A DNA stretch of 64,000 bases, taken from assembly GCA_000002435.2 (NCBI GenBank), contig CM018793.1; one strand, given 5' to 3'. How positions within the stretch are numbered: position 1 is the first letter of the stretch; each line of letters opens with the position of its first letter. Shown piece after piece: positions 1 to 64,000 of the stretch. A program made the position numbers and the translations under genes. The notes beneath the pieces are model-generated. The model was given only the letters and a program-made list of their open reading frames with translations, did not search any database and was not told where the DNA came from. This DNA comes from Giardia intestinalis. Its lineage: Eukaryota.

Positions 1-3000
1 GCCAGGGGGGCCTTCTCCCCAGCTCCAGGGGTATGCTCCTGTGCGCGGGGGCGCGCGGGTCACGGCCAGGGGGGCCAGGCGCTGCAGGCTGTGTGTTAGT
101 GGATCCGCGGAGAGGGCGGCCTGCGGTGTTAGGGCATAGCGGCATGCAGCATACAGGCCCGAGGGAGGCGTGCCATGTGGGGGGAGTGGTAGGGGGGCAT
201 CCTGGAGGATCGATGGCGAAGGTGCCGATCCTCCTCCGTGGCGGCGCAGGAGTCCTGGATGAGACGTGATGGCGTGGGTGCTTGGCCTTTGCTCGAGCGC
301 ATGGTGTGGGTGGACCGATTCCCCGCATCCTCCAGGCCCTGCGGGGGCGGTCTTCAGGCCCAAATTCTGGATTTTGGAAAAAATAAAATCCACCATGAGC
401 GTCGCCCCGGCGCAACCAGCAGGCCCTGGGCCGCGGAAACAAAGAGACAAATAGCCCGTGGACCAAGAAGAGTGCAGGCCTGTTTGGGGGGTAGAAGACG
501 ACGCGTCGGGCCAGAAACCCAGGGATCCAGGATTCCAGTCAAAGGCAGGCCTACAGACCGGCCCACTGCACCGCGCACATACGCGAGGCACCATAATGCT
601 GTTGCACTAAAAAGGGAAGCGCGAGCCCAGAGAACCGGCGAGGAAACCAGCTGGGGTGAGGGTGGGGAGCCAAATCTGGCCCATCGACACACGGGTGAGC
701 GTGGCCGCCCAAGGGACAGCGTGGACAGGTGTGCAGGCCCCATAAAGGATGCACGATGGGATCGGCCGGGGCCACCGATTCGGGGGACAAGGAGACCGTC
801 CGGACGGTCCCCGGAGTCCGGAGAAGGAGGTGCGGACCGTGCGCCATAGCTAGCCCATCCACACGTGTCGTGCTATTCCAGAATGGTGGCTCACCGGAGG
901 CGTCTGGCCAAGATGGCGGGGGCAGCGGGGCGGTGTCCCATACGCCCAGAGCCGACAGAAGGTCACGCCTGAGAGAGCAGACTGACGGCTTAGGAGGTGG
1001 TGTGGGGAGGCACGGGTGATGGAGGAGGCCCCCTAAGGGCGGGTCCAGGCTGATGACGCCAGCTCAGGACAGACCGGCAGAGCGCCGTGGAGCCATATTC
1101 TTCTGTGCGTGCCAGTCCCATCTGTGACAAGCAACCCATGTGGTGCCAGCGCTGGTGGGAGGCATGTGGCCCAGGTATGGAGCGAAACCTGGGGCCCGGC
1201 CGGACTGTCAACAGCCGTCACCGCGACTCAGCGGAGACCGAGCAGGAGAGGTAGAGAGGAGCAGGGGAGAATGGCCAGGCAAACACAGGCGCATGAGGGA
1301 TGGCCCATGGAGGGCAAGCACCTGGAGGCCAGGCCAGAGTGACCAGGTTCCCTGTACCGGGGCGCCCAGAGTGGGTACATGAGGGGGGCAGTGGGGAAGC
1401 GATGCACCCGAGGGCTCAGTAGCACATAGCACCCGGCCATCCTCTCCAGGGGCACCGGGGCGCTGCAGCAGAGGATGGCCCGAGCCAGGGCTGTGCCGCC
1501 CCGGACCGGAGGCGGCCACTGGCGGGCAGTTCCATGGGGGGATCAGCACGGCGCGGTGCGATGGTACGAATGACACACGGGGCTAGCCTCTTCCCCCAGC
1601 ACCAGCTCGCCAGACTCAGCACCCAAGGACCGCCGCTGCCCGGGAGGACAGACAGACGAACACCGGGCTGCGGCGTGGGCAGATGACGAGTCCCATCGAG
1701 GAAGTGCCCAAACGTAGGCAGGGCGGGTGTCTGGCCATCCAGGGGGGCGTCCGGCCTGGCCCGGCCTGGTCGAGTGTGTATGGCATCGCGGCTAGGCATC
1801 TATCGCACCGGTCTGGACGTGATGCACACCCGAATGATAGGGCAAGAGGCCTCGGGTGCGAGCGAGGAGTACCAGGGGAGACAGCTCGGCACGCAGGCCC
1901 AGGGGTCCGTTCGCGCTGTGGGGCAGCCGACAGCGGGCAGGGTGCCCAAGCATGACCACTAGCGCCCCGTGTCGATGCGTTTGAAGGGGTAGAAGCCATC
2001 AGGGGCATGCGGCTTGGGAGGACCGACGCGCTTGAAGAAGGACGGCAGGGCCTTGTGCACCGGCTCGGGTGCTCCTGCATCGTCGGGGCTGTCGTCATCC
2101 AGTGGAGGCGGGGAGGGGGCCCTTGAGCACATGAAGGGGTCTGGGCGTTCGTTTGCATCCGCTGTGCGGGGTGATCGGTGCCCCAGGTGATCGAGGAGGA
2201 GACCTCAGCAGGACCCCAGGGAGGAGGGACTGCCGCATCAGGATGCTGGCTGAGATCGGCCATGATCTCTACGGAGGGCGACGTGCCAGGGCTCCACATG
2301 GCAGGGGTGAGGGGAGTAGGAGGAGTAGCCCGAGCCTCGTTGGGAGCCGGTTCCGGCAGGGATACTGCAGGGGCGGGGCGGTGCACCGGCCTCTCCACTC
2401 GCAGCCCAGCGTACAGGAGGGCCGACAGCCTGTAGTGCCAGAGGATGACCTGCGCCGCCTCCTGCATGAAGCGCGCAAGGTCCACGCCGGCGAACGCGAG
2501 TCCGGCCGCAGACAGGTGGTGCAGGACGCCGTCAGCACCGACCACGACGGGGAGGATGTGGGCCGCCCGCCCCTGGAGCACGAGGGGGCGATACTTGGCG
2601 GCCTTCAGGGCATAGGACCGCTCCAGCCTCCACGGGACAGTGACCACCAAGTCCCCGAAGCCCCCACCGATGACAAGGTCAGGCTGGAGGTGATCCACTG
2701 GGATCGTGGGATTGCGCACAACAGACCCAGCGCGACCGCGGGAGCACGCGAGCAGGGCGTCCAGAATCTTGTCGTGCCGCGCCACGTGAATCCCGTTAAT
2801 GGCCTTGCACACCAGATGGTGCCTGGGAAGGAAGGGCTGCTTGCAGTGGCAGCACGTGCCCATCGGCCGGCCCCGCTGGTACCTCCCCGCCAAGCAGTCC
2901 CCTATGAACAGGACCTGCGTGTTGTCCAGGGGTGCGCAGCCCAGCAATGCGAGCGGCAGGAAGGATCGGAGCGCGGCCGTGTCCTGCAGGCGCTTCTTCC

Positions 3001-5289
3001 TCAGCTCGCGGAAGACGCCCGCCTTCATGTCCTGGCGCTGCCTGTGCATCTCGTCGTAGTAGTGATGGGGCAGCACCAGTCCGAGGCCGTACTTCGCGCG
3101 GGGCGTCAGAGCAAGGGTCTTCGCAAGGGGTTCGGGGATCTCCAGAAGGGTCGCGACCTCCTCCACTATCTGCGCATCGACGTCGGCATAGGGGGACGGG
3201 CCCGGGTAGTCGTCAACAAGGGGTCCATAGTTAACTGCAGGGACGACGCAGGCAGACAGGAGCCTGAGGCGGTCGTGGAGTGAGAGACCCGAAGCACGGA
3301 GGACGGCGAGATGCTCGTGGAGCCGGCGGGCCGATGTCTGCGCGAGGTTGAAGGAGGAGTGCTTGAGCACGCGGGTGCCCATGAAGGAGATCGCCCCGGC
3401 CTGGGTCGAGGAGCACTTCGAGAGCTCGACCGTGAGCCCTATGCGGGAGAGGGCAGACTGCGCGTCACTCTTCACGGTATCTATGGGAATCGCCTCCTCT
3501 GACGCAATGACGAGGTCGTCGGCGTATGCAACGACCTTGTACTGGCCGAGGTACGTCTCCACCGGCCAGACAAGGCTCTGGCAGAACATCGCCATGGACA
3601 GCGGGTCCCCCTGTGGCACGCCCGCTGGGACCGCGGGGAGGTCCGAGGAGTGCCGAGCCGCGAGGAACGACTCAATGTACGCGACGGTCGGCTGGACCAC
3701 CCCTGCCCGGCGGAGCGCAAAGAGGATGACGGAATGCGGGACGCTGTTGAAGGCATTCCGCACATCCACCGTGAGCAGGTGGTGTGTCCTCTTCAGCTCC
3801 TCGGCCGCGCGGATCGCCTTCATCTGGGCGAGGTGCTCAAAGGCCAGCTGCCACGCCGGGAGCTTGCGGAGCGCGGGAGTCCGACGCAGGAGCAAGCGGT
3901 GGAAGGCGACCAGAAGCGTCTCCTGCACTGCGATAGGGCGCCATCGGCCGCCAGACTTGGGCAGAAGCTTCAGCCTGAACTCGCACAGGGGCTGGAGCTG
4001 GGCCCAGTTCCTGCTGGAGAAGAGGGTCGTCAGGACAGAGGTGAAGAGCTCCGCAGCCCCGGCGGCCCCACAAAGGTGCAGGAGGTGAGGCTTCCCCAGC
4101 CCAGAGGGTCCGGCCGCGACAGGCCTCATCGCCTGCAGCTCCTTCAGCAGCGCCTTGGCCGTTATCTTGGGCGACGGGCCGAGCACGTGATGGACGGGGG
4201 GCAGAGAGACAGGCATGGGGCGCGGGTGGAGCTCATGGACAATCGCTTCCCGCTCCTTGCCCTGGGGCTCGGGGACCCTGGCGGCAGAGGACGTCTCGCT
4301 CAACAGCGCCTGCCATGCCCGGCCGAGCAGCCCCTTCCGGAGAAGCGACTGCGCCGGGGGGAGCCGTCCAGAGCCCTCCATGCGGCGGCACGTCGAGAGG
4401 AAGCGCGCTAGGGCCTCTACAGGAGGAAGGCGCCCCGCCATCTCTGTGAATACGTCAGTGAGGAGGCGAAGCAGCTCAGGGGACGGGCTGCCACTAGGCA
4501 CCCCGATGCGCTCGGGGACTGTGGCGTCGAGCGGGAGGTAGTGGCCGAGCCTGGCGATATGGGCCTTCAGCCCCCTCTCCGTTTTGTATCGGGCCCGGCA
4601 CATGCTGCATGCATACGGGAACACAGGGTCCGGCGTTGGCGAGGGAGAGGGCTCGGCGGCTGCAGGTGGAGGGGCAGACCCCGACAGCGGAGAAGGGCTG
4701 CGCGACGGAGAAGGTGAACCGGGAGGCGGATGGTGCATCCCGATGTGGACATCGATCGCCGCAGAGTCAGGCAGCACCTCTCCGCAGCGCTCGCAGACAG
4801 TCGTACGGCCCCCAGGAGCAGGCAGGTCTGCGCCCCGGGCCTCCTGCTCGTCCGTGATGGACGGGGAGTTGTCGTGGCCCAGGTCGTATGGGAGGCCGTC
4901 GTCGGGAATCGGGAGGGGCTCCTGGCCACAGGGCAGAAGGTCGTTCGACAGGCAGGGAGGAGAGGCGTCCCGGGCCACCGAGGCCCCGGAGCCCTGTAAG
5001 CCATGGACAGGAGAAGACTCATTGGGAGAGTTGTCCGTGGCGGAACGGCTGTTGCCAGGCCCAGGCTGGGGGGATGGGGGCCCGTGGGAGCCGCAGAGGG
5101 GCTCGCAAGAGGAAGGCCGGGCCATGGCGGTCGTCGAGGCATCGTTGCCGTCACCCAGCGTCATAGGATCGGGAGTGCCCCTAGGTAGGGGCCTGTGGGA
5201 GTCGGTTGGAGCGTGGTTGGGAGGCTCTGGGCCTGAGGAAGCCCCGATCTCCGTGGTTCCCGAAGGCGCGGAAAGGGCGGAACGCATGG
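1..5289 (-). mobile_element. R2-like (RLE-type) non-LTR retrotransposon copy E0; its 3' end and poly(A) lie left of the window
   Basis: Same ORF and 3' region as the other copies. The ATG complement is at 5285-5287, 2 nt from the poly(T) of E1. The 3' region at 590-780 carries several small deletions relative to E1-E3. Confidence 0.85.
1616..5287 (-). CDS. R2-type RT/endonuclease ORF of copy E0; a 1-bp deletion near the 3' end changes the last ~68 aa and extends the frame
   Basis: Identical to the E1 protein up to ...ITWGTDHPAQ. Sequence gcatccgctgtgc (about 2160) lacks one g relative to E1 gcatccggctgtgc (7640). All catalytic domains are intact. The track ORF 1616..5740 additionally reads through the poly(A) by chance. 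Confidence 0.6.
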   Translation of the reverse strand: MRSALSAPSGTTEIGASSGPEPPNHAPTDSHRPLPRGTPDPMTLGDGNDASTTAMARPSSCEPLCGSHGPPSPQPGPGNSRSATDNSPNESSPVHGLQGSGASVARDASPPCLSNDLLPCGQEPLPIPDDGLPYDLGHDNSPSITDEQEARGADLPAPGGRTTVCERCGEVLPDSAAIDVHIGMHHPPPGSPSPSRSPSPLSGSAPPPAAAEPSPSPTPDPVFPYACSMCRARYKTERGLKAHIARLGHYLPLDATVPERIGVPSGSPSPELLRLLTDVFTEMAGRLPPVEALARFLSTCRRMEGSGRLPPAQSLLRKGLLGRAWQALLSETSSAARVPEPQGKEREAIVHELHPRPMPVSLPPVHHVLGPSPKITAKALLKELQAMRPVAAGPSGLGKPHLLHLCGAAGAAELFTSVLTTLFSSRNWAQLQPLCEFRLKLLPKSGGRWRPIAVQETLLVAFHRLLLRRTPALRKLPAWQLAFEHLAQMKAIRAAEELKRTHHLLTVDVRNAFNSVPHSVILFALRRAGVVQPTVAYIESFLAARHSSDLPAVPAGVPQGDPLSMAMFCQSLVWPVETYLGQYKVVAYADDLVIASEEAIPIDTVKSDAQSALSRIGLTVELSKCSSTQAGAISFMGTRVLKHSSFNLAQTSARRLHEHLAVLRASGLSLHDRLRLLSACVVPAVNYGPLVDDYPGPSPYADVDAQIVEEVATLLEIPEPLAKTLALTPRAKYGLGLVLPHHYYDEMHRQRQDMKAGVFRELRKKRLQDTAALRSFLPLALLGCAPLDNTQVLFIGDCLAGRYQRGRPMGTCCHCKQPFLPRHHLVCKAINGIHVARHDKILDALLACSRGRAGSVVRNPTIPVDHLQPDLVIGGGFGDLVVTVPWRLERSYALKAAKYRPLVLQGRAAHILPVVVGADGVLHHLSAAGLAFAGVDLARFMQEAAQVILWHYRLSALLYAGLRVERPVHRPAPAVSLPEPAPNEARATPPTPLTPAMWSPGTSPSVEIMADLSQHPDAAVPPPWGPAEVSSSITWGTDHPAQRMQTNAQTPSCAQGPPPRLHWMTTAPTMQEHPSRCTRPCRPSSSASVLPSRMPLMASTPSNASTRGASGHAWAPCPLSAAPQRERTPGPACRAVSPGTPRSHPRPLALSFGCASRPDRCDRCLAAMPYTLDQAGPGRTPPWMARHPPCLRLGTSSMGLVICPRRSPVFVCLSSRAAAVLGC

Positions 5290-5302
5290 TTTTTTTTTTT
5301 TT
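5290..5302 (-). repeat. Poly(A) tail (13 nt) of copy E1, directly abutting the ATG of E0
   Basis: Plus strand reads catgg ttttttttttttt cagagg. Confidence 0.9.
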
Positions 5303-7431
5303 CAGAGGCGGTTTACTACGTAATATGCGCGCAAGGCGGTAAGGACATTGGAGGGGAGGCAGCCTCACGACGGAGGGGAAGGGCCCGCCCGGGGCGCCCA
5401 GCCCCCGTGCCCGCGTGGTCTCGCGGCGGGGGCGCGGCCAGGGGGGCCTTCTCCCCAGCTCCAGGGGTATGCTCCTGTGCGCGGGGGCGCGCGGGTCACG
5501 GCCAGGGGGGCCAGGCGCTGCAGGCTGTGTGTTAGTGGATCCGCGGAGAGGGCGGCCTGCGGTGTTAGGGCATAGCGGCATGCAGACATACAGGCCCGAG
5601 GGAGGCGTGCCATGTGAGGGGGAGTGGTAGGGGGGCATCCTGGAGGATCGATGGCGAAGGTGCCGATCCTCCTCCGTGGCGGCGCAGGAGTCCTGGATGA
5701 GACGTGATGGCGTGGGTGCTTGGCCTTTGCTCGAGCGCATGGTGTGGGTGGACCGATTCCCCGCATCCTCCAGGCCCTGCGGGGGCGGTCTTCAGGCCCA
5801 AATTCTGGATTTTGGAAAAAATAAAATCCACCATGAGCGTCGCCCCGGCGCAACCAGCAGGCCCTGGGCCGCGGAAACAAAGAGACAAATAGCCCGTGGA
5901 CCAAGAAGAGTGCAGGCCTGTTTGGGGGGTAGAAGACGACGCGTCGGGCCAGAAACCCAGGGATCCAGGATTCCAGTCAAAGGCAGGCCTACAGACCGGC
6001 CCACTGCACCGCGCACATACGCGAGGCACCATAATGCTGTTGCACTAAAAAGGGAAGCGCGAGCCCAGAGAACCGGCGAGGAAACAGCTTGGGGGTGGAG
6101 GGGTTTGGGGAGCCCAAATTCTGGCCCATCGACACACGGGGTGAGCTGTGGCCGGCCCAAGGGGACAGCGTGGACAGGTGTGTGCAGTGCCCCATATAAG
6201 GATGCACGATGGGGATCGGCCGGGGCCACCGATTCGGGGGACAAGGGAGACGCGTCCGGACTGTCCCCGGGAGTCCGTGAGAAGGGAGGGTGCGGACCGT
6301 GCGCCATAGCTAGCCCATCCACACGTGTCGTGCTATTCCAGAATGGTGGCTCACCGGAGGCGTCTGGCCAAGATGGCGGGGGCAGCGGGGCGGTGGTCCC
6401 ATACGGCCCAGGAGGCCGACAGAAGGTCACGCCTGAGAGAGCAGACTGACGGCTTAGGAGGTGGTGTGGGGAGGCACGGGTGATGGAGGAGGCCCCCTAA
6501 GGGCGGGTCCAGGCTGATGACGCCAGCTCAGGACAGACCGGCAGAGCGCCGTGGAGCCATATTCTTCTGTGCGTGCCAGTCCCATCTGTGACAAGCAACC
6601 CATGTGGTGCCAGCGCTGGTGGGAGGCATGTGGCCCAGGTATGGAGCGAAACCTGGGGGCCCGGCCGGGACTGTCAACAGCCGTCACCGCGACTCAGCGG
6701 AGACCGAGCAGGAGAGGTAGAGAGGAGCAGGGGAGAATGGGCCAGGCAAACACAGGCGCATGAGGGATGGCCCATTGGAGGGCAAGCACCTGGAGGCCAG
6801 GGCCAGAGTGACCAGGTTCCCTGTACCGGGGCGCCCAGAGTGGGTACATGAGGGGGGGCAGTGGGGAAGCGATGCACCCGAGGGCTCAGTAGCACATAGC
6901 ACCCGGCCATCCTCTCCAGGGGGCACCGGGGCGCTGCAGCAGAGGATGGCCCGAGCCAGGGCTGTGCCGCCCCGGACCGGAGGCGGCCACTGGCGGGCAG
7001 TTCCATGGGGGGATCAGCACGGCGCGGTGCGATGGTACGAATGACACACGGGGCTAGCCTCTTCCCCCAGCACCAGCTCGCCAGACTCAGCACCCAAGGA
7101 CCGCCGCTGCCCGGGAGGACAGACAGACGAACACCGGGCTGCGGCGTGGGCAGATGACGAGTCCCATCGAGGAAGTGCCCAAACGTAGGCAGGGCGGGTG
7201 TCTGGCCATCCAGGGGGGCGTCCGGCCTGGCCCGGCCTGGTCGAGTGTGTATGGCATCGCGGCTAGGCATCTATCGCACCGTGTCTGGACGTGATGCACA
7301 CCCGAATGATAGGGGCAAGAGGCCTCGGGTGCGAGCGAGGAGTACCAGGGGAGACAGCTCGGCACGCAGGCCCAGGGGTCCGTTCGCGCTGTGGGGCAGC
7401 CGACAGCGGGCAGGGTGCCCAAGCATGACCA
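5303..7431 (-). other. Unusually long (2129 nt) non-coding 3' region of E1. The equivalent regions in other copies are 10778-12906, 16255-18378, 21631-23734 and 1-1958 (partial)
   Basis: It lies between the ORF stop (7432-7434) and the poly(A). Only low-complexity Pro/Gly/Arg-rich ORFs occur on either strand. The region is near-identical across copies. Confidence 0.7.
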
Positions 7432-10400
7432 CTAGCGCCCCGTGTCGATGCGTTTGAAGGGGTAGAAGCCATCAGGGGCATGCGGCTTGGGAGGACCGAC
7501 GCGCTTGAAGAAGGACGGCAGGGCCTTGTGCACCGGCTCGGGTGCTCCTGCATCGTCGGGGCTGTCGTCATCCAGTGGAGGCGGGGAGGGGGCCCTTGAG
7601 CACATGAAGGGGTCTGGGCGTTCGTTTGCATCCGGCTGTGCGGGGTGATCGGTGCCCCAGGTGATCGAGGAGGAGACCTCAGCAGGACCCCAGGGAGGAG
7701 GGACTGCCGCATCAGGATGCTGGCTGAGATCGGCCATGATCTCTACGGAGGGCGACGTGCCAGGGCTCCACATGGCAGGGGTGAGGGGAGTAGGAGGAGT
7801 AGCCCGAGCCTCGTTGGGAGCCGGTTCCGGCAGGGATACTGCAGGGGCGGGGCGGTGCACCGGCCTCTCCACTCGCAGCCCAGCGTACAGGAGGGCCGAC
7901 AGCCTGTAGTGCCAGAGGATGACCTGCGCCGCCTCCTGCATGAAGCGCGCAAGGTCCACGCCGGCGAACGCGAGTCCGGCCGCAGACAGGTGGTGCAGGA
8001 CGCCGTCAGCACCGACCACGACGGGGAGGATGTGGGCCGCCCGCCCCTGGAGCACGAGGGGGCGATACTTGGCGGCCTTCAGGGCATAGGACCGCTCCAG
8101 CCTCCACGGGACAGTGACCACCAAGTCCCCGAAGCCCCCACCGATGACAAGGTCAGGCTGGAGGTGATCCACTGGGATCGTGGGATTGCGCACAACAGAC
8201 CCAGCGCGACCGCGGGAGCACGCGAGCAGGGCGTCCAGAATCTTGTCGTGCCGCGCCACGTGAATCCCGTTAATGGCCTTGCACACCAGATGGTGCCTGG
8301 GAAGGAAGGGCTGCTTGCAGTGGCAGCACGTGCCCATCGGCCGGCCCCGCTGGTACCTCCCCGCCAAGCAGTCCCCTATGAACAGGACCTGCGTGTTGTC
8401 CAGGGGTGCGCAGCCCAGCAATGCGAGCGGCAGGAAGGATCGGAGCGCGGCCGTGTCCTGCAGGCGCTTCTTCCTCAGCTCGCGGAAGACGCCCGCCTTC
8501 ATGTCCTGGCGCTGCCTGTGCATCTCGTCGTAGTAGTGATGGGGCAGCACCAGTCCGAGGCCGTACTTCGCGCGGGGCGTCAGAGCAAGGGTCTTCGCAA
8601 GGGGTTCGGGGATCTCCAGAAGGGTCGCGACCTCCTCCACTATCTGCGCATCGACGTCGGCATAGGGGGACGGGCCCGGGTAGTCGTCAACAAGGGGTCC
8701 ATAGTTAACTGCAGGGACGACGCAGGCAGACAGGAGCCTGAGGCGGTCGTGGAGTGAGAGACCCGAAGCACGGAGGACGGCGAGATGCTCGTGGAGCCGG
8801 CGGGCCGATGTCTGCGCGAGGTTGAAGGAGGAGTGCTTGAGCACGCGGGTGCCCATGAAGGAGATCGCCCCGGCCTGGGTCGAGGAGCACTTCGAGAGCT
8901 CGACCGTGAGCCCTATGCGGGAGAGGGCAGACTGCGCGTCACTCTTCACGGTATCTATGGGAATCGCCTCCTCTGACGCAATGACGAGGTCGTCGGCGTA
9001 TGCAACGACCTTGTACTGGCCGAGGTACGTCTCCACCGGCCAGACAAGGCTCTGGCAGAACATCGCCATGGACAGCGGGTCCCCCTGTGGCACGCCCGCT
9101 GGGACCGCGGGGAGGTCCGAGGAGTGCCGAGCCGCGAGGAACGACTCAATGTACGCGACGGTCGGCTGGACCACCCCTGCCCGGCGGAGCGCAAAGAGGA
9201 TGACGGAATGCGGGACGCTGTTGAAGGCATTCCGCACATCCACCGTGAGCAGGTGGTGTGTCCTCTTCAGCTCCTCGGCCGCGCGGATCGCCTTCATCTG
9301 GGCGAGGTGCTCAAAGGCCAGCTGCCACGCCGGGAGCTTGCGGAGCGCGGGAGTCCGACGCAGGAGCAAGCGGTGGAAGGCGACCAGAAGCGTCTCCTGC
9401 ACTGCGATAGGGCGCCATCGGCCGCCAGACTTGGGCAGAAGCTTCAGCCTGAACTCGCACAGGGGCTGGAGCTGGGCCCAGTTCCTGCTGGAGAAGAGGG
9501 TCGTCAGGACAGAGGTGAAGAGCTCCGCAGCCCCGGCGGCCCCACAAAGGTGCAGGAGGTGAGGCTTCCCCAGCCCAGAGGGTCCGGCCGCGACAGGCCT
9601 CATCGCCTGCAGCTCCTTCAGCAGCGCCTTGGCCGTTATCTTGGGCGACGGGCCGAGCACGTGATGGACGGGGGGCAGAGAGACAGGCATGGGGCGCGGG
9701 TGGAGCTCATGGACAATCGCTTCCCGCTCCTTGCCCTGGGGCTCGGGGACCCTGGCGGCAGAGGACGTCTCGCTCAACAGCGCCTGCCATGCCCGGCCGA
9801 GCAGCCCCTTCCGGAGAAGCGACTGCGCCGGGGGGAGCCGTCCAGAGCCCTCCATGCGGCGGCACGTCGAGAGGAAGCGCGCTAGGGCCTCTACAGGAGG
9901 AAGGCGCCCCGCCATCTCTGTGAATACGTCAGTGAGGAGGCGAAGCAGCTCAGGGGACGGGCTGCCACTAGGCACCCCGATGCGCTCGGGGACTGTGGCG
10001 TCGAGCGGGAGGTAGTGGCCGAGCCTGGCGATATGGGCCTTCAGCCCCCTCTCCGTTTTGTATCGGGCCCGGCACATGCTGCATGCATACGGGAACACAG
10101 GGTCCGGCGTTGGCGAGGGAGAGGGCTCGGCGGCTGCAGGTGGAGGGGCAGACCCCGACAGCGGAGAAGGGCTGCGCGACGGAGAAGGTGAACCGGGAGG
10201 CGGATGGTGCATCCCGATGTGGACATCGATCGCCGCAGAGTCAGGCAGCACCTCTCCGCAGCGCTCGCAGACAGTCGTACGGCCCCCAGGAGCAGGCAGG
10301 TCTGCGCCCCGGGCCTCCTGCTCGTCCGTGATGGACGGGGAGTTGTCGTGGCCCAGGTCGTATGGGAGGCCGTCGTCGGGAATCGGGAGGGGCTCCTGGC

Positions 10401-10761
10401 CACAGGGCAGAAGGTCGTTCGACAGGCAGGGAGGAGAGGCGTCCCGGGCCACCGAGGCCCCGGAGCCCTGTAAGCCATGGACAGGAGAAGACTCATTGGG
10501 AGAGTTGTCCGTGGCGGAACGGCTGTTGCCAGGCCCAGGCTGGGGGGATGGGGGCCCGTGGGAGCCGCAGAGGGGCTCGCAAGAGGAAGGCCGGGCCATG
10601 GCGGTCGTCGAGGCATCGTTGCCGTCACCCAGCGTCATAGGATCGGGAGTGCCCCTAGGTAGGGGCCTGTGGGAGTCGGTTGGAGCGTGGTTGGGAGGCT
10701 CTGGGCCTGAGGAAGCCCCGATCTCCGTGGTTCCCGAAGGCGCGGAAAGGGCGGAACGCAT
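7432..10761 (-). CDS. Intact 1109-aa R2-type ORF: 2x C2H2 zinc finger, reverse transcriptase, CCHC motif, REL-endonuclease (PD-(D/E)xK)
   Basis: Uninterrupted ORF. ZF1 is CERCGEV..HIGMHH and ZF2 is CSMC...HIARLGH. RT motifs are LLTVDVRNAFNSV, GVPQGDPLS and VVAYADDLVIAS (YADD at nt 8989-9000). CCHCKQPFLPRHHLVCK is followed by RNPTIPVDHLQPDLVIGGGFGDLVVTV...K, the hallmark of RLE-bearing non-LTR elements such as R2. Confidence 0.9.
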   Translation of the reverse strand: MRSALSAPSGTTEIGASSGPEPPNHAPTDSHRPLPRGTPDPMTLGDGNDASTTAMARPSSCEPLCGSHGPPSPQPGPGNSRSATDNSPNESSPVHGLQGSGASVARDASPPCLSNDLLPCGQEPLPIPDDGLPYDLGHDNSPSITDEQEARGADLPAPGGRTTVCERCGEVLPDSAAIDVHIGMHHPPPGSPSPSRSPSPLSGSAPPPAAAEPSPSPTPDPVFPYACSMCRARYKTERGLKAHIARLGHYLPLDATVPERIGVPSGSPSPELLRLLTDVFTEMAGRLPPVEALARFLSTCRRMEGSGRLPPAQSLLRKGLLGRAWQALLSETSSAARVPEPQGKEREAIVHELHPRPMPVSLPPVHHVLGPSPKITAKALLKELQAMRPVAAGPSGLGKPHLLHLCGAAGAAELFTSVLTTLFSSRNWAQLQPLCEFRLKLLPKSGGRWRPIAVQETLLVAFHRLLLRRTPALRKLPAWQLAFEHLAQMKAIRAAEELKRTHHLLTVDVRNAFNSVPHSVILFALRRAGVVQPTVAYIESFLAARHSSDLPAVPAGVPQGDPLSMAMFCQSLVWPVETYLGQYKVVAYADDLVIASEEAIPIDTVKSDAQSALSRIGLTVELSKCSSTQAGAISFMGTRVLKHSSFNLAQTSARRLHEHLAVLRASGLSLHDRLRLLSACVVPAVNYGPLVDDYPGPSPYADVDAQIVEEVATLLEIPEPLAKTLALTPRAKYGLGLVLPHHYYDEMHRQRQDMKAGVFRELRKKRLQDTAALRSFLPLALLGCAPLDNTQVLFIGDCLAGRYQRGRPMGTCCHCKQPFLPRHHLVCKAINGIHVARHDKILDALLACSRGRAGSVVRNPTIPVDHLQPDLVIGGGFGDLVVTVPWRLERSYALKAAKYRPLVLQGRAAHILPVVVGADGVLHHLSAAGLAFAGVDLARFMQEAAQVILWHYRLSALLYAGLRVERPVHRPAPAVSLPEPAPNEARATPPTPLTPAMWSPGTSPSVEIMADLSQHPDAAVPPPWGPAEVSSSITWGTDHPAQPDANERPDPFMCSRAPSPPPLDDDSPDDAGAPEPVHKALPSFFKRVGPPKPHAPDGFYPFKRIDTGR
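8056..8328 (-). other. CCHC motif plus restriction-enzyme-like endonuclease domain of the E1 ORF (aa 812-902)
   Basis: C812-X2-C815...H823/824...C827, followed by the PD869-870...D879...K895 catalytic-type spacing. Confidence 0.75.
8662..9579 (-). other. Reverse-transcriptase domain of the E1 ORF (about aa 395-700)
   Basis: Non-LTR RT motifs including DVRNAF, PQGDPLS and YADD. Confidence 0.85.
10015..10269 (-). other. N-terminal DNA-binding region of the E1 ORF: two C2H2 zinc fingers (aa 165-186 and 227-249)
   Basis: CX2C-X12-HX3H and CX2C-X12-HX5H spacing. R2-family proteins carry one to three N-terminal zinc fingers that bind the rDNA target. Confidence 0.7.
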
Positions 10762-10763
10762 GG

Positions 10764-10777
10764 TTTTTTTTTTTTTT
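10764..10777 (-). repeat. Poly(A) tail (14 nt) of copy E2
   Basis: Homopolymer at a unit boundary. Confidence 0.9.
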
Positions 10778-12906
10778 CAGAGGCGGTTTACTACGTAATA
10801 TGCGCGCAAGGCGGTAAGGACATTGGAGGGGAGGCAGCCTCACGACGGAGGGGAAGGGCCCGCCCGGGGCGCCCAGCCCCCGTGCCCGCGTGGTCTCGCG
10901 GCGGGGGCGCGGCCAGGGGGGCCTTCTCCCCAGCTCCAGGGGTATGCTCCTGTGCGCGGGGGCGCGCGGGTCACGGCCAGGGGGGCCAGGCGCTGCAGGC
11001 TGTGTGTTAGTGGATCCGCGGAGAGGGCGGCCTGCGGTGTTAGGGCATAGCGGCATGCAGACATACAGGCCCGAGGGAGGCGTGCCATGTGAGGGGGAGT
11101 GGTAGGGGGGCATCCTGGAGGATCGATGGCGAAGGTGCCGATCCTCCTCCGTGGCGGCGCAGGAGTCCTGGATGAGACGTGATGGCGTGGGTGCTTGGCC
11201 TTTGCTCGAGCGCATGGTGTGGGTGGACCGATTCCCCGCATCCTCCAGGCCCTGCGGGGGCGGTCTTCAGGCCCAAATTCTGGATTTTGGAAAAAATAAA
11301 ATCCACCATGAGCGTCGCCCCGGCGCAACCAGCAGGCCCTGGGCCGCGGAAACAAAGAGACAAATAGCCCGTGGACCAAGAAGAGTGCAGGCCTGTTTGG
11401 GGGGTAGAAGACGACGCGTCGGGCCAGAAACCCAGGGATCCAGGATTCCAGTCAAAGGCAGGCCTACAGACCGGCCCACTGCACCGCGCACATACGCGAG
11501 GCACCATAATGCTGTTGCACTAAAAAGGGAAGCGCGAGCCCAGAGAACCGGCGAGGAAACAGCTTGGGGGTGGAGGGGTTTGGGGAGCCCAAATTCTGGC
11601 CCATCGACACACGGGGTGAGCTGTGGCCGGCCCAAGGGGACAGCGTGGACAGGTGTGTGCAGTGCCCCATATAAGGATGCACGATGGGGATCGGCCGGGG
11701 CCACCGATTCGGGGGACAAGGGAGACGCGTCCGGACTGTCCCCGGGAGTCCGTGAGAAGGGAGGGTGCGGACCGTGCGCCATAGCTAGCCCATCCACACG
11801 TGTCGTGCTATTCCAGAATGGTGGCTCACCGGAGGCGTCTGGCCAAGATGGCGGGGGCAGCGGGGCGGTGGTCCCATACGGCCCAGGAGGCCGACAGAAG
11901 GTCACGCCTGAGAGAGCAGACTGACGGCTTAGGAGGTGGTGTGGGGAGGCACGGGTGATGGAGGAGGCCCCCTAAGGGCGGGTCCAGGCTGATGACGCCA
12001 GCTCAGGACAGACCGGCAGAGCGCCGTGGAGCCATATTCTTCTGTGCGTGCCAGTCCCATCTGTGACAAGCAACCCATGTGGTGCCAGCGCTGGTGGGAG
12101 GCATGTGGCCCAGGTATGGAGCGAAACCTGGGGGCCCGGCCGGGACTGTCAACAGCCGTCACCGCGACTCAGCGGAGACCGAGCAGGAGAGGTAGAGAGG
12201 AGCAGGGGAGAATGGGCCAGGCAAACACAGGCGCATGAGGGATGGCCCATTGGAGGGCAAGCACCTGGAGGCCAGGGCCAGAGTGACCAGGTTCCCTGTA
12301 CCGGGGCGCCCAGAGTGGGTACATGAGGGGGGGCAGTGGGGAAGCGATGCACCCGAGGGCTCAGTAGCACATAGCACCCGGCCATCCTCTCCAGGGGGCA
12401 CCGGGGCGCTGCAGCAGAGGATGGCCCGAGCCAGGGCTGTGCCGCCCCGGACCGGAGGCGGCCACTGGCGGGCAGTTCCATGGGGGGATCAGCACGGCGC
12501 GGTGCGATGGTACGAATGACACACGGGGCTAGCCTCTTCCCCCAGCACCAGCTCGCCAGACTCAGCACCCAAGGACCGCCGCTGCCCGGGAGGACAGACA
12601 GACGAACACCGGGCTGCGGCGTGGGCAGATGACGAGTCCCATCGAGGAAGTGCCCAAACGTAGGCAGGGCGGGTGTCTGGCCATCCAGGGGGGCGTCCGG
12701 CCTGGCCCGGCCTGGTCGAGTGTGTATGGCATCGCGGCTAGGCATCTATCGCACCGTGTCTGGACGTGATGCACACCCGAATGATAGGGGCAAGAGGCCT
12801 CGGGTGCGAGCGAGGAGTACCAGGGGAGACAGCTCGGCACGCAGGCCCAGGGGTCCGTTCGCGCTGTGGGGCAGCCGACAGCGGGCAGGGTGCCCAAGCA
12901 TGACCA

Positions 12907-15900
12907 CTAGCGCCCCGTGTCGATGCGTTTGAAGGGGTAGAAGCCATCAGGGGCATGCGGCTTGGGAGGACCGACGCGCTTGAAGAAGGACGGCAGGGCC
13001 TTGTGCACCGGCTCGGGTGCTCCTGCATCGTCGGGGCTGTCGTCATCCAGTGGAGGCGGGGAGGGGGCCCTTGAGCACATGAAGGGGTCTGGGCGTTCGT
13101 TTGCATCCGGCTGTGCGGGGTGATCGGTGCCCCAGGTGATCGAGGAGGAGACCTCAGCAGGACCCCAGGGAGGAGGGACTGCCGCATCAGGATGCTGGCT
13201 GAGATCGGCCATGATCTCTACGGAGGGCGACGTGCCAGGGCTCCACATGGCAGGGGTGAGGGGAGTAGGAGGAGTAGCCCGAGCCTCGTTGGGAGCCGGT
13301 TCCGGCAGGGATACTGCAGGGGCGGGGCGGTGCACCGGCCTCTCCACTCGCAGCCCAGCGTACAGGAGGGCCGACAGCCTGTAGTGCCAGAGGATGACCT
13401 GCGCCGCCTCCTGCATGAAGCGCGCAAGGTCCACGCCGGCGAACGCGAGTCCGGCCGCAGACAGGTGGTGCAGGACGCCGTCAGCACCGACCACGACGGG
13501 GAGGATGTGGGCCGCCCGCCCCTGGAGCACGAGGGGGCGATACTTGGCGGCCTTCAGGGCATAGGACCGCTCCAGCCTCCACGGGACAGTGACCACCAAG
13601 TCCCCGAAGCCCCCACCGATGACAAGGTCAGGCTGGAGGTGATCCACTGGGATCGTGGGATTGCGCACAACAGACCCAGCGCGACCGCGGGAGCACGCGA
13701 GCAGGGCGTCCAGAATCTTGTCGTGCCGCGCCACGTGAATCCCGTTAATGGCCTTGCACACCAGATGGTGCCTGGGAAGGAAGGGCTGCTTGCAGTGGCA
13801 GCACGTGCCCATCGGCCGGCCCCGCTGGTACCTCCCCGCCAAGCAGTCCCCTATGAACAGGACCTGCGTGTTGTCCAGGGGTGCGCAGCCCAGCAATGCG
13901 AGCGGCAGGAAGGATCGGAGCGCGGCCGTGTCCTGCAGGCGCTTCTTCCTCAGCTCGCGGAAGACGCCCGCCTTCATGTCCTGGCGCTGCCTGTGCATCT
14001 CGTCGTAGTAGTGATGGGGCAGCACCAGTCCGAGGCCGTACTTCGCGCGGGGCGTCAGAGCAAGGGTCTTCGCAAGGGGTTCGGGGATCTCCAGAAGGGT
14101 CGCGACCTCCTCCACTATCTGCGCATCGACGTCGGCATAGGGGGACGGGCCCGGGTAGTCGTCAACAAGGGGTCCATAGTTAACTGCAGGGACGACGCAG
14201 GCAGACAGGAGCCTGAGGCGGTCGTGGAGTGAGAGACCCGAAGCACGGAGGACGGCGAGATGCTCGTGGAGCCGGCGGGCCGATGTCTGCGCGAGGTTGA
14301 AGGAGGAGTGCTTGAGCACGCGGGTGCCCATGAAGGAGATCGCCCCGGCCTGGGTCGAGGAGCACTTCGAGAGCTCGACCGTGAGCCCTATGCGGGAGAG
14401 GGCAGACTGCGCGTCACTCTTCACGGTATCTATGGGAATCGCCTCCTCTGACGCAATGACGAGGTCGTCGGCGTATGCAACGACCTTGTACTGGCCGAGG
14501 TACGTCTCCACCGGCCAGACAAGGCTCTGGCAGAACATCGCCATGGACAGCGGGTCCCCCTGTGGCACGCCCGCTGGGACCGCGGGGAGGTCCGAGGAGT
14601 GCCGAGCCGCGAGGAACGACTCAATGTACGCGACGGTCGGCTGGACCACCCCTGCCCGGCGGAGCGCAAAGAGGATGACGGAATGCGGGACGCTGTTGAA
14701 GGCATTCCGCACATCCACCGTGAGCAGGTGGTGTGTCCTCTTCAGCTCCTCGGCCGCGCGGATCGCCTTCATCTGGGCGAGGTGCTCAAAGGCCAGCTGC
14801 CACGCCGGGAGCTTGCGGAGCGCGGGAGTCCGACGCAGGAGCAAGCGGTGGAAGGCGACCAGAAGCGTCTCCTGCACTGCGATAGGGCGCCATCGGCCGC
14901 CAGACTTGGGCAGAAGCTTCAGCCTGAACTCGCACAGGGGCTGGAGCTGGGCCCAGTTCCTGCTGGAGAAGAGGGTCGTCAGGACAGAGGTGAAGAGCTC
15001 CGCAGCCCCGGCGGCCCCACAAAGGTGCAGGAGGTGAGGCTTCCCCAGCCCAGAGGGTCCGGCCGCGACAGGCCTCATCGCCTGCAGCTCCTTCAGCAGC
15101 GCCTTGGCCGTTATCTTGGGCGACGGGCCGAGCACGTGATGGACGGGGGGCAGAGAGACAGGCATGGGGCGCGGGTGGAGCTCATGGACAATCGCTTCCC
15201 GCTCCTTGCCCTGGGGCTCGGGGACCCTGGCGGCAGAGGACGTCTCGCTCAACAGCGCCTGCCATGCCCGGCCGAGCAGCCCCTTCCGGAGAAGCGACTG
15301 CGCCGGGGGGAGCCGTCCAGAGCCCTCCATGCGGCGGCACGTCGAGAGGAAGCGCGCTAGGGCCTCTACAGGAGGAAGGCGCCCCGCCATCTCTGTGAAT
15401 ACGTCAGTGAGGAGGCGAAGCAGCTCAGGGGACGGGCTGCCACTAGGCACCCCGATGCGCTCGGGGACTGTGGCGTCGAGCGGGAGGTAGTGGCCGAGCC
15501 TGGCGATATGGGCCTTCAGCCCCCTCTCCGTTTTGTATCGGGCCCGGCACATGCTGCATGCATACGGGAACACAGGGTCCGGCGTTGGCGAGGGAGAGGG
15601 CTCGGCGGCTGCAGGTGGAGGGGCAGACCCCGACAGCGGAGAAGGGCTGCGCGACGGAGAAGGTGAACCGGGAGGCGGATGGTGCATCCCGATGTGGACA
15701 TCGATCGCCGCAGAGTCAGGCAGCACCTCTCCGCAGCGCTCGCAGACAGTCGTACGGCCCCCAGGAGCAGGCAGGTCTGCGCCCCGGGCCTCCTGCTCGT
15801 CCGTGATGGACGGGGAGTTGTCGTGGCCCAGGTCGTATGGGAGGCCGTCGTCGGGAATCGGGAGGGGCTCCTGGCCACAGGGCAGAAGGTCGTTCGACAG

Positions 15901-16235
15901 GCAGGGAGGAGAGGCGTCCCGGGCCACCGAGGCCCCGGAGCCCTGTAAGCCATGGACAGGAGAAGACTCATTGGGAGAGTTGTCCGTGGCGGAACGGCTG
16001 TTGCCAGGCCCAGGCTGGGGGATGGGGGCCCGTGGGAGCCGCAGAGGGGCTCGCAAGAGGAAGGCCGGGCCATGGCGGTCGTCGAGGCATCGTTGCCGTC
16101 ACCCAGCGTCATAGGATCGGGAGTGCCCCTAGGTAGGGGCCTGTGGGAGTCGGTTGGAGCGTGGTTGGGAGGCTCTGGGCCTGAGGAAGCCCCGATCTCC
16201 GTGGTTCCCGAAGGCGCGGAAAGGGCGGAACGCAT
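12907..16235 (-). CDS. R2-type RT/endonuclease ORF of copy E2 with one 1-bp frameshift in a G-run near the N-terminus
   Basis: Near 16017, ctgggggatggggg has 5 g where E1 and E0 have 6. The track ORF 12907..16056 (1049 aa) restarts from an in-frame Met just upstream of the shift and still contains every domain. This could be a homopolymer sequencing error. Confidence 0.6.
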
Positions 16236-16237
16236 GG

Positions 16238-16254
16238 TTTTTTTTTTTTTTTTT
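16238..16254 (-). repeat. Poly(A) tail (17 nt) of copy E3
   Basis: Homopolymer at a unit boundary. Confidence 0.9.
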
Positions 16255-18378
16255 AGGGGCGGTTTACTACGTAATATGCGCGCAAGGCGGTAAGGACATT
16301 GGAGGGGAGGCAGCCTCACGACGGAGGGGAAGGGCCCGCCCGGGGCGCCCAGCCCCCGTGCCCGCGTGGTCTCGCGGCGGGGGCGCGGCCAGGGGGGCCT
16401 TCTCCCCAGCTCCAGGGGTATGCTCCTGTGCGCGGGGGCGCGCGGGTCACGGCCAGGGGGGCCAGGCGCTGCAGGCTGTGTGTTAGTGGATCCGCGGAGA
16501 GGGCGGCCTGCGGTGTTAGGGCATAGCGGCATGCAGACATACAGGCCCGAGGGAGGCGTGCCATGTGAGGGGGAGTGGTAGGGGGGCATCCTGGAGGATC
16601 GATGGCGAAGGTGCCGATCCTCCTCCGTGGCGGCGCAGGAGTCCTGGATGAGACGTGATGGCGTGGGTGCTTGGCCTTTGCTCGAGCGCATGGTGTGGGT
16701 GGACCGATTCCCCGCATCCTCCAGGCCCTGCGGGGGCGGTCTTCAGGCCCAAATTCTGGATTTTGGAAAAAATAAAATCCACCATGAGCGTCGCCCCGGC
16801 GCAACCAGCAGGCCCTGGGCCGCGGAAACAAAGAGACAAATAGCCCGTGGACCAAGAAGAGTGCAGGCCTGTTTGGGGGGTAGAAGACGACGCGTCGGGC
16901 CAGAAACCCAGGGATCCAGGATTCCAGTCAAAGGCAGGCCTACAGACCGGCCCACTGCACCGCGCACATACGCGAGGCACCATAATGCTGTTGCACTAAA
17001 AAGGGAAGCGCGAGCCCAGAGAACCGGCGAGGAAACAGCTTGGGGGTGGAGGGGTTTGGGGAGCCCAAATTCTGGCCCATCGACACACGGGGTGAGCTGT
17101 GGCCGGCCCAAGGGGACAGCGTGGACAGGTGTGTGCAGTGCCCCATATAAGGATGCACGATGGGGATCGGCCGGGGCCACCGATTCGGGGGACAAGGGAG
17201 ACGCGTCCGGACTGTCCCCGGGAGTCCGTGAGAAGGGAGGGTGCGGACCGTGCACCATAGCTAGCCCATCCACACGTGTCGTGCTATTCCAGAATGGTGG
17301 CTCACCGGAGGCGTCTGGCCAAGATGGCGGGGGCAGCGGGGCGGTGGTCCCATACGGCCCAGGAGGCCGACAGAAGGTCACGCCTGAGAGAGCAGACTGA
17401 CGGCTTAGGAGGTGGTGTGGGGAGGCACGGGTGATGGAGGAGGCCCCCTAAGGGCGGGTCCAGGCTGATGACGCCAGCTCAGGACAGACCGGCAGAGCGC
17501 CGTGGAGCCATATTCTTCTGTGCGTGCCAGTCCCATCTGTGACAAGCAACCCATGTGGTGCCAGCGCTGGTGGGAGGCATGTGGCCCAGGTATGGAGCGA
17601 AACCTGGGGGCCCGGCCGGGACTGTCAACAGCCGTCACCGCGACTCAGCGGAGACCGAGCAGGAGAGGTAGAGAGGAGCAGGGGAGAATGGGCCAGGCAA
17701 ACACAGGCGCATGAGGGATGGCCCATTGGAGGGCAAGCACCTGGAGGCCAGGGCCAGAGTGACCAGGTTCCCTGTACCGGGGCGCCCAGAGTGGGTACAT
17801 GAGGGGGGCAGTGGGGAAGCGATGCACCCGAGGGCTCAGTAGCACATAGCACCCGGCCATCCTCTCCAGGGGGCACCGGGGCGCTGCAGCAGAGGATGGC
17901 CCGAGCCAGGGCTGTGCCGCCCGGACCGGAGGCGGCCACTGGCGGGCAGTTCCATGGGGGGATCAGCACGGCGCGGTGCGATGGTACGAATGACACACGG
18001 GGCTAGCCTCTTCCCCCAGCACCAGCTCGCCAGACTCAGCACCCAAGGACCGCCGCTGCCCGGGAGGACAGACAGACGAACACCGGGCTGCGGCGTGGGC
18101 AGATGACGAGTCCATCGAGGAAGTGCCCAAACGTAGGCAGGGCGGGTGTCTGGCCATCCAGGGGGGCGTCCGGCCTGGCCCGGCCTGGTCGAGTGTGTAT
18201 GGCATCGCGGCTAGGCATCTATCGCACCGTGTCTGGACGTGATGCACACCCGAATGATAGGGGCAAGAGGCCTCGGGTGCGAGCGAGGAGTACCAGGGGA
18301 GACAGCTCGGCACGCAGGCCCAGGGGTCCGTTCGCGCTGTGGGGCAGCCGACAGCGGGCAGGGTGCCCAGCATGACCA

Positions 18379-21300
18379 CTAGCGCCCCGTGTCGATGCGT
18401 TTGAAGGGGTAGAAGCCATCAGGGGCATGCGGCTTGGGAGGACCGACGCGCTTGAAGAAGGACGGCAGGGCCTTGTGCACCGGCTCGGGTGCTCCTGCAT
18501 CGTCGGGGCTGTCGTCATCCAGTGGAGGCGGGGAGGGGGCCCTTGAGCACATGAAGGGGTCTGGGCGTTCGTTTGCATCCGGCTGTGCGGGGTGATCGGT
18601 GCCCCAGGTGATCGAGGAGGAGACCTCAGCAGGACCCCAGGGAGGAGGGACTGCCGCATCAGGATCTGGCTGAGATCGGCCATGATCTCTACGGAGGGCG
18701 ACGTGCCAGGGCTCCACATGGCAGGGGTGAGGGGAGTAGGAGGAGTAGCCCGAGCCTCGTTGGGAGCCGGTTCCGGCAGGGATACTGCAGGGGCGGGGCG
18801 GTGCACCGGCCTCTCCACTCGCAGCCCAGCGTACAGGAGGGCCGACAGCCTGTAGTGCCAGAGGATGACCTGCGCCGCCTCCTGCATGAAGCGCGCAAGG
18901 TCCACGCCGGCGAACGCGAGTCCGGCCGCAGACAGGTGGTGCAGGACGCCGTCAGCACCGACCACGACGGGGAGGATGTGGGCCGCCCGCCCCTGGAGCA
19001 CGAGGGGGCGATACTTGGCGGCCTTCAGGGCATAGGACCGCTCCAGCCTCCACGGGACAGTGACCACCAAGTCCCCGAAGCCCCCACCGATGACAAGGTC
19101 AGGCTGGAGGTGATCCACTGGGATCGTGGGATGCGCACAACAGACCCAGCGCGACCGCGGGAGCACGCGAGCAGGGCGTCCAGAATCTTGTCGTGCCGCG
19201 CCACGTGAATCCCGTTAATGGCCTTGCACACCAGATGGTGCCTGGGAAGGAAGGGCTGCTTGCAGTGGCAGCACGTGCCCATCGGCCGGCCCCGCTGGTA
19301 CCTCCCCGCCAAGCAGTCCCCTATGAACAGGACCTGCGTGTTGTCCAGGGGTGCGCGCCCAGCAATGCGAGCGGCAGGAAGGACGGAGCGCGGCCGGTGT
19401 CCTGCAGGCGCTCTTCCTCAGCTCGCGGAAGACGCCCGCCTTCATGTCCTGGCGCTGCCTGTGCATCTCGTCGAGTAGTGAGGGGCAGCACCAGTCCGAG
19501 GCCGACTTCGCGCGGGGCGTCAGAGCAAGGGTCTTCGCAAGGGGTTCGGGGATCTCCAGAAGGGTCGCGACCTCCTCCACTATCTGCGCATCGACGTCGG
19601 CATAGGGGGACGGGCCCGGGTAGTCGTCACAAGGGGTCCATAGTTAACTGCAGGGACGACGCAGGCAGACAGGAGCCTGAGGCGTCGTGGAGGAGAGAAC
19701 CCGAACACGGAGGACGGCGAGATGCTCGTGGAGCGGCGGGCCGATGTCTGCGCGAGGTTGAAGGAGGAGTGCTTGAGCACGCGGGTGCCCATGAAGGAGA
19801 TCGCCCCGGCCTGGGTCGAGGAGCACTTCGAGAGCTCGACCGTGAGCCCTATGCGGAGAGGGCAGACTGCGCGTCACTCTTCACGGTACTATGGGAATCG
19901 CCTCCTCTGACGCAATGACGAGGTCGTCGGCGTATGCAACGACCTTGTACTGGCCGAGGTACGTCTCCACCGGCCAGACCAAGGCTCTGGCAGAACATCG
20001 CCATGGACAGCGGGTCCCCCTGCACGCCCGCTGGACGCGGGGAGGTCCGAGAGTGCGAGCCGCGAGAACGACTCAAGTACGCGACGGTCGGCTGGACACC
20101 CCTGCCCGGCGGAGCGCAAAGAGGAGACGGAAGCGGGACGCTGTGAAGGCATTCCGCACATCACCGGAGCAGTGGTGGTCCTCTTCAGCTCCTCGGCCGC
20201 GCGGATCGCCTTCATCTGGCGAGGTGCTCAAGCCAGCTGCCACGCCGGGAGCTTGCGGAGCGCGGGAGTCCGACGCAGGAGCAAGCGGTGGAAGGCGACC
20301 AGAAGCGTCTCCTGCACTGCGATAGGGCGCCATCGCCGCCAGACTTGGGCAGAAGCTTCAGCCTGAACTCGCACGGGGCTGGAGCGGGCCCAGTTCCTGC
20401 TGGAGGAAGAGGGTCGTCAGACAGAGGGAAGAGCTCCGCAGCCCCGGCGCCCCACAAAGGTGCAGGAGGGAGGCTTCCCCAGCCCAGAGGGTCCGCCGCG
20501 ACAGGCCCATCGGCCTGCAGCTCCTCAGCAGCGCCTGGCCGTTATCTTGGGCGACGGGCCGAGCACGTGATGGACGGGGGCGAGAGACAGGCATGGGCGC
20601 GGGTGGAGCTCATGGACAATCGCTTCCCGCTCCTTGCCCTGGGGCTCGGGACCCTGGCGGCAGAGGACGTCTCGCTCAACAGCGCCTGCCATGCCCGGCC
20701 GAGCAGCCCCTTCCGGAGAAGCGACTGCGCCGGGGGGAGCCGTCCAGAGCCCTCCATGCGGCGGCACGTCGAGAGGAAGCGCGCTAGGGCCTCTACAGGA
20801 GGAGGCGCCCCGCCATCTCTGTGAATACGTCAGTGAGGAGGCGAAGCAGCTCAGGGGACGGCTGCCACAGGCACCCGATGCGCTCGGGGACTGTGGCGTC
20901 GAGCGGGAGGTAGTGGCCGAGCCTGGCGATATGGGCCTTCAGCCCCCTCTCCGTTTGTATCGGGCCCGGCACATGCTGCATGCATACGGGAACACAGGGT
21001 CCGGCGTTGGCGAGGGAGAGGGCTCGGCGGCTGCAGGTGGAGGGCAGACCCCGACAGCGGAGAAGGGCTGCGCGACGGAGAAGGTGAACCGGGAGGCGGA
21101 TGTGCATCCCGATGTGGACATCGATCGCCGCAGAGTCAGGCAGCACCTCTCCGCAGCGCTCGCAGACAGTCGTACGGCCCCAGGAGCAGGCAGGTCTGCG
21201 CCCCCCTCCGCTCGTGTCGGGCCCAGGTCGTATGGGAGGCCGTCGTCGGCGGGAGGGCTCCTGGCCACAGGCCGACAGGCAGGGAGGAGAGGCGTCCCGG

Positions 21301-21613
21301 GCCACCGAGGCCCCGGAGCCCTGTAAGCCATGGACAGGAGAAGACTCATTGGGAGAGTTGTCCGTGGCGGAACGGCTGTTGCCAGGCCCAGGCTGGGGGA
21401 TGGGGGCCCGTGGGAGCCGCAGAGGGGCTCGCAAGAGGAAGGCCGGGCCATGGCGGTCGTCGAGGCATCGTTGCCGTCACCCAGCGTCATAGGATCGGGA
21501 GTGCCCCTAGGTAGGGGCCTGTGGGAGTCGGTTGGAGCGTGGTTGGGAGGCTCTGGGCCTGAGGAAGCCCCGATCTCCGTGGTTCCCGAAGGCGCGGAAA
21601 GGGCGGAACGCAT
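18379..21613 (-). pseudogene. Degenerate R2-type ORF of copy E3 (many frameshifts)
   Basis: Only fragments remain in the ORF track (18379..18717, 18219..19166, 19025..19312, 19215..19580, 20793..21434, 20939..21613). They carry recognisable pieces of the E1 protein, interrupted by numerous 1-bp deletions. Confidence 0.8.
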
Positions 21614-21615
21614 GG

Positions 21616-21630
21616 TTTTTTTTTTTTTTT
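21616..21630 (-). repeat. Poly(A) tail (15 nt) of copy E4
   Basis: Homopolymer at a unit boundary. Confidence 0.9.
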
Positions 21631-23734
21631 AGGGCGGTTTACTACGTAATATGCGCGCAAGGCGGTAAGGACATTGGAGGGGAGGCAGCCTCACGACGGA
21701 GGGGAAGGGCCCGCCGGGGCGCCCAGCCCCCGTGCCCGCGTGGTCTCGCGGCGGGGCGCGGCCAGGGGGGCTTCTCCCCAGCTCCAGGGTATGCTCCTGT
21801 GCGCGGGGCGCGCGGGTCACGGCCAGGGGGGCCAGGCGCTGCAGGCTGTGTGTTAGTGGATCCGCGGAGAGGGCGGCCTGCGGTGTTAGGGCATAGCGGC
21901 ATGCAGACATACAGGCCCGAGGGAGGCGTGCCATGTGAGGGGAGTGGTAGGGGGCATCCTGGAGGATCGATGGCGAAGGTGCCGATCCTCCTCCGTGGCG
22001 GCGCAGGAGTCCTGGATGAGACGTGATGGCGTGGGTGCTTGGCCTTTGCTCGAGCGCATGGTGTGGGTGGACCGATCCCCGCATCCTCCAGGCCCTGCGG
22101 GGCGGTCTTCAGGCCCAAATTCTGGATTTTGGAAAAAATAAATCCACCATGAGCGTCGCCCGGCGCAACCAGCAGGCCCTGGGCCGCGGAAACAAGAGAC
22201 AAATAGCCCGTGGACCAAGAAGAGTGCAGGCCTGTTTGGGGGTAGAAGACGACGCGTCGGGCCAGAAACCCAGGGATCCAGGATTCCAGTCAAAGGCAGG
22301 CCTACAGACCGGCCCACTGCACCGCGCACATACGCGAGGCACCATAATGCTGTTGCACTAAAAAGGGAAGCGCGAGCCCAGAGAACCGGCGAGGAAACAG
22401 CTTGGGGGTGGAGGGGTTTGGGGAGCCCAAATTCTGGCCCATCGACACACGGGGTGAGCTGTGGCCGGCCCAAGGGGACAGCGTGGACAGGTGTGTGCAG
22501 TGCCCCATATAAGGATGCACGATGGGGATCGGCCGGGGCCACCGATTCGGGGGACAAGGGAGACGCGTCCGGACTGTCCCCGGGAGTCCGTGAGAAGGGA
22601 GGGTGCGGACCGTGCGCCATAGCTAGCCCATCCACACGTGTCGTGCTATTCCAGAATGGTGGCTCACCGGAGGCGTCTGGCCAAGATGGCGGGGGCAGCG
22701 GGGCGGTGGTCCCATACGGCCCAGGAGCCGACAGAAGGTCACGCCTGAGAGAGCAGACTGACGGCTTAGGAGGTGGTGTGGGGAGGCACGGGTGATGGAG
22801 GAGGCCCCCTAAGGGCGGGTCCAGGCTGATGACGCCAGCTCAGGACAGACCGGCAGAGCGCCGTGGAGCCATATTCTTCTGTGCGTGCCAGTCCCATCTG
22901 TGACAAGCAACCCATGTGGTGCCAGCGCTGGAGGCATGTGGCCCAGGTATGGAGCGAAACCTGGGGGCCCGGCCGGACTGTCAACAGCCGTCACCGCGAC
23001 TCAGCGGAGACCGAGCAGGAGAGGTAGAGAGGAGCAGGGGAGAATGGGCCAGGCAAACACAGGCGCATGAGGATGGCCCATTGGAGGGCAAGCACCTGGA
23101 GGCCAGGGCCAGAGTGACCAGGTTCCCTGTACCGGGGCGCCCAGAGTGGGTACATGAGGGGGGCAGTGGGGAAGCGATGCACCCGAGGGCTCAGTAGCAC
23201 ATAGCACCCGGCCATCCTCTCCAGGGGGCACCGGGGCGCTGCAGCAGAGGATGGCCCGAGCCAGGGCTGTGCCGCCCCGGACCGGAGGCGGCCACTGGCG
23301 GGCAGTTCCATGGGGGATCAGCACGGCGCGGTGCGATGGTACGAATGACACACGGGGCTAGCCTCTTCCCCCAGCACCAGCTCGCCAGACTCAGCACCCA
23401 AGGACCGCCGCTGCCCGGAGGACAGACAGACGAACACCGGGCTGCGGCGTGGGCAGATGACGAGTCCCATCGAGGAAGTGCCCAAACGTAGGCAGGGCGG
23501 GTGTCTGGCCATCCAGGGGGGCGTCCGGCCTGGCCCGGCCTGGTCGAGTGTGTATGGCATCGCGGCTAGGCATCTATCGCACCGTGTCTGGACGTGATGC
23601 ACACCCGAATGATAGGGGCAAGAGGCCTCGGGTGCGAGCGAGGAGTACCAGGGGAGACAGCTCGGCACGCAGGCCCAGGGGTCCGTTCGCGCTGTGGGGC
23701 AGCCGACAGCGGGCAGGGTGCCCAAGCATGACCA

Positions 23735-24838
23735 CTAGCGCCCCGTGTCGATGCGTTTGAAGGGGTAGAAGCCATCAGGGGCATGCGGCTTGGGAGGACC
23801 GACGCGCTTGAAGAAGGACGGCAGGGCCTTGTGCACCGGCTCGGGTGCTCCTGCATCGTCGGGGCTGTCGTCATCCAGTGGAGGCGGGAGGGGGCCCTTG
23901 AGCACATGAAGGGGTCTGGGCGTTCGTTTGCATCCGGCTGTGCGGGGTGATCGGTGCCCCAGGTGATCGAGGAGGAGACCTCAGCAGGACCCCAGGGAGG
24001 AGGACTGCCGCATCAGGATGCTGGCTGAGATCGGCCATGATCTCTACGGAGGGCGACGTGCCAGGGCTCCACATGGCAGGGGTGAGGGGAGTAGGAGGAG
24101 TAGCCCGAGCCTCGTTGGGAGCCGGTTCCGGCAGGGATACTGCAGGGGCGGGGCGGTGCACCGGCCTCTCCACTCGCAGCCCAGCGTACAGGAGGGCCGA
24201 CAGCCTGTAGTGCCAGAGGATGACCTGCGCCGCCTCCTGCATGAAGCGCGCAAGGTCCACGCCGGCGAACGCGAGTCCGGCCGCAGACAGGTGGTGCAGG
24301 ACGCCGTCAGCACCGACCACGACGGGGAGGATGTGGGCCGCCCGCCCCTGGAGCACGAGGGGGCGATACTTGGCGGCCTTCAGGGCATAGGACCGCTCCA
24401 GCCTCCACGGGACAGTGACCACCAAGTCCCCGAAGCCCCCACCGATGACAAGGTCAGGCTGGAGGTGATCCACTGGGATCGTGGGATTGCGCACAACAGA
24501 CCCAGCGCGACCGCGGGAGCACGCGAGCAGGGCGTCCAGAATCTTGTCGTGCCGCGCCACGTGAATCCCGTTAATGGCCTTGCACACCAGATGGTGCCTG
24601 GGAAGGAAGGGCTGCTTGCAGTGGCAGCACGTGCCCATCGGCCGGCCCCGCTGGTACCTCCCCGCCAAGCAGTCCCCTATGAACAGGACCTGCGTGTCCA
24701 GGGGTGCGCCCCAGCAATGCGAGCGGCAGGAAGGATCGGAGCGCGGCCGTGTCCTGCAGGCGCTTCTTCCTCAGCTCGCGGAAGACGCCCGCCTTCATGT
24801 CCTGGCGCTGCCTGTGCATCTCGTCGTAGTAGTGATGG
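23735..24838 (-). pseudogene. 5'-truncated, frameshifted R2-type ORF remnant of copy E4 (C-terminal ~365 aa; CCHC and RLE region present)
   Basis: Track ORF 23871..24668 contains CCHCKQPFLPRHH...PDLVIGGGFGDLVVTV. Small indels are present. Homology stops at 24838. Confidence 0.8.
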
Positions 24839-25004
24839 CTGCGCCGGCCGCCCCGCCCCACAGGCCCGGGCTGGAGTCAAGCTCAAAAGGGTCTTCTTGC
24901 CCCGCTGGCCGGCCCTCGCCGTTCCCGAGGCTGGAGGCTCGCGGAGGCGCGGCTCGGGACAGTGGGATCCTCGTTGGTCCATTCATGCACGTCGGAAATT
25001 GCCC

Positions 25005-25041
<37 letters not shown>

Positions 25042-26703
25042 TCCCGCCGTTTACCAGGTTCGGCGGATCGTTCACGGTGACGGTCGTGGCACTGGGCAGA
25101 AATCACGTCGCGCCAGCGCCGGGTGCGGCCCTCGCGACGCTGTGTTTCTAGTAAACAGTCGGGATCCCCGCGTCCGTTCCAGTTCTGACCCGGCGCGCCG
25201 TCAGAGCCACTCCTTTTCCGAGGTTACGGAGCCGGCTTGCCGACTTCCCTGAGCCGCGTTCGCTCCCGCGCTAGAGGCTGCTGACCCGGAGTCCTTGCTG
25301 CGGTCGGTACGTGCGCGCGGCCGGCGCCCCCGCGTTTTCAGGGGCGGGCCGGGACGCGCGGGTCCGCCCCGGCCCCCCTCTCGCGCGCAGGCGTCCGGGG
25401 GACTGCGGGGCGTTCGCGGCGCGGGCGCGCCCGCCGCGTTCCCCGATGCGCGTCCGCGCGGGGGCGGGCGTTCCCCGCGGGGTGGCCGCGTGCCGAGAGT
25501 CTTCCGCCGGCTCCCCGTTCGCGGAGCGGCACGCCCCTATCCCGGTCTCACCCGCCGCTTAGGCCCGAGTCACCCGGCGGCCAGAATGCGCGCCGCGGAA
25601 CCCGTCTCCCCCTCAGTCCTCCGGGGCGGGAGTTAGCGCGCTAGCTGCCGGCATTCTGCACCAGAGGCCGGCCGGCCGGGGCCTAGGCGCGCCGCCTCGC
25701 CCCCGGGGCCTCTGCGGCCTCCTACCCGCCGCGCGCGGCGGCCGGGCGCGAGTCCGGGGCCCGGCGCGCTCCTTTTCCGGGCCGGCCGTATCGCTGGTGG
25801 GTTGTTACACACTCTGGAGGATGCCGACTTCTGGGGCCACCTTCCAGCTGTCGGGACCGGCGACGCCGTTCCGCGGGCCCGGCGCGCACTCCTGGCCCGC
25901 CGTCCGGCTCGTCCCGCCTCGCCCGTCCTGCTTACCAGGAGGGCCACGCGCCGCCCGCATTCGCCGCCCCCCCATCCAGCGGCGGGGCGGCGCGAGCCCT
26001 TCGGATTTGCGGGCGGGGAGCGGCCCCCGCTCCCGCCGGCCAGCGCTCTACGGGCCGCAACTGCGGGGCGGCGGCTGTCCTGGGAGACATTTCGGAGGCA
26101 ACCAGCTACCAGGCGTTCGATGAGTCTTTCGCCCCATGCCCGGCTCCGACGAGCGATCTGCGCGTCAGCACCGCGGCGGCCTCCACCAGGCTTTCGCCCG
26201 GCCTCGCCTCGCCGGGCATAGATCACCGCCTTTCGGGCCCACGCGCCGCGGGCTCGGCCCGCGCACGCCCGCAGGGGCATGGCGGCCCGGCGTCTCGCGC
26301 TCGCTCCGCCCGGGGCTCCTCGGGCTCGCCGCGGCGCGGTGGCTTCTCGGTCCGTGTTTCGAGACGGGCCGGGGCCGGCGGCCGGCCGTCTCAGGCTCTT
26401 TGAGCGGCCGCAGGCGTCCTTTCCTTCGCTCGCCTACTTGGCCGCTATCGGTCCCGGGGGTATTTAGCCTGTAAGGGCCGCGCCTCCCTTCGCGCTGCAC
26501 GCTCAAGCGCTACTCGCCGCGCAGGCCCGGCGGCGCCGTTGGGGCTTGCACCCTCTCGCGGGCTCGGGCCCTCCGCGGGCCTGCGCCTGCGCCCACAGCG
26601 CGCCTTCGGGGCGGGCTCCTCCCGCGTCGCTCGCCGCTACGGGGAATCCCGGTTGGTTTCTCCTCCGGGGCGTACTGATATGCTTAAGTTCGCCCGTCGC
26701 GCC
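24839..26703 (-). rRNA. 28S (LSU) rRNA-like sequence, 5' ~1.85 kb. It is degenerate and GC-converted and lacks the expansion segments, so it is a probable pseudogene
   Basis: Reverse complement shows conserved LSU blocks in the correct order: GAACTTAAGCATATCAG..GGATTCCCCGTAGCGGCGAGCGA, CCCGTCTCGAAACACGGACCGAG, GGCGAAAGACTCATCGAACGCCTGGTAGCTGGTTGCCTCCGAAATGTCTCCCAGGACAGC, GTGTAACAACCCACC, GGGAAGTCGGCAAGCCGGCTCCGTAACCTCGG, CGACTGTTTACTAGAAACACAGC, GGTAAACGGCGGGATAACTATGACTCTCTTAAGGTAGCCAAATGCCTCG, GCATGAATGGACCAACGAGGATCCCACTGTCCC and AAGAAGACCCTTTTGAGCTTGACTCC. There are many A/T to G/C changes and deletions relative to canonical eukaryotic 28S. Confidence 0.85.
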
Positions 26704-26774
26704 CCGCCTCGGGCCCCAGCCCGGCGGGACCGCCCCGGGGCGCTCTCTGCGCGCCGGCGCGCGGCACGCGGCGG

Positions 26775-26890
26775 GCGCCGGCGGCCCGCCGGGGCGCGCT
26801 GCGTTCGAGGGTCGGTGCTTCTCGGGCGGCGGGTCGACCCGCGTCTCGCGCTCCGCGCGCTCTTCGTCGCCGCCCGGGCCGAGGCATCCG
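26775..26890 (-). pseudogene. 5.8S rRNA-like relic, shrunken to ~110 nt and flanked by vestigial ITS2 (~26704-26774) and ITS1 (~26891-26940)
   Basis: Reverse complement GGATGCCTCGGCCCGGGCGGCGACGAAGAGCGCGCGGAGCGCGAG...CCTCGAACGCAGCGCGCCCCGG aligns to 5.8S GGATCACTCGGCTCGTGCGTCGATGAAGAACGCAGCTAGCTGCGAG...CTTCGAACGCACTTGCGGCCCCGG with an AT to GC bias and a deletion. Confidence 0.6.
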
Positions 26891-26940
26891 CCGGCGGGGC
26901 GTTCGGGGCCGACCGGCCGCGGGGCGACGCGCGGGGCCGC

Positions 26941-27161
26941 GAGGGATCCATCCGCAGGTTCACCTACGGATACCTTGTTACGACTTCTCCTTCCTCCAGG
27001 CGCGGGGGCTCGCGGCCCTTCGCGCGTCCGGGGCGCTCGCCGCCGCGCCCATCGGTAGGAGCGACGGGCGGTGTGTACAAGGGGCAGGGACGCGTCCGGC
27101 GCGCGGTGGGGGCGGGCGCCTACAAGACATTCCTGGTGCGCGGGGCGTTCCAGCCCGCGGT
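26941..27161 (-). rRNA. 18S (SSU) rRNA-like 3' end, a degenerate pseudogene copy that continues into the assembly gap
   Basis: Reverse complement GGAATGTC...CCCTGCCCCTTGTACACACCGCCCGTCGCTCCTACCGATGGG...GAAGTCGTAACAAGGTATCCGTAGGTGAACCTGCGGATGGATCCCTC matches the universal SSU 3' domain (GTACACACCGCCCGTCGC; GTCGTAACAAGGTTTCCGTAGGTGAACCTGCGGAAGGATCATTA). The near-universal 3' terminus GATCATTA is mutated to GATCCCTC. Confidence 0.85.
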
Positions 27162-30100
27162 NNNNNNNNNNNNNNNNNNNNNNNNNNNNNNNNNNNNNNN
27201 NNNNNNNNNNNNNNNNNNNNNNNNNNNNNNNNNNNNNNNNNNNNNNNNNNNNNNNNNNNNNNNNNNNNNNNNNNNNNNNNNNNNNNNNNNNNNNNNNNNN
27301 NNNNNNNNNNNNNNNNNNNNNNNNNNNNNNNNNNNNNNNNNNNNNNNNNNNNNNNNNNNNNNNNNNNNNNNNNNNNNNNNNNNNNNNNNNNNNNNNNNNN
27401 NNNNNNNNNNNNNNNNNNNNNNNNNNNNNNNNNNNNNNNNNNNNNNNNNNNNNNNNNNNNNNNNNNNNNNNNNNNNNNNNNNNNNNNNNNNNNNNNNNNN
27501 NNNNNNNNNNNNNNNNNNNNNNNNNNNNNNNNNNNNNNNNNNNNNNNNNNNNNNNNNNNNNNNNNNNNNNNNNNNNNNNNNNNNNNNNNNNNNNNNNNNN
27601 NNNNNNNNNNNNNNNNNNNNNNNNNNNNNNNNNNNNNNNNNNNNNNNNNNNNNNNNNNNNNNNNNNNNNNNNNNNNNNNNNNNNNNNNNNNNNNNNNNNN
27701 NNNNNNNNNNNNNNNNNNNNNNNNNNNNNNNNNNNNNNNNNNNNNNNNNNNNNNNNNNNNNNNNNNNNNNNNNNNNNNNNNNNNNNNNNNNNNNNNNNNN
27801 NNNNNNNNNNNNNNNNNNNNNNNNNNNNNNNNNNNNNNNNNNNNNNNNNNNNNNNNNNNNNNNNNNNNNNNNNNNNNNNNNNNNNNNNNNNNNNNNNNNN
27901 NNNNNNNNNNNNNNNNNNNNNNNNNNNNNNNNNNNNNNNNNNNNNNNNNNNNNNNNNNNNNNNNNNNNNNNNNNNNNNNNNNNNNNNNNNNNNNNNNNNN
28001 NNNNNNNNNNNNNNNNNNNNNNNNNNNNNNNNNNNNNNNNNNNNNNNNNNNNNNNNNNNNNNNNNNNNNNNNNNNNNNNNNNNNNNNNNNNNNNNNNNNN
28101 NNNNNNNNNNNNNNNNNNNNNNNNNNNNNNNNNNNNNNNNNNNNNNNNNNNNNNNNNNNNNNNNNNNNNNNNNNNNNNNNNNNNNNNNNNNNNNNNNNNN
28201 NNNNNNNNNNNNNNNNNNNNNNNNNNNNNNNNNNNNNNNNNNNNNNNNNNNNNNNNNNNNNNNNNNNNNNNNNNNNNNNNNNNNNNNNNNNNNNNNNNNN
28301 NNNNNNNNNNNNNNNNNNNNNNNNNNNNNNNNNNNNNNNNNNNNNNNNNNNNNNNNNNNNNNNNNNNNNNNNNNNNNNNNNNNNNNNNNNNNNNNNNNNN
28401 NNNNNNNNNNNNNNNNNNNNNNNNNNNNNNNNNNNNNNNNNNNNNNNNNNNNNNNNNNNNNNNNNNNNNNNNNNNNNNNNNNNNNNNNNNNNNNNNNNNN
28501 NNNNNNNNNNNNNNNNNNNNNNNNNNNNNNNNNNNNNNNNNNNNNNNNNNNNNNNNNNNNNNNNNNNNNNNNNNNNNNNNNNNNNNNNNNNNNNNNNNNN
28601 NNNNNNNNNNNNNNNNNNNNNNNNNNNNNNNNNNNNNNNNNNNNNNNNNNNNNNNNNNNNNNNNNNNNNNNNNNNNNNNNNNNNNNNNNNNNNNNNNNNN
28701 NNNNNNNNNNNNNNNNNNNNNNNNNNNNNNNNNNNNNNNNNNNNNNNNNNNNNNNNNNNNNNNNNNNNNNNNNNNNNNNNNNNNNNNNNNNNNNNNNNNN
28801 NNNNNNNNNNNNNNNNNNNNNNNNNNNNNNNNNNNNNNNNNNNNNNNNNNNNNNNNNNNNNNNNNNNNNNNNNNNNNNNNNNNNNNNNNNNNNNNNNNNN
28901 NNNNNNNNNNNNNNNNNNNNNNNNNNNNNNNNNNNNNNNNNNNNNNNNNNNNNNNNNNNNNNNNNNNNNNNNNNNNNNNNNNNNNNNNNNNNNNNNNNNN
29001 NNNNNNNNNNNNNNNNNNNNNNNNNNNNNNNNNNNNNNNNNNNNNNNNNNNNNNNNNNNNNNNNNNNNNNNNNNNNNNNNNNNNNNNNNNNNNNNNNNNN
29101 NNNNNNNNNNNNNNNNNNNNNNNNNNNNNNNNNNNNNNNNNNNNNNNNNNNNNNNNNNNNNNNNNNNNNNNNNNNNNNNNNNNNNNNNNNNNNNNNNNNN
29201 NNNNNNNNNNNNNNNNNNNNNNNNNNNNNNNNNNNNNNNNNNNNNNNNNNNNNNNNNNNNNNNNNNNNNNNNNNNNNNNNNNNNNNNNNNNNNNNNNNNN
29301 NNNNNNNNNNNNNNNNNNNNNNNNNNNNNNNNNNNNNNNNNNNNNNNNNNNNNNNNNNNNNNNNNNNNNNNNNNNNNNNNNNNNNNNNNNNNNNNNNNNN
29401 NNNNNNNNNNNNNNNNNNNNNNNNNNNNNNNNNNNNNNNNNNNNNNNNNNNNNNNNNNNNNNNNNNNNNNNNNNNNNNNNNNNNNNNNNNNNNNNNNNNN
29501 NNNNNNNNNNNNNNNNNNNNNNNNNNNNNNNNNNNNNNNNNNNNNNNNNNNNNNNNNNNNNNNNNNNNNNNNNNNNNNNNNNNNNNNNNNNNNNNNNNNN
29601 NNNNNNNNNNNNNNNNNNNNNNNNNNNNNNNNNNNNNNNNNNNNNNNNNNNNNNNNNNNNNNNNNNNNNNNNNNNNNNNNNNNNNNNNNNNNNNNNNNNN
29701 NNNNNNNNNNNNNNNNNNNNNNNNNNNNNNNNNNNNNNNNNNNNNNNNNNNNNNNNNNNNNNNNNNNNNNNNNNNNNNNNNNNNNNNNNNNNNNNNNNNN
29801 NNNNNNNNNNNNNNNNNNNNNNNNNNNNNNNNNNNNNNNNNNNNNNNNNNNNNNNNNNNNNNNNNNNNNNNNNNNNNNNNNNNNNNNNNNNNNNNNNNNN
29901 NNNNNNNNNNNNNNNNNNNNNNNNNNNNNNNNNNNNNNNNNNNNNNNNNNNNNNNNNNNNNNNNNNNNNNNNNNNNNNNNNNNNNNNNNNNNNNNNNNNN
30001 NNNNNNNNNNNNNNNNNNNNNNNNNNNNNNNNNNNNNNNNNNNNNNNNNNNNNNNNNNNNNNNNNNNNNNNNNNNNNNNNNNNNNNNNNNNNNNNNNNNN

Positions 30101-33100
30101 NNNNNNNNNNNNNNNNNNNNNNNNNNNNNNNNNNNNNNNNNNNNNNNNNNNNNNNNNNNNNNNNNNNNNNNNNNNNNNNNNNNNNNNNNNNNNNNNNNNN
30201 NNNNNNNNNNNNNNNNNNNNNNNNNNNNNNNNNNNNNNNNNNNNNNNNNNNNNNNNNNNNNNNNNNNNNNNNNNNNNNNNNNNNNNNNNNNNNNNNNNNN
30301 NNNNNNNNNNNNNNNNNNNNNNNNNNNNNNNNNNNNNNNNNNNNNNNNNNNNNNNNNNNNNNNNNNNNNNNNNNNNNNNNNNNNNNNNNNNNNNNNNNNN
30401 NNNNNNNNNNNNNNNNNNNNNNNNNNNNNNNNNNNNNNNNNNNNNNNNNNNNNNNNNNNNNNNNNNNNNNNNNNNNNNNNNNNNNNNNNNNNNNNNNNNN
30501 NNNNNNNNNNNNNNNNNNNNNNNNNNNNNNNNNNNNNNNNNNNNNNNNNNNNNNNNNNNNNNNNNNNNNNNNNNNNNNNNNNNNNNNNNNNNNNNNNNNN
30601 NNNNNNNNNNNNNNNNNNNNNNNNNNNNNNNNNNNNNNNNNNNNNNNNNNNNNNNNNNNNNNNNNNNNNNNNNNNNNNNNNNNNNNNNNNNNNNNNNNNN
30701 NNNNNNNNNNNNNNNNNNNNNNNNNNNNNNNNNNNNNNNNNNNNNNNNNNNNNNNNNNNNNNNNNNNNNNNNNNNNNNNNNNNNNNNNNNNNNNNNNNNN
30801 NNNNNNNNNNNNNNNNNNNNNNNNNNNNNNNNNNNNNNNNNNNNNNNNNNNNNNNNNNNNNNNNNNNNNNNNNNNNNNNNNNNNNNNNNNNNNNNNNNNN
30901 NNNNNNNNNNNNNNNNNNNNNNNNNNNNNNNNNNNNNNNNNNNNNNNNNNNNNNNNNNNNNNNNNNNNNNNNNNNNNNNNNNNNNNNNNNNNNNNNNNNN
31001 NNNNNNNNNNNNNNNNNNNNNNNNNNNNNNNNNNNNNNNNNNNNNNNNNNNNNNNNNNNNNNNNNNNNNNNNNNNNNNNNNNNNNNNNNNNNNNNNNNNN
31101 NNNNNNNNNNNNNNNNNNNNNNNNNNNNNNNNNNNNNNNNNNNNNNNNNNNNNNNNNNNNNNNNNNNNNNNNNNNNNNNNNNNNNNNNNNNNNNNNNNNN
31201 NNNNNNNNNNNNNNNNNNNNNNNNNNNNNNNNNNNNNNNNNNNNNNNNNNNNNNNNNNNNNNNNNNNNNNNNNNNNNNNNNNNNNNNNNNNNNNNNNNNN
31301 NNNNNNNNNNNNNNNNNNNNNNNNNNNNNNNNNNNNNNNNNNNNNNNNNNNNNNNNNNNNNNNNNNNNNNNNNNNNNNNNNNNNNNNNNNNNNNNNNNNN
31401 NNNNNNNNNNNNNNNNNNNNNNNNNNNNNNNNNNNNNNNNNNNNNNNNNNNNNNNNNNNNNNNNNNNNNNNNNNNNNNNNNNNNNNNNNNNNNNNNNNNN
31501 NNNNNNNNNNNNNNNNNNNNNNNNNNNNNNNNNNNNNNNNNNNNNNNNNNNNNNNNNNNNNNNNNNNNNNNNNNNNNNNNNNNNNNNNNNNNNNNNNNNN
31601 NNNNNNNNNNNNNNNNNNNNNNNNNNNNNNNNNNNNNNNNNNNNNNNNNNNNNNNNNNNNNNNNNNNNNNNNNNNNNNNNNNNNNNNNNNNNNNNNNNNN
31701 NNNNNNNNNNNNNNNNNNNNNNNNNNNNNNNNNNNNNNNNNNNNNNNNNNNNNNNNNNNNNNNNNNNNNNNNNNNNNNNNNNNNNNNNNNNNNNNNNNNN
31801 NNNNNNNNNNNNNNNNNNNNNNNNNNNNNNNNNNNNNNNNNNNNNNNNNNNNNNNNNNNNNNNNNNNNNNNNNNNNNNNNNNNNNNNNNNNNNNNNNNNN
31901 NNNNNNNNNNNNNNNNNNNNNNNNNNNNNNNNNNNNNNNNNNNNNNNNNNNNNNNNNNNNNNNNNNNNNNNNNNNNNNNNNNNNNNNNNNNNNNNNNNNN
32001 NNNNNNNNNNNNNNNNNNNNNNNNNNNNNNNNNNNNNNNNNNNNNNNNNNNNNNNNNNNNNNNNNNNNNNNNNNNNNNNNNNNNNNNNNNNNNNNNNNNN
32101 NNNNNNNNNNNNNNNNNNNNNNNNNNNNNNNNNNNNNNNNNNNNNNNNNNNNNNNNNNNNNNNNNNNNNNNNNNNNNNNNNNNNNNNNNNNNNNNNNNNN
32201 NNNNNNNNNNNNNNNNNNNNNNNNNNNNNNNNNNNNNNNNNNNNNNNNNNNNNNNNNNNNNNNNNNNNNNNNNNNNNNNNNNNNNNNNNNNNNNNNNNNN
32301 NNNNNNNNNNNNNNNNNNNNNNNNNNNNNNNNNNNNNNNNNNNNNNNNNNNNNNNNNNNNNNNNNNNNNNNNNNNNNNNNNNNNNNNNNNNNNNNNNNNN
32401 NNNNNNNNNNNNNNNNNNNNNNNNNNNNNNNNNNNNNNNNNNNNNNNNNNNNNNNNNNNNNNNNNNNNNNNNNNNNNNNNNNNNNNNNNNNNNNNNNNNN
32501 NNNNNNNNNNNNNNNNNNNNNNNNNNNNNNNNNNNNNNNNNNNNNNNNNNNNNNNNNNNNNNNNNNNNNNNNNNNNNNNNNNNNNNNNNNNNNNNNNNNN
32601 NNNNNNNNNNNNNNNNNNNNNNNNNNNNNNNNNNNNNNNNNNNNNNNNNNNNNNNNNNNNNNNNNNNNNNNNNNNNNNNNNNNNNNNNNNNNNNNNNNNN
32701 NNNNNNNNNNNNNNNNNNNNNNNNNNNNNNNNNNNNNNNNNNNNNNNNNNNNNNNNNNNNNNNNNNNNNNNNNNNNNNNNNNNNNNNNNNNNNNNNNNNN
32801 NNNNNNNNNNNNNNNNNNNNNNNNNNNNNNNNNNNNNNNNNNNNNNNNNNNNNNNNNNNNNNNNNNNNNNNNNNNNNNNNNNNNNNNNNNNNNNNNNNNN
32901 NNNNNNNNNNNNNNNNNNNNNNNNNNNNNNNNNNNNNNNNNNNNNNNNNNNNNNNNNNNNNNNNNNNNNNNNNNNNNNNNNNNNNNNNNNNNNNNNNNNN
33001 NNNNNNNNNNNNNNNNNNNNNNNNNNNNNNNNNNNNNNNNNNNNNNNNNNNNNNNNNNNNNNNNNNNNNNNNNNNNNNNNNNNNNNNNNNNNNNNNNNNN

Positions 33101-36100
33101 NNNNNNNNNNNNNNNNNNNNNNNNNNNNNNNNNNNNNNNNNNNNNNNNNNNNNNNNNNNNNNNNNNNNNNNNNNNNNNNNNNNNNNNNNNNNNNNNNNNN
33201 NNNNNNNNNNNNNNNNNNNNNNNNNNNNNNNNNNNNNNNNNNNNNNNNNNNNNNNNNNNNNNNNNNNNNNNNNNNNNNNNNNNNNNNNNNNNNNNNNNNN
33301 NNNNNNNNNNNNNNNNNNNNNNNNNNNNNNNNNNNNNNNNNNNNNNNNNNNNNNNNNNNNNNNNNNNNNNNNNNNNNNNNNNNNNNNNNNNNNNNNNNNN
33401 NNNNNNNNNNNNNNNNNNNNNNNNNNNNNNNNNNNNNNNNNNNNNNNNNNNNNNNNNNNNNNNNNNNNNNNNNNNNNNNNNNNNNNNNNNNNNNNNNNNN
33501 NNNNNNNNNNNNNNNNNNNNNNNNNNNNNNNNNNNNNNNNNNNNNNNNNNNNNNNNNNNNNNNNNNNNNNNNNNNNNNNNNNNNNNNNNNNNNNNNNNNN
33601 NNNNNNNNNNNNNNNNNNNNNNNNNNNNNNNNNNNNNNNNNNNNNNNNNNNNNNNNNNNNNNNNNNNNNNNNNNNNNNNNNNNNNNNNNNNNNNNNNNNN
33701 NNNNNNNNNNNNNNNNNNNNNNNNNNNNNNNNNNNNNNNNNNNNNNNNNNNNNNNNNNNNNNNNNNNNNNNNNNNNNNNNNNNNNNNNNNNNNNNNNNNN
33801 NNNNNNNNNNNNNNNNNNNNNNNNNNNNNNNNNNNNNNNNNNNNNNNNNNNNNNNNNNNNNNNNNNNNNNNNNNNNNNNNNNNNNNNNNNNNNNNNNNNN
33901 NNNNNNNNNNNNNNNNNNNNNNNNNNNNNNNNNNNNNNNNNNNNNNNNNNNNNNNNNNNNNNNNNNNNNNNNNNNNNNNNNNNNNNNNNNNNNNNNNNNN
34001 NNNNNNNNNNNNNNNNNNNNNNNNNNNNNNNNNNNNNNNNNNNNNNNNNNNNNNNNNNNNNNNNNNNNNNNNNNNNNNNNNNNNNNNNNNNNNNNNNNNN
34101 NNNNNNNNNNNNNNNNNNNNNNNNNNNNNNNNNNNNNNNNNNNNNNNNNNNNNNNNNNNNNNNNNNNNNNNNNNNNNNNNNNNNNNNNNNNNNNNNNNNN
34201 NNNNNNNNNNNNNNNNNNNNNNNNNNNNNNNNNNNNNNNNNNNNNNNNNNNNNNNNNNNNNNNNNNNNNNNNNNNNNNNNNNNNNNNNNNNNNNNNNNNN
34301 NNNNNNNNNNNNNNNNNNNNNNNNNNNNNNNNNNNNNNNNNNNNNNNNNNNNNNNNNNNNNNNNNNNNNNNNNNNNNNNNNNNNNNNNNNNNNNNNNNNN
34401 NNNNNNNNNNNNNNNNNNNNNNNNNNNNNNNNNNNNNNNNNNNNNNNNNNNNNNNNNNNNNNNNNNNNNNNNNNNNNNNNNNNNNNNNNNNNNNNNNNNN
34501 NNNNNNNNNNNNNNNNNNNNNNNNNNNNNNNNNNNNNNNNNNNNNNNNNNNNNNNNNNNNNNNNNNNNNNNNNNNNNNNNNNNNNNNNNNNNNNNNNNNN
34601 NNNNNNNNNNNNNNNNNNNNNNNNNNNNNNNNNNNNNNNNNNNNNNNNNNNNNNNNNNNNNNNNNNNNNNNNNNNNNNNNNNNNNNNNNNNNNNNNNNNN
34701 NNNNNNNNNNNNNNNNNNNNNNNNNNNNNNNNNNNNNNNNNNNNNNNNNNNNNNNNNNNNNNNNNNNNNNNNNNNNNNNNNNNNNNNNNNNNNNNNNNNN
34801 NNNNNNNNNNNNNNNNNNNNNNNNNNNNNNNNNNNNNNNNNNNNNNNNNNNNNNNNNNNNNNNNNNNNNNNNNNNNNNNNNNNNNNNNNNNNNNNNNNNN
34901 NNNNNNNNNNNNNNNNNNNNNNNNNNNNNNNNNNNNNNNNNNNNNNNNNNNNNNNNNNNNNNNNNNNNNNNNNNNNNNNNNNNNNNNNNNNNNNNNNNNN
35001 NNNNNNNNNNNNNNNNNNNNNNNNNNNNNNNNNNNNNNNNNNNNNNNNNNNNNNNNNNNNNNNNNNNNNNNNNNNNNNNNNNNNNNNNNNNNNNNNNNNN
35101 NNNNNNNNNNNNNNNNNNNNNNNNNNNNNNNNNNNNNNNNNNNNNNNNNNNNNNNNNNNNNNNNNNNNNNNNNNNNNNNNNNNNNNNNNNNNNNNNNNNN
35201 NNNNNNNNNNNNNNNNNNNNNNNNNNNNNNNNNNNNNNNNNNNNNNNNNNNNNNNNNNNNNNNNNNNNNNNNNNNNNNNNNNNNNNNNNNNNNNNNNNNN
35301 NNNNNNNNNNNNNNNNNNNNNNNNNNNNNNNNNNNNNNNNNNNNNNNNNNNNNNNNNNNNNNNNNNNNNNNNNNNNNNNNNNNNNNNNNNNNNNNNNNNN
35401 NNNNNNNNNNNNNNNNNNNNNNNNNNNNNNNNNNNNNNNNNNNNNNNNNNNNNNNNNNNNNNNNNNNNNNNNNNNNNNNNNNNNNNNNNNNNNNNNNNNN
35501 NNNNNNNNNNNNNNNNNNNNNNNNNNNNNNNNNNNNNNNNNNNNNNNNNNNNNNNNNNNNNNNNNNNNNNNNNNNNNNNNNNNNNNNNNNNNNNNNNNNN
35601 NNNNNNNNNNNNNNNNNNNNNNNNNNNNNNNNNNNNNNNNNNNNNNNNNNNNNNNNNNNNNNNNNNNNNNNNNNNNNNNNNNNNNNNNNNNNNNNNNNNN
35701 NNNNNNNNNNNNNNNNNNNNNNNNNNNNNNNNNNNNNNNNNNNNNNNNNNNNNNNNNNNNNNNNNNNNNNNNNNNNNNNNNNNNNNNNNNNNNNNNNNNN
35801 NNNNNNNNNNNNNNNNNNNNNNNNNNNNNNNNNNNNNNNNNNNNNNNNNNNNNNNNNNNNNNNNNNNNNNNNNNNNNNNNNNNNNNNNNNNNNNNNNNNN
35901 NNNNNNNNNNNNNNNNNNNNNNNNNNNNNNNNNNNNNNNNNNNNNNNNNNNNNNNNNNNNNNNNNNNNNNNNNNNNNNNNNNNNNNNNNNNNNNNNNNNN
36001 NNNNNNNNNNNNNNNNNNNNNNNNNNNNNNNNNNNNNNNNNNNNNNNNNNNNNNNNNNNNNNNNNNNNNNNNNNNNNNNNNNNNNNNNNNNNNNNNNNNN

Positions 36101-39100
36101 NNNNNNNNNNNNNNNNNNNNNNNNNNNNNNNNNNNNNNNNNNNNNNNNNNNNNNNNNNNNNNNNNNNNNNNNNNNNNNNNNNNNNNNNNNNNNNNNNNNN
36201 NNNNNNNNNNNNNNNNNNNNNNNNNNNNNNNNNNNNNNNNNNNNNNNNNNNNNNNNNNNNNNNNNNNNNNNNNNNNNNNNNNNNNNNNNNNNNNNNNNNN
36301 NNNNNNNNNNNNNNNNNNNNNNNNNNNNNNNNNNNNNNNNNNNNNNNNNNNNNNNNNNNNNNNNNNNNNNNNNNNNNNNNNNNNNNNNNNNNNNNNNNNN
36401 NNNNNNNNNNNNNNNNNNNNNNNNNNNNNNNNNNNNNNNNNNNNNNNNNNNNNNNNNNNNNNNNNNNNNNNNNNNNNNNNNNNNNNNNNNNNNNNNNNNN
36501 NNNNNNNNNNNNNNNNNNNNNNNNNNNNNNNNNNNNNNNNNNNNNNNNNNNNNNNNNNNNNNNNNNNNNNNNNNNNNNNNNNNNNNNNNNNNNNNNNNNN
36601 NNNNNNNNNNNNNNNNNNNNNNNNNNNNNNNNNNNNNNNNNNNNNNNNNNNNNNNNNNNNNNNNNNNNNNNNNNNNNNNNNNNNNNNNNNNNNNNNNNNN
36701 NNNNNNNNNNNNNNNNNNNNNNNNNNNNNNNNNNNNNNNNNNNNNNNNNNNNNNNNNNNNNNNNNNNNNNNNNNNNNNNNNNNNNNNNNNNNNNNNNNNN
36801 NNNNNNNNNNNNNNNNNNNNNNNNNNNNNNNNNNNNNNNNNNNNNNNNNNNNNNNNNNNNNNNNNNNNNNNNNNNNNNNNNNNNNNNNNNNNNNNNNNNN
36901 NNNNNNNNNNNNNNNNNNNNNNNNNNNNNNNNNNNNNNNNNNNNNNNNNNNNNNNNNNNNNNNNNNNNNNNNNNNNNNNNNNNNNNNNNNNNNNNNNNNN
37001 NNNNNNNNNNNNNNNNNNNNNNNNNNNNNNNNNNNNNNNNNNNNNNNNNNNNNNNNNNNNNNNNNNNNNNNNNNNNNNNNNNNNNNNNNNNNNNNNNNNN
37101 NNNNNNNNNNNNNNNNNNNNNNNNNNNNNNNNNNNNNNNNNNNNNNNNNNNNNNNNNNNNNNNNNNNNNNNNNNNNNNNNNNNNNNNNNNNNNNNNNNNN
37201 NNNNNNNNNNNNNNNNNNNNNNNNNNNNNNNNNNNNNNNNNNNNNNNNNNNNNNNNNNNNNNNNNNNNNNNNNNNNNNNNNNNNNNNNNNNNNNNNNNNN
37301 NNNNNNNNNNNNNNNNNNNNNNNNNNNNNNNNNNNNNNNNNNNNNNNNNNNNNNNNNNNNNNNNNNNNNNNNNNNNNNNNNNNNNNNNNNNNNNNNNNNN
37401 NNNNNNNNNNNNNNNNNNNNNNNNNNNNNNNNNNNNNNNNNNNNNNNNNNNNNNNNNNNNNNNNNNNNNNNNNNNNNNNNNNNNNNNNNNNNNNNNNNNN
37501 NNNNNNNNNNNNNNNNNNNNNNNNNNNNNNNNNNNNNNNNNNNNNNNNNNNNNNNNNNNNNNNNNNNNNNNNNNNNNNNNNNNNNNNNNNNNNNNNNNNN
37601 NNNNNNNNNNNNNNNNNNNNNNNNNNNNNNNNNNNNNNNNNNNNNNNNNNNNNNNNNNNNNNNNNNNNNNNNNNNNNNNNNNNNNNNNNNNNNNNNNNNN
37701 NNNNNNNNNNNNNNNNNNNNNNNNNNNNNNNNNNNNNNNNNNNNNNNNNNNNNNNNNNNNNNNNNNNNNNNNNNNNNNNNNNNNNNNNNNNNNNNNNNNN
37801 NNNNNNNNNNNNNNNNNNNNNNNNNNNNNNNNNNNNNNNNNNNNNNNNNNNNNNNNNNNNNNNNNNNNNNNNNNNNNNNNNNNNNNNNNNNNNNNNNNNN
37901 NNNNNNNNNNNNNNNNNNNNNNNNNNNNNNNNNNNNNNNNNNNNNNNNNNNNNNNNNNNNNNNNNNNNNNNNNNNNNNNNNNNNNNNNNNNNNNNNNNNN
38001 NNNNNNNNNNNNNNNNNNNNNNNNNNNNNNNNNNNNNNNNNNNNNNNNNNNNNNNNNNNNNNNNNNNNNNNNNNNNNNNNNNNNNNNNNNNNNNNNNNNN
38101 NNNNNNNNNNNNNNNNNNNNNNNNNNNNNNNNNNNNNNNNNNNNNNNNNNNNNNNNNNNNNNNNNNNNNNNNNNNNNNNNNNNNNNNNNNNNNNNNNNNN
38201 NNNNNNNNNNNNNNNNNNNNNNNNNNNNNNNNNNNNNNNNNNNNNNNNNNNNNNNNNNNNNNNNNNNNNNNNNNNNNNNNNNNNNNNNNNNNNNNNNNNN
38301 NNNNNNNNNNNNNNNNNNNNNNNNNNNNNNNNNNNNNNNNNNNNNNNNNNNNNNNNNNNNNNNNNNNNNNNNNNNNNNNNNNNNNNNNNNNNNNNNNNNN
38401 NNNNNNNNNNNNNNNNNNNNNNNNNNNNNNNNNNNNNNNNNNNNNNNNNNNNNNNNNNNNNNNNNNNNNNNNNNNNNNNNNNNNNNNNNNNNNNNNNNNN
38501 NNNNNNNNNNNNNNNNNNNNNNNNNNNNNNNNNNNNNNNNNNNNNNNNNNNNNNNNNNNNNNNNNNNNNNNNNNNNNNNNNNNNNNNNNNNNNNNNNNNN
38601 NNNNNNNNNNNNNNNNNNNNNNNNNNNNNNNNNNNNNNNNNNNNNNNNNNNNNNNNNNNNNNNNNNNNNNNNNNNNNNNNNNNNNNNNNNNNNNNNNNNN
38701 NNNNNNNNNNNNNNNNNNNNNNNNNNNNNNNNNNNNNNNNNNNNNNNNNNNNNNNNNNNNNNNNNNNNNNNNNNNNNNNNNNNNNNNNNNNNNNNNNNNN
38801 NNNNNNNNNNNNNNNNNNNNNNNNNNNNNNNNNNNNNNNNNNNNNNNNNNNNNNNNNNNNNNNNNNNNNNNNNNNNNNNNNNNNNNNNNNNNNNNNNNNN
38901 NNNNNNNNNNNNNNNNNNNNNNNNNNNNNNNNNNNNNNNNNNNNNNNNNNNNNNNNNNNNNNNNNNNNNNNNNNNNNNNNNNNNNNNNNNNNNNNNNNNN
39001 NNNNNNNNNNNNNNNNNNNNNNNNNNNNNNNNNNNNNNNNNNNNNNNNNNNNNNNNNNNNNNNNNNNNNNNNNNNNNNNNNNNNNNNNNNNNNNNNNNNN

Positions 39101-42100
39101 NNNNNNNNNNNNNNNNNNNNNNNNNNNNNNNNNNNNNNNNNNNNNNNNNNNNNNNNNNNNNNNNNNNNNNNNNNNNNNNNNNNNNNNNNNNNNNNNNNNN
39201 NNNNNNNNNNNNNNNNNNNNNNNNNNNNNNNNNNNNNNNNNNNNNNNNNNNNNNNNNNNNNNNNNNNNNNNNNNNNNNNNNNNNNNNNNNNNNNNNNNNN
39301 NNNNNNNNNNNNNNNNNNNNNNNNNNNNNNNNNNNNNNNNNNNNNNNNNNNNNNNNNNNNNNNNNNNNNNNNNNNNNNNNNNNNNNNNNNNNNNNNNNNN
39401 NNNNNNNNNNNNNNNNNNNNNNNNNNNNNNNNNNNNNNNNNNNNNNNNNNNNNNNNNNNNNNNNNNNNNNNNNNNNNNNNNNNNNNNNNNNNNNNNNNNN
39501 NNNNNNNNNNNNNNNNNNNNNNNNNNNNNNNNNNNNNNNNNNNNNNNNNNNNNNNNNNNNNNNNNNNNNNNNNNNNNNNNNNNNNNNNNNNNNNNNNNNN
39601 NNNNNNNNNNNNNNNNNNNNNNNNNNNNNNNNNNNNNNNNNNNNNNNNNNNNNNNNNNNNNNNNNNNNNNNNNNNNNNNNNNNNNNNNNNNNNNNNNNNN
39701 NNNNNNNNNNNNNNNNNNNNNNNNNNNNNNNNNNNNNNNNNNNNNNNNNNNNNNNNNNNNNNNNNNNNNNNNNNNNNNNNNNNNNNNNNNNNNNNNNNNN
39801 NNNNNNNNNNNNNNNNNNNNNNNNNNNNNNNNNNNNNNNNNNNNNNNNNNNNNNNNNNNNNNNNNNNNNNNNNNNNNNNNNNNNNNNNNNNNNNNNNNNN
39901 NNNNNNNNNNNNNNNNNNNNNNNNNNNNNNNNNNNNNNNNNNNNNNNNNNNNNNNNNNNNNNNNNNNNNNNNNNNNNNNNNNNNNNNNNNNNNNNNNNNN
40001 NNNNNNNNNNNNNNNNNNNNNNNNNNNNNNNNNNNNNNNNNNNNNNNNNNNNNNNNNNNNNNNNNNNNNNNNNNNNNNNNNNNNNNNNNNNNNNNNNNNN
40101 NNNNNNNNNNNNNNNNNNNNNNNNNNNNNNNNNNNNNNNNNNNNNNNNNNNNNNNNNNNNNNNNNNNNNNNNNNNNNNNNNNNNNNNNNNNNNNNNNNNN
40201 NNNNNNNNNNNNNNNNNNNNNNNNNNNNNNNNNNNNNNNNNNNNNNNNNNNNNNNNNNNNNNNNNNNNNNNNNNNNNNNNNNNNNNNNNNNNNNNNNNNN
40301 NNNNNNNNNNNNNNNNNNNNNNNNNNNNNNNNNNNNNNNNNNNNNNNNNNNNNNNNNNNNNNNNNNNNNNNNNNNNNNNNNNNNNNNNNNNNNNNNNNNN
40401 NNNNNNNNNNNNNNNNNNNNNNNNNNNNNNNNNNNNNNNNNNNNNNNNNNNNNNNNNNNNNNNNNNNNNNNNNNNNNNNNNNNNNNNNNNNNNNNNNNNN
40501 NNNNNNNNNNNNNNNNNNNNNNNNNNNNNNNNNNNNNNNNNNNNNNNNNNNNNNNNNNNNNNNNNNNNNNNNNNNNNNNNNNNNNNNNNNNNNNNNNNNN
40601 NNNNNNNNNNNNNNNNNNNNNNNNNNNNNNNNNNNNNNNNNNNNNNNNNNNNNNNNNNNNNNNNNNNNNNNNNNNNNNNNNNNNNNNNNNNNNNNNNNNN
40701 NNNNNNNNNNNNNNNNNNNNNNNNNNNNNNNNNNNNNNNNNNNNNNNNNNNNNNNNNNNNNNNNNNNNNNNNNNNNNNNNNNNNNNNNNNNNNNNNNNNN
40801 NNNNNNNNNNNNNNNNNNNNNNNNNNNNNNNNNNNNNNNNNNNNNNNNNNNNNNNNNNNNNNNNNNNNNNNNNNNNNNNNNNNNNNNNNNNNNNNNNNNN
40901 NNNNNNNNNNNNNNNNNNNNNNNNNNNNNNNNNNNNNNNNNNNNNNNNNNNNNNNNNNNNNNNNNNNNNNNNNNNNNNNNNNNNNNNNNNNNNNNNNNNN
41001 NNNNNNNNNNNNNNNNNNNNNNNNNNNNNNNNNNNNNNNNNNNNNNNNNNNNNNNNNNNNNNNNNNNNNNNNNNNNNNNNNNNNNNNNNNNNNNNNNNNN
41101 NNNNNNNNNNNNNNNNNNNNNNNNNNNNNNNNNNNNNNNNNNNNNNNNNNNNNNNNNNNNNNNNNNNNNNNNNNNNNNNNNNNNNNNNNNNNNNNNNNNN
41201 NNNNNNNNNNNNNNNNNNNNNNNNNNNNNNNNNNNNNNNNNNNNNNNNNNNNNNNNNNNNNNNNNNNNNNNNNNNNNNNNNNNNNNNNNNNNNNNNNNNN
41301 NNNNNNNNNNNNNNNNNNNNNNNNNNNNNNNNNNNNNNNNNNNNNNNNNNNNNNNNNNNNNNNNNNNNNNNNNNNNNNNNNNNNNNNNNNNNNNNNNNNN
41401 NNNNNNNNNNNNNNNNNNNNNNNNNNNNNNNNNNNNNNNNNNNNNNNNNNNNNNNNNNNNNNNNNNNNNNNNNNNNNNNNNNNNNNNNNNNNNNNNNNNN
41501 NNNNNNNNNNNNNNNNNNNNNNNNNNNNNNNNNNNNNNNNNNNNNNNNNNNNNNNNNNNNNNNNNNNNNNNNNNNNNNNNNNNNNNNNNNNNNNNNNNNN
41601 NNNNNNNNNNNNNNNNNNNNNNNNNNNNNNNNNNNNNNNNNNNNNNNNNNNNNNNNNNNNNNNNNNNNNNNNNNNNNNNNNNNNNNNNNNNNNNNNNNNN
41701 NNNNNNNNNNNNNNNNNNNNNNNNNNNNNNNNNNNNNNNNNNNNNNNNNNNNNNNNNNNNNNNNNNNNNNNNNNNNNNNNNNNNNNNNNNNNNNNNNNNN
41801 NNNNNNNNNNNNNNNNNNNNNNNNNNNNNNNNNNNNNNNNNNNNNNNNNNNNNNNNNNNNNNNNNNNNNNNNNNNNNNNNNNNNNNNNNNNNNNNNNNNN
41901 NNNNNNNNNNNNNNNNNNNNNNNNNNNNNNNNNNNNNNNNNNNNNNNNNNNNNNNNNNNNNNNNNNNNNNNNNNNNNNNNNNNNNNNNNNNNNNNNNNNN
42001 NNNNNNNNNNNNNNNNNNNNNNNNNNNNNNNNNNNNNNNNNNNNNNNNNNNNNNNNNNNNNNNNNNNNNNNNNNNNNNNNNNNNNNNNNNNNNNNNNNNN

Positions 42101-45100
42101 NNNNNNNNNNNNNNNNNNNNNNNNNNNNNNNNNNNNNNNNNNNNNNNNNNNNNNNNNNNNNNNNNNNNNNNNNNNNNNNNNNNNNNNNNNNNNNNNNNNN
42201 NNNNNNNNNNNNNNNNNNNNNNNNNNNNNNNNNNNNNNNNNNNNNNNNNNNNNNNNNNNNNNNNNNNNNNNNNNNNNNNNNNNNNNNNNNNNNNNNNNNN
42301 NNNNNNNNNNNNNNNNNNNNNNNNNNNNNNNNNNNNNNNNNNNNNNNNNNNNNNNNNNNNNNNNNNNNNNNNNNNNNNNNNNNNNNNNNNNNNNNNNNNN
42401 NNNNNNNNNNNNNNNNNNNNNNNNNNNNNNNNNNNNNNNNNNNNNNNNNNNNNNNNNNNNNNNNNNNNNNNNNNNNNNNNNNNNNNNNNNNNNNNNNNNN
42501 NNNNNNNNNNNNNNNNNNNNNNNNNNNNNNNNNNNNNNNNNNNNNNNNNNNNNNNNNNNNNNNNNNNNNNNNNNNNNNNNNNNNNNNNNNNNNNNNNNNN
42601 NNNNNNNNNNNNNNNNNNNNNNNNNNNNNNNNNNNNNNNNNNNNNNNNNNNNNNNNNNNNNNNNNNNNNNNNNNNNNNNNNNNNNNNNNNNNNNNNNNNN
42701 NNNNNNNNNNNNNNNNNNNNNNNNNNNNNNNNNNNNNNNNNNNNNNNNNNNNNNNNNNNNNNNNNNNNNNNNNNNNNNNNNNNNNNNNNNNNNNNNNNNN
42801 NNNNNNNNNNNNNNNNNNNNNNNNNNNNNNNNNNNNNNNNNNNNNNNNNNNNNNNNNNNNNNNNNNNNNNNNNNNNNNNNNNNNNNNNNNNNNNNNNNNN
42901 NNNNNNNNNNNNNNNNNNNNNNNNNNNNNNNNNNNNNNNNNNNNNNNNNNNNNNNNNNNNNNNNNNNNNNNNNNNNNNNNNNNNNNNNNNNNNNNNNNNN
43001 NNNNNNNNNNNNNNNNNNNNNNNNNNNNNNNNNNNNNNNNNNNNNNNNNNNNNNNNNNNNNNNNNNNNNNNNNNNNNNNNNNNNNNNNNNNNNNNNNNNN
43101 NNNNNNNNNNNNNNNNNNNNNNNNNNNNNNNNNNNNNNNNNNNNNNNNNNNNNNNNNNNNNNNNNNNNNNNNNNNNNNNNNNNNNNNNNNNNNNNNNNNN
43201 NNNNNNNNNNNNNNNNNNNNNNNNNNNNNNNNNNNNNNNNNNNNNNNNNNNNNNNNNNNNNNNNNNNNNNNNNNNNNNNNNNNNNNNNNNNNNNNNNNNN
43301 NNNNNNNNNNNNNNNNNNNNNNNNNNNNNNNNNNNNNNNNNNNNNNNNNNNNNNNNNNNNNNNNNNNNNNNNNNNNNNNNNNNNNNNNNNNNNNNNNNNN
43401 NNNNNNNNNNNNNNNNNNNNNNNNNNNNNNNNNNNNNNNNNNNNNNNNNNNNNNNNNNNNNNNNNNNNNNNNNNNNNNNNNNNNNNNNNNNNNNNNNNNN
43501 NNNNNNNNNNNNNNNNNNNNNNNNNNNNNNNNNNNNNNNNNNNNNNNNNNNNNNNNNNNNNNNNNNNNNNNNNNNNNNNNNNNNNNNNNNNNNNNNNNNN
43601 NNNNNNNNNNNNNNNNNNNNNNNNNNNNNNNNNNNNNNNNNNNNNNNNNNNNNNNNNNNNNNNNNNNNNNNNNNNNNNNNNNNNNNNNNNNNNNNNNNNN
43701 NNNNNNNNNNNNNNNNNNNNNNNNNNNNNNNNNNNNNNNNNNNNNNNNNNNNNNNNNNNNNNNNNNNNNNNNNNNNNNNNNNNNNNNNNNNNNNNNNNNN
43801 NNNNNNNNNNNNNNNNNNNNNNNNNNNNNNNNNNNNNNNNNNNNNNNNNNNNNNNNNNNNNNNNNNNNNNNNNNNNNNNNNNNNNNNNNNNNNNNNNNNN
43901 NNNNNNNNNNNNNNNNNNNNNNNNNNNNNNNNNNNNNNNNNNNNNNNNNNNNNNNNNNNNNNNNNNNNNNNNNNNNNNNNNNNNNNNNNNNNNNNNNNNN
44001 NNNNNNNNNNNNNNNNNNNNNNNNNNNNNNNNNNNNNNNNNNNNNNNNNNNNNNNNNNNNNNNNNNNNNNNNNNNNNNNNNNNNNNNNNNNNNNNNNNNN
44101 NNNNNNNNNNNNNNNNNNNNNNNNNNNNNNNNNNNNNNNNNNNNNNNNNNNNNNNNNNNNNNNNNNNNNNNNNNNNNNNNNNNNNNNNNNNNNNNNNNNN
44201 NNNNNNNNNNNNNNNNNNNNNNNNNNNNNNNNNNNNNNNNNNNNNNNNNNNNNNNNNNNNNNNNNNNNNNNNNNNNNNNNNNNNNNNNNNNNNNNNNNNN
44301 NNNNNNNNNNNNNNNNNNNNNNNNNNNNNNNNNNNNNNNNNNNNNNNNNNNNNNNNNNNNNNNNNNNNNNNNNNNNNNNNNNNNNNNNNNNNNNNNNNNN
44401 NNNNNNNNNNNNNNNNNNNNNNNNNNNNNNNNNNNNNNNNNNNNNNNNNNNNNNNNNNNNNNNNNNNNNNNNNNNNNNNNNNNNNNNNNNNNNNNNNNNN
44501 NNNNNNNNNNNNNNNNNNNNNNNNNNNNNNNNNNNNNNNNNNNNNNNNNNNNNNNNNNNNNNNNNNNNNNNNNNNNNNNNNNNNNNNNNNNNNNNNNNNN
44601 NNNNNNNNNNNNNNNNNNNNNNNNNNNNNNNNNNNNNNNNNNNNNNNNNNNNNNNNNNNNNNNNNNNNNNNNNNNNNNNNNNNNNNNNNNNNNNNNNNNN
44701 NNNNNNNNNNNNNNNNNNNNNNNNNNNNNNNNNNNNNNNNNNNNNNNNNNNNNNNNNNNNNNNNNNNNNNNNNNNNNNNNNNNNNNNNNNNNNNNNNNNN
44801 NNNNNNNNNNNNNNNNNNNNNNNNNNNNNNNNNNNNNNNNNNNNNNNNNNNNNNNNNNNNNNNNNNNNNNNNNNNNNNNNNNNNNNNNNNNNNNNNNNNN
44901 NNNNNNNNNNNNNNNNNNNNNNNNNNNNNNNNNNNNNNNNNNNNNNNNNNNNNNNNNNNNNNNNNNNNNNNNNNNNNNNNNNNNNNNNNNNNNNNNNNNN
45001 NNNNNNNNNNNNNNNNNNNNNNNNNNNNNNNNNNNNNNNNNNNNNNNNNNNNNNNNNNNNNNNNNNNNNNNNNNNNNNNNNNNNNNNNNNNNNNNNNNNN

Positions 45101-48100
45101 NNNNNNNNNNNNNNNNNNNNNNNNNNNNNNNNNNNNNNNNNNNNNNNNNNNNNNNNNNNNNNNNNNNNNNNNNNNNNNNNNNNNNNNNNNNNNNNNNNNN
45201 NNNNNNNNNNNNNNNNNNNNNNNNNNNNNNNNNNNNNNNNNNNNNNNNNNNNNNNNNNNNNNNNNNNNNNNNNNNNNNNNNNNNNNNNNNNNNNNNNNNN
45301 NNNNNNNNNNNNNNNNNNNNNNNNNNNNNNNNNNNNNNNNNNNNNNNNNNNNNNNNNNNNNNNNNNNNNNNNNNNNNNNNNNNNNNNNNNNNNNNNNNNN
45401 NNNNNNNNNNNNNNNNNNNNNNNNNNNNNNNNNNNNNNNNNNNNNNNNNNNNNNNNNNNNNNNNNNNNNNNNNNNNNNNNNNNNNNNNNNNNNNNNNNNN
45501 NNNNNNNNNNNNNNNNNNNNNNNNNNNNNNNNNNNNNNNNNNNNNNNNNNNNNNNNNNNNNNNNNNNNNNNNNNNNNNNNNNNNNNNNNNNNNNNNNNNN
45601 NNNNNNNNNNNNNNNNNNNNNNNNNNNNNNNNNNNNNNNNNNNNNNNNNNNNNNNNNNNNNNNNNNNNNNNNNNNNNNNNNNNNNNNNNNNNNNNNNNNN
45701 NNNNNNNNNNNNNNNNNNNNNNNNNNNNNNNNNNNNNNNNNNNNNNNNNNNNNNNNNNNNNNNNNNNNNNNNNNNNNNNNNNNNNNNNNNNNNNNNNNNN
45801 NNNNNNNNNNNNNNNNNNNNNNNNNNNNNNNNNNNNNNNNNNNNNNNNNNNNNNNNNNNNNNNNNNNNNNNNNNNNNNNNNNNNNNNNNNNNNNNNNNNN
45901 NNNNNNNNNNNNNNNNNNNNNNNNNNNNNNNNNNNNNNNNNNNNNNNNNNNNNNNNNNNNNNNNNNNNNNNNNNNNNNNNNNNNNNNNNNNNNNNNNNNN
46001 NNNNNNNNNNNNNNNNNNNNNNNNNNNNNNNNNNNNNNNNNNNNNNNNNNNNNNNNNNNNNNNNNNNNNNNNNNNNNNNNNNNNNNNNNNNNNNNNNNNN
46101 NNNNNNNNNNNNNNNNNNNNNNNNNNNNNNNNNNNNNNNNNNNNNNNNNNNNNNNNNNNNNNNNNNNNNNNNNNNNNNNNNNNNNNNNNNNNNNNNNNNN
46201 NNNNNNNNNNNNNNNNNNNNNNNNNNNNNNNNNNNNNNNNNNNNNNNNNNNNNNNNNNNNNNNNNNNNNNNNNNNNNNNNNNNNNNNNNNNNNNNNNNNN
46301 NNNNNNNNNNNNNNNNNNNNNNNNNNNNNNNNNNNNNNNNNNNNNNNNNNNNNNNNNNNNNNNNNNNNNNNNNNNNNNNNNNNNNNNNNNNNNNNNNNNN
46401 NNNNNNNNNNNNNNNNNNNNNNNNNNNNNNNNNNNNNNNNNNNNNNNNNNNNNNNNNNNNNNNNNNNNNNNNNNNNNNNNNNNNNNNNNNNNNNNNNNNN
46501 NNNNNNNNNNNNNNNNNNNNNNNNNNNNNNNNNNNNNNNNNNNNNNNNNNNNNNNNNNNNNNNNNNNNNNNNNNNNNNNNNNNNNNNNNNNNNNNNNNNN
46601 NNNNNNNNNNNNNNNNNNNNNNNNNNNNNNNNNNNNNNNNNNNNNNNNNNNNNNNNNNNNNNNNNNNNNNNNNNNNNNNNNNNNNNNNNNNNNNNNNNNN
46701 NNNNNNNNNNNNNNNNNNNNNNNNNNNNNNNNNNNNNNNNNNNNNNNNNNNNNNNNNNNNNNNNNNNNNNNNNNNNNNNNNNNNNNNNNNNNNNNNNNNN
46801 NNNNNNNNNNNNNNNNNNNNNNNNNNNNNNNNNNNNNNNNNNNNNNNNNNNNNNNNNNNNNNNNNNNNNNNNNNNNNNNNNNNNNNNNNNNNNNNNNNNN
46901 NNNNNNNNNNNNNNNNNNNNNNNNNNNNNNNNNNNNNNNNNNNNNNNNNNNNNNNNNNNNNNNNNNNNNNNNNNNNNNNNNNNNNNNNNNNNNNNNNNNN
47001 NNNNNNNNNNNNNNNNNNNNNNNNNNNNNNNNNNNNNNNNNNNNNNNNNNNNNNNNNNNNNNNNNNNNNNNNNNNNNNNNNNNNNNNNNNNNNNNNNNNN
47101 NNNNNNNNNNNNNNNNNNNNNNNNNNNNNNNNNNNNNNNNNNNNNNNNNNNNNNNNNNNNNNNNNNNNNNNNNNNNNNNNNNNNNNNNNNNNNNNNNNNN
47201 NNNNNNNNNNNNNNNNNNNNNNNNNNNNNNNNNNNNNNNNNNNNNNNNNNNNNNNNNNNNNNNNNNNNNNNNNNNNNNNNNNNNNNNNNNNNNNNNNNNN
47301 NNNNNNNNNNNNNNNNNNNNNNNNNNNNNNNNNNNNNNNNNNNNNNNNNNNNNNNNNNNNNNNNNNNNNNNNNNNNNNNNNNNNNNNNNNNNNNNNNNNN
47401 NNNNNNNNNNNNNNNNNNNNNNNNNNNNNNNNNNNNNNNNNNNNNNNNNNNNNNNNNNNNNNNNNNNNNNNNNNNNNNNNNNNNNNNNNNNNNNNNNNNN
47501 NNNNNNNNNNNNNNNNNNNNNNNNNNNNNNNNNNNNNNNNNNNNNNNNNNNNNNNNNNNNNNNNNNNNNNNNNNNNNNNNNNNNNNNNNNNNNNNNNNNN
47601 NNNNNNNNNNNNNNNNNNNNNNNNNNNNNNNNNNNNNNNNNNNNNNNNNNNNNNNNNNNNNNNNNNNNNNNNNNNNNNNNNNNNNNNNNNNNNNNNNNNN
47701 NNNNNNNNNNNNNNNNNNNNNNNNNNNNNNNNNNNNNNNNNNNNNNNNNNNNNNNNNNNNNNNNNNNNNNNNNNNNNNNNNNNNNNNNNNNNNNNNNNNN
47801 NNNNNNNNNNNNNNNNNNNNNNNNNNNNNNNNNNNNNNNNNNNNNNNNNNNNNNNNNNNNNNNNNNNNNNNNNNNNNNNNNNNNNNNNNNNNNNNNNNNN
47901 NNNNNNNNNNNNNNNNNNNNNNNNNNNNNNNNNNNNNNNNNNNNNNNNNNNNNNNNNNNNNNNNNNNNNNNNNNNNNNNNNNNNNNNNNNNNNNNNNNNN
48001 NNNNNNNNNNNNNNNNNNNNNNNNNNNNNNNNNNNNNNNNNNNNNNNNNNNNNNNNNNNNNNNNNNNNNNNNNNNNNNNNNNNNNNNNNNNNNNNNNNNN

Positions 48101-51100
48101 NNNNNNNNNNNNNNNNNNNNNNNNNNNNNNNNNNNNNNNNNNNNNNNNNNNNNNNNNNNNNNNNNNNNNNNNNNNNNNNNNNNNNNNNNNNNNNNNNNNN
48201 NNNNNNNNNNNNNNNNNNNNNNNNNNNNNNNNNNNNNNNNNNNNNNNNNNNNNNNNNNNNNNNNNNNNNNNNNNNNNNNNNNNNNNNNNNNNNNNNNNNN
48301 NNNNNNNNNNNNNNNNNNNNNNNNNNNNNNNNNNNNNNNNNNNNNNNNNNNNNNNNNNNNNNNNNNNNNNNNNNNNNNNNNNNNNNNNNNNNNNNNNNNN
48401 NNNNNNNNNNNNNNNNNNNNNNNNNNNNNNNNNNNNNNNNNNNNNNNNNNNNNNNNNNNNNNNNNNNNNNNNNNNNNNNNNNNNNNNNNNNNNNNNNNNN
48501 NNNNNNNNNNNNNNNNNNNNNNNNNNNNNNNNNNNNNNNNNNNNNNNNNNNNNNNNNNNNNNNNNNNNNNNNNNNNNNNNNNNNNNNNNNNNNNNNNNNN
48601 NNNNNNNNNNNNNNNNNNNNNNNNNNNNNNNNNNNNNNNNNNNNNNNNNNNNNNNNNNNNNNNNNNNNNNNNNNNNNNNNNNNNNNNNNNNNNNNNNNNN
48701 NNNNNNNNNNNNNNNNNNNNNNNNNNNNNNNNNNNNNNNNNNNNNNNNNNNNNNNNNNNNNNNNNNNNNNNNNNNNNNNNNNNNNNNNNNNNNNNNNNNN
48801 NNNNNNNNNNNNNNNNNNNNNNNNNNNNNNNNNNNNNNNNNNNNNNNNNNNNNNNNNNNNNNNNNNNNNNNNNNNNNNNNNNNNNNNNNNNNNNNNNNNN
48901 NNNNNNNNNNNNNNNNNNNNNNNNNNNNNNNNNNNNNNNNNNNNNNNNNNNNNNNNNNNNNNNNNNNNNNNNNNNNNNNNNNNNNNNNNNNNNNNNNNNN
49001 NNNNNNNNNNNNNNNNNNNNNNNNNNNNNNNNNNNNNNNNNNNNNNNNNNNNNNNNNNNNNNNNNNNNNNNNNNNNNNNNNNNNNNNNNNNNNNNNNNNN
49101 NNNNNNNNNNNNNNNNNNNNNNNNNNNNNNNNNNNNNNNNNNNNNNNNNNNNNNNNNNNNNNNNNNNNNNNNNNNNNNNNNNNNNNNNNNNNNNNNNNNN
49201 NNNNNNNNNNNNNNNNNNNNNNNNNNNNNNNNNNNNNNNNNNNNNNNNNNNNNNNNNNNNNNNNNNNNNNNNNNNNNNNNNNNNNNNNNNNNNNNNNNNN
49301 NNNNNNNNNNNNNNNNNNNNNNNNNNNNNNNNNNNNNNNNNNNNNNNNNNNNNNNNNNNNNNNNNNNNNNNNNNNNNNNNNNNNNNNNNNNNNNNNNNNN
49401 NNNNNNNNNNNNNNNNNNNNNNNNNNNNNNNNNNNNNNNNNNNNNNNNNNNNNNNNNNNNNNNNNNNNNNNNNNNNNNNNNNNNNNNNNNNNNNNNNNNN
49501 NNNNNNNNNNNNNNNNNNNNNNNNNNNNNNNNNNNNNNNNNNNNNNNNNNNNNNNNNNNNNNNNNNNNNNNNNNNNNNNNNNNNNNNNNNNNNNNNNNNN
49601 NNNNNNNNNNNNNNNNNNNNNNNNNNNNNNNNNNNNNNNNNNNNNNNNNNNNNNNNNNNNNNNNNNNNNNNNNNNNNNNNNNNNNNNNNNNNNNNNNNNN
49701 NNNNNNNNNNNNNNNNNNNNNNNNNNNNNNNNNNNNNNNNNNNNNNNNNNNNNNNNNNNNNNNNNNNNNNNNNNNNNNNNNNNNNNNNNNNNNNNNNNNN
49801 NNNNNNNNNNNNNNNNNNNNNNNNNNNNNNNNNNNNNNNNNNNNNNNNNNNNNNNNNNNNNNNNNNNNNNNNNNNNNNNNNNNNNNNNNNNNNNNNNNNN
49901 NNNNNNNNNNNNNNNNNNNNNNNNNNNNNNNNNNNNNNNNNNNNNNNNNNNNNNNNNNNNNNNNNNNNNNNNNNNNNNNNNNNNNNNNNNNNNNNNNNNN
50001 NNNNNNNNNNNNNNNNNNNNNNNNNNNNNNNNNNNNNNNNNNNNNNNNNNNNNNNNNNNNNNNNNNNNNNNNNNNNNNNNNNNNNNNNNNNNNNNNNNNN
50101 NNNNNNNNNNNNNNNNNNNNNNNNNNNNNNNNNNNNNNNNNNNNNNNNNNNNNNNNNNNNNNNNNNNNNNNNNNNNNNNNNNNNNNNNNNNNNNNNNNNN
50201 NNNNNNNNNNNNNNNNNNNNNNNNNNNNNNNNNNNNNNNNNNNNNNNNNNNNNNNNNNNNNNNNNNNNNNNNNNNNNNNNNNNNNNNNNNNNNNNNNNNN
50301 NNNNNNNNNNNNNNNNNNNNNNNNNNNNNNNNNNNNNNNNNNNNNNNNNNNNNNNNNNNNNNNNNNNNNNNNNNNNNNNNNNNNNNNNNNNNNNNNNNNN
50401 NNNNNNNNNNNNNNNNNNNNNNNNNNNNNNNNNNNNNNNNNNNNNNNNNNNNNNNNNNNNNNNNNNNNNNNNNNNNNNNNNNNNNNNNNNNNNNNNNNNN
50501 NNNNNNNNNNNNNNNNNNNNNNNNNNNNNNNNNNNNNNNNNNNNNNNNNNNNNNNNNNNNNNNNNNNNNNNNNNNNNNNNNNNNNNNNNNNNNNNNNNNN
50601 NNNNNNNNNNNNNNNNNNNNNNNNNNNNNNNNNNNNNNNNNNNNNNNNNNNNNNNNNNNNNNNNNNNNNNNNNNNNNNNNNNNNNNNNNNNNNNNNNNNN
50701 NNNNNNNNNNNNNNNNNNNNNNNNNNNNNNNNNNNNNNNNNNNNNNNNNNNNNNNNNNNNNNNNNNNNNNNNNNNNNNNNNNNNNNNNNNNNNNNNNNNN
50801 NNNNNNNNNNNNNNNNNNNNNNNNNNNNNNNNNNNNNNNNNNNNNNNNNNNNNNNNNNNNNNNNNNNNNNNNNNNNNNNNNNNNNNNNNNNNNNNNNNNN
50901 NNNNNNNNNNNNNNNNNNNNNNNNNNNNNNNNNNNNNNNNNNNNNNNNNNNNNNNNNNNNNNNNNNNNNNNNNNNNNNNNNNNNNNNNNNNNNNNNNNNN
51001 NNNNNNNNNNNNNNNNNNNNNNNNNNNNNNNNNNNNNNNNNNNNNNNNNNNNNNNNNNNNNNNNNNNNNNNNNNNNNNNNNNNNNNNNNNNNNNNNNNNN

Positions 51101-54100
51101 NNNNNNNNNNNNNNNNNNNNNNNNNNNNNNNNNNNNNNNNNNNNNNNNNNNNNNNNNNNNNNNNNNNNNNNNNNNNNNNNNNNNNNNNNNNNNNNNNNNN
51201 NNNNNNNNNNNNNNNNNNNNNNNNNNNNNNNNNNNNNNNNNNNNNNNNNNNNNNNNNNNNNNNNNNNNNNNNNNNNNNNNNNNNNNNNNNNNNNNNNNNN
51301 NNNNNNNNNNNNNNNNNNNNNNNNNNNNNNNNNNNNNNNNNNNNNNNNNNNNNNNNNNNNNNNNNNNNNNNNNNNNNNNNNNNNNNNNNNNNNNNNNNNN
51401 NNNNNNNNNNNNNNNNNNNNNNNNNNNNNNNNNNNNNNNNNNNNNNNNNNNNNNNNNNNNNNNNNNNNNNNNNNNNNNNNNNNNNNNNNNNNNNNNNNNN
51501 NNNNNNNNNNNNNNNNNNNNNNNNNNNNNNNNNNNNNNNNNNNNNNNNNNNNNNNNNNNNNNNNNNNNNNNNNNNNNNNNNNNNNNNNNNNNNNNNNNNN
51601 NNNNNNNNNNNNNNNNNNNNNNNNNNNNNNNNNNNNNNNNNNNNNNNNNNNNNNNNNNNNNNNNNNNNNNNNNNNNNNNNNNNNNNNNNNNNNNNNNNNN
51701 NNNNNNNNNNNNNNNNNNNNNNNNNNNNNNNNNNNNNNNNNNNNNNNNNNNNNNNNNNNNNNNNNNNNNNNNNNNNNNNNNNNNNNNNNNNNNNNNNNNN
51801 NNNNNNNNNNNNNNNNNNNNNNNNNNNNNNNNNNNNNNNNNNNNNNNNNNNNNNNNNNNNNNNNNNNNNNNNNNNNNNNNNNNNNNNNNNNNNNNNNNNN
51901 NNNNNNNNNNNNNNNNNNNNNNNNNNNNNNNNNNNNNNNNNNNNNNNNNNNNNNNNNNNNNNNNNNNNNNNNNNNNNNNNNNNNNNNNNNNNNNNNNNNN
52001 NNNNNNNNNNNNNNNNNNNNNNNNNNNNNNNNNNNNNNNNNNNNNNNNNNNNNNNNNNNNNNNNNNNNNNNNNNNNNNNNNNNNNNNNNNNNNNNNNNNN
52101 NNNNNNNNNNNNNNNNNNNNNNNNNNNNNNNNNNNNNNNNNNNNNNNNNNNNNNNNNNNNNNNNNNNNNNNNNNNNNNNNNNNNNNNNNNNNNNNNNNNN
52201 NNNNNNNNNNNNNNNNNNNNNNNNNNNNNNNNNNNNNNNNNNNNNNNNNNNNNNNNNNNNNNNNNNNNNNNNNNNNNNNNNNNNNNNNNNNNNNNNNNNN
52301 NNNNNNNNNNNNNNNNNNNNNNNNNNNNNNNNNNNNNNNNNNNNNNNNNNNNNNNNNNNNNNNNNNNNNNNNNNNNNNNNNNNNNNNNNNNNNNNNNNNN
52401 NNNNNNNNNNNNNNNNNNNNNNNNNNNNNNNNNNNNNNNNNNNNNNNNNNNNNNNNNNNNNNNNNNNNNNNNNNNNNNNNNNNNNNNNNNNNNNNNNNNN
52501 NNNNNNNNNNNNNNNNNNNNNNNNNNNNNNNNNNNNNNNNNNNNNNNNNNNNNNNNNNNNNNNNNNNNNNNNNNNNNNNNNNNNNNNNNNNNNNNNNNNN
52601 NNNNNNNNNNNNNNNNNNNNNNNNNNNNNNNNNNNNNNNNNNNNNNNNNNNNNNNNNNNNNNNNNNNNNNNNNNNNNNNNNNNNNNNNNNNNNNNNNNNN
52701 NNNNNNNNNNNNNNNNNNNNNNNNNNNNNNNNNNNNNNNNNNNNNNNNNNNNNNNNNNNNNNNNNNNNNNNNNNNNNNNNNNNNNNNNNNNNNNNNNNNN
52801 NNNNNNNNNNNNNNNNNNNNNNNNNNNNNNNNNNNNNNNNNNNNNNNNNNNNNNNNNNNNNNNNNNNNNNNNNNNNNNNNNNNNNNNNNNNNNNNNNNNN
52901 NNNNNNNNNNNNNNNNNNNNNNNNNNNNNNNNNNNNNNNNNNNNNNNNNNNNNNNNNNNNNNNNNNNNNNNNNNNNNNNNNNNNNNNNNNNNNNNNNNNN
53001 NNNNNNNNNNNNNNNNNNNNNNNNNNNNNNNNNNNNNNNNNNNNNNNNNNNNNNNNNNNNNNNNNNNNNNNNNNNNNNNNNNNNNNNNNNNNNNNNNNNN
53101 NNNNNNNNNNNNNNNNNNNNNNNNNNNNNNNNNNNNNNNNNNNNNNNNNNNNNNNNNNNNNNNNNNNNNNNNNNNNNNNNNNNNNNNNNNNNNNNNNNNN
53201 NNNNNNNNNNNNNNNNNNNNNNNNNNNNNNNNNNNNNNNNNNNNNNNNNNNNNNNNNNNNNNNNNNNNNNNNNNNNNNNNNNNNNNNNNNNNNNNNNNNN
53301 NNNNNNNNNNNNNNNNNNNNNNNNNNNNNNNNNNNNNNNNNNNNNNNNNNNNNNNNNNNNNNNNNNNNNNNNNNNNNNNNNNNNNNNNNNNNNNNNNNNN
53401 NNNNNNNNNNNNNNNNNNNNNNNNNNNNNNNNNNNNNNNNNNNNNNNNNNNNNNNNNNNNNNNNNNNNNNNNNNNNNNNNNNNNNNNNNNNNNNNNNNNN
53501 NNNNNNNNNNNNNNNNNNNNNNNNNNNNNNNNNNNNNNNNNNNNNNNNNNNNNNNNNNNNNNNNNNNNNNNNNNNNNNNNNNNNNNNNNNNNNNNNNNNN
53601 NNNNNNNNNNNNNNNNNNNNNNNNNNNNNNNNNNNNNNNNNNNNNNNNNNNNNNNNNNNNNNNNNNNNNNNNNNNNNNNNNNNNNNNNNNNNNNNNNNNN
53701 NNNNNNNNNNNNNNNNNNNNNNNNNNNNNNNNNNNNNNNNNNNNNNNNNNNNNNNNNNNNNNNNNNNNNNNNNNNNNNNNNNNNNNNNNNNNNNNNNNNN
53801 NNNNNNNNNNNNNNNNNNNNNNNNNNNNNNNNNNNNNNNNNNNNNNNNNNNNNNNNNNNNNNNNNNNNNNNNNNNNNNNNNNNNNNNNNNNNNNNNNNNN
53901 NNNNNNNNNNNNNNNNNNNNNNNNNNNNNNNNNNNNNNNNNNNNNNNNNNNNNNNNNNNNNNNNNNNNNNNNNNNNNNNNNNNNNNNNNNNNNNNNNNNN
54001 NNNNNNNNNNNNNNNNNNNNNNNNNNNNNNNNNNNNNNNNNNNNNNNNNNNNNNNNNNNNNNNNNNNNNNNNNNNNNNNNNNNNNNNNNNNNNNNNNNNN

Positions 54101-57100
54101 NNNNNNNNNNNNNNNNNNNNNNNNNNNNNNNNNNNNNNNNNNNNNNNNNNNNNNNNNNNNNNNNNNNNNNNNNNNNNNNNNNNNNNNNNNNNNNNNNNNN
54201 NNNNNNNNNNNNNNNNNNNNNNNNNNNNNNNNNNNNNNNNNNNNNNNNNNNNNNNNNNNNNNNNNNNNNNNNNNNNNNNNNNNNNNNNNNNNNNNNNNNN
54301 NNNNNNNNNNNNNNNNNNNNNNNNNNNNNNNNNNNNNNNNNNNNNNNNNNNNNNNNNNNNNNNNNNNNNNNNNNNNNNNNNNNNNNNNNNNNNNNNNNNN
54401 NNNNNNNNNNNNNNNNNNNNNNNNNNNNNNNNNNNNNNNNNNNNNNNNNNNNNNNNNNNNNNNNNNNNNNNNNNNNNNNNNNNNNNNNNNNNNNNNNNNN
54501 NNNNNNNNNNNNNNNNNNNNNNNNNNNNNNNNNNNNNNNNNNNNNNNNNNNNNNNNNNNNNNNNNNNNNNNNNNNNNNNNNNNNNNNNNNNNNNNNNNNN
54601 NNNNNNNNNNNNNNNNNNNNNNNNNNNNNNNNNNNNNNNNNNNNNNNNNNNNNNNNNNNNNNNNNNNNNNNNNNNNNNNNNNNNNNNNNNNNNNNNNNNN
54701 NNNNNNNNNNNNNNNNNNNNNNNNNNNNNNNNNNNNNNNNNNNNNNNNNNNNNNNNNNNNNNNNNNNNNNNNNNNNNNNNNNNNNNNNNNNNNNNNNNNN
54801 NNNNNNNNNNNNNNNNNNNNNNNNNNNNNNNNNNNNNNNNNNNNNNNNNNNNNNNNNNNNNNNNNNNNNNNNNNNNNNNNNNNNNNNNNNNNNNNNNNNN
54901 NNNNNNNNNNNNNNNNNNNNNNNNNNNNNNNNNNNNNNNNNNNNNNNNNNNNNNNNNNNNNNNNNNNNNNNNNNNNNNNNNNNNNNNNNNNNNNNNNNNN
55001 NNNNNNNNNNNNNNNNNNNNNNNNNNNNNNNNNNNNNNNNNNNNNNNNNNNNNNNNNNNNNNNNNNNNNNNNNNNNNNNNNNNNNNNNNNNNNNNNNNNN
55101 NNNNNNNNNNNNNNNNNNNNNNNNNNNNNNNNNNNNNNNNNNNNNNNNNNNNNNNNNNNNNNNNNNNNNNNNNNNNNNNNNNNNNNNNNNNNNNNNNNNN
55201 NNNNNNNNNNNNNNNNNNNNNNNNNNNNNNNNNNNNNNNNNNNNNNNNNNNNNNNNNNNNNNNNNNNNNNNNNNNNNNNNNNNNNNNNNNNNNNNNNNNN
55301 NNNNNNNNNNNNNNNNNNNNNNNNNNNNNNNNNNNNNNNNNNNNNNNNNNNNNNNNNNNNNNNNNNNNNNNNNNNNNNNNNNNNNNNNNNNNNNNNNNNN
55401 NNNNNNNNNNNNNNNNNNNNNNNNNNNNNNNNNNNNNNNNNNNNNNNNNNNNNNNNNNNNNNNNNNNNNNNNNNNNNNNNNNNNNNNNNNNNNNNNNNNN
55501 NNNNNNNNNNNNNNNNNNNNNNNNNNNNNNNNNNNNNNNNNNNNNNNNNNNNNNNNNNNNNNNNNNNNNNNNNNNNNNNNNNNNNNNNNNNNNNNNNNNN
55601 NNNNNNNNNNNNNNNNNNNNNNNNNNNNNNNNNNNNNNNNNNNNNNNNNNNNNNNNNNNNNNNNNNNNNNNNNNNNNNNNNNNNNNNNNNNNNNNNNNNN
55701 NNNNNNNNNNNNNNNNNNNNNNNNNNNNNNNNNNNNNNNNNNNNNNNNNNNNNNNNNNNNNNNNNNNNNNNNNNNNNNNNNNNNNNNNNNNNNNNNNNNN
55801 NNNNNNNNNNNNNNNNNNNNNNNNNNNNNNNNNNNNNNNNNNNNNNNNNNNNNNNNNNNNNNNNNNNNNNNNNNNNNNNNNNNNNNNNNNNNNNNNNNNN
55901 NNNNNNNNNNNNNNNNNNNNNNNNNNNNNNNNNNNNNNNNNNNNNNNNNNNNNNNNNNNNNNNNNNNNNNNNNNNNNNNNNNNNNNNNNNNNNNNNNNNN
56001 NNNNNNNNNNNNNNNNNNNNNNNNNNNNNNNNNNNNNNNNNNNNNNNNNNNNNNNNNNNNNNNNNNNNNNNNNNNNNNNNNNNNNNNNNNNNNNNNNNNN
56101 NNNNNNNNNNNNNNNNNNNNNNNNNNNNNNNNNNNNNNNNNNNNNNNNNNNNNNNNNNNNNNNNNNNNNNNNNNNNNNNNNNNNNNNNNNNNNNNNNNNN
56201 NNNNNNNNNNNNNNNNNNNNNNNNNNNNNNNNNNNNNNNNNNNNNNNNNNNNNNNNNNNNNNNNNNNNNNNNNNNNNNNNNNNNNNNNNNNNNNNNNNNN
56301 NNNNNNNNNNNNNNNNNNNNNNNNNNNNNNNNNNNNNNNNNNNNNNNNNNNNNNNNNNNNNNNNNNNNNNNNNNNNNNNNNNNNNNNNNNNNNNNNNNNN
56401 NNNNNNNNNNNNNNNNNNNNNNNNNNNNNNNNNNNNNNNNNNNNNNNNNNNNNNNNNNNNNNNNNNNNNNNNNNNNNNNNNNNNNNNNNNNNNNNNNNNN
56501 NNNNNNNNNNNNNNNNNNNNNNNNNNNNNNNNNNNNNNNNNNNNNNNNNNNNNNNNNNNNNNNNNNNNNNNNNNNNNNNNNNNNNNNNNNNNNNNNNNNN
56601 NNNNNNNNNNNNNNNNNNNNNNNNNNNNNNNNNNNNNNNNNNNNNNNNNNNNNNNNNNNNNNNNNNNNNNNNNNNNNNNNNNNNNNNNNNNNNNNNNNNN
56701 NNNNNNNNNNNNNNNNNNNNNNNNNNNNNNNNNNNNNNNNNNNNNNNNNNNNNNNNNNNNNNNNNNNNNNNNNNNNNNNNNNNNNNNNNNNNNNNNNNNN
56801 NNNNNNNNNNNNNNNNNNNNNNNNNNNNNNNNNNNNNNNNNNNNNNNNNNNNNNNNNNNNNNNNNNNNNNNNNNNNNNNNNNNNNNNNNNNNNNNNNNNN
56901 NNNNNNNNNNNNNNNNNNNNNNNNNNNNNNNNNNNNNNNNNNNNNNNNNNNNNNNNNNNNNNNNNNNNNNNNNNNNNNNNNNNNNNNNNNNNNNNNNNNN
57001 NNNNNNNNNNNNNNNNNNNNNNNNNNNNNNNNNNNNNNNNNNNNNNNNNNNNNNNNNNNNNNNNNNNNNNNNNNNNNNNNNNNNNNNNNNNNNNNNNNNN

Positions 57101-60100
57101 NNNNNNNNNNNNNNNNNNNNNNNNNNNNNNNNNNNNNNNNNNNNNNNNNNNNNNNNNNNNNNNNNNNNNNNNNNNNNNNNNNNNNNNNNNNNNNNNNNNN
57201 NNNNNNNNNNNNNNNNNNNNNNNNNNNNNNNNNNNNNNNNNNNNNNNNNNNNNNNNNNNNNNNNNNNNNNNNNNNNNNNNNNNNNNNNNNNNNNNNNNNN
57301 NNNNNNNNNNNNNNNNNNNNNNNNNNNNNNNNNNNNNNNNNNNNNNNNNNNNNNNNNNNNNNNNNNNNNNNNNNNNNNNNNNNNNNNNNNNNNNNNNNNN
57401 NNNNNNNNNNNNNNNNNNNNNNNNNNNNNNNNNNNNNNNNNNNNNNNNNNNNNNNNNNNNNNNNNNNNNNNNNNNNNNNNNNNNNNNNNNNNNNNNNNNN
57501 NNNNNNNNNNNNNNNNNNNNNNNNNNNNNNNNNNNNNNNNNNNNNNNNNNNNNNNNNNNNNNNNNNNNNNNNNNNNNNNNNNNNNNNNNNNNNNNNNNNN
57601 NNNNNNNNNNNNNNNNNNNNNNNNNNNNNNNNNNNNNNNNNNNNNNNNNNNNNNNNNNNNNNNNNNNNNNNNNNNNNNNNNNNNNNNNNNNNNNNNNNNN
57701 NNNNNNNNNNNNNNNNNNNNNNNNNNNNNNNNNNNNNNNNNNNNNNNNNNNNNNNNNNNNNNNNNNNNNNNNNNNNNNNNNNNNNNNNNNNNNNNNNNNN
57801 NNNNNNNNNNNNNNNNNNNNNNNNNNNNNNNNNNNNNNNNNNNNNNNNNNNNNNNNNNNNNNNNNNNNNNNNNNNNNNNNNNNNNNNNNNNNNNNNNNNN
57901 NNNNNNNNNNNNNNNNNNNNNNNNNNNNNNNNNNNNNNNNNNNNNNNNNNNNNNNNNNNNNNNNNNNNNNNNNNNNNNNNNNNNNNNNNNNNNNNNNNNN
58001 NNNNNNNNNNNNNNNNNNNNNNNNNNNNNNNNNNNNNNNNNNNNNNNNNNNNNNNNNNNNNNNNNNNNNNNNNNNNNNNNNNNNNNNNNNNNNNNNNNNN
58101 NNNNNNNNNNNNNNNNNNNNNNNNNNNNNNNNNNNNNNNNNNNNNNNNNNNNNNNNNNNNNNNNNNNNNNNNNNNNNNNNNNNNNNNNNNNNNNNNNNNN
58201 NNNNNNNNNNNNNNNNNNNNNNNNNNNNNNNNNNNNNNNNNNNNNNNNNNNNNNNNNNNNNNNNNNNNNNNNNNNNNNNNNNNNNNNNNNNNNNNNNNNN
58301 NNNNNNNNNNNNNNNNNNNNNNNNNNNNNNNNNNNNNNNNNNNNNNNNNNNNNNNNNNNNNNNNNNNNNNNNNNNNNNNNNNNNNNNNNNNNNNNNNNNN
58401 NNNNNNNNNNNNNNNNNNNNNNNNNNNNNNNNNNNNNNNNNNNNNNNNNNNNNNNNNNNNNNNNNNNNNNNNNNNNNNNNNNNNNNNNNNNNNNNNNNNN
58501 NNNNNNNNNNNNNNNNNNNNNNNNNNNNNNNNNNNNNNNNNNNNNNNNNNNNNNNNNNNNNNNNNNNNNNNNNNNNNNNNNNNNNNNNNNNNNNNNNNNN
58601 NNNNNNNNNNNNNNNNNNNNNNNNNNNNNNNNNNNNNNNNNNNNNNNNNNNNNNNNNNNNNNNNNNNNNNNNNNNNNNNNNNNNNNNNNNNNNNNNNNNN
58701 NNNNNNNNNNNNNNNNNNNNNNNNNNNNNNNNNNNNNNNNNNNNNNNNNNNNNNNNNNNNNNNNNNNNNNNNNNNNNNNNNNNNNNNNNNNNNNNNNNNN
58801 NNNNNNNNNNNNNNNNNNNNNNNNNNNNNNNNNNNNNNNNNNNNNNNNNNNNNNNNNNNNNNNNNNNNNNNNNNNNNNNNNNNNNNNNNNNNNNNNNNNN
58901 NNNNNNNNNNNNNNNNNNNNNNNNNNNNNNNNNNNNNNNNNNNNNNNNNNNNNNNNNNNNNNNNNNNNNNNNNNNNNNNNNNNNNNNNNNNNNNNNNNNN
59001 NNNNNNNNNNNNNNNNNNNNNNNNNNNNNNNNNNNNNNNNNNNNNNNNNNNNNNNNNNNNNNNNNNNNNNNNNNNNNNNNNNNNNNNNNNNNNNNNNNNN
59101 NNNNNNNNNNNNNNNNNNNNNNNNNNNNNNNNNNNNNNNNNNNNNNNNNNNNNNNNNNNNNNNNNNNNNNNNNNNNNNNNNNNNNNNNNNNNNNNNNNNN
59201 NNNNNNNNNNNNNNNNNNNNNNNNNNNNNNNNNNNNNNNNNNNNNNNNNNNNNNNNNNNNNNNNNNNNNNNNNNNNNNNNNNNNNNNNNNNNNNNNNNNN
59301 NNNNNNNNNNNNNNNNNNNNNNNNNNNNNNNNNNNNNNNNNNNNNNNNNNNNNNNNNNNNNNNNNNNNNNNNNNNNNNNNNNNNNNNNNNNNNNNNNNNN
59401 NNNNNNNNNNNNNNNNNNNNNNNNNNNNNNNNNNNNNNNNNNNNNNNNNNNNNNNNNNNNNNNNNNNNNNNNNNNNNNNNNNNNNNNNNNNNNNNNNNNN
59501 NNNNNNNNNNNNNNNNNNNNNNNNNNNNNNNNNNNNNNNNNNNNNNNNNNNNNNNNNNNNNNNNNNNNNNNNNNNNNNNNNNNNNNNNNNNNNNNNNNNN
59601 NNNNNNNNNNNNNNNNNNNNNNNNNNNNNNNNNNNNNNNNNNNNNNNNNNNNNNNNNNNNNNNNNNNNNNNNNNNNNNNNNNNNNNNNNNNNNNNNNNNN
59701 NNNNNNNNNNNNNNNNNNNNNNNNNNNNNNNNNNNNNNNNNNNNNNNNNNNNNNNNNNNNNNNNNNNNNNNNNNNNNNNNNNNNNNNNNNNNNNNNNNNN
59801 NNNNNNNNNNNNNNNNNNNNNNNNNNNNNNNNNNNNNNNNNNNNNNNNNNNNNNNNNNNNNNNNNNNNNNNNNNNNNNNNNNNNNNNNNNNNNNNNNNNN
59901 NNNNNNNNNNNNNNNNNNNNNNNNNNNNNNNNNNNNNNNNNNNNNNNNNNNNNNNNNNNNNNNNNNNNNNNNNNNNNNNNNNNNNNNNNNNNNNNNNNNN
60001 NNNNNNNNNNNNNNNNNNNNNNNNNNNNNNNNNNNNNNNNNNNNNNNNNNNNNNNNNNNNNNNNNNNNNNNNNNNNNNNNNNNNNNNNNNNNNNNNNNNN

Positions 60101-63100
60101 NNNNNNNNNNNNNNNNNNNNNNNNNNNNNNNNNNNNNNNNNNNNNNNNNNNNNNNNNNNNNNNNNNNNNNNNNNNNNNNNNNNNNNNNNNNNNNNNNNNN
60201 NNNNNNNNNNNNNNNNNNNNNNNNNNNNNNNNNNNNNNNNNNNNNNNNNNNNNNNNNNNNNNNNNNNNNNNNNNNNNNNNNNNNNNNNNNNNNNNNNNNN
60301 NNNNNNNNNNNNNNNNNNNNNNNNNNNNNNNNNNNNNNNNNNNNNNNNNNNNNNNNNNNNNNNNNNNNNNNNNNNNNNNNNNNNNNNNNNNNNNNNNNNN
60401 NNNNNNNNNNNNNNNNNNNNNNNNNNNNNNNNNNNNNNNNNNNNNNNNNNNNNNNNNNNNNNNNNNNNNNNNNNNNNNNNNNNNNNNNNNNNNNNNNNNN
60501 NNNNNNNNNNNNNNNNNNNNNNNNNNNNNNNNNNNNNNNNNNNNNNNNNNNNNNNNNNNNNNNNNNNNNNNNNNNNNNNNNNNNNNNNNNNNNNNNNNNN
60601 NNNNNNNNNNNNNNNNNNNNNNNNNNNNNNNNNNNNNNNNNNNNNNNNNNNNNNNNNNNNNNNNNNNNNNNNNNNNNNNNNNNNNNNNNNNNNNNNNNNN
60701 NNNNNNNNNNNNNNNNNNNNNNNNNNNNNNNNNNNNNNNNNNNNNNNNNNNNNNNNNNNNNNNNNNNNNNNNNNNNNNNNNNNNNNNNNNNNNNNNNNNN
60801 NNNNNNNNNNNNNNNNNNNNNNNNNNNNNNNNNNNNNNNNNNNNNNNNNNNNNNNNNNNNNNNNNNNNNNNNNNNNNNNNNNNNNNNNNNNNNNNNNNNN
60901 NNNNNNNNNNNNNNNNNNNNNNNNNNNNNNNNNNNNNNNNNNNNNNNNNNNNNNNNNNNNNNNNNNNNNNNNNNNNNNNNNNNNNNNNNNNNNNNNNNNN
61001 NNNNNNNNNNNNNNNNNNNNNNNNNNNNNNNNNNNNNNNNNNNNNNNNNNNNNNNNNNNNNNNNNNNNNNNNNNNNNNNNNNNNNNNNNNNNNNNNNNNN
61101 NNNNNNNNNNNNNNNNNNNNNNNNNNNNNNNNNNNNNNNNNNNNNNNNNNNNNNNNNNNNNNNNNNNNNNNNNNNNNNNNNNNNNNNNNNNNNNNNNNNN
61201 NNNNNNNNNNNNNNNNNNNNNNNNNNNNNNNNNNNNNNNNNNNNNNNNNNNNNNNNNNNNNNNNNNNNNNNNNNNNNNNNNNNNNNNNNNNNNNNNNNNN
61301 NNNNNNNNNNNNNNNNNNNNNNNNNNNNNNNNNNNNNNNNNNNNNNNNNNNNNNNNNNNNNNNNNNNNNNNNNNNNNNNNNNNNNNNNNNNNNNNNNNNN
61401 NNNNNNNNNNNNNNNNNNNNNNNNNNNNNNNNNNNNNNNNNNNNNNNNNNNNNNNNNNNNNNNNNNNNNNNNNNNNNNNNNNNNNNNNNNNNNNNNNNNN
61501 NNNNNNNNNNNNNNNNNNNNNNNNNNNNNNNNNNNNNNNNNNNNNNNNNNNNNNNNNNNNNNNNNNNNNNNNNNNNNNNNNNNNNNNNNNNNNNNNNNNN
61601 NNNNNNNNNNNNNNNNNNNNNNNNNNNNNNNNNNNNNNNNNNNNNNNNNNNNNNNNNNNNNNNNNNNNNNNNNNNNNNNNNNNNNNNNNNNNNNNNNNNN
61701 NNNNNNNNNNNNNNNNNNNNNNNNNNNNNNNNNNNNNNNNNNNNNNNNNNNNNNNNNNNNNNNNNNNNNNNNNNNNNNNNNNNNNNNNNNNNNNNNNNNN
61801 NNNNNNNNNNNNNNNNNNNNNNNNNNNNNNNNNNNNNNNNNNNNNNNNNNNNNNNNNNNNNNNNNNNNNNNNNNNNNNNNNNNNNNNNNNNNNNNNNNNN
61901 NNNNNNNNNNNNNNNNNNNNNNNNNNNNNNNNNNNNNNNNNNNNNNNNNNNNNNNNNNNNNNNNNNNNNNNNNNNNNNNNNNNNNNNNNNNNNNNNNNNN
62001 NNNNNNNNNNNNNNNNNNNNNNNNNNNNNNNNNNNNNNNNNNNNNNNNNNNNNNNNNNNNNNNNNNNNNNNNNNNNNNNNNNNNNNNNNNNNNNNNNNNN
62101 NNNNNNNNNNNNNNNNNNNNNNNNNNNNNNNNNNNNNNNNNNNNNNNNNNNNNNNNNNNNNNNNNNNNNNNNNNNNNNNNNNNNNNNNNNNNNNNNNNNN
62201 NNNNNNNNNNNNNNNNNNNNNNNNNNNNNNNNNNNNNNNNNNNNNNNNNNNNNNNNNNNNNNNNNNNNNNNNNNNNNNNNNNNNNNNNNNNNNNNNNNNN
62301 NNNNNNNNNNNNNNNNNNNNNNNNNNNNNNNNNNNNNNNNNNNNNNNNNNNNNNNNNNNNNNNNNNNNNNNNNNNNNNNNNNNNNNNNNNNNNNNNNNNN
62401 NNNNNNNNNNNNNNNNNNNNNNNNNNNNNNNNNNNNNNNNNNNNNNNNNNNNNNNNNNNNNNNNNNNNNNNNNNNNNNNNNNNNNNNNNNNNNNNNNNNN
62501 NNNNNNNNNNNNNNNNNNNNNNNNNNNNNNNNNNNNNNNNNNNNNNNNNNNNNNNNNNNNNNNNNNNNNNNNNNNNNNNNNNNNNNNNNNNNNNNNNNNN
62601 NNNNNNNNNNNNNNNNNNNNNNNNNNNNNNNNNNNNNNNNNNNNNNNNNNNNNNNNNNNNNNNNNNNNNNNNNNNNNNNNNNNNNNNNNNNNNNNNNNNN
62701 NNNNNNNNNNNNNNNNNNNNNNNNNNNNNNNNNNNNNNNNNNNNNNNNNNNNNNNNNNNNNNNNNNNNNNNNNNNNNNNNNNNNNNNNNNNNNNNNNNNN
62801 NNNNNNNNNNNNNNNNNNNNNNNNNNNNNNNNNNNNNNNNNNNNNNNNNNNNNNNNNNNNNNNNNNNNNNNNNNNNNNNNNNNNNNNNNNNNNNNNNNNN
62901 NNNNNNNNNNNNNNNNNNNNNNNNNNNNNNNNNNNNNNNNNNNNNNNNNNNNNNNNNNNNNNNNNNNNNNNNNNNNNNNNNNNNNNNNNNNNNNNNNNNN
63001 NNNNNNNNNNNNNNNNNNNNNNNNNNNNNNNNNNNNNNNNNNNNNNNNNNNNNNNNNNNNNNNNNNNNNNNNNNNNNNNNNNNNNNNNNNNNNNNNNNNN

Positions 63101-64000
63101 NNNNNNNNNNNNNNNNNNNNNNNNNNNNNNNNNNNNNNNNNNNNNNNNNNNNNNNNNNNNNNNNNNNNNNNNNNNNNNNNNNNNNNNNNNNNNNNNNNNN
63201 NNNNNNNNNNNNNNNNNNNNNNNNNNNNNNNNNNNNNNNNNNNNNNNNNNNNNNNNNNNNNNNNNNNNNNNNNNNNNNNNNNNNNNNNNNNNNNNNNNNN
63301 NNNNNNNNNNNNNNNNNNNNNNNNNNNNNNNNNNNNNNNNNNNNNNNNNNNNNNNNNNNNNNNNNNNNNNNNNNNNNNNNNNNNNNNNNNNNNNNNNNNN
63401 NNNNNNNNNNNNNNNNNNNNNNNNNNNNNNNNNNNNNNNNNNNNNNNNNNNNNNNNNNNNNNNNNNNNNNNNNNNNNNNNNNNNNNNNNNNNNNNNNNNN
63501 NNNNNNNNNNNNNNNNNNNNNNNNNNNNNNNNNNNNNNNNNNNNNNNNNNNNNNNNNNNNNNNNNNNNNNNNNNNNNNNNNNNNNNNNNNNNNNNNNNNN
63601 NNNNNNNNNNNNNNNNNNNNNNNNNNNNNNNNNNNNNNNNNNNNNNNNNNNNNNNNNNNNNNNNNNNNNNNNNNNNNNNNNNNNNNNNNNNNNNNNNNNN
63701 NNNNNNNNNNNNNNNNNNNNNNNNNNNNNNNNNNNNNNNNNNNNNNNNNNNNNNNNNNNNNNNNNNNNNNNNNNNNNNNNNNNNNNNNNNNNNNNNNNNN
63801 NNNNNNNNNNNNNNNNNNNNNNNNNNNNNNNNNNNNNNNNNNNNNNNNNNNNNNNNNNNNNNNNNNNNNNNNNNNNNNNNNNNNNNNNNNNNNNNNNNNN
63901 NNNNNNNNNNNNNNNNNNNNNNNNNNNNNNNNNNNNNNNNNNNNNNNNNNNNNNNNNNNNNNNNNNNNNNNNNNNNNNNNNNNNNNNNNNNNNNNNNNNN
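27162..64000. other. Assembly gap (run of N)
   Basis: 36,839 consecutive n characters. Nothing can be interpreted here. Confidence 1.

Follow-up and report, generated by a model that had tools for sequence, protein, structure and literature searches.

A head-to-tail GilM (Genie 1) retrotransposon array abutting a truncated rDNA unit in Giardia intestinalis WB

Organization of the array and its rDNA flank

The window (the whole stretch of 64,000 nucleotides that was analysed) holds real sequence only at positions 1-27161 (27,161 bases), the remainder being a run of N. Its GC content is 66%, which might point to a GC-rich green alga with a Zepp-like element; this origin was rejected, as the flank is compact GC-rich rDNA and the protein matches are to Giardia. 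Using repeat searches together with alignments, we found that positions 1-24838 are occupied by about 4.5 copies of a 5,474-nt unit, arranged head-to-tail on the minus strand, beyond which lies a truncated set of rRNA genes:

1-5289, minus strand: copy A of the element; its 5' end (CC-ATG) is at 5289, and the window/scaffold edge removes its final ~185 nt together with the poly(A)
5287 to 1616, minus strand: ORF of copy A, 1223 aa, with a frameshifted C-terminal extension
5290-10763, minus strand: copy B, full-length (5474 nt), with its poly(A) at 5290-5302 (13 nt)
10761 to 7432, minus strand: ORF of copy B, 1109 aa, intact and canonical, with a 3' UTR of ~2.1 kb
10764-16237, minus strand: copy C, 5474 nt, with its poly(A) at 10764-10777 (14 nt)
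16238-21615, minus strand: copy D, 5378 nt, with its poly(A) at 16238-16254 (17 nt)
21616-24838, minus strand: copy E, 5'-truncated and rDNA-adjacent (from the junction alignment), with its poly(A) at 21616-21630 (15 nt)
24839-26716, minus strand: 5' three-quarters of the 28S (LSU) rRNA gene, cut at about position 2555 of the 3401 positions of the Rfam model
26717-26940, minus strand: ITS1-5.8S-ITS2 interval, assigned by its position between 18S and LSU
26941-27161, minus strand: 18S rRNA gene, of which the assembly gap leaves only the 3' end, in line with the published 'partial 18S at the ends of the biggest gap'
27162-64000, no strand: assembly gap (run of N)

The start-to-start spacings of the direct-repeat families are 5474, 5475, 5471 and 5355 nt, and the tandem structure stands far above the chance expectation. 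The original prediction of a tandem array of at least 4.5 copies of 5.47 kb at 1-24838 is confirmed by these spacings and by the junctions, with the end at 24838 being exact. Tandem Repeats Finder reported no repeat, since the longest period it considered (500) is below the length of the unit. The units abut directly, with no extra sequence between them, and the claim that target sequence is missing between the copies likewise held up, none having been found. The copies had also been described as near-identical, and all pairs are indeed at least 98.9% identical with gaps ignored. Copies B and C differ only in the length of their poly(A) and in a single 1-nt deletion; in copy C, the loss of 1 nt around unit position 217 splits the ORF. 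Variants common to more than one copy are restricted to two at the 3' end, which unite the neighbours D and E. The near-identity of B and C and the variants shared by D and E also fit local duplication. An empty target site and the array-proximal end are absent from the window. The array had been predicted to continue to the left of the window, whose first position probably coincides with the beginning of the assembled scaffold.

Judged by their sequence, most of the inter-copy differences resemble deletion errors of long reads, a signature in the apparent divergence of some copies that had previously been overlooked. Compared with B, copy D has 54 deletions and 3 insertions in its 5' half, which break its ORF; the bias of the copy D differences towards deletions, mostly in homopolymers, suggests long-read consensus errors. 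Because of such homopolymer deletion errors in the contig, variation in poly(A) length, like most of the other differences between copies, was rejected as evidence of independent insertions. Similarly, given that this piece of the assembly is poorly polished, frameshifted 'genes' such as the one coding for the 1223-aa protein are probably artefacts.

The array ends where the 5'-truncated copy E, which begins at unit position 2222 within the ORF, is fused to the truncated 28S gene. The truncated 28S-5.8S-18S unit that abuts the array at 24839-27161 had escaped the original prediction; a search with Rfam did not call the 5.8S between 18S and LSU. The R2 target site TTAAGG^TAGCCAAATGCC is uninterrupted at 25010-25027, and the element/28S junction, which is the 5' junction of the truncated copy, lies 183 nt downstream of it. 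The rDNA adjoins the array without any TAGGG repeats in the window, telomere repeats being found neither inside nor beside the units, and the chromosomal placement of the contig is disputed. Giardia also carries telomerase repeats (WB genome paper). A strict G4 regular expression matched only one motif per strand and does not reproduce the 27 PQS published with pqsfinder, and it was discounted as evidence.

Anatomy of the unit and its identity as GilM

Each unit is laid out as a 2-nt leader, one ORF, a 3' UTR of ~2.1 kb, the motif AGTAAAC and a poly(A) tail. Burke et al. reportedly described a '771-bp repeat'; no such repeat is separable within the 5,474-nt unit, in which no segment lies outside the ORF-to-poly(A) transcript structure. 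The features recognized in the unit are the following:

4550-4615, minus strand: C2H2 zinc finger of copy A, the second of two N-terminal ones (Pfam zf-C2H2_4, below the gathering threshold)
3371-3961, minus strand: reverse transcriptase domain of copy A (Pfam RVT_1, E = 5e-21), with R2 proteins as the best PDB matches
2621-2860, minus strand: CCHC and restriction-like endonuclease motifs (RHD...PDL...D-V...K) of copy A, read from the translation
5311-5317, minus strand: AGTAAAC poly(A) signal, ending 8 nt ahead of the poly(A), found at every junction
5380-5431, minus strand: 3'-UTR block of 52 nt, ~77 nt upstream of the poly(A), of which every unit has one

The Pfam RVT_1 and C2H2 matches and alignments to R2 structures indicate that the single ORF has the ZF-RT-CCHC-RLE architecture of the R2 clade. 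Its N-terminal zinc fingers and its reverse transcriptase are collinear with those of R2, and the CCHC/RLE region aligns weakly and is collinear with its R2 counterpart. The element had been read as a single-ORF non-LTR retrotransposon with R2-like architecture, and its zinc fingers, reverse transcriptase, CCHC motif and restriction-like endonuclease bear this out. Its designation as an R2-like element stands for the architecture but not for membership in the R2 clade, as published trees assign GilM and GilT to a Genie or CRE-like lineage that lies outside R2.

All four junctions in the window have the form AGTAAAC-N8-(A)13-17-CC-ATG on the minus strand, so that the joining of poly(A) to 5' end with a 2-nt leader before the ATG, as originally proposed, is seen at each of them; with 13 A, the junction reads ...AGTAAACCGCCTCTG(A)13CCATGCG.... 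The AGTAAA core is unchanged in all seven of the junctions compared. Since AGTAAAC stands 8 nt before each poly(A) and fits the Giardia polyadenylation-signal consensus AGT[A/G]AA[T/C] (PMC1872034), the sequence marks each 5,474-nt unit as a complete retrotransposed mRNA copy. The 52-nt block is identical or nearly so across families that share only ~66% nucleotide identity in their ORFs, and in one related locus (L005) it displays one compensatory change in a stem. This pattern suggests that the block is probably an RNA element bound by GilM's own reverse transcriptase.

We are confident that the array is the head-to-tail, probably subtelomeric array of GilM (Genie 1) of Giardia intestinalis WB, both in its identity and in its anatomy. 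A published 290-aa GilM reverse transcriptase segment (supplement of PMC10088271) is an exact substring of the copy A and B ORFs, while over this stretch the identity to GilT is 66%. AAL47180.1, a 2001 deposit, shares 99% identity with the ORF; the ORF of copy A is identical to the G. intestinalis WB protein KAE8304591.1/XP_037902120.1 and that of copy B to the WB reference proteins KAE8301202-4. Both Genie-1 primers (PMC1950533) match copies A, B and C with 0 mismatches, where zero chance matches are expected. GilM was described by Arkhipova and Morrison (2001; AF433875) and is the same as Genie 1 of Burke, Malik, Rich and Eickbush (2002). In the WB genome paper, "approximately four copies" of a 5,474-bp GilM are adjoined by a partial 18S and a large gap, and copies B and C (5474 nt) have this published length. 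The paper further gives at least nine copies from the read depth (~9x the genome average) and a repetitive pattern in the optical map. There is no substantive difference from the reference GilM/Genie 1, the frameshifts in some copies being probably assembly errors.

The window matches the piece with which the chromosome 5 scaffold of the 2020 reference assembly begins, a placement that has been disputed and revised. The array is already published and, as a GilM array beside rDNA has been described for WB, it is ordinary for this organism. One-direction head-to-tail arrays with long 3' UTRs and some 5' truncations are the published hallmark of GilM and GilT, and this arrangement is seen here in the four poly(A)-to-5' junctions on the same strand and the ~2.1 kb 3' UTR. 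Known GilM arrays also have rDNA or subtelomeric DNA as neighbours. Hence, the proposal that the array represents an unusual fate of an R2-type element did not survive comparison with the literature.

Related arrays and other elements of chromosome ends

The same junction, in the form AGTAAA-N8-10-(A)8-17-CC-ATG, is found in relatives with a protein identity of only 55-65%, namely arrays of 6,206-nt and 5,817-nt units in P15 (assemblage E), as well as metagenome and SRA contigs. The CC spacer is constant in five of the six related loci (L002-L006) and in all four junctions of the window, while L001 has CT and CCC. Two junctions in L005 are heterotypic, with different upstream 3' ends and the same downstream 5' end, and L001 has further junctions between different subfamilies. 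The internal copies of L002 and L003 have complete 5' ends, as in copies A-D. GilT and the 5.8-6.2-kb families share with GilM the domain architecture, the tandem layout, the AGTAAA-N-(A)n-CC-ATG junction and the 52-nt block, but differ in the length of the unit and in most of the 3' UTR, which is unrelated, and their proteins are about 55-66% identical to that of GilM.

The R2 elements of arthropods and vertebrates resemble GilM in their single ORF, zinc fingers, reverse transcriptase, CCHC and restriction-like endonuclease and in their association with rDNA. In contrast to R2, however, GilM leaves the R2 site at 25010-25027 intact, lies next to its own copies in an array instead of once per 28S gene, and has a templated poly(A) tail behind a host poly(A) signal. 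The HeT-A, TART and TAHRE elements of Drosophila likewise form one-orientation head-to-tail non-LTR arrays at chromosome ends and have long 3' UTRs. They belong to the Jockey clade and have variably 5'-truncated internal copies, whereas GilM encodes a restriction-like endonuclease, has full-length internal copies and resides in an organism with telomerase repeats. Variable truncation of internal copies is not seen in the window: copies A-D share the CC-ATG and only the rDNA-side copy is truncated. In HeT-A the 3' end of an upstream copy acts as the promoter for the downstream copy; by analogy, the upstream 3' end of GilM may be the promoter of the copy that follows it. Zepp of Chlorella and the MoTeRs of Magnaporthe resemble GilM in being non-LTR elements clustered at or near telomeres. 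Zepp forms nested, 5'-truncated clusters and MoTeRs insert into telomere repeats; GilM units differ from MoTeRs in having such repeats neither within nor beside them.

Routes to a tandem array

The precise recurrence of poly(A)-CC-ATG in diverged families and between subfamilies implies that the junction must have arisen many times independently. As the same junction is found in diverged relatives and between subfamilies, the sequence comparisons favour repeated retrotransposition into the array, followed by homogenization, over simple duplication. New GilM copies would be added by target-primed reverse transcription at the boundary between the A-tract and the 5' end of a resident copy; such addition would be self-targeting and match what Burke et al. 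reportedly call, for Genie 1, 'site-specific tandem insertions'. The poly(A) of the upstream copy could then supply the A/T-rich initiator that Giardia promoters require, a role argued from the general nature of these promoters, and by virtue of that initiator the tandem position would allow transcription of a copy whose leader is 2 nt long. Later unequal exchange and gene conversion would keep the copies near-identical and let their number vary, and the outermost copy would be the 5'-truncated one joined to the broken 28S of the telomere-proximal rDNA. Taken alone, this mechanism of integration and promoter supply seems to us about evenly balanced between right and wrong.

Unequal sister-chromatid exchange or gene conversion, starting from a dimer, could instead account for most of the growth of the array, with retrotransposition needed only once or twice. 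The identity of B and C over 5.47 kb, the restriction of shared inter-copy variants to the neighbours D and E, the published copy-number variation of these arrays between homologues and the optical map and read depth, which suggest a varying array size, are all in line with this. However, exchange copies junctions and cannot create heterotypic ones, whereas poly(A)-CC-ATG also occurs between subfamilies (L005 and L001) and in every diverged family examined. We accordingly regard unequal exchange as a likely contributor that is insufficient alone, and as the main engine of growth it appears unlikely, though by no means far-fetched. Template jumping or unequal crossover had been put forward to explain the concatenation; the crossover may contribute, but the heterotypic junctions make it insufficient alone. 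Heterotypic junctions could in turn stem from template jumping between RNAs of different subfamilies, if within one integration event the reverse transcriptase were to finish one GilM RNA at its 5' end and jump onto the poly(A) of another, and the absence of target sequence between copies also suits this route. The R2 reverse transcriptase is said, by Bibillo and Eickbush, to jump end-to-end between templates in vitro. Its template jumps commonly add a few non-templated nucleotides, and against this stands the CC spacer, invariant in L002-L006 and in the four junctions of the window (CT and CCC in L001); we hold this route to be highly improbable.

Addition to a free chromosome end in the manner of HeT-A and TART, with the terminal 3'-OH priming on the poly(A) and the endonuclease being unneeded, would account for the single orientation of the copies, reviews placing reverse transcription toward the chromosome end. 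It would also agree with the 5' truncation of the rDNA-side copy, as terminal erosion would give, and with the G-rich strand of the element running toward the rDNA side. Yet copies added to an eroding end should show variable 5' truncation inside the array, as they do in Drosophila, while copies A-D and the internal copies of L002 and L003 are all complete and identical at their 5' ends; moreover, the endonuclease domain of GilM is apparently intact and the 5' ends of the elements face rDNA rather than GilM. These observations render end addition distinctly improbable. That the tandem array is an assembly artefact of dispersed single copies is barely conceivable: the poor polishing of the contig and the revision of its chromosomal placement might raise the suspicion, but the optical map is repetitive, the read depth is ~9x the genome average, an independent Nanopore assembly of strain Be-2 includes the GilM block, independent P15 contigs show both the tandem layout and this junction, and tandem arrays had been reported from clone-based data as early as 2001-2002.

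Returning to repeated retrotransposition into the array, its fullest version would make the junction a dual-purpose site, both a target for self-integration and a promoter/initiator, with the element as an obligate dweller in tandem arrays and the 52-nt hairpin block as the recognition signal of the reverse transcriptase. We consider this combined reading improbable as a whole, and parts of it may already be in the 2001/2002 primary papers. GilM/GilT arrays have been textbook telomere-associated retrotransposons since 2001, which leaves little discovery value in the array itself. Its practical value is one of annotation, in that the window represents the end piece of the WB assembly in which GilM meets rDNA, and the conserved junction and 3'-UTR block offer handles for studying the integration of GilM-like elements.

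The GilM array and its unit

The original prediction of a head-to-tail retrotransposon array over 1-24838 is borne out in all checkable particulars: direct-repeat analysis recovers five in-register copies (A to E, left to right) with start spacings of 5474, 5475, 5471 and 5355 nt, alignment of the junction places the right end exactly at 24838, and the four unit junctions each run from a poly(A) into CC-ATG. None of the four contains 28S sequence, in agreement with the predicted lack of target-site sequence between copies. Tandem Repeats Finder did not report the array because its longest period was 500. Real sequence is confined to 1-27161, with a G+C of 66% and a G-rich plus strand; the N run at 27162-64000 takes up more than half of the window.

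Copies of the element and the poly(A) runs at their junctions
5289 to 1, minus: copy A, about 185 nt of the 3' end lost at the window edge
5290-5302, minus: poly(A), 13 nt, then CC-ATG
10763 to 5290, minus: copy B, 5474 nt
10764-10777, minus: poly(A), 14 nt, then CC-ATG
16237 to 10764, minus: copy C, 5474 nt
16238-16254, minus: poly(A), 17 nt, then CC-ATG
21615 to 16238, minus: copy D, 5378 nt
21616-21630, minus: poly(A), 15 nt, then CC-ATG
24838 to 21616, minus: copy E, 5'-truncated at unit position 2222

Copy B retains the canonical ORF in intact form (10761 to 7432, minus strand, 1109 aa). This ORF starts 2 nt past the upstream poly(A) and codes for a pair of C2H2 fingers, a reverse transcriptase (RT) of the RVT_1 family (E = 5e-21), a CCHC motif and motifs of a restriction-like endonuclease (RLE). 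The top database match, at 99% identity, is a Giardia duodenalis protein of 1109 aa named 'putative reverse transcriptase/endonuclease', and AAL47180.1, deposited in 2001, is also 99% identical. The ORF of copy B is identical to that 1109-aa protein (KAE8301202-4) and the 1223-aa ORF of copy A to KAE8304591.1/XP_037902120.1, both of them annotated in the WB reference. Further, the window ORFs contain, residue for residue, the GilM RT segment given in the supplement of PMC10088271 (GilM = AF433875), a stretch over which the related GilT is 66% identical, and the Genie-1 primers of PMC1950533 fit copies A, B and C without a mismatch. Together, the exact RT segment, annotated proteins and primers identify the element as GilM, also named Genie 1, in its reference instance.

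About 2.1 kb of 3' UTR separate the ORF from the poly(A), and AGTAAAC lies 8 nt upstream of each poly(A). As this motif fits the Giardia polyadenylation consensus AGT[A/G]AA[T/C] (PMC1872034), the unit boundary is a genuine mRNA 3' end, and GilM units are retrotransposed transcripts.

Copies B and C differ only in a single 1-nt deletion and in the length of the poly(A). Nearly all the differences among the copies are private deletions in A (22 deletions, no insertions), D (54 and three) and E (25 and one), most of them 1 nt long and in homopolymers. They cluster at 19365-21615 (the 5' half of copy D) and 540-1040 (the 3' UTR of copy A) and are scattered in 21616-24838. Given this bias, and the mention of PacBio homopolymer frameshifts in the WB genome paper (PMC7000408), consensus error probably accounts for the reduced length of copy D, for the disrupted ORFs and for the 1223-aa variant; annotations of variant proteins in this region, XP_037902120.1 (1223 aa) among them, may thus be artefacts. 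For the same reason we draw no evidence from the unequal lengths of the poly(A) runs. The sole differences that look like real subfamily markers are two substitutions immediately before the poly(A), common to D and E.

The rDNA flank and the published chromosome end

Absent from the original prediction is a truncated rDNA unit on the minus strand (24839-27161), fused directly to the 5'-truncated copy E.

Features of the rDNA flank
26716 to 24839, minus: large-subunit (28S) rRNA, 5' three-quarters, stopping at about Rfam model position 2555 of 3401
26717-26940, minus: ITS/5.8S interval, 224 nt
26941-27161, minus: 3' end of 18S rRNA, ending at the N gap

Rfam made no 5.8S call at E <= 0.01 in the 224 nt between 18S and 28S (26717-26940); the 5.8S of Giardia may have diverged too far, or be too short, to be recognised by the model. 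No telomere repeats were found in the window sequence. The GilM/28S junction, where a CC presents possible microhomology, lies at the 5' end of a truncated copy and is not the 3' junction of target-primed reverse transcription.

GilM works like an R2-type RLE retrotransposon: R2 proteins are the top matches of the ORF among solved structures, with collinear alignments over the zinc fingers, RT and CCHC/RLE region. It differs from R2, however, in its site: the R2 target sequence is uninterrupted at 25010-25027 and GilM meets the 28S gene 183 nt further downstream; thus, GilM is not inserted in the R2 site. The literature places GilM in a Genie or CRE-like lineage.

The tandem array itself is already published. 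According to the WB genome paper (PMC7000408), an unresolved end of chromosome 5 carries 'approximately four copies' of GilM, 'one copy of GilM' being '5,474 bp long'; read depth implies at least nine copies and the optical map suggests still more, and the biggest gap is flanked by partial 18S genes. Tandem arrangement was also noted by Burke et al. (2002), who wrote of 'site-specific tandem insertions'. The window is precisely this piece, with the GilM array leading into rDNA that ends in a partial 18S and then the N gap, and the N run at 27162-64000 matches the 'biggest internal gap' of that paper. A 2024 paper argues that the assembly has put this piece in the wrong place and that it should sit at the 3' end of chromosome 4.

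Junctions in related loci and the formation of the array

To gauge the generality of the junction we compared six related loci (L001-L006). Two contigs of P15 (assemblage E) hold their elements in tandem, with unit lengths of 6,206 and 5,817 nt, and contigs from metagenome and SRA assemblies contain families with a protein identity of only 55-65%. The pattern AGTAAA-N8-10-(A)8-15-CC-ATG recurs in five of the six loci (L002-L006), with CCA-ATG at one of two junctions in L003; in L001 the spacer is 9 nt long, the A-tract is A6-7, and CT or CCC stands where the others have CC. L004 (ERZ27317019), L005 (ERZ28636831) and L006 (SRR21529641) are contigs of about one unit (5.2-6.5 kb; G+C 66-73%) encoding GilM/GilT-like proteins (55-65% identity), and may come from lineages of Giardia, or families of the element, that are still undescribed and whose arrays were collapsed to one unit.

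At the L005 junctions (82-89, 5162-5171) unlike upstream 3' ends meet the same downstream 5' end, and those of L001 (4806-4811, 7237-7243) join unlike elements, of different subfamilies or degenerate; the architecture in both is AGTAAA-N-(A)n-C(C/T)(C)-ATG. Therefore, arrays of mixed composition occur elsewhere among Giardia isolates and samples, and junctions of the poly(A)-CC-ATG type must have been made repeatedly. Their repeated formation favours integration at the boundary between the A-tract and the 5' end of resident copies. Template jumping between RNAs, one of the two mechanisms originally proposed, is a less likely route. Addition at the chromosome end in the manner of HeT-A would match the orientation of the copies and the truncated outer copy; however, the internal GilM copies are uniformly full-length, which does not fit terminal addition. 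Published accounts of the Giardia elements describe arrays oriented with reverse transcription toward the chromosome end, some copies being 5'-truncated, and unusually long 3' UTRs. With boundary integration, a new copy would enter at the A-tract/5'-end boundary of a resident one, and unequal exchange and conversion would then act on the array; such later homogenisation is suggested by the identity of B and C, the variants common to D and E, and the copy-number variation reported for such arrays.

A 52-nt block of the 3' UTR is conserved 66-78 nt upstream of the poly(A), on the minus strand of the window (5380-5431, 10855-10906, 16331-16382) and in L002 (6057-6109), L003 (36-89, 5853-5906, 11662-11715), L004 (77-129) and L005 (5043-5095). 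It is identical or nearly so across families whose ORFs are only about 66% identical at the nucleotide level, and L005 shows one compensatory change in its stem, from CCGCG/CGCGG to CCGCA/TGCGG. The block may be an RNA signal recognised by the RT. A Giardia promoter consists of a short A/T-rich initiator located where transcription starts, and the leader of GilM measures just 2 nt; from this we infer that the poly(A) of the upstream copy might serve as the initiator of the downstream one. Possibly new here are the generality of the CC-ATG junction, inter-subfamily junctions included, and the retention across families of the 52-nt block with its one compensatory stem change.

Follow-up and report, generated by a model that had tools for sequence, protein, structure and literature searches.

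The window analysed here, a stretch of 64,000 nucleotides from contig CM018793.1 of Giardia intestinalis (GCA_000002435.2), carries a head-to-tail array of retrotransposon copies in the same orientation, with SSU and LSU rRNA genes directly upstream of it on the same strand. The copy examined most closely and its surroundings comprise the following features:

5290-10763, minus strand: complete GilM unit of 5,474 bp (CC-ATG, ORF, 3′ UTR, oligo(A)), bounded by oligo(A) junctions and equal in length to the published unit (PMC7000408)
7432-10761, minus strand: ORF of 1,109 aa, with C2H2 zinc finger, reverse transcriptase (RT), CCHC and REL-type endonuclease
7434-7432, minus strand: TAG stop codon, read directly
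5303-7431, minus strand: non-coding 3′ UTR of 2,129 nt, read directly and from coding tests
5519-7431, minus strand: fast-evolving part of the 3′ UTR, ~1.9 kb, with undetectable similarity between families save weak ~60% matches in the last ~560 nt
5798-5838, minus strand: T-rich island GGATTTTATTTTTTCCAAAATCC, ~520 nt upstream of the poly(A), one of four AT-rich islands and a candidate internal promoter, possibly antisense
5303-5518, minus strand: conserved 3′-terminal domain of ~216 nt, a candidate structured RNA that holds the poly(A) signal and an AT-rich promoter-like block
5429-5512, minus strand: direct repeat D1, the motif GGCCCCCCTGGCCG present twice (5429-5448 and 5493-5512) at a spacing of 64 nt
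5363-5433, minus strand: predicted structural core, with an outer stem round two hairpins (~5383-5433) and an invariant CCTC/GAGG hairpin (~5363-5376), with approximate coordinates mapped by hand from alignment columns (helices 2-5)
5311-5326, minus strand: AT-rich block ATATTACGTAGTAAAC, which includes AGTAAAC and is a candidate for a TATA-like promoter element
5317-5311, minus strand: AGTAAAC, ~8 nt before the tail, fitting the Giardia poly(A) signal, whose consensus is AGTRAAY
5290-5302, minus strand: oligo(A) tail, A13, which doubles as an AT-rich, initiator-like tract ending 2 nt short of the next ATG
5285-5289, minus strand: CC (5289-5288) and ATG (5287-5285), forming the 5′ end of the next copy with its start codon
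26941-27161: SSU rRNA fragment, followed by an N run (assembly gap)

As the earlier note had stated, 2,129 nt separate the stop codon from the poly(A), and the segment lies directly upstream of the ATG of the next copy. CC-ATG comes straight after the oligo(A), so the next copy is essentially without a 5′ UTR. Units were delimited by the four oligo(A) junctions of the array (5290-5302, 10764-10777, 16238-16254 and 21616-21630), because Tandem Repeats Finder, limited to a longest period of 500, found nothing. The units measure 5,474, 5,474 and 5,378 bp, and the distance from stop codon to poly(A) in the four copies is 2,129, 2,129, 2,124 and 2,104 nt, with tails of A13-A17. The claim that this length is conserved across copies carries little weight inside the window, because the copies are near-identical: the 3′ regions of the second and third units (u2 and u3) are the same, and the remaining differences are mainly 1-nt homopolymer deletions, a PacBio error type reported for the WB assembly (PMC7000408). 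These differences were taken from pairwise alignments, a MAFFT alignment of several units, the rDNA-containing one among them, being messy. A cluster of differences in u4 (unit positions 4350-4680) was considered as an internal element boundary and rejected as homopolymer-deletion noise. An ORF of 1,374 aa at 1616-5740 is likewise an artefact, produced by in-frame read-through of the A13 tract together with a 1-nt deletion near the C-terminus. The 5′-truncated copy at 24838 retains the entire 3′ UTR, and the relative L003 contains a truncated copy that consists of the UTR only, with A6 and A7 on its flanks. This indicates that the 3′ UTR belongs to the retrotransposed unit.

The region 5303-7431 is the authentic 3′ UTR of GilM, a REL-endonuclease non-LTR retrotransposon of the Genie-1 type in Giardia intestinalis. 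The 1,109-aa protein matches an entry named ‘Reverse transcriptase/endonuclease [Giardia duodenalis]’ (P0001) with 100% identity and 100% query coverage, and the Genie-1 primers, whose sequences were taken from PMC1950533, match exactly at 9486-9505 (minus strand) and 9186-9203 (plus strand), with 0 mismatches in three copies. About four assembled GilM copies of 5,474 bp each have been described at the 5′ end of WB chromosome 5, at a gap bordered by a partial 18S (PMC7000408), and the window agrees with this account in its 5,474-bp units, its four oligo(A) junctions, its SSU fragment and the N run that follows. According to a review, the 3′ UTRs of GilM and GilT are unusually long, and the elements form same-orientation head-to-tail arrays with 5′-truncated members (PMC5537684); the array in the window shows all of these. 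The window element and GilM/GilT (Genie 1) are the same element and show no essential difference: the protein, the 5,474-bp unit and the oligo(A)-joined head-to-tail array by rDNA at a chromosome end all agree. GilM and GilT are expected between the subtelomere and (TAGGG)n telomere repeats; no TAGGG repeats were found in the 64-kb window, where the sequence ends by passing from rDNA into the assembly gap. The length of the GilM 3′ UTR has reportedly been remarked on since 2001, the primary accounts of Giardia GilM/GilT (Genie 1) are said to be Arkhipova & Morrison 2001 and Burke et al. 2002, and Ullu et al. 2005 reportedly refers to the family as ‘GilT/Genie 1’. The names are in conflict at one point, in that the 5,474-bp unit was given the name GilM by Xu et al., yet the primers that match it exactly are named Genie-1. 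The earlier note had not recognised the element as GilM.

The element is a single-ORF member of the REL-endonuclease (R2-like) group. Its ORF matches Pfam RVT_1 (E = 3.8e-21) and, weakly, zf-C2H2 (22.4 bits vs a curated cut-off of 27); CCHC and PD...D...K motifs were read by eye in the alignment, and its relatives in the PDB are R2 proteins only (E = 6e-9). The R2-like single ORF proposed by the earlier note is therefore upheld as to the group, while the element is not R2 proper, the 28S site being intact. As in GilM, the one ORF of the animal R2 elements encodes an N-terminal zinc finger, an RT, a CCHC motif and a PD-(D/E)-K endonuclease; the association with rDNA is common to both, and in both the RT presumably recognises the 3′ UTR of its own element. 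However, R2 inserts at the 28S site and GilM does not. At 25002-25023 (minus strand) the 28S motif targeted by R2 is uninterrupted, and the sole rDNA junction (24838) is that of a 5′-truncated copy ~165 nt downstream of the R2 site, the other copies abutting the oligo(A) of another copy. Unlike R2, GilM has a poly(A) signal and tail, lacks a 5′ UTR and forms self-adjacent tandem arrays. The R2 3′ UTR measures a few hundred nucleotides whereas that of GilM measures 2.1 kb, so the tail is indeed very long for the R2-like group, as had been claimed. A ribozyme or the R2 3′ UTR RNA family, also suggested earlier, did not appear: an Rfam search of 5200-7500 gave no match at E <= 1 to that family, to HDV-like 5′ or other ribozymes or to any other family, and a search of the whole window at the gathering score returned rRNA matches only.

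The informative comparison set was drawn from metagenomes, SRA runs and Giardia assemblages other than that of the window, and consisted of diverged relatives whose 3′ regions measure 1.7-2.8 kb. Relatives from P15 and from metagenomes share the unit structure, their contig ends being uninformative on rDNA flanks, and about ten diverged lineages with the same architecture are known solely from metagenome/SRA contigs. The L007 contig, whose ends overlap by 101 nt, represents a circularly permuted tandem unit of 5,087 bp, so that its UTR measures 1,704 nt; a UTR length of 575 nt for it was rejected on account of this permutation. JGI metagenome contigs were scanned for the conserved motif GGCCCCCCTGGCCGNGCCNCCGCCGC, with 0 matches.

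Set against these relatives, the tail divides into two parts. When the unit was compared by blastn with seven relatives, alignment was confined to the ORF core and the last ~230-250 nt, and an all-against-all comparison gave only weak UTR matches to the window, from L005 (60% over 732 nt) and L004 (60% over 361 nt). The terminal ~216 nt are 76-85% identical across families vs 67-74% for the ORF core. As far as these sequence comparisons reach, the ~1.9-kb upstream part is without sequence constraint between families. To call these 1.9 kb ‘long but unconstrained’ is a description, not a mechanism. Strict G-quadruplex motifs (four runs, G3+N1-7) occur once per strand in the UTR, a count that does not reproduce the 27-30 PQS reported under other criteria (PMC10088271). 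On the one hand, the RNAalifold consensus of the terminal domain has 91.5% of cells paired, and eight pairs are changed on both sides vs 1.9 in shuffles, a covariation drawn from 10 sequences with a handful of independent changes and from a structure derived from the same alignment. For example, the inner hairpin CCGCG/CGCGG has CCGCA/TGCGG as its counterpart in L007 and CCACA/TGTGG in L010; L010 also carries the same C-to-T change in both D1 copies, giving GGCCCTCCTGGCC. On the other hand, when one sequence of the domain was folded by itself, its stability did not exceed that of shuffles (z = 0.2), so thermodynamic stability is no evidence for structure in it. The earlier suggestion that the tail could hold a structured RNA recognised by the RT would fit this ~216-nt domain with its compensatory pair changes. 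In the secondary literature on GilM/GilT, the two-part split, the covariation, the T-rich motif at −520 and the architecture of the ~ten lineages were not found.

The junction between copies is similarly conserved. The series AGTAAAY, 6-10 nt, oligo(A) and CC(C)ATG is present in 10 of the 11 junctions of relatives, L009 having CCCACG; an (A/T)GTAAAT equivalent precedes the oligo(A) by 6-10 nt in all relatives, and their frames open from the junction ATG. Giardia core promoters have an AT-rich initiator at the start site, 5′ UTRs of ~3-25 nt and an AT-rich element ~30 bp upstream (PMC1885649). By this comparison, the junction appears to resemble a Giardia poly(A) signal followed by an AT-rich core promoter for the downstream copy, and the role of leader or promoter that the earlier note had proposed for the segment is consistent with the conserved AT-rich block, the oligo(A), the CC and the ATG. 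AT-rich islands (>= 65% A+T in 20 nt) number only four per unit and all lie in the last 760 nt. One of them is the T-rich island, to which a related motif, CAGCTTTTTATTTTTC, corresponds, lying 523 nt upstream of the poly(A) in L001 and 517 nt upstream of it in L010; the motif is also present in L003, L004, L005 and L011. This T-rich motif could be an antisense promoter, and as such a dsRNA source of the reported GilT/Genie-1 small RNAs.

The 2.1-kb tail is non-coding, as is demonstrable from several directions, and the reading that it contains a second gene of a bicistronic element, or a C-terminal extension of the RT, is already largely refuted and hardly credible. In its favour, long open frames occur on both strands (up to 272 aa), the RT frame continues into the 3′ region in copy u4 and in the relative P0023, and gene callers place ORFs in the 3′ regions of relatives. 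However, the longest frame compares with 223 ± 55 aa in shuffles, as expected at 66% G+C; the period-3 signal-to-noise is 1.2 vs 35 in the ORF, and no Pfam family matches. The u4 extension is due to a 1-nt deletion, and the P0023 tail is P/A/R-rich low-complexity read-through, similar to nothing. In three independent diverged pairs, the indels of the ORF are all multiples of 3 and its third positions show an excess (p 1e-9 to 1e-33), whereas in the UTR 3/21, 0/17 and 1/14 indels are multiples of 3 and the substitutions lack codon periodicity (p = 0.35-0.9). The view that only spurious ORFs occur here has thus been borne out, and a conserved second ORF, which the earlier note had itself named as the finding that would contradict it, was sought by Pfam, by period-3 and by indel/substitution tests in three pairs and was not found.

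Three further readings keep the region non-coding and give it another origin or use. The lack of similarity between the 1.9 kb and the UTRs of other families looks as if each family had acquired a different sequence, which would suit a captured host sequence, as the earlier note had considered, or a separate non-autonomous element lying between copies. Yet no sign of host origin emerged from internal boundaries, related-pair alignments or composition: the stop codon and the region are not separated by any oligo(A), poly(A) signal or repeat boundary; the pairs L004/L005, L002/L006 and L003a/L007 align over the full length of the UTR (58-87% identity), which points to ordinary fast divergence; and the composition equals that of the ORF, with the same C-rich sense strand. 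We consider capture most improbable. Co-transcription of the array with the upstream rRNA genes in the manner of R2, with a self-cleaving or processing element in the long region freeing the units, would accord with the position directly downstream of the SSU and LSU rRNA genes on the same strand and with the R2-like REL-endonuclease group of the element. It is very improbable in view of the Rfam searches above, of an rDNA junction that is an incidental 5′-truncated copy ~165 nt beyond an intact R2 site, and of a unit structure that is the same in the P15 and metagenome relatives, uninformative as their contig ends are on rDNA flanks. Unlikely, although with more in its favour, is a composite in which the proximal ~1.35 kb is the UTR of the element and the last ~0.77-0.8 kb (conserved domain and A tract) is a chromosomal tandem repeat serving as a site-specific target; the target repeat would be the ‘771-bp repeat’ that Burke et al. 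2002 reportedly describe. Cross-family alignability is confined to the distal part, up to ~780 nt from the poly(A) (the L005 match), the terminal domain is more conserved than the ORF, as a host target might be, and the AT-rich islands all fall within the last ~760 nt. Against it, the poly(A) signal followed 6-10 nt on by an oligo(A) of variable length ends the unit in every lineage, the footprint of a polyadenylated RNA template; neither an A tract nor an AGTAAA signal lies near the supposed internal boundary, and the apparent boundary in u4 is the noise described above. Moreover, solo copies of the distal part are absent from all loci compared, and in the WB genome paper a GilM copy comprises all 5,474 bp (PMC7000408). 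The whole is best explained, with high probability in our judgement, by a genuine non-coding GilM 3′ UTR, in an array beside truncated rDNA, with a two-part tail and, as proposed below, promotion in tandem.

For the GilM 3′ UTR so understood, a division of labour may be proposed. The upstream ~1.9 kb would be carried along with the unit, because the whole unit would be transcribed and then reverse-transcribed from the poly(A) end, and the AT-rich patches of its distal third are probably cryptic promoters of the Giardia type. The last ~216 nt may fold into an RNA recognised by the element's own RT, starting target-primed reverse transcription, as suggested by the conservation of the terminal domain and a few compensatory changes. 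They would also supply the poly(A) signal AGTAAAC ~8 nt before the tail and, together with the templated oligo(A), may form a bipartite AT-rich core promoter that ends 2 nt before the next ATG. Each copy would then promote its downstream neighbour, as judged from sequence features and by analogy with HeT-A in Drosophila, and the absence of any 5′ UTR would make such promotion by a neighbouring copy necessary. The joint proposal, that the last ~216 nt are an LTR-like module combining RT handle and promoter in all Gil/Genie-1 lineages and that the T-rich motif is an antisense promoter, is tentative, and we regard it as possible rather than probable.

HeT-A, TART and TAHRE of Drosophila resemble GilM in their head-to-tail arrays at chromosome ends, long 3′ UTRs and strand composition bias. 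In HeT-A, promotion of the next copy by the 3′ end of the preceding one has been demonstrated, whereas for GilM we infer the same role. The three Drosophila elements belong to the unrelated Jockey clade, whose members have a gag ORF and whose endonuclease, where there is one, is of the APE type, whereas GilM has a single ORF and R2-like relatives; the presence of telomerase repeats in Giardia is a further difference from the Drosophila setting.

GilM and its long 3′ UTR having already been published, the observation was already known and little here is new. The modest addition is a clearer anatomy of the tail, which is non-coding and nearly unconstrained save for a terminal module of ~216 nt, and the added detail that the junction resembles a self-perpetuating cassette of promoter, poly(A) site and RT handle. 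If the proposal is true, an element could be expressed only when it lands behind another copy, which would account for the tandem arrays as well as for the lack of a 5′ UTR. If confirmed, this would be a second, independent case, after Drosophila HeT-A, of telomere-associated retrotransposons promoting in tandem, and would provide a mechanistic reason for the confinement of these Giardia elements to head-to-tail arrays.

Sequence is present only at positions 1-27161 of the window (G+C 65-69%), the remainder (27162-64000) being an N run, and every large ORF is on the minus strand. Plus-strand T runs, equivalent to sense oligo(A), at 5290-5302, 10764-10777, 16238-16254 and 21616-21630 delimit head-to-tail GilM units of 5,474, 5,474 and 5,378 bp; the start of the window falls inside one more copy, and another, 5'-truncated, adjoins rDNA.

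Features of the window
10761-7432, minus strand: ORF of 1,109 aa, stop codon TAG
5303-7431, minus strand: 3' region of 2,129 nt, followed by A13, CC and the ATG of the next copy
5303-5518, minus strand: conserved block (blastn, all-against-all UTR comparison, conservation profile)
5429-5448 and 5493-5512, minus strand: two copies, 64 nt apart, of the 13-14-nt motif GGCCCCCCTGGCCG, a repeat in the conserved block
5798-5838: T-rich motif, GGATTTTATTTTTTCC here and CAGCTTTTTATTTTTC elsewhere, recurring in several diverged lineages
26941-27161, minus strand: 3' end of SSU rRNA (Rfam)
From 26697 down to the junction at 24838, minus strand: LSU rRNA (Rfam)

The minus-strand read from TAG to the next ATG confirmed exactly the coordinates 5303-7431, which the earlier note had described as an unusually long non-coding 3' region. 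The distance from stop codon to poly(A) in four copies was 2,129, 2,129, 2,124 and 2,104 nt, and the tails comprised 13-17 A. The agreement in length to which the note had pointed carries little weight because the copies are almost identical and differ mostly by single-base homopolymer deletions, an error type reported for this PacBio assembly (PMC7000408). An intact 1,109-aa ORF was found only in the copy at 5290-10763. Single-nucleotide deletions occur in copy u2 at unit position 217 (window ~16021) and in copy u4 at unit position 3129 (window ~2161), the ORF of u1 (16238-21615) shows 52 gaps and 50 mismatches with dense homopolymer-deletion noise, and the u4 UTR has a noisy patch at ~610-940; these defects probably reflect an unpolished PacBio consensus, not biology. 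A 1,374-aa ORF at 1616-5740 (minus strand) was rejected as an artefact, in which the A13 tract keeps the frame open into the UTR of the previous copy and the C-terminus, owing to a 1-nt deletion, runs on for 114 codons into its own UTR.

The 1,109-aa ORF encodes a reverse-transcriptase domain and a weak C2H2 finger; the protein alignment also shows a CCHC motif and the PD...D...K motif of an endonuclease. A Giardia duodenalis 'reverse transcriptase/endonuclease' matches the ORF product at 100% identity, and among solved structures only R2 proteins are related to it. The Genie-1 primers (Chen et al. 2007, PMC1950533) match exactly in three copies. Therefore, from the ORF features, the primer matches and the published description, the long 3' UTR is real and already known. 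The protein architecture justifies the term 'R2-like', yet this is not an R2 element: the 28S target motif of R2 is intact (25002-25023), LSU sequence meets, at the sole rDNA junction (24838), a GilM copy whose truncation point is unit position 2222, and neither an R2 3' UTR element nor an HDV-like ribozyme was detected with Rfam, which leaves the suggested processing element or ribozyme unsupported. The SSU-LSU spacing is only ~243 nt, and the layout of array, rDNA and N run agrees with what PMC7000408 describes for the gap at the 5' end of chromosome 5 in the WB assembly.

The 2.1-kb region is non-coding. Its period-3 signal-to-noise is 1.2 versus 35 for the ORF, no open frame on either strand exceeds 272 aa, a length within the range of shuffles (223 +/- 55), and none of the seven UTR ORFs of >= 100 aa has a Pfam match, so the ORFs there are spurious, as had been proposed. 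Eleven loci of relatives, with encoded proteins 52-73% identical to the window ORF, were fetched from Giardia P15, another G. duodenalis assembly, ENA metagenomes and Logan SRA assemblies. Within the three pairs whose UTRs are still alignable, every ORF indel has a length divisible by three and mismatches concentrate at a single position of the codon (p = 1e-9 to 1e-33), versus multiple-of-three indels of 3/21, 0/17 and 1/14 and no codon periodicity of mismatches (p = 0.35-0.9) in the UTRs; a second ORF is accordingly unsupported. Read-through ORFs, including 1616-5740, were attributed to G+C-rich sequence or 1-nt deletions. Another example is found at locus L003 (AHHH01000009, 1395-7249), where the RT frame (protein P0023) stays open through all of the 3' region, giving a P/A/R-rich tail; this element ends in AGTAAAT and A6.

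On current evidence, the region is part of the element, and acquired sequence within it finds no support. A long 3' region is present in every relative (2,315 nt in L001, 2,770 nt in L002, 2,127 nt in L010, 1,704 nt in L007 and about 2.5-2.8 kb in L004-L006), and the 5'-truncated copy beside rDNA retains the whole UTR. At L003, one copy is reduced to almost only the UTR with A6 and A7 on its flanks, the pattern expected from reverse transcription starting at the poly(A) end; after this 2,425-nt copy comes an element whose first bases are CCCATG. The L003 array has a VSP gene and a RING-finger gene in its neighbourhood and is therefore not purely terminal. At least eight more Gil-like lineages (L004-L011; protein identity 52-63%, G+C 65-73%), alike in unit architecture, occur in ENA (ERZ27317019, ERZ27318445, ERZ28628728, ERZ28584860) and Logan assemblies (SRR21529641, SRR30543745, SRR27608068, SRR1957168), with circular permutations of the tandem unit in L007 (5,087 bp) and L010 (5,506 bp).

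Between the unit and its relatives, blastn aligned two stretches with nothing between them, the ORF core (67-74% identity) and the final ~230-250 nt of the UTR (76-85%); the all-against-all UTR comparison and the conservation profile concur. The AT-rich block ATATTACGTAGTAAAC in this conserved block includes AGTAAAC, a match to the Giardia poly(A) signal AGTRAAY. Both GGCCCCCCTGGCCG copies in L010 (~1930-2030) are altered alike to GGCCCTCCTGGCC, a concerted change that points either to a protein-binding site present twice or to conversion between copies. Across ten sequences, with few independent events and the structure taken from the same alignment, 91.5% of cells in predicted helices are paired versus 41-58% with partners slid 1-3 columns, and two-sided changes occur at eight predicted pairs versus 1.9 in shuffles (for example, CCGCG/CGCGG to CCGCA/TGCGG and CCACA/TGTGG). 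The single-sequence fold of the block is not unusually stable (z = 0.2), and the covariation evidence is modest. The block and its helices are compatible in sequence with an RNA recognised by the RT.

Burke et al. reportedly described a repeat of 771 bp. If this repeat made up the last ~0.8 kb, only ~1.35 kb of UTR would belong to the element itself and the conserved module would form part of the target DNA, a reading that fits the confinement of cross-family alignability, and of all AT-rich islands, to roughly the last 760-780 nt. It is nevertheless quite improbable: in every lineage the unit finishes with a poly(A) signal and an oligo(A) of variable length, an internal boundary signal is absent, the apparent boundary in u4 is sequencing noise, and a single copy in the genome paper spans 5,474 bp (PMC7000408).

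The 3' end of the unit may also act on the next copy. Of the 11 junctions in relatives, 10 read (A/T)GTAAAT, 6-10 nt, oligo(A) and then CC(C)ATG, from whose ATG the frame of the next unit is open (L009 has CCCACG); since oligo(A) directly precedes CC(C)ATG, the element is essentially without a 5' UTR. The core promoter of Giardia genes has two AT-rich elements (PMC1885649): one, the initiator, marks the start site and gives 5' UTRs of about 3-25 nt, and the other lies about 30 bp upstream. Oligo(A) and ATATTACGTAGTAAAC are arranged similarly relative to the downstream ATG. Islands of >= 65% A+T in the 5.5-kb unit occur only within its last 760 nt. The T-rich motif, 517-524 nt upstream of poly(A) in three full-length units and present in relatives (L001 5452-5480, L010 1613-1634, L003 ~6918, L004 6039-6103, L005 5803-5848, L011 ~5165), could be an internal or antisense promoter. 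Several relatives carry a AATTTACAGGGCTTCAAAAAAT-like AT-rich patch about 300 nt into the ORF (L001 459-481, L002 283-313, L006 331-367, L007 2016-2036, L010 2450-2455); the GilM ORF of the window has no AT-rich island.

The observation of a long non-coding 3' UTR, a known feature of GilM, is thus confirmed, and the interpretation placed on it is partly supported. The proposed promoter or leader role is compatible with the AT-rich block, oligo(A) and CC-ATG, from which we infer that the 3' end of each GilM copy would promote its downstream neighbour in the manner demonstrated by experiment for HeT-A (reviewed in PMC5537684).

What the first reader, a model, noticed from the sequence alone, without database searches (positions are those of the whole stretch)
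7432..10761. One copy (E1) keeps a completely intact 1109-aa ORF with all catalytic motifs, making it a candidate active element
In E1 the zinc fingers, RT (YADD), CCHC and PD-(D/E)xK endonuclease are uninterrupted. E0 differs only by a 1-bp deletion after the endonuclease domain. E2 differs by one missing G in a G6 run; its remaining 1049-aa ORF restarts at a Met immediately upstream and retains all domains. Two C2H2 fingers, rather than one or three, place it among the two-finger R2 lineages. The N-terminal ~160 aa are Ser/Pro-rich, low-complexity, and may partly be untranslated leader.
Basis: partly seen in the sequence, partly recalled or inferred. Interest (0 to 1): 0.5.

Follow-up and report, generated by a model that had tools for sequence, protein, structure and literature searches.

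The report
Known Giardia retrotransposon GilM, intact copy
The intact 1109-codon gene is real, but it is a copy of GilM (also called Genie 1), a subtelomeric retrotransposon of the parasite Giardia intestinalis that was described in 2001-2002 and is already annotated, so the finding is correct and ordinary.

Summary
Window 7432-10761 on the minus strand is an uninterrupted 1109-codon ORF. It has two C2H2 fingers, a reverse transcriptase with YADD, a CCHC motif and a restriction-like endonuclease (RLE) motif set.

It is already known. The protein is 100% identical to annotated Giardia proteins. Residues 42-1109 equal GenBank AAL47180.1. Both published Genie-1 primers match exactly. The 5474-5475 bp repeat equals the published GilM unit.

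The real DNA (1-27161; the rest is N) is a head-to-tail GilM array joined to a truncated rDNA unit. It probably comes from the chr5 end of the WB reference assembly. Each copy is an ORF, a 2.1 kb 3'UTR, an AGTAAAC signal, an A13-17 tract, then CC and the next ATG.

- It is the GENIE lineage, not a two-finger R2 lineage, and the 28S R2 site is intact.
- The E2 1049-codon frame opens with TTG. Its first ATG lies inside zinc finger 1.
- The E0 frameshift removes a conserved C-terminal tail.
- Copies differ almost only by 1-bp deletions, which looks like long-read error, so E1 is probably not uniquely intact. At least four identical proteins are annotated.

Comparison with the assemblage E ortholog gives dN/dS 0.13 in the core, which supports a functional element. 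Novelty: none. Interest: low.

The parts
7432..10761 (-). E1 ORF: 1109 codons plus stop, intact GilM/Genie 1 reverse transcriptase/endonuclease
   Evidence: 100% identical to P0001 = KAE8301202.1 and others. Residues 42-1109 equal AAL47180.1.
10207..10269 (-). C2H2 zinc finger 1 (aa 165-185)
   Evidence: C165, C168, H181, H185 are invariant in 12 family proteins.
10015..10083 (-). C2H2 zinc finger 2 (aa 227-249)
   Evidence: Pfam zf-C2H2_4 at 225-246. C227, C230, H243, H249 invariant.
8845..9435 (-). Reverse transcriptase domain (aa 443-639); YADD at 8989-9000
   Evidence: Pfam RVT_1 E 3.8e-21. Matches the R2 protein RT at E 6e-9. Best Foldseek hits are R2 proteins.
8281..8328 (-). CCHC motif (aa 812-827)
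   Evidence: Invariant C812, C815, H823/824, C827. Aligns to the R2 CCHC motif.
8065..8157 (-). Restriction-like endonuclease motifs PD...D...K..KY (aa 869-899)
   Evidence: Invariant P869, D870, D879, K895, K898, Y899. A family profile hits the R2 RLE region at E 5e-4.
7453..7608 (-). Conserved C-terminal tail motifs (aa 1052-1103), lost in E0 if its frameshift is real
   Evidence: Invariant F1052, S1055, PSP1058-1060, EP1075-1076, K1079, F1102, K1103.
5303..7431 (-). E1 3'UTR, about 2.1 kb, non-coding
   Evidence: Only its last ~220 nt are conserved with other family members. tblastx hits fall in all frames.
5358..5456 (-). Conserved structured 3'UTR core of E1. The identical core belonging to E2's 3'UTR lies at 10833-10931.
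   Evidence: Alignment A2 of 10 elements, 80% mean identity. Five helices, 5 pairs with compensatory changes, 98% of cells paired against 38-60% when partners are slid.
5311..5317 (-). AGTAAAC, a match to the Giardia polyadenylation signal AGTRAAY. It is the only one on the sense strand of the element.
5290..5302 (-). Genomic poly(A) tract A13 ending E1, followed by CC and the ATG of E0 at 5287. Equivalent tracts: 10764-10777 (A14), 16238-16254 (A17), 21616-21630 (A15).
   Evidence: These are the only A/T runs of 7 or more in the 27 kb.
1616..5287 (-). E0 copy. Identical to E1 for 1042 codons, then shifted by a 1-bp deletion at 2162 (1223-aa product).
   Evidence: The product equals the annotated KAE8304591.1 / XP_037902120.1.
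12907..16235 (-). E2 copy. A 1-bp deletion in the C6 run at 16022 leaves 239 codons from its own ATG. The downstream 1049-codon frame starts at TTG 16056.
18379..21613 (-). E3 ORF region, riddled with 1-bp deletions, probably consensus errors
   Evidence: Over the 5.4-kb alignment unit 18379-23734 (the E3 ORF plus the upstream 3'UTR): 85 deletions, 5 insertions, 1 substitution against E1.
23735..24838 (-). E4, a 5'-truncated copy retaining ORF codons 740-1109, joined directly to LSU rDNA. Its 3'UTR follows at 21631-23734.
24839..26697 (-). 3'-truncated LSU rRNA gene. Homology runs to about Rfam model position 2463 of 3401. The R2 target site is intact at about 25030.
26941..27161 (-). 3' end of the SSU rRNA gene, cut off by the N gap at 27162-64000

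Best explanation
The ORF is the single gene of a full-length copy of GilM (= Genie 1), the subtelomeric non-LTR retrotransposon of Giardia intestinalis assemblage A. It lies in a head-to-tail array next to a truncated rDNA unit. The window probably comes from the chr5 end of the WB reference assembly.

Shown here:
- The element consists of a 3330-nt ORF, a ~2.1-kb 3'UTR, an AGTAAAC signal and an A13-17 tract.
- The next copy starts 2 nt after that tract with its ATG.
- The protein carries two C2H2 fingers, an RT, a CCHC motif and an R2-type restriction-like endonuclease.
- The protein core has evolved under purifying selection.

Inferred from the anatomy and from what is established for R2:
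- Transcription starts in or next to the upstream A-tract, since Giardia initiators are short and AT-rich and its 5'UTRs are tiny.
- The protein binds the conserved structured ~100-nt domain near the 3' end of its own RNA.
- The endonuclease nicks the antisense strand exactly at the 5' boundary of a resident copy.
- The RT copies the RNA from its poly(A) tail by target-primed reverse transcription, adding a new copy head-to-tail. Unequal exchange may homogenise the array afterwards.

E1 is therefore a plausible active copy, but not a unique one. The frameshifts in the neighbouring copies are at least partly assembly errors.
For: Identity:
- P0001 is 100% identical over 100% of the query and is named 'putative Reverse transcriptase/endonuclease [Giardia duodenalis]'.
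- At least four NCBI accessions carry the identical protein, and the exact E0 frameshift product is annotated on the 4.02-Mb contig.
- AAL47180.1 matches 1068/1068 residues.
- The Genie1 primers published in PMC1950533 match exactly in E0, E1 and E2.
- The repeat period is 5474-5475 bp, and PMC7000408 states 'One copy of GilM is 5,474 bp long'. That paper also describes about four copies next to partial 18S genes and a large gap at the chr5 end, which matches the SSU fragment and N run here.

Domains.

Architecture:
- The boundary reads AGTAAAC, 8 nt, an A-tract, CC, ATG.
- The same layout occurs in every related element retrieved, at 47-74% locus GC and 48-63% protein identity, and in the closer P15 GilM ortholog.
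- P15 arrays have periods of 5817 and 6206 bp.

3' RNA domain: only the last ~220 nt of the UTR are conserved, with compensatory base changes.

Function: dN/dS is 0.126 over codons 161-960 against the P15 ortholog. There are no substitutions among E0, E1 and E2.

Literature: head-to-tail arrays, long 3'UTRs, 5'-truncated terminal copies and unresolved targeting are already described (PMC5537684). Both strands are transcribed (PMC1950533).
Against: - Nothing here shows transposition. Identity between copies could come from unequal crossing-over, gene conversion or repeat collapse during assembly.
- The nick site, the transcription start and the RNA-protein contact are all inferred.
- The AlphaFold model is poor (mean pLDDT 50; endonuclease region below 50), so the endonuclease fold rests on motifs and a weak profile hit (E 5e-4).
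- Burke et al. 2002 described Genie 1 as inserted site-specifically in a chromosomal repeat (as cited in PMC1950533). I could not read that paper. In this array I see no repeat separate from the element.
- The window contains no telomere repeats, so the subtelomeric position and the orientation toward the chromosome end are not shown directly.
Confidence: 0.93

Rival explanations
1. It is an R2-clade element, as the reader proposed from the two fingers. On this reading it is a 28S rDNA-specific retrotransposon, co-transcribed with rRNA and released by a 5' ribozyme.
For: The domain order matches R2. The best sequence and fold matches in the PDB are R2 proteins. The array abuts an LSU gene in the same orientation.
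Against: The R2 target sequence (cttaagg/tagccaaatgcc) is uninterrupted at about 25030. The only LSU junction lies about 187 model positions further on, at Rfam model position ~2463, and involves a 5'-truncated copy. All the other copies are flanked by other copies, not by rDNA. No HDV-like ribozyme or other Rfam hit was found at E <= 1, and there is no room for a 5'UTR. No Myb domain was detected. Similarity to the R2 RT is only E 6e-9, while the match to Giardia GilM is 100%. The literature places GENIE outside R2.
Confidence: 0.02
2. The array is a domesticated or passive tandem repeat, in effect a satellite. It is maintained only by unequal crossing-over or break-induced replication at the chromosome end, and the ORF is no longer used for transposition.
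For: The 5.5-kb units are near-identical with no substitutions. rDNA-bearing Giardia chromosome ends rearrange frequently (PMC3091692). No target-site duplications or dispersed copies are seen.
Against: dN/dS of 0.126 in the core against the P15 ortholog shows long-term selection on the protein. Poly(A) length differs at every junction, 13/14/17/15 here and 9/15 in P15, while the flanks are identical; this fits separate reverse-transcription events better than copying of one junction, although slippage or sequencing error cannot be excluded. The family has diversified into many lineages that all keep intact ORFs and the same junction.
Confidence: 0.15
3. Copies are added without the endonuclease directly onto the chromosome terminus, in the manner of HeT-A/TART, so the element acts as a back-up telomere-extension system.
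For: The antisense strand is the G-rich strand, as a telomeric 3' end would be. Reviews say the orientation directs reverse transcription toward the chromosome end (PMC10999387). The array in locus L002 faces unique genes with its 3' end. E4 is 5'-truncated, as expected for an eroded terminal copy (PMC5537684).
Against: The four copy-to-copy junctions in the window, and those seen at related loci, are precise (A-tract, 2-4 nt, ATG). They show no erosion and no interspersed TAGGG repeats. An invariant endonuclease motif set is retained under selection. As scaffolded, the array's 3' ends point to the start of the window and rDNA lies on the 5' side, so its position relative to the telomere is unresolved.
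Confidence: 0.15

Closest known systems
GilM (Arkhipova & Morrison 2001, PNAS 98:14497) = Genie 1 (Burke, Malik, Rich & Eickbush 2002, Mol Biol Evol 19:619) of Giardia intestinalis WB
   Same: Same element. The protein is 100% identical to AAL47180.1 over its 1068 residues and to four or more KAE83... annotations. The Genie1 primers match exactly. The unit length is 5474-5475 bp. It forms head-to-tail arrays with a long 3'UTR.
   Different: Nothing substantive. The 2001 entry starts at Met42, whereas the open frame and current annotations start 41 codons earlier, 2 nt after the upstream poly(A) tract.
GilT and the assemblage E (P15) array families, plus metagenomic relatives (P0002-P0023)
   Same: Same domain set and invariant motifs. 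Same tandem organisation and same poly(A)-ATG junction. Same conserved 3'UTR core.
   Different: 48-63% protein identity among the twelve aligned proteins. Measured 3'UTR lengths run from about 0.6 kb (L005) to 2.3 kb (L001), with 0.8 kb in L006; the 6206-bp period of L003 implies about 2.7 kb. Locus GC ranges from 47 to 74%.
R2 elements (R2Bm, R2Tg; solved TPRT complexes 8gh6, 9dou, 9nl2, 9nl3)
   Same: N-terminal C2H2 fingers, RT, CCHC and a PD...D...K endonuclease in the same order. They are the best PDB matches. A structured 3'UTR used for TPRT is the likely common mechanism (inferred).
   Different: GilM is not in the 28S R2 site. It has no 5'UTR or ribozyme and no detectable Myb domain. 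It ends in poly(A) preceded by a polyadenylation signal and lies in self-adjacent arrays. The RT similarity is only distant, and it belongs to a separate clade.
CRE/SLACS/CZAR elements of trypanosomatids
   Same: RLE-bearing, site-specific, ancient protist lineages. One RT analysis groups GilM and GilT with the CRE clade (PMC10088271).
   Different: Those elements insert in spliced-leader genes. The relationship was not tested here.
HeT-A/TART/TAHRE of Drosophila and SART/TRAS of Bombyx
   Same: Telomere-associated, uniformly oriented arrays, long 3'UTRs and strand compositional bias.
   Different: Those elements carry an APE or no endonuclease, belong to other clades, and have variably truncated junctions or insertions in telomeric repeats. 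GilM junctions are precise and it encodes an RLE.

Membership tests
GilM / Genie 1 (Giardia) | Sequence identity to the published element | tested here: met
   AAL47180.1 matches 1068/1068 residues. Both Genie1 primers from PMC1950533 match exactly in three copies. P0001 is 100% identical over 100% of the query.
GilM / Genie 1 (Giardia) | Unit of about 5.47 kb in head-to-tail tandem arrays | tested here: met
   Period 5474-5475 bp over five units. PMC7000408 gives 5,474 bp.
GilM / Genie 1 (Giardia) | Single ORF with N-terminal CCHH finger(s), RT and a C-terminal REL-endonuclease | tested here: met
GilM / Genie 1 (Giardia) | Host is Giardia intestinalis | tested here: met
   The sources name the identical protein as Giardia duodenalis/intestinalis. 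The adjacent rRNA genes are strongly reduced and 72-74% GC.
GilM / Genie 1 (Giardia) | Subtelomeric location, with 3' ends facing the chromosome interior | tested here: inconclusive
   The window and loci contain no TAGGG repeats. The array abuts rDNA, which is telomeric in Giardia (Adam et al. 1991, cited in PMC1635262). The L002 array faces unique genes with its 3' end. The scaffold orientation here is ambiguous.
RLE-bearing non-LTR retrotransposons (R2/R4/NeSL/CRE/GENIE group) | RT of non-LTR type | tested here: met
   RVT_1 at E 3.8e-21. The closest solved proteins are R2 RTs.
RLE-bearing non-LTR retrotransposons (R2/R4/NeSL/CRE/GENIE group) | CCHC motif followed by a PD-(D/E)xK-type endonuclease, C-terminal to the RT | tested here: met
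   The motifs are invariant. A family profile hits the CCHC-RLE region of R2Tg at E 5e-4. The fold itself was not confidently modelled.
RLE-bearing non-LTR retrotransposons (R2/R4/NeSL/CRE/GENIE group) | Endonuclease and TPRT activity | not testable with these tools
   This needs biochemistry.
R2 clade | Insertion at the conserved R2 site of 28S rDNA | tested here: not met
   The R2 site is intact at about 25030. The only rDNA junction is at LSU model position ~2463 and involves a 5'-truncated copy.
R2 clade | 5' HDV-like self-cleaving ribozyme and co-transcription with rRNA | tested here: not met
   No Rfam hit other than rRNA at E <= 1. The ATG lies 2 nt after the upstream poly(A) tract.
R2 clade | Myb motif after the zinc fingers | tested here: inconclusive
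   No Pfam Myb hit. Residues 250-335 are conserved and predicted helical.
R2 clade | RT phylogeny nests within R2 | not tested
   No reference set was available. The literature treats GENIE as separate or near CRE.
HeT-A/TART-type terminal-addition elements | Variably 5'-truncated junctions between array members | tested here: not met
   All four internal junctions are full-length and precise. Only the outermost copy, E4, is truncated.

The most novel reading that the evidence does not exclude
Two details may not be in the literature, but I could not read the 2001 and 2002 primary papers to check.

(1) A ~100-nt structured RNA module lies 60-160 nt upstream of the poly(A) tract. It is conserved, with compensatory base changes, in the GENIE-family elements examined, which share only about 50% protein identity and range from 47 to 74% GC. 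It is the likely handle by which the RT recognises its own RNA.

(2) An invariant junction (AGTAAAY, 7-9 nt, A-tract, 2-4 nt, ATG) implies that the element targets its own 5' boundary. It also implies that each copy's poly(A) tail supplies the AT-rich initiator for the next copy, so that only arrayed copies are expressed.
Probability: 0.25. Interest if true: 0.35.

Novelty: already known. Interest (0 to 1): 0.1.

Why it matters
It matters little as a discovery. GilM/Genie 1 has been in GenBank and in the literature since 2001-2002, and this locus is annotated in the current Giardia WB reference.

The practical value is quality control:
- The frameshifted neighbours, one of which is annotated as a 1223-aa protein, and the heavily gapped E3 copy look like uncorrected long-read indels in a repeat that is hard to polish.
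- The scaffold orientation of the GilM array relative to the rDNA array is uncertain. The GilM unit is 5.47 kb, and I recall the rDNA unit as about 5.6 kb, so optical maps would be unlikely to tell the two apart.

The conserved 3'UTR module and the poly(A)-ATG junction give concrete handles for anyone who wants to test how this old RLE lineage chooses its target.

Tried and rejected
- The primary papers (PMC64710; Burke et al. 2002; PMC1151983) are not held. I therefore could not check the '771-bp repeat' that I recall from Burke et al. No tandem or separate repeat exists inside the unit (TRF found none).
- The look-up of encoding contigs found no record for P0001 or P0024, so the window's exact chromosomal coordinates could not be confirmed.
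- The AlphaFold model from the 12-sequence alignment was poor (pLDDT 50). I used it only for a coarse Foldseek ranking, not for claims about the endonuclease fold.
- A second ORF in the 3'UTR is rejected. Conservation is limited to the last ~220 nt and appears in all six frames.
- The antisense ORFs of about 370 aa (for example 7645-8757 on the plus strand) are rejected as genes. Their length follows GC content across relatives, from 804 codons at 74% GC to about 100 at 48%, and their positions are not conserved.
- A simple G-quadruplex regex (G3+, loops of 1-7 nt) found only one motif per strand. This does not reproduce the 27 PQS reported in PMC10088271, which presumably used a more permissive algorithm, and I did not pursue it.
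- The sigma-70 promoter scan was not used, because it does not apply to Giardia.
- The genome-contig collection holds only bacteria and archaea, so it was not scanned.

Full report
**What is in the window.** Only bases 1-27161 are sequence; 27162-64000 are N. The DNA is 66-71% GC. It consists of head-to-tail repeats with a period of 5474-5475 bp.

Tiling against the E1 unit gives the following copies. Each alignment unit here is an ORF together with the 3'UTR upstream of it.
- A partial copy at 24838-23735.
- A full unit at 23734-18379: 97.6% identity, 1 mismatch, 91 gap openings.
- A full unit at 18378-12907: 3 mismatches.
- The E1 reference unit at 12906-7432.
- A full unit at 7431-1959: 0 mismatches, 2 gaps.
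- A partial unit at 1958-1.

Beyond the array, still on the minus strand, Rfam finds a eukaryotic LSU rRNA gene (26697-24912) and the 3' end of an SSU rRNA gene (27161-26941). Both are strongly reduced and 72-74% GC.

**The observation.** The ORF at 7432-10761 is on the minus strand, has 1109 codons and starts with ATG. The chance of such an open frame at this composition is about 3e-10. Pfam finds RVT_1 at residues 443-639 (E 3.8e-21) and a C2H2 finger.

In an alignment of 12 family proteins with 48-63% identity, both fingers, YADD, the CCHC motif and P869-D870/D879/K895/K898-Y899 are invariant. No Pfam model covers the endonuclease. A profile of that region hits the CCHC-RLE region of solved R2 proteins at E 5e-4, with the motifs in register. 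R2 proteins are also the best sequence and fold matches overall. The fold match rests on a poor model (pLDDT 50).

E0 has a 1-bp deletion at 2162, and E2 lacks one base of the G6 run at 16022.

- From its own ATG (16235), E2 reads only 239 codons. The 1049-codon frame starts at TTG, and its first ATG is Met184, inside finger 1.
- E0 reads 1042 correct codons and then loses a C-terminal tail that contains family-invariant residues.
- Differences among copies are almost entirely single-base deletions. The E3 unit has 85 deletions, 5 insertions and 1 substitution; the partial unit at the window start has 34, 1 and 1. Most sit next to an identical base. That pattern points to long-read consensus error rather than decay. 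The authors of the reference genome report exactly this problem (PMC7000408).
- The C6 deletion is shared by E2 and E3 together with a junction variant. It could be real or a systematic homopolymer error, and only the reads can decide.

**What it is.**
- The protein is 100% identical over its full length to 'putative Reverse transcriptase/endonuclease [Giardia duodenalis]'. That exact sequence carries at least four NCBI accessions on three contigs.
- The exact 1223-aa E0 frameshift product is itself annotated on a 4,018,654-bp contig, so the window comes from that assembly.
- GenBank AAL47180.1 (1068 aa) equals residues 42-1109.
- The Genie-1 primers published in PMC1950533 match exactly in E0, E1 and E2.
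- PMC7000408 states that one GilM copy is 5,474 bp. It also places about four copies at the 5' end of chr5, next to partial 18S genes that flank the largest gap. This matches the array, the SSU fragment and the N run seen here.

The element is therefore GilM (Arkhipova & Morrison 2001), also named Genie 1 (Burke et al. 2002).

**Anatomy.** On the sense strand each copy ends ...cgcatattacgtAGTAAACcgcctctg, then an A-tract, then CC and the ATG of the next copy.
- The A-tracts are 13, 14, 17 and 15 nt long. They are the only A/T runs of 7 or more in the 27 kb.
- AGTAAAC is the only match on the sense strand to AGTRAAY, which I recall as the Giardia polyadenylation signal.
- The element therefore has essentially no 5'UTR, a 3330-nt ORF and a ~2.1-kb 3'UTR.

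The same junction (AGTAAAY, 7-9 nt, A7-20, 2-4 nt, ATG) is present in every related element I could retrieve. These include two assemblage E array families with periods of 5817 and 6206 bp, an assemblage AII contig, metagenomic contigs of 47-74% GC, and the P15 ortholog of GilM.

Across families only the ORF core and the last ~220 nt of the 3'UTR are conserved at the nucleotide level. The latter reaches 80-85% identity, higher than the 67% seen across the coding region. Measured 3'UTR lengths run from about 0.6 to 2.3 kb, and the 6206-bp period of one P15 family implies about 2.7 kb.

A ~100-nt core of this region (5358-5456, and again at 10833-10931) folds into a consensus of five helices. 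Five pairs show compensatory changes, and 98% of cells are paired, against 38-60% when the partners are slid.

**The rDNA junction.** E4 keeps only codons 740-1109. It is joined abruptly to LSU sequence at 24839/24838. LSU homology runs continuously to about model position 2463. The R2 target site is intact about 190 nt upstream. This is not an R2-type insertion.

The junction fits the published picture of a 5'-eroded terminal copy (PMC5537684) that was later joined to rDNA. rDNA is telomeric and recombinogenic in Giardia.

The window has no TAGGG repeats. The G-rich strand and the L002 context suggest that the 5' ends face the telomere. As scaffolded, however, the 3' ends point toward the window start. 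I leave the orientation unresolved.

**Is it active?**
- Against the P15 ortholog, dN/dS is 0.126 over codons 161-960. It is 0.44 over codons 42-160, 0.36 over codons 961-1109 and 0.86 over codons 1-41. There is a single in-frame 3-codon indel, and the 3'UTR is 84.7% identical.
- The core protein is therefore under purifying selection. The first 41 codons show no detectable constraint, which agrees with the old Met42 annotation. Against that, Met1 follows the poly(A) tract in every family member.
- E0, E1 and E2 have no substitutions between them.
- Published work reports transcripts from both strands and small RNAs from these elements.

E1 is a reasonable candidate for an active copy, but it is one of several identical ones.

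**Mechanism (inferred).** By analogy with R2, the protein would bind the conserved 3' RNA module. It would nick the antisense strand at the 5' boundary of a resident copy, leaving ...CATGG-3'OH, and would prime on the poly(A) tail. This would add a copy head-to-tail.

Two features favour endonuclease-directed self-targeting over erosive end-addition or pure unequal exchange: the junctions are precise, and the A-tract length differs at each junction. Neither alternative is excluded. The upstream A-tract is the only AT-rich sequence near each ATG, so it is the likely initiator.

**Classification and novelty.** The literature treats GENIE as a separate ancient RLE clade beside CRE, R2, R4 and NeSL (PMC2790886), or places GilM and GilT with CRE (PMC10088271). 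Finger number does not make it an R2. Everything central to the finding is already published and annotated.

Noticed in passing
window 18379-23734 and 1-1958: These two stretches differ from the reference unit by 85 and 34 deletions respectively, with only one substitution each. This looks like unpolished long-read consensus inside a collapsed repeat. ORFs called here, and possibly the annotated 1223-aa E0 protein, are unreliable.
   Followed up: partly
window 24839/24838: A 5'-truncated GilM copy (from codon 740) is fused to an LSU rRNA gene broken at about Rfam model position 2463, in the same orientation as rRNA transcription. Read-through Pol I transcripts would be sense to GilM. It is unresolved whether this is a healed chromosome end or a recombination product.
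   Followed up: partly
window 26698-26940: Only 243 nt separate the SSU 3' end from the LSU start. This stretch must hold ITS1, 5.8S and ITS2, yet Rfam reported no 5.8S hit at E <= 1. That is consistent with the extremely reduced Giardia rDNA, but I did not examine it.
   Followed up: no
window 27162-64000: A 36.8-kb run of N follows directly after a partial 18S gene. It matches the large rDNA gap described at the chr5 end of the WB reference (PMC7000408). The GilM unit is 5.47 kb, and I recall the rDNA unit as about 5.6 kb, so optical-map placement of the array relative to the rDNA may be ambiguous.
   Followed up: partly
window 5358-5456, 10833-10931, 16309-16407; loci L001-L011 upstream of their A-tracts: A ~100-nt GC-rich 3'UTR module is conserved in the related elements examined, with compensatory changes (for example CCGCG/CGCGG, CCGCA/TGCGG and CCACA/TGTGG). 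It is better conserved than the coding sequence.
   Followed up: yes
alignment A1: N-termini of P0002/P0003 (MPSAFFKRIG), P0020 and P0021 against the C-terminal tail of all members (LPPIFKRV ... FYPFKRI): A short (L)P(P/S)(I/F)F(K/R)(K/R)(V/I) motif recurs at the C-terminus of all family proteins and near the N-terminus of some. GilM has it only at the C-terminus. Its function is unknown.
   Followed up: no
window 7645-8757 (+), 13120-14232 (+), 2153-3283 (+): Antisense ORFs of about 370 aa overlap the C-terminal half of the RT gene in each copy. In relatives their length tracks GC content and their positions are not conserved, so they are compositional artefacts.
   Followed up: yes
window 16252-16257 and 21631-21633 against 10778-10781: The 3' ends of E3 and E4 read ...CGCCC(C)T before the A-tract, whereas those of E1 and E2 read ...CGCCTCTG. 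This is a junction-proximal variant. The first of these junctions also lies upstream of the C6 to C5 frameshift in E2. It could mark two sub-lineages within the array or systematic error.
   Followed up: no
loci L007, L008, L009 (Logan SRR17450158; ENA ERZ27251054, ERZ27251004): GENIE-family elements with only 47-50% GC but the same junction and 3' module come from metagenome or SRA assemblies. They presumably belong to other Giardia species or other diplomonads. The hosts were not identified.
   Followed up: no

Follow-up and report, generated by a model that had tools for sequence, protein, structure and literature searches.

A GilM retrotransposon array joined to a cut 28S rRNA gene in a chromosome-end contig of Giardia duodenalis WB

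Structure of the locus

The window—the whole stretch of DNA analyzed, 64,000 nucleotides in length—contained real sequence only at positions 1–27161, the remainder being N. This contig, from a chromosome end of Giardia duodenalis WB, consists of an array of the retrotransposon GilM and a cut rDNA unit. On the minus strand, a direct repeat of about 5,475 bp was present in at least 4.5 copies with spacings of 5474/5475; Tandem Repeats Finder gave a blank result since the period exceeds 500, and the array was resolved by repeat search. The following features were identified:

1–5289, minus strand: GilM copy c1, 5′ end full (CCATG at 5289), running off the contig start some 185 nt short of the poly(A); delimited by the poly(A)+CCATGCG boundaries
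5290–10763, minus strand: GilM copy c2, full length, 5,474 nt, ORF at 7432–10761 (1109 aa), 3′ UTR of about 2.1 kb, A13 tail; from boundaries and alignment
10764–16237, minus strand: GilM copy c3, 5,474 nt, A14 tail; compared with c2, 0 substitutions, 1 insertion, and 1 deletion
16238–21615, minus strand: GilM copy c4, 5,378 nt, A17 tail, many 1-nt deletions in the 5′ half; from boundaries and alignment
21616–24838, minus strand: 5′-truncated GilM, 3,223 nt from unit nt 2222 onwards, A15 tail; from an alignment of five copies
24838–24839, minus strand: joint between 28S and GilM, overlap of 1 nt (C), no filler and no telomere repeats; from comparison with an intact Giardia LSU rDNA and the five-copy alignment
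24839–26708, minus strand: LSU rRNA gene truncated at its 3′ end, with approximately its initial 70% retained (some 1,935 nt in the numbering of the intact LSU reference); from Rfam and blastn
25007–25027, minus strand: rRNA core equal to the canonical R2 target, uninterrupted; exact 21-mer match
26709–26948, minus strand: interval of ITS2, 5.8S, and ITS1, its parts not separated; placed between the matches to LSU and SSU and assigned from rDNA gene order
26949–27161, minus strand: 3′ end of the SSU rRNA gene, inside which the contig stops; Rfam RF01960 at 26949–27073 (108.6 bits) and reading of the sequence
27162–64000, no strand: run of N (scaffold gap), fitting a gap described at the 5′ end of chromosome 5 in WB, with partial 18S on its flanks (PMC7000408)

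A full GilM unit started with CCATG, in which ATG is the start of the ORF, and thus had essentially no 5′ UTR; it continued with a 3,330-nt ORF and a 3′ UTR of about 2.1 kb and ended with A13–A17. At all four internal unit boundaries, a run of A13–17 was directly followed by the CCATG of the next GilM. Truncation was confined to the unit facing the rDNA, the other GilM 5′ ends in the array being full length and precise. The truncated copy retained the CCHC motif, the RLE endonuclease region, and the 3′ UTR and was devoid of the RT domain.

Differences between the copies were dominated by 1-nt deletions in the 3′ part of c1, in c4, and in the truncated copy. Compared with c2, the 3′ part of c1, near the contig end, was rich in deletion noise, and c4 was missing 102 bases, with 6 others inserted and 30 substituted. 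Of the 21 deletions in the truncated copy, 17 fell in homopolymers of at least 3 nt, versus about 20% of bases lying in such runs. We read these differences as long-read consensus noise and not as decay, because they are deletion-biased, located near the contig ends and in c4, and enriched in homopolymers, which is clearest in the copy at the joint.

The element is GilM, a telomere-associated RLE-type non-LTR retrotransposon, and not R2; this follows from its ORF sequence, unit length, and array structure. The ORF was 100% identical to AAL47180.1 (P0028) over 1068 aa and 100% identical to KAE8301202-4, named in NCBI ‘putative reverse transcriptase/endonuclease [Giardia duodenalis]’, and the unit of 5,474 nt has the length published for WB GilM (PMC7000408). 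Pfam RVT_1 covered aa 443–639 of the ORF, and YADD (588), CCHC (812), and RHDK/PDLVI/DLVVTV (837–884) motifs were present. By sequence, the best relatives among solved structures were R2 proteins (9nl2, E=6e-9); the matches, located in the zinc-finger and CCHC/endonuclease regions, were co-linear but weak. Genie 1 (Burke et al. 2002), we presume, may be the same family as GilM; Genie has been equated with GilT (PMC12857005). GilM branches outside R2 in published RT phylogenies, with a CRE-like or basal placement (PMC10088271, PMC12857005), and it serves as an outgroup in PMC4640811. GilM and GilT are described as telomere-associated elements forming head-to-tail arrays of one direction, with long 3′ UTRs (PMC5537684, PMC10999387); their 5′ truncations are ascribed to terminal erosion in reviews of Arkhipova & Morrison 2001 (PMC5537684, PMC10999387).

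The LSU rRNA gene was matched by Rfam RF02543 at 24912–26697 of the minus strand (448 bits, E=1e-118). No 3′ part of 28S was found anywhere in the window. A 2,293-bp contig of a human-gut metagenome, found by a pattern scan and containing Giardia LSU rDNA (L001; 1,197 bits), served as the reference for an intact LSU. The rDNA copy of the window had 90.9% identity to L001 with many indels; homopolymer enrichment of these differences was weak, and L001 possibly belongs to another assemblage. The suggestion that this copy is, beyond its truncation, an old degenerate pseudogene was not accepted as established, the differences among the GilM copies looking like consensus noise.

The original prediction had drawn attention to an intact, unoccupied R2 target on the 28S strand. 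It is indeed there: the 21-mer TTAAGGTAGCCAAATGCCTCG had a single exact occurrence, at 25027–25007 of the minus strand (0 expected by chance), with the cleavage position GG|TA at 25022|25021 and the plus-strand complement ggcta/ccttaa at 25017–25027. In a local Rfam alignment, the motif falls approximately at LSU model position 2265–2290 (near 2275). The 21-mer, however, is a universally conserved core of LSU rRNA, present in any 28S, and the ‘unoccupied’ target therefore carries no information. The same rDNA copy had a 1-nt deletion 13 nt upstream of the 21-mer, within the universally conserved GGGAGUAACUAUGAC.

At the 5′ end of WB chromosome 5, Xu et al. (2020) reported ‘approximately four copies’ of GilM, stating that ‘One copy of GilM is 5,474 bp’, and the largest gap, flanked by two partial 18S genes (PMC7000408). 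The window closely matches this description, and thus its Ns are most likely that scaffold gap. The annotation of the WB assembly lists 5 partial and 12 pseudo 28S genes (PMC7000408). According to a comparison with Be-2 (PMC11169602), the WB ‘5-prime region of Chr5’ with about four GilM copies is a misassembly: the misplaced region belongs to the Chr4 3′ region, and the gaps are without long-read support. The misassembly reported there concerns gaps and not the contig interior. The published WB scaffold puts the array outside the rDNA gap, which is opposite to the expected orientation with 5′ ends distal; we discounted this orientation as evidence, its placement being reported as without long-read support (PMC11169602).

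The 28S–GilM joint

Homology to L001 in blastn stopped exactly at window position 24838, and in the alignment of five element copies GilM identity began at CCATCAC, at minus-strand 24838. Since the end of the L001 homology and the start of the element fall on the same base, the break is at 24839|24838 with one ambiguous C. L001 reads ...GGCCGGCGCAG-C-GCACAGGGG, while the window reads ...GGCCGGCGCAG-C-CATCACTAC; in a longer reading, these are ...GGGGCGGGGCGGCCGGCGCAG C GCACAGGGGAGG... and ...GGGGCGGGGCGGCCGGCGCAG C CATCACTACTACGACGAG, respectively. Microhomology or imperfect homology at the joint amounted to only this 1 nt.

The joint lies 183 nt past the R2 cleavage point (184 counting the shared C), and the element is entered in sense orientation at unit nt 2222, codon 740 of 1109 (...LPHHYYDEMH). 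This entry is past the RT active site (YADD 588) and ahead of CCHC (812) and the endonuclease motifs (837–884). The earlier reading of the sequence, in which 28S continues for about 180 bp beyond the R2 target and switches at 24838/24839 into the middle of the ORF in the same orientation, is thereby borne out. The joint is, as had been pointed out, at neither the R2 nor the R1 site, and the accompanying argument that a 5′-truncated copy keeps its upstream flank is sound.

In the local Rfam alignment, the 28S break is located at about model position 2463, within a helix, on its 5′ arm; by our own reading, this helix belongs to the H76-78 region. The arm is G+C-rich, and we judged it to be variable rather than a universally conserved block. 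Read directly, the 28S sequence at the joint resembles neither of the usual GilM attachment sequences.

Protein look-ups, a homology search, and a survey of related proteins revealed no independent copy of the joint in another assembly. Exact-protein look-ups of ORFs in the rDNA (25633–26280) and across the joint (24018–25151), as well as of GilM P0001 and P0026, returned no records; the WB assembly is apparently not indexed there. The 377-aa antisense ORF spanning the joint had one short match of rDNA type, covering 14% of the query, and no second copy of the joint was detected with it. A non-GilM N-terminus, which would be a sign of 28S fusion, was found in none of 35 related proteins (22 further search matches, 12 other members of the P0001 cluster, and P0024). 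In the papers compared, this GilM–28S joint is not described; it is possibly already documented.

Origin of the joint

Telomere (TAGGG) repeats were absent from the whole window, and the direction of the telomere was therefore inferred from other loci. A strict count of G-quadruplex motifs was without the strand asymmetry reported in PMC10088271 and was not used for orientation. Four related Giardia loci (L002–L005) were obtained via GilM-like proteins from three assemblies: P15 (GCA_000182665.1), GCA_000498735.1, and GCA_000498715.1. None of the four contained rRNA, their units being GilM or GilT-like. In L003 (GCA_000498735.1, contig AHHH01000009.1), unique genes (VSP, RING) were located on the 3′ side of the array, and the 5′ side reached the contig end. 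L005 (isolate DH, GCA_000498715.1, contig AHGT01000152.1) comprised A12-CCATG, a full GilM, ...ATATAGTAAATTC(CCCTA)~4, and then a 5′-truncated GilT-like element with 94% identity to P0006 from about aa 211. The 3′ end of this GilM, ...GTAAATTC(CCCTA)~4, is a direct fusion with no poly(A), which points to the telomeric G strand as the site of priming. Viewed from the opposite strand, the locus shows an eroded element capped by (TAGGG)n, to which GilM was added by its 3′ end. Both L003 and L005 agree with the published model, in which the 3′ end is proximal and the 5′ end is distal.

We favor, at roughly even confidence, an origin of the joint by rearrangement of chromosome ends at the DNA level, in which the eroded end of an array was joined to a broken rDNA unit. 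GilM arrays normally have their 5′ ends facing the telomere, which would expose the outermost unit to terminal erosion or breakage; rather than receiving a new telomerase cap, its eroded 5′ end may here have been linked to a broken rDNA unit. Possible routes are the capture or copying of an rDNA-bearing end (by break-induced replication or end joining) and head-to-head fusion of two eroded ends; the position in the 28S would then be arbitrary, and the R2 motif would lie close to it only incidentally. Both partners are identified, the breakpoint is located exactly, and the anatomy of the array and the 5′-distal orientation of related arrays are observed directly; that DNA repair rather than reverse transcription was at work, and by which repair pathway, is inferred.

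Several lines of evidence agree with such a rearrangement. The reported order of Giardia subtelomeres is unique genes, transposable elements, rDNA, and telomere (PMC10999387); combined with arrays whose 5′ ends are distal, this order predicts a boundary between the 5′ end of an array and rDNA. Truncation of the outermost unit only fits terminal erosion. Ends bearing rDNA rearrange at a rate of about 1% per division (PMC3091692). The rearrangement is also supported by the lack of site specificity, seen in the 1-nt overlap, in the absence of resemblance to the attachment sequences, and in the absence of rRNA from L002–L005. The caveat in the original prediction that a later deletion or recombination might have created the joint thus corresponds to the explanation preferred here, while its R2 framing was misleading, the element being GilM and the 21-mer a conserved core.

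A 1-nt overlap with sense–sense orientation fits the 5′ junction of target-primed reverse transcription (TPRT) equally well. We consider it unlikely, yet a live rival, that GilM cDNA was inserted opportunistically where a subtelomeric 28S carried a nick or a double-strand break, in an endonuclease-independent or off-target manner—in the earlier wording, ‘non-canonical integration into a dead rDNA unit’. Reverse transcription would have stopped within the ORF, leaving a truncated founder, and full units would have been added later or by unequal exchange. The copy is 5′-truncated, sense to the 28S, and joined through 1 nt without filler. Such 5′ junctions look classical for non-LTR elements (L1, R2), and the arrangement of zinc fingers, RT, CCHC, and RLE in GilM is R2-like. 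However, the remaining GilM 5′ ends of the array are all complete and precise; the documented GilM attachments are to its own 5′ end or to telomere repeats, and the 28S site is like neither. Moreover, the 5′-distal orientation and the order of elements followed by rDNA already predict the boundary with no insertion. Insertion also needs the remainder of the 28S, resuming near ...CGCACAGGGGAGG, to be past the far side of the array, outside the contig; it keeps a share of the probability because the 3′ flank of the array lies beyond the contig.

The joint might instead be a chimera, assembled between two high-copy repeats (at least nine copies of GilM, tens of rDNA), the contig being a short PacBio one at the end of a scaffold; we regard this as improbable. 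The contig, of 27 kb, consists of repeats only and ends in a gap, the deletion-biased differences near its ends and in c4 are typical of a poorly polished long-read consensus, the scaffold placement of the region is a published misassembly (PMC11169602), and an independent record of the joint was not found. Nevertheless, an overlap misassembly needs shared sequence, and the joint shares only 1 nt; the sequence is comparatively clean over about 400 nt of rDNA and at the beginning of the element. A consensus contig would normally take several reads across the joint, and the interior of the contig is outside the scope of the reported misassembly, which concerns gaps.

It is very improbable that the joint is no passive repair scar but was either made by reverse transcriptase or marks a second specific target. 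In one scenario, the eroded GilM end (3′-OH ...GATGG), being uncapped, would have primed reverse transcription of pre-rRNA, healing the end with a cellular RNA; in the other, the GilM endonuclease would have a secondary target in the LSU (H76-78 in our own assignment), and GilM would represent, in a deep-branching eukaryote, an RLE lineage that targets rDNA.

Least credible, and hardly to be expected, is that GilM or a sub-lineage of it has a specific LSU target about 183 nt downstream of the R2 site: target specificity, often for rRNA genes, is typical of RLE non-LTR elements (PMC4640811), and the orientation is that of R2 in 28S, but a single junction was found, the other four boundaries of four are GilM–GilM, the four loci from three other isolates were without rRNA and one had a telomere-repeat attachment, the joint is in a G+C-rich helix arm judged variable, and the intact Giardia LSU (L001) is uninterrupted at the coordinate. 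Nothing was found to support the earlier proposal of an RLE element with a different 28S target, against which stand the GilM–GilM boundaries, the four rRNA-free loci, and the single telomere-repeat attachment.

GilM, its arrays, and their nearness to terminal rDNA are already known, and the joint reveals no new element, target specificity, or mechanism. If real, it is one breakpoint showing the recombination of two sequences of Giardia chromosome ends, retrotransposon arrays and terminal rDNA, and it bears on the well-known karyotype instability of the parasite. Two cautions follow for the use of this locus: the R2 target motif is a universal rRNA core and is not to be taken as an ‘empty site’, and this region of the reference genome is mis-scaffolded and poorly polished.

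Comparison with known systems

GilM resembles R2 in its single ORF with N-terminal zinc fingers, RT, CCHC, and a PD-(D/E)xK-type endonuclease; it also lies sense relative to 28S, as R2 does. However, the R2 site TTAAGG|TAGCCAAATGCC is uninterrupted in the window and the GilM joint is 183 nt downstream, which is at variance with insertion at the position that defines R2. Furthermore, GilM units are flanked by one another and not by 28S. The other rDNA-specific elements (R1, R4, R5, R6, R9, and RT) insert recurrently at one coordinate, which was not seen for GilM in a small sampling with one junction.

With HeT-A, TART, and TAHRE of Drosophila telomeres, GilM shares head-to-tail terminal arrays, a proximal 3′ end, 5′ truncation by erosion, and unusually long 3′ UTRs (PMC5537684). 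Unlike them, GilM encodes an RLE endonuclease, and Giardia retains telomerase and TAGGG repeats; the GilM units are precise and full length, whereas theirs are variably truncated. Sequences of the upstream unit probably drive the next GilM unit, because the latter begins immediately after the upstream tail.

The fusion of the GilM 3′ end to telomere repeats in L005 is similar to the arrangement in TRAS/SART and MoTeR; in contrast, the units of the window abut each other, one of them abuts rDNA, and telomere repeats are absent. The known rDNA–telomere junctions and mobile telomeric rDNA of Giardia (Adam et al. 1991; Le Blancq et al. 1991–92), as cited in PMC10999387 and PMC3091692, likewise have a truncated terminal rRNA gene with an abrupt switch; there the partner is TAGGG repeats, whereas here it is a truncated retrotransposon.

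Sequence quality and scaffold placement

Compared with the two identical central copies of the telomere-associated retrotransposon GilM, the copies at the contig ends and the fourth copy (16238–21615) differed mainly by 1-nt deletions (window 1–2300, 19100–21615, and 21616–24838). In the truncated copy at the 28S joint (21616–24838), these deletions were strongly enriched in homopolymers, a signature of a poorly polished long-read consensus rather than of decay; thus, the frameshifted ORFs in all three intervals are probably artefacts.

At 25036–25050 (minus strand) the rDNA copy read GGGA-TAACTATGAC, where GGGAGUAACUAUGAC stands both in the Rfam consensus and in the intact Giardia LSU from a human-gut metagenome contig. 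This 1-nt deletion in the universally conserved core, located 13 nt upstream of the R2 motif described as intact in the original prediction, is either a sequence error or a true lesion.

The N run at 27162–64000 is a scaffold gap and not padding, and fits the large gap described for the 5' end of WB chr5. The chr5 placement of the GilM-bearing region has been reported as a misassembly, its true home being the 3' end of Chr4, and the gaps are without long-read support (PMC11169602).

Read-through and antisense reading frames

An ORF of 1374 aa (window 1616–5740, minus strand) began within the 3' UTR of one GilM unit and crossed the poly(A) in frame, as KKKK, into the ORF of the unit downstream; a 1223-aa variant is annotated at NCBI (KAE8304591.1). 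The 1374-aa ORF is probably a product of noise in tail length and indels, and it shows how minimal the separation between successive units is.

Long antisense ORFs were present in every GilM unit, the longest (370–377 aa) being listed below; further ones comprised 253 and 257 aa.

Antisense ORFs of 370–377 aa
2153–3283, plus strand
7645–8757, plus strand
13120–14232, plus strand
24018–25151, plus strand, spanning the 28S joint

These ORFs are likely a by-product of the 66% G+C content. A database search with the joint-spanning ORF returned one short match only. Published work reports antisense transcripts of the GilM type.

GilM termini and telomere repeats

Full-length units began with CCATGCG (10755–10763, minus strand) and the truncated copy with CCATCAC (24832–24838, minus strand). 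The common CCAT might point to a motif favoured for nicking or attachment; taken alone, it is a coincidence of 3–4 nt without statistical meaning.

Two kinds of 3' end were found in the window, with poly(A) tails of 13 to 17 nt. A telomere-like CCCTA unit directly preceded the poly(A) in the fourth and truncated copies.

3' ends of GilM copies
5290–5315 and 10764–10790, second and third copies: ...AAACCGCCTCTG(A13-14)
16238–16270, fourth copy: ...CCGCCCCTA(A17)
21616–21645, truncated copy: ...CCGCCCTA(A15)

The two forms may be real, reflecting independent retrotransposition events and a telomere-complementary 3' end, or may be noise. At a GilM locus of isolate DH (L005, 5493–5512), the end of a full GilM, ...GTAAATTC, was joined straight to (CCCTA)~4 without poly(A), followed by a 5'-truncated element resembling GilT, another telomere-associated element of Giardia. 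These interstitial telomere repeats within a retrotransposon array are consistent with GilM reverse transcription primed on a telomeric G-strand end.

Conserved 3' terminal module

Identity with the P15 element families was 76–85% over the last 170–250 nt of the GilM 3' UTR but only about 66% in the ORFs. This module lies directly upstream of the ATG of the next unit.

Conserved 3' terminal module
window 5290–5540, with equivalents in the other units
L002 (related element locus, another Giardia assembly), 13–182 and 5770–5992
L004 (likewise), 5953–6195

The module is a candidate site of RT recognition, a candidate promoter of the unit that follows, or both; in the promoter role it would resemble HeT-A.
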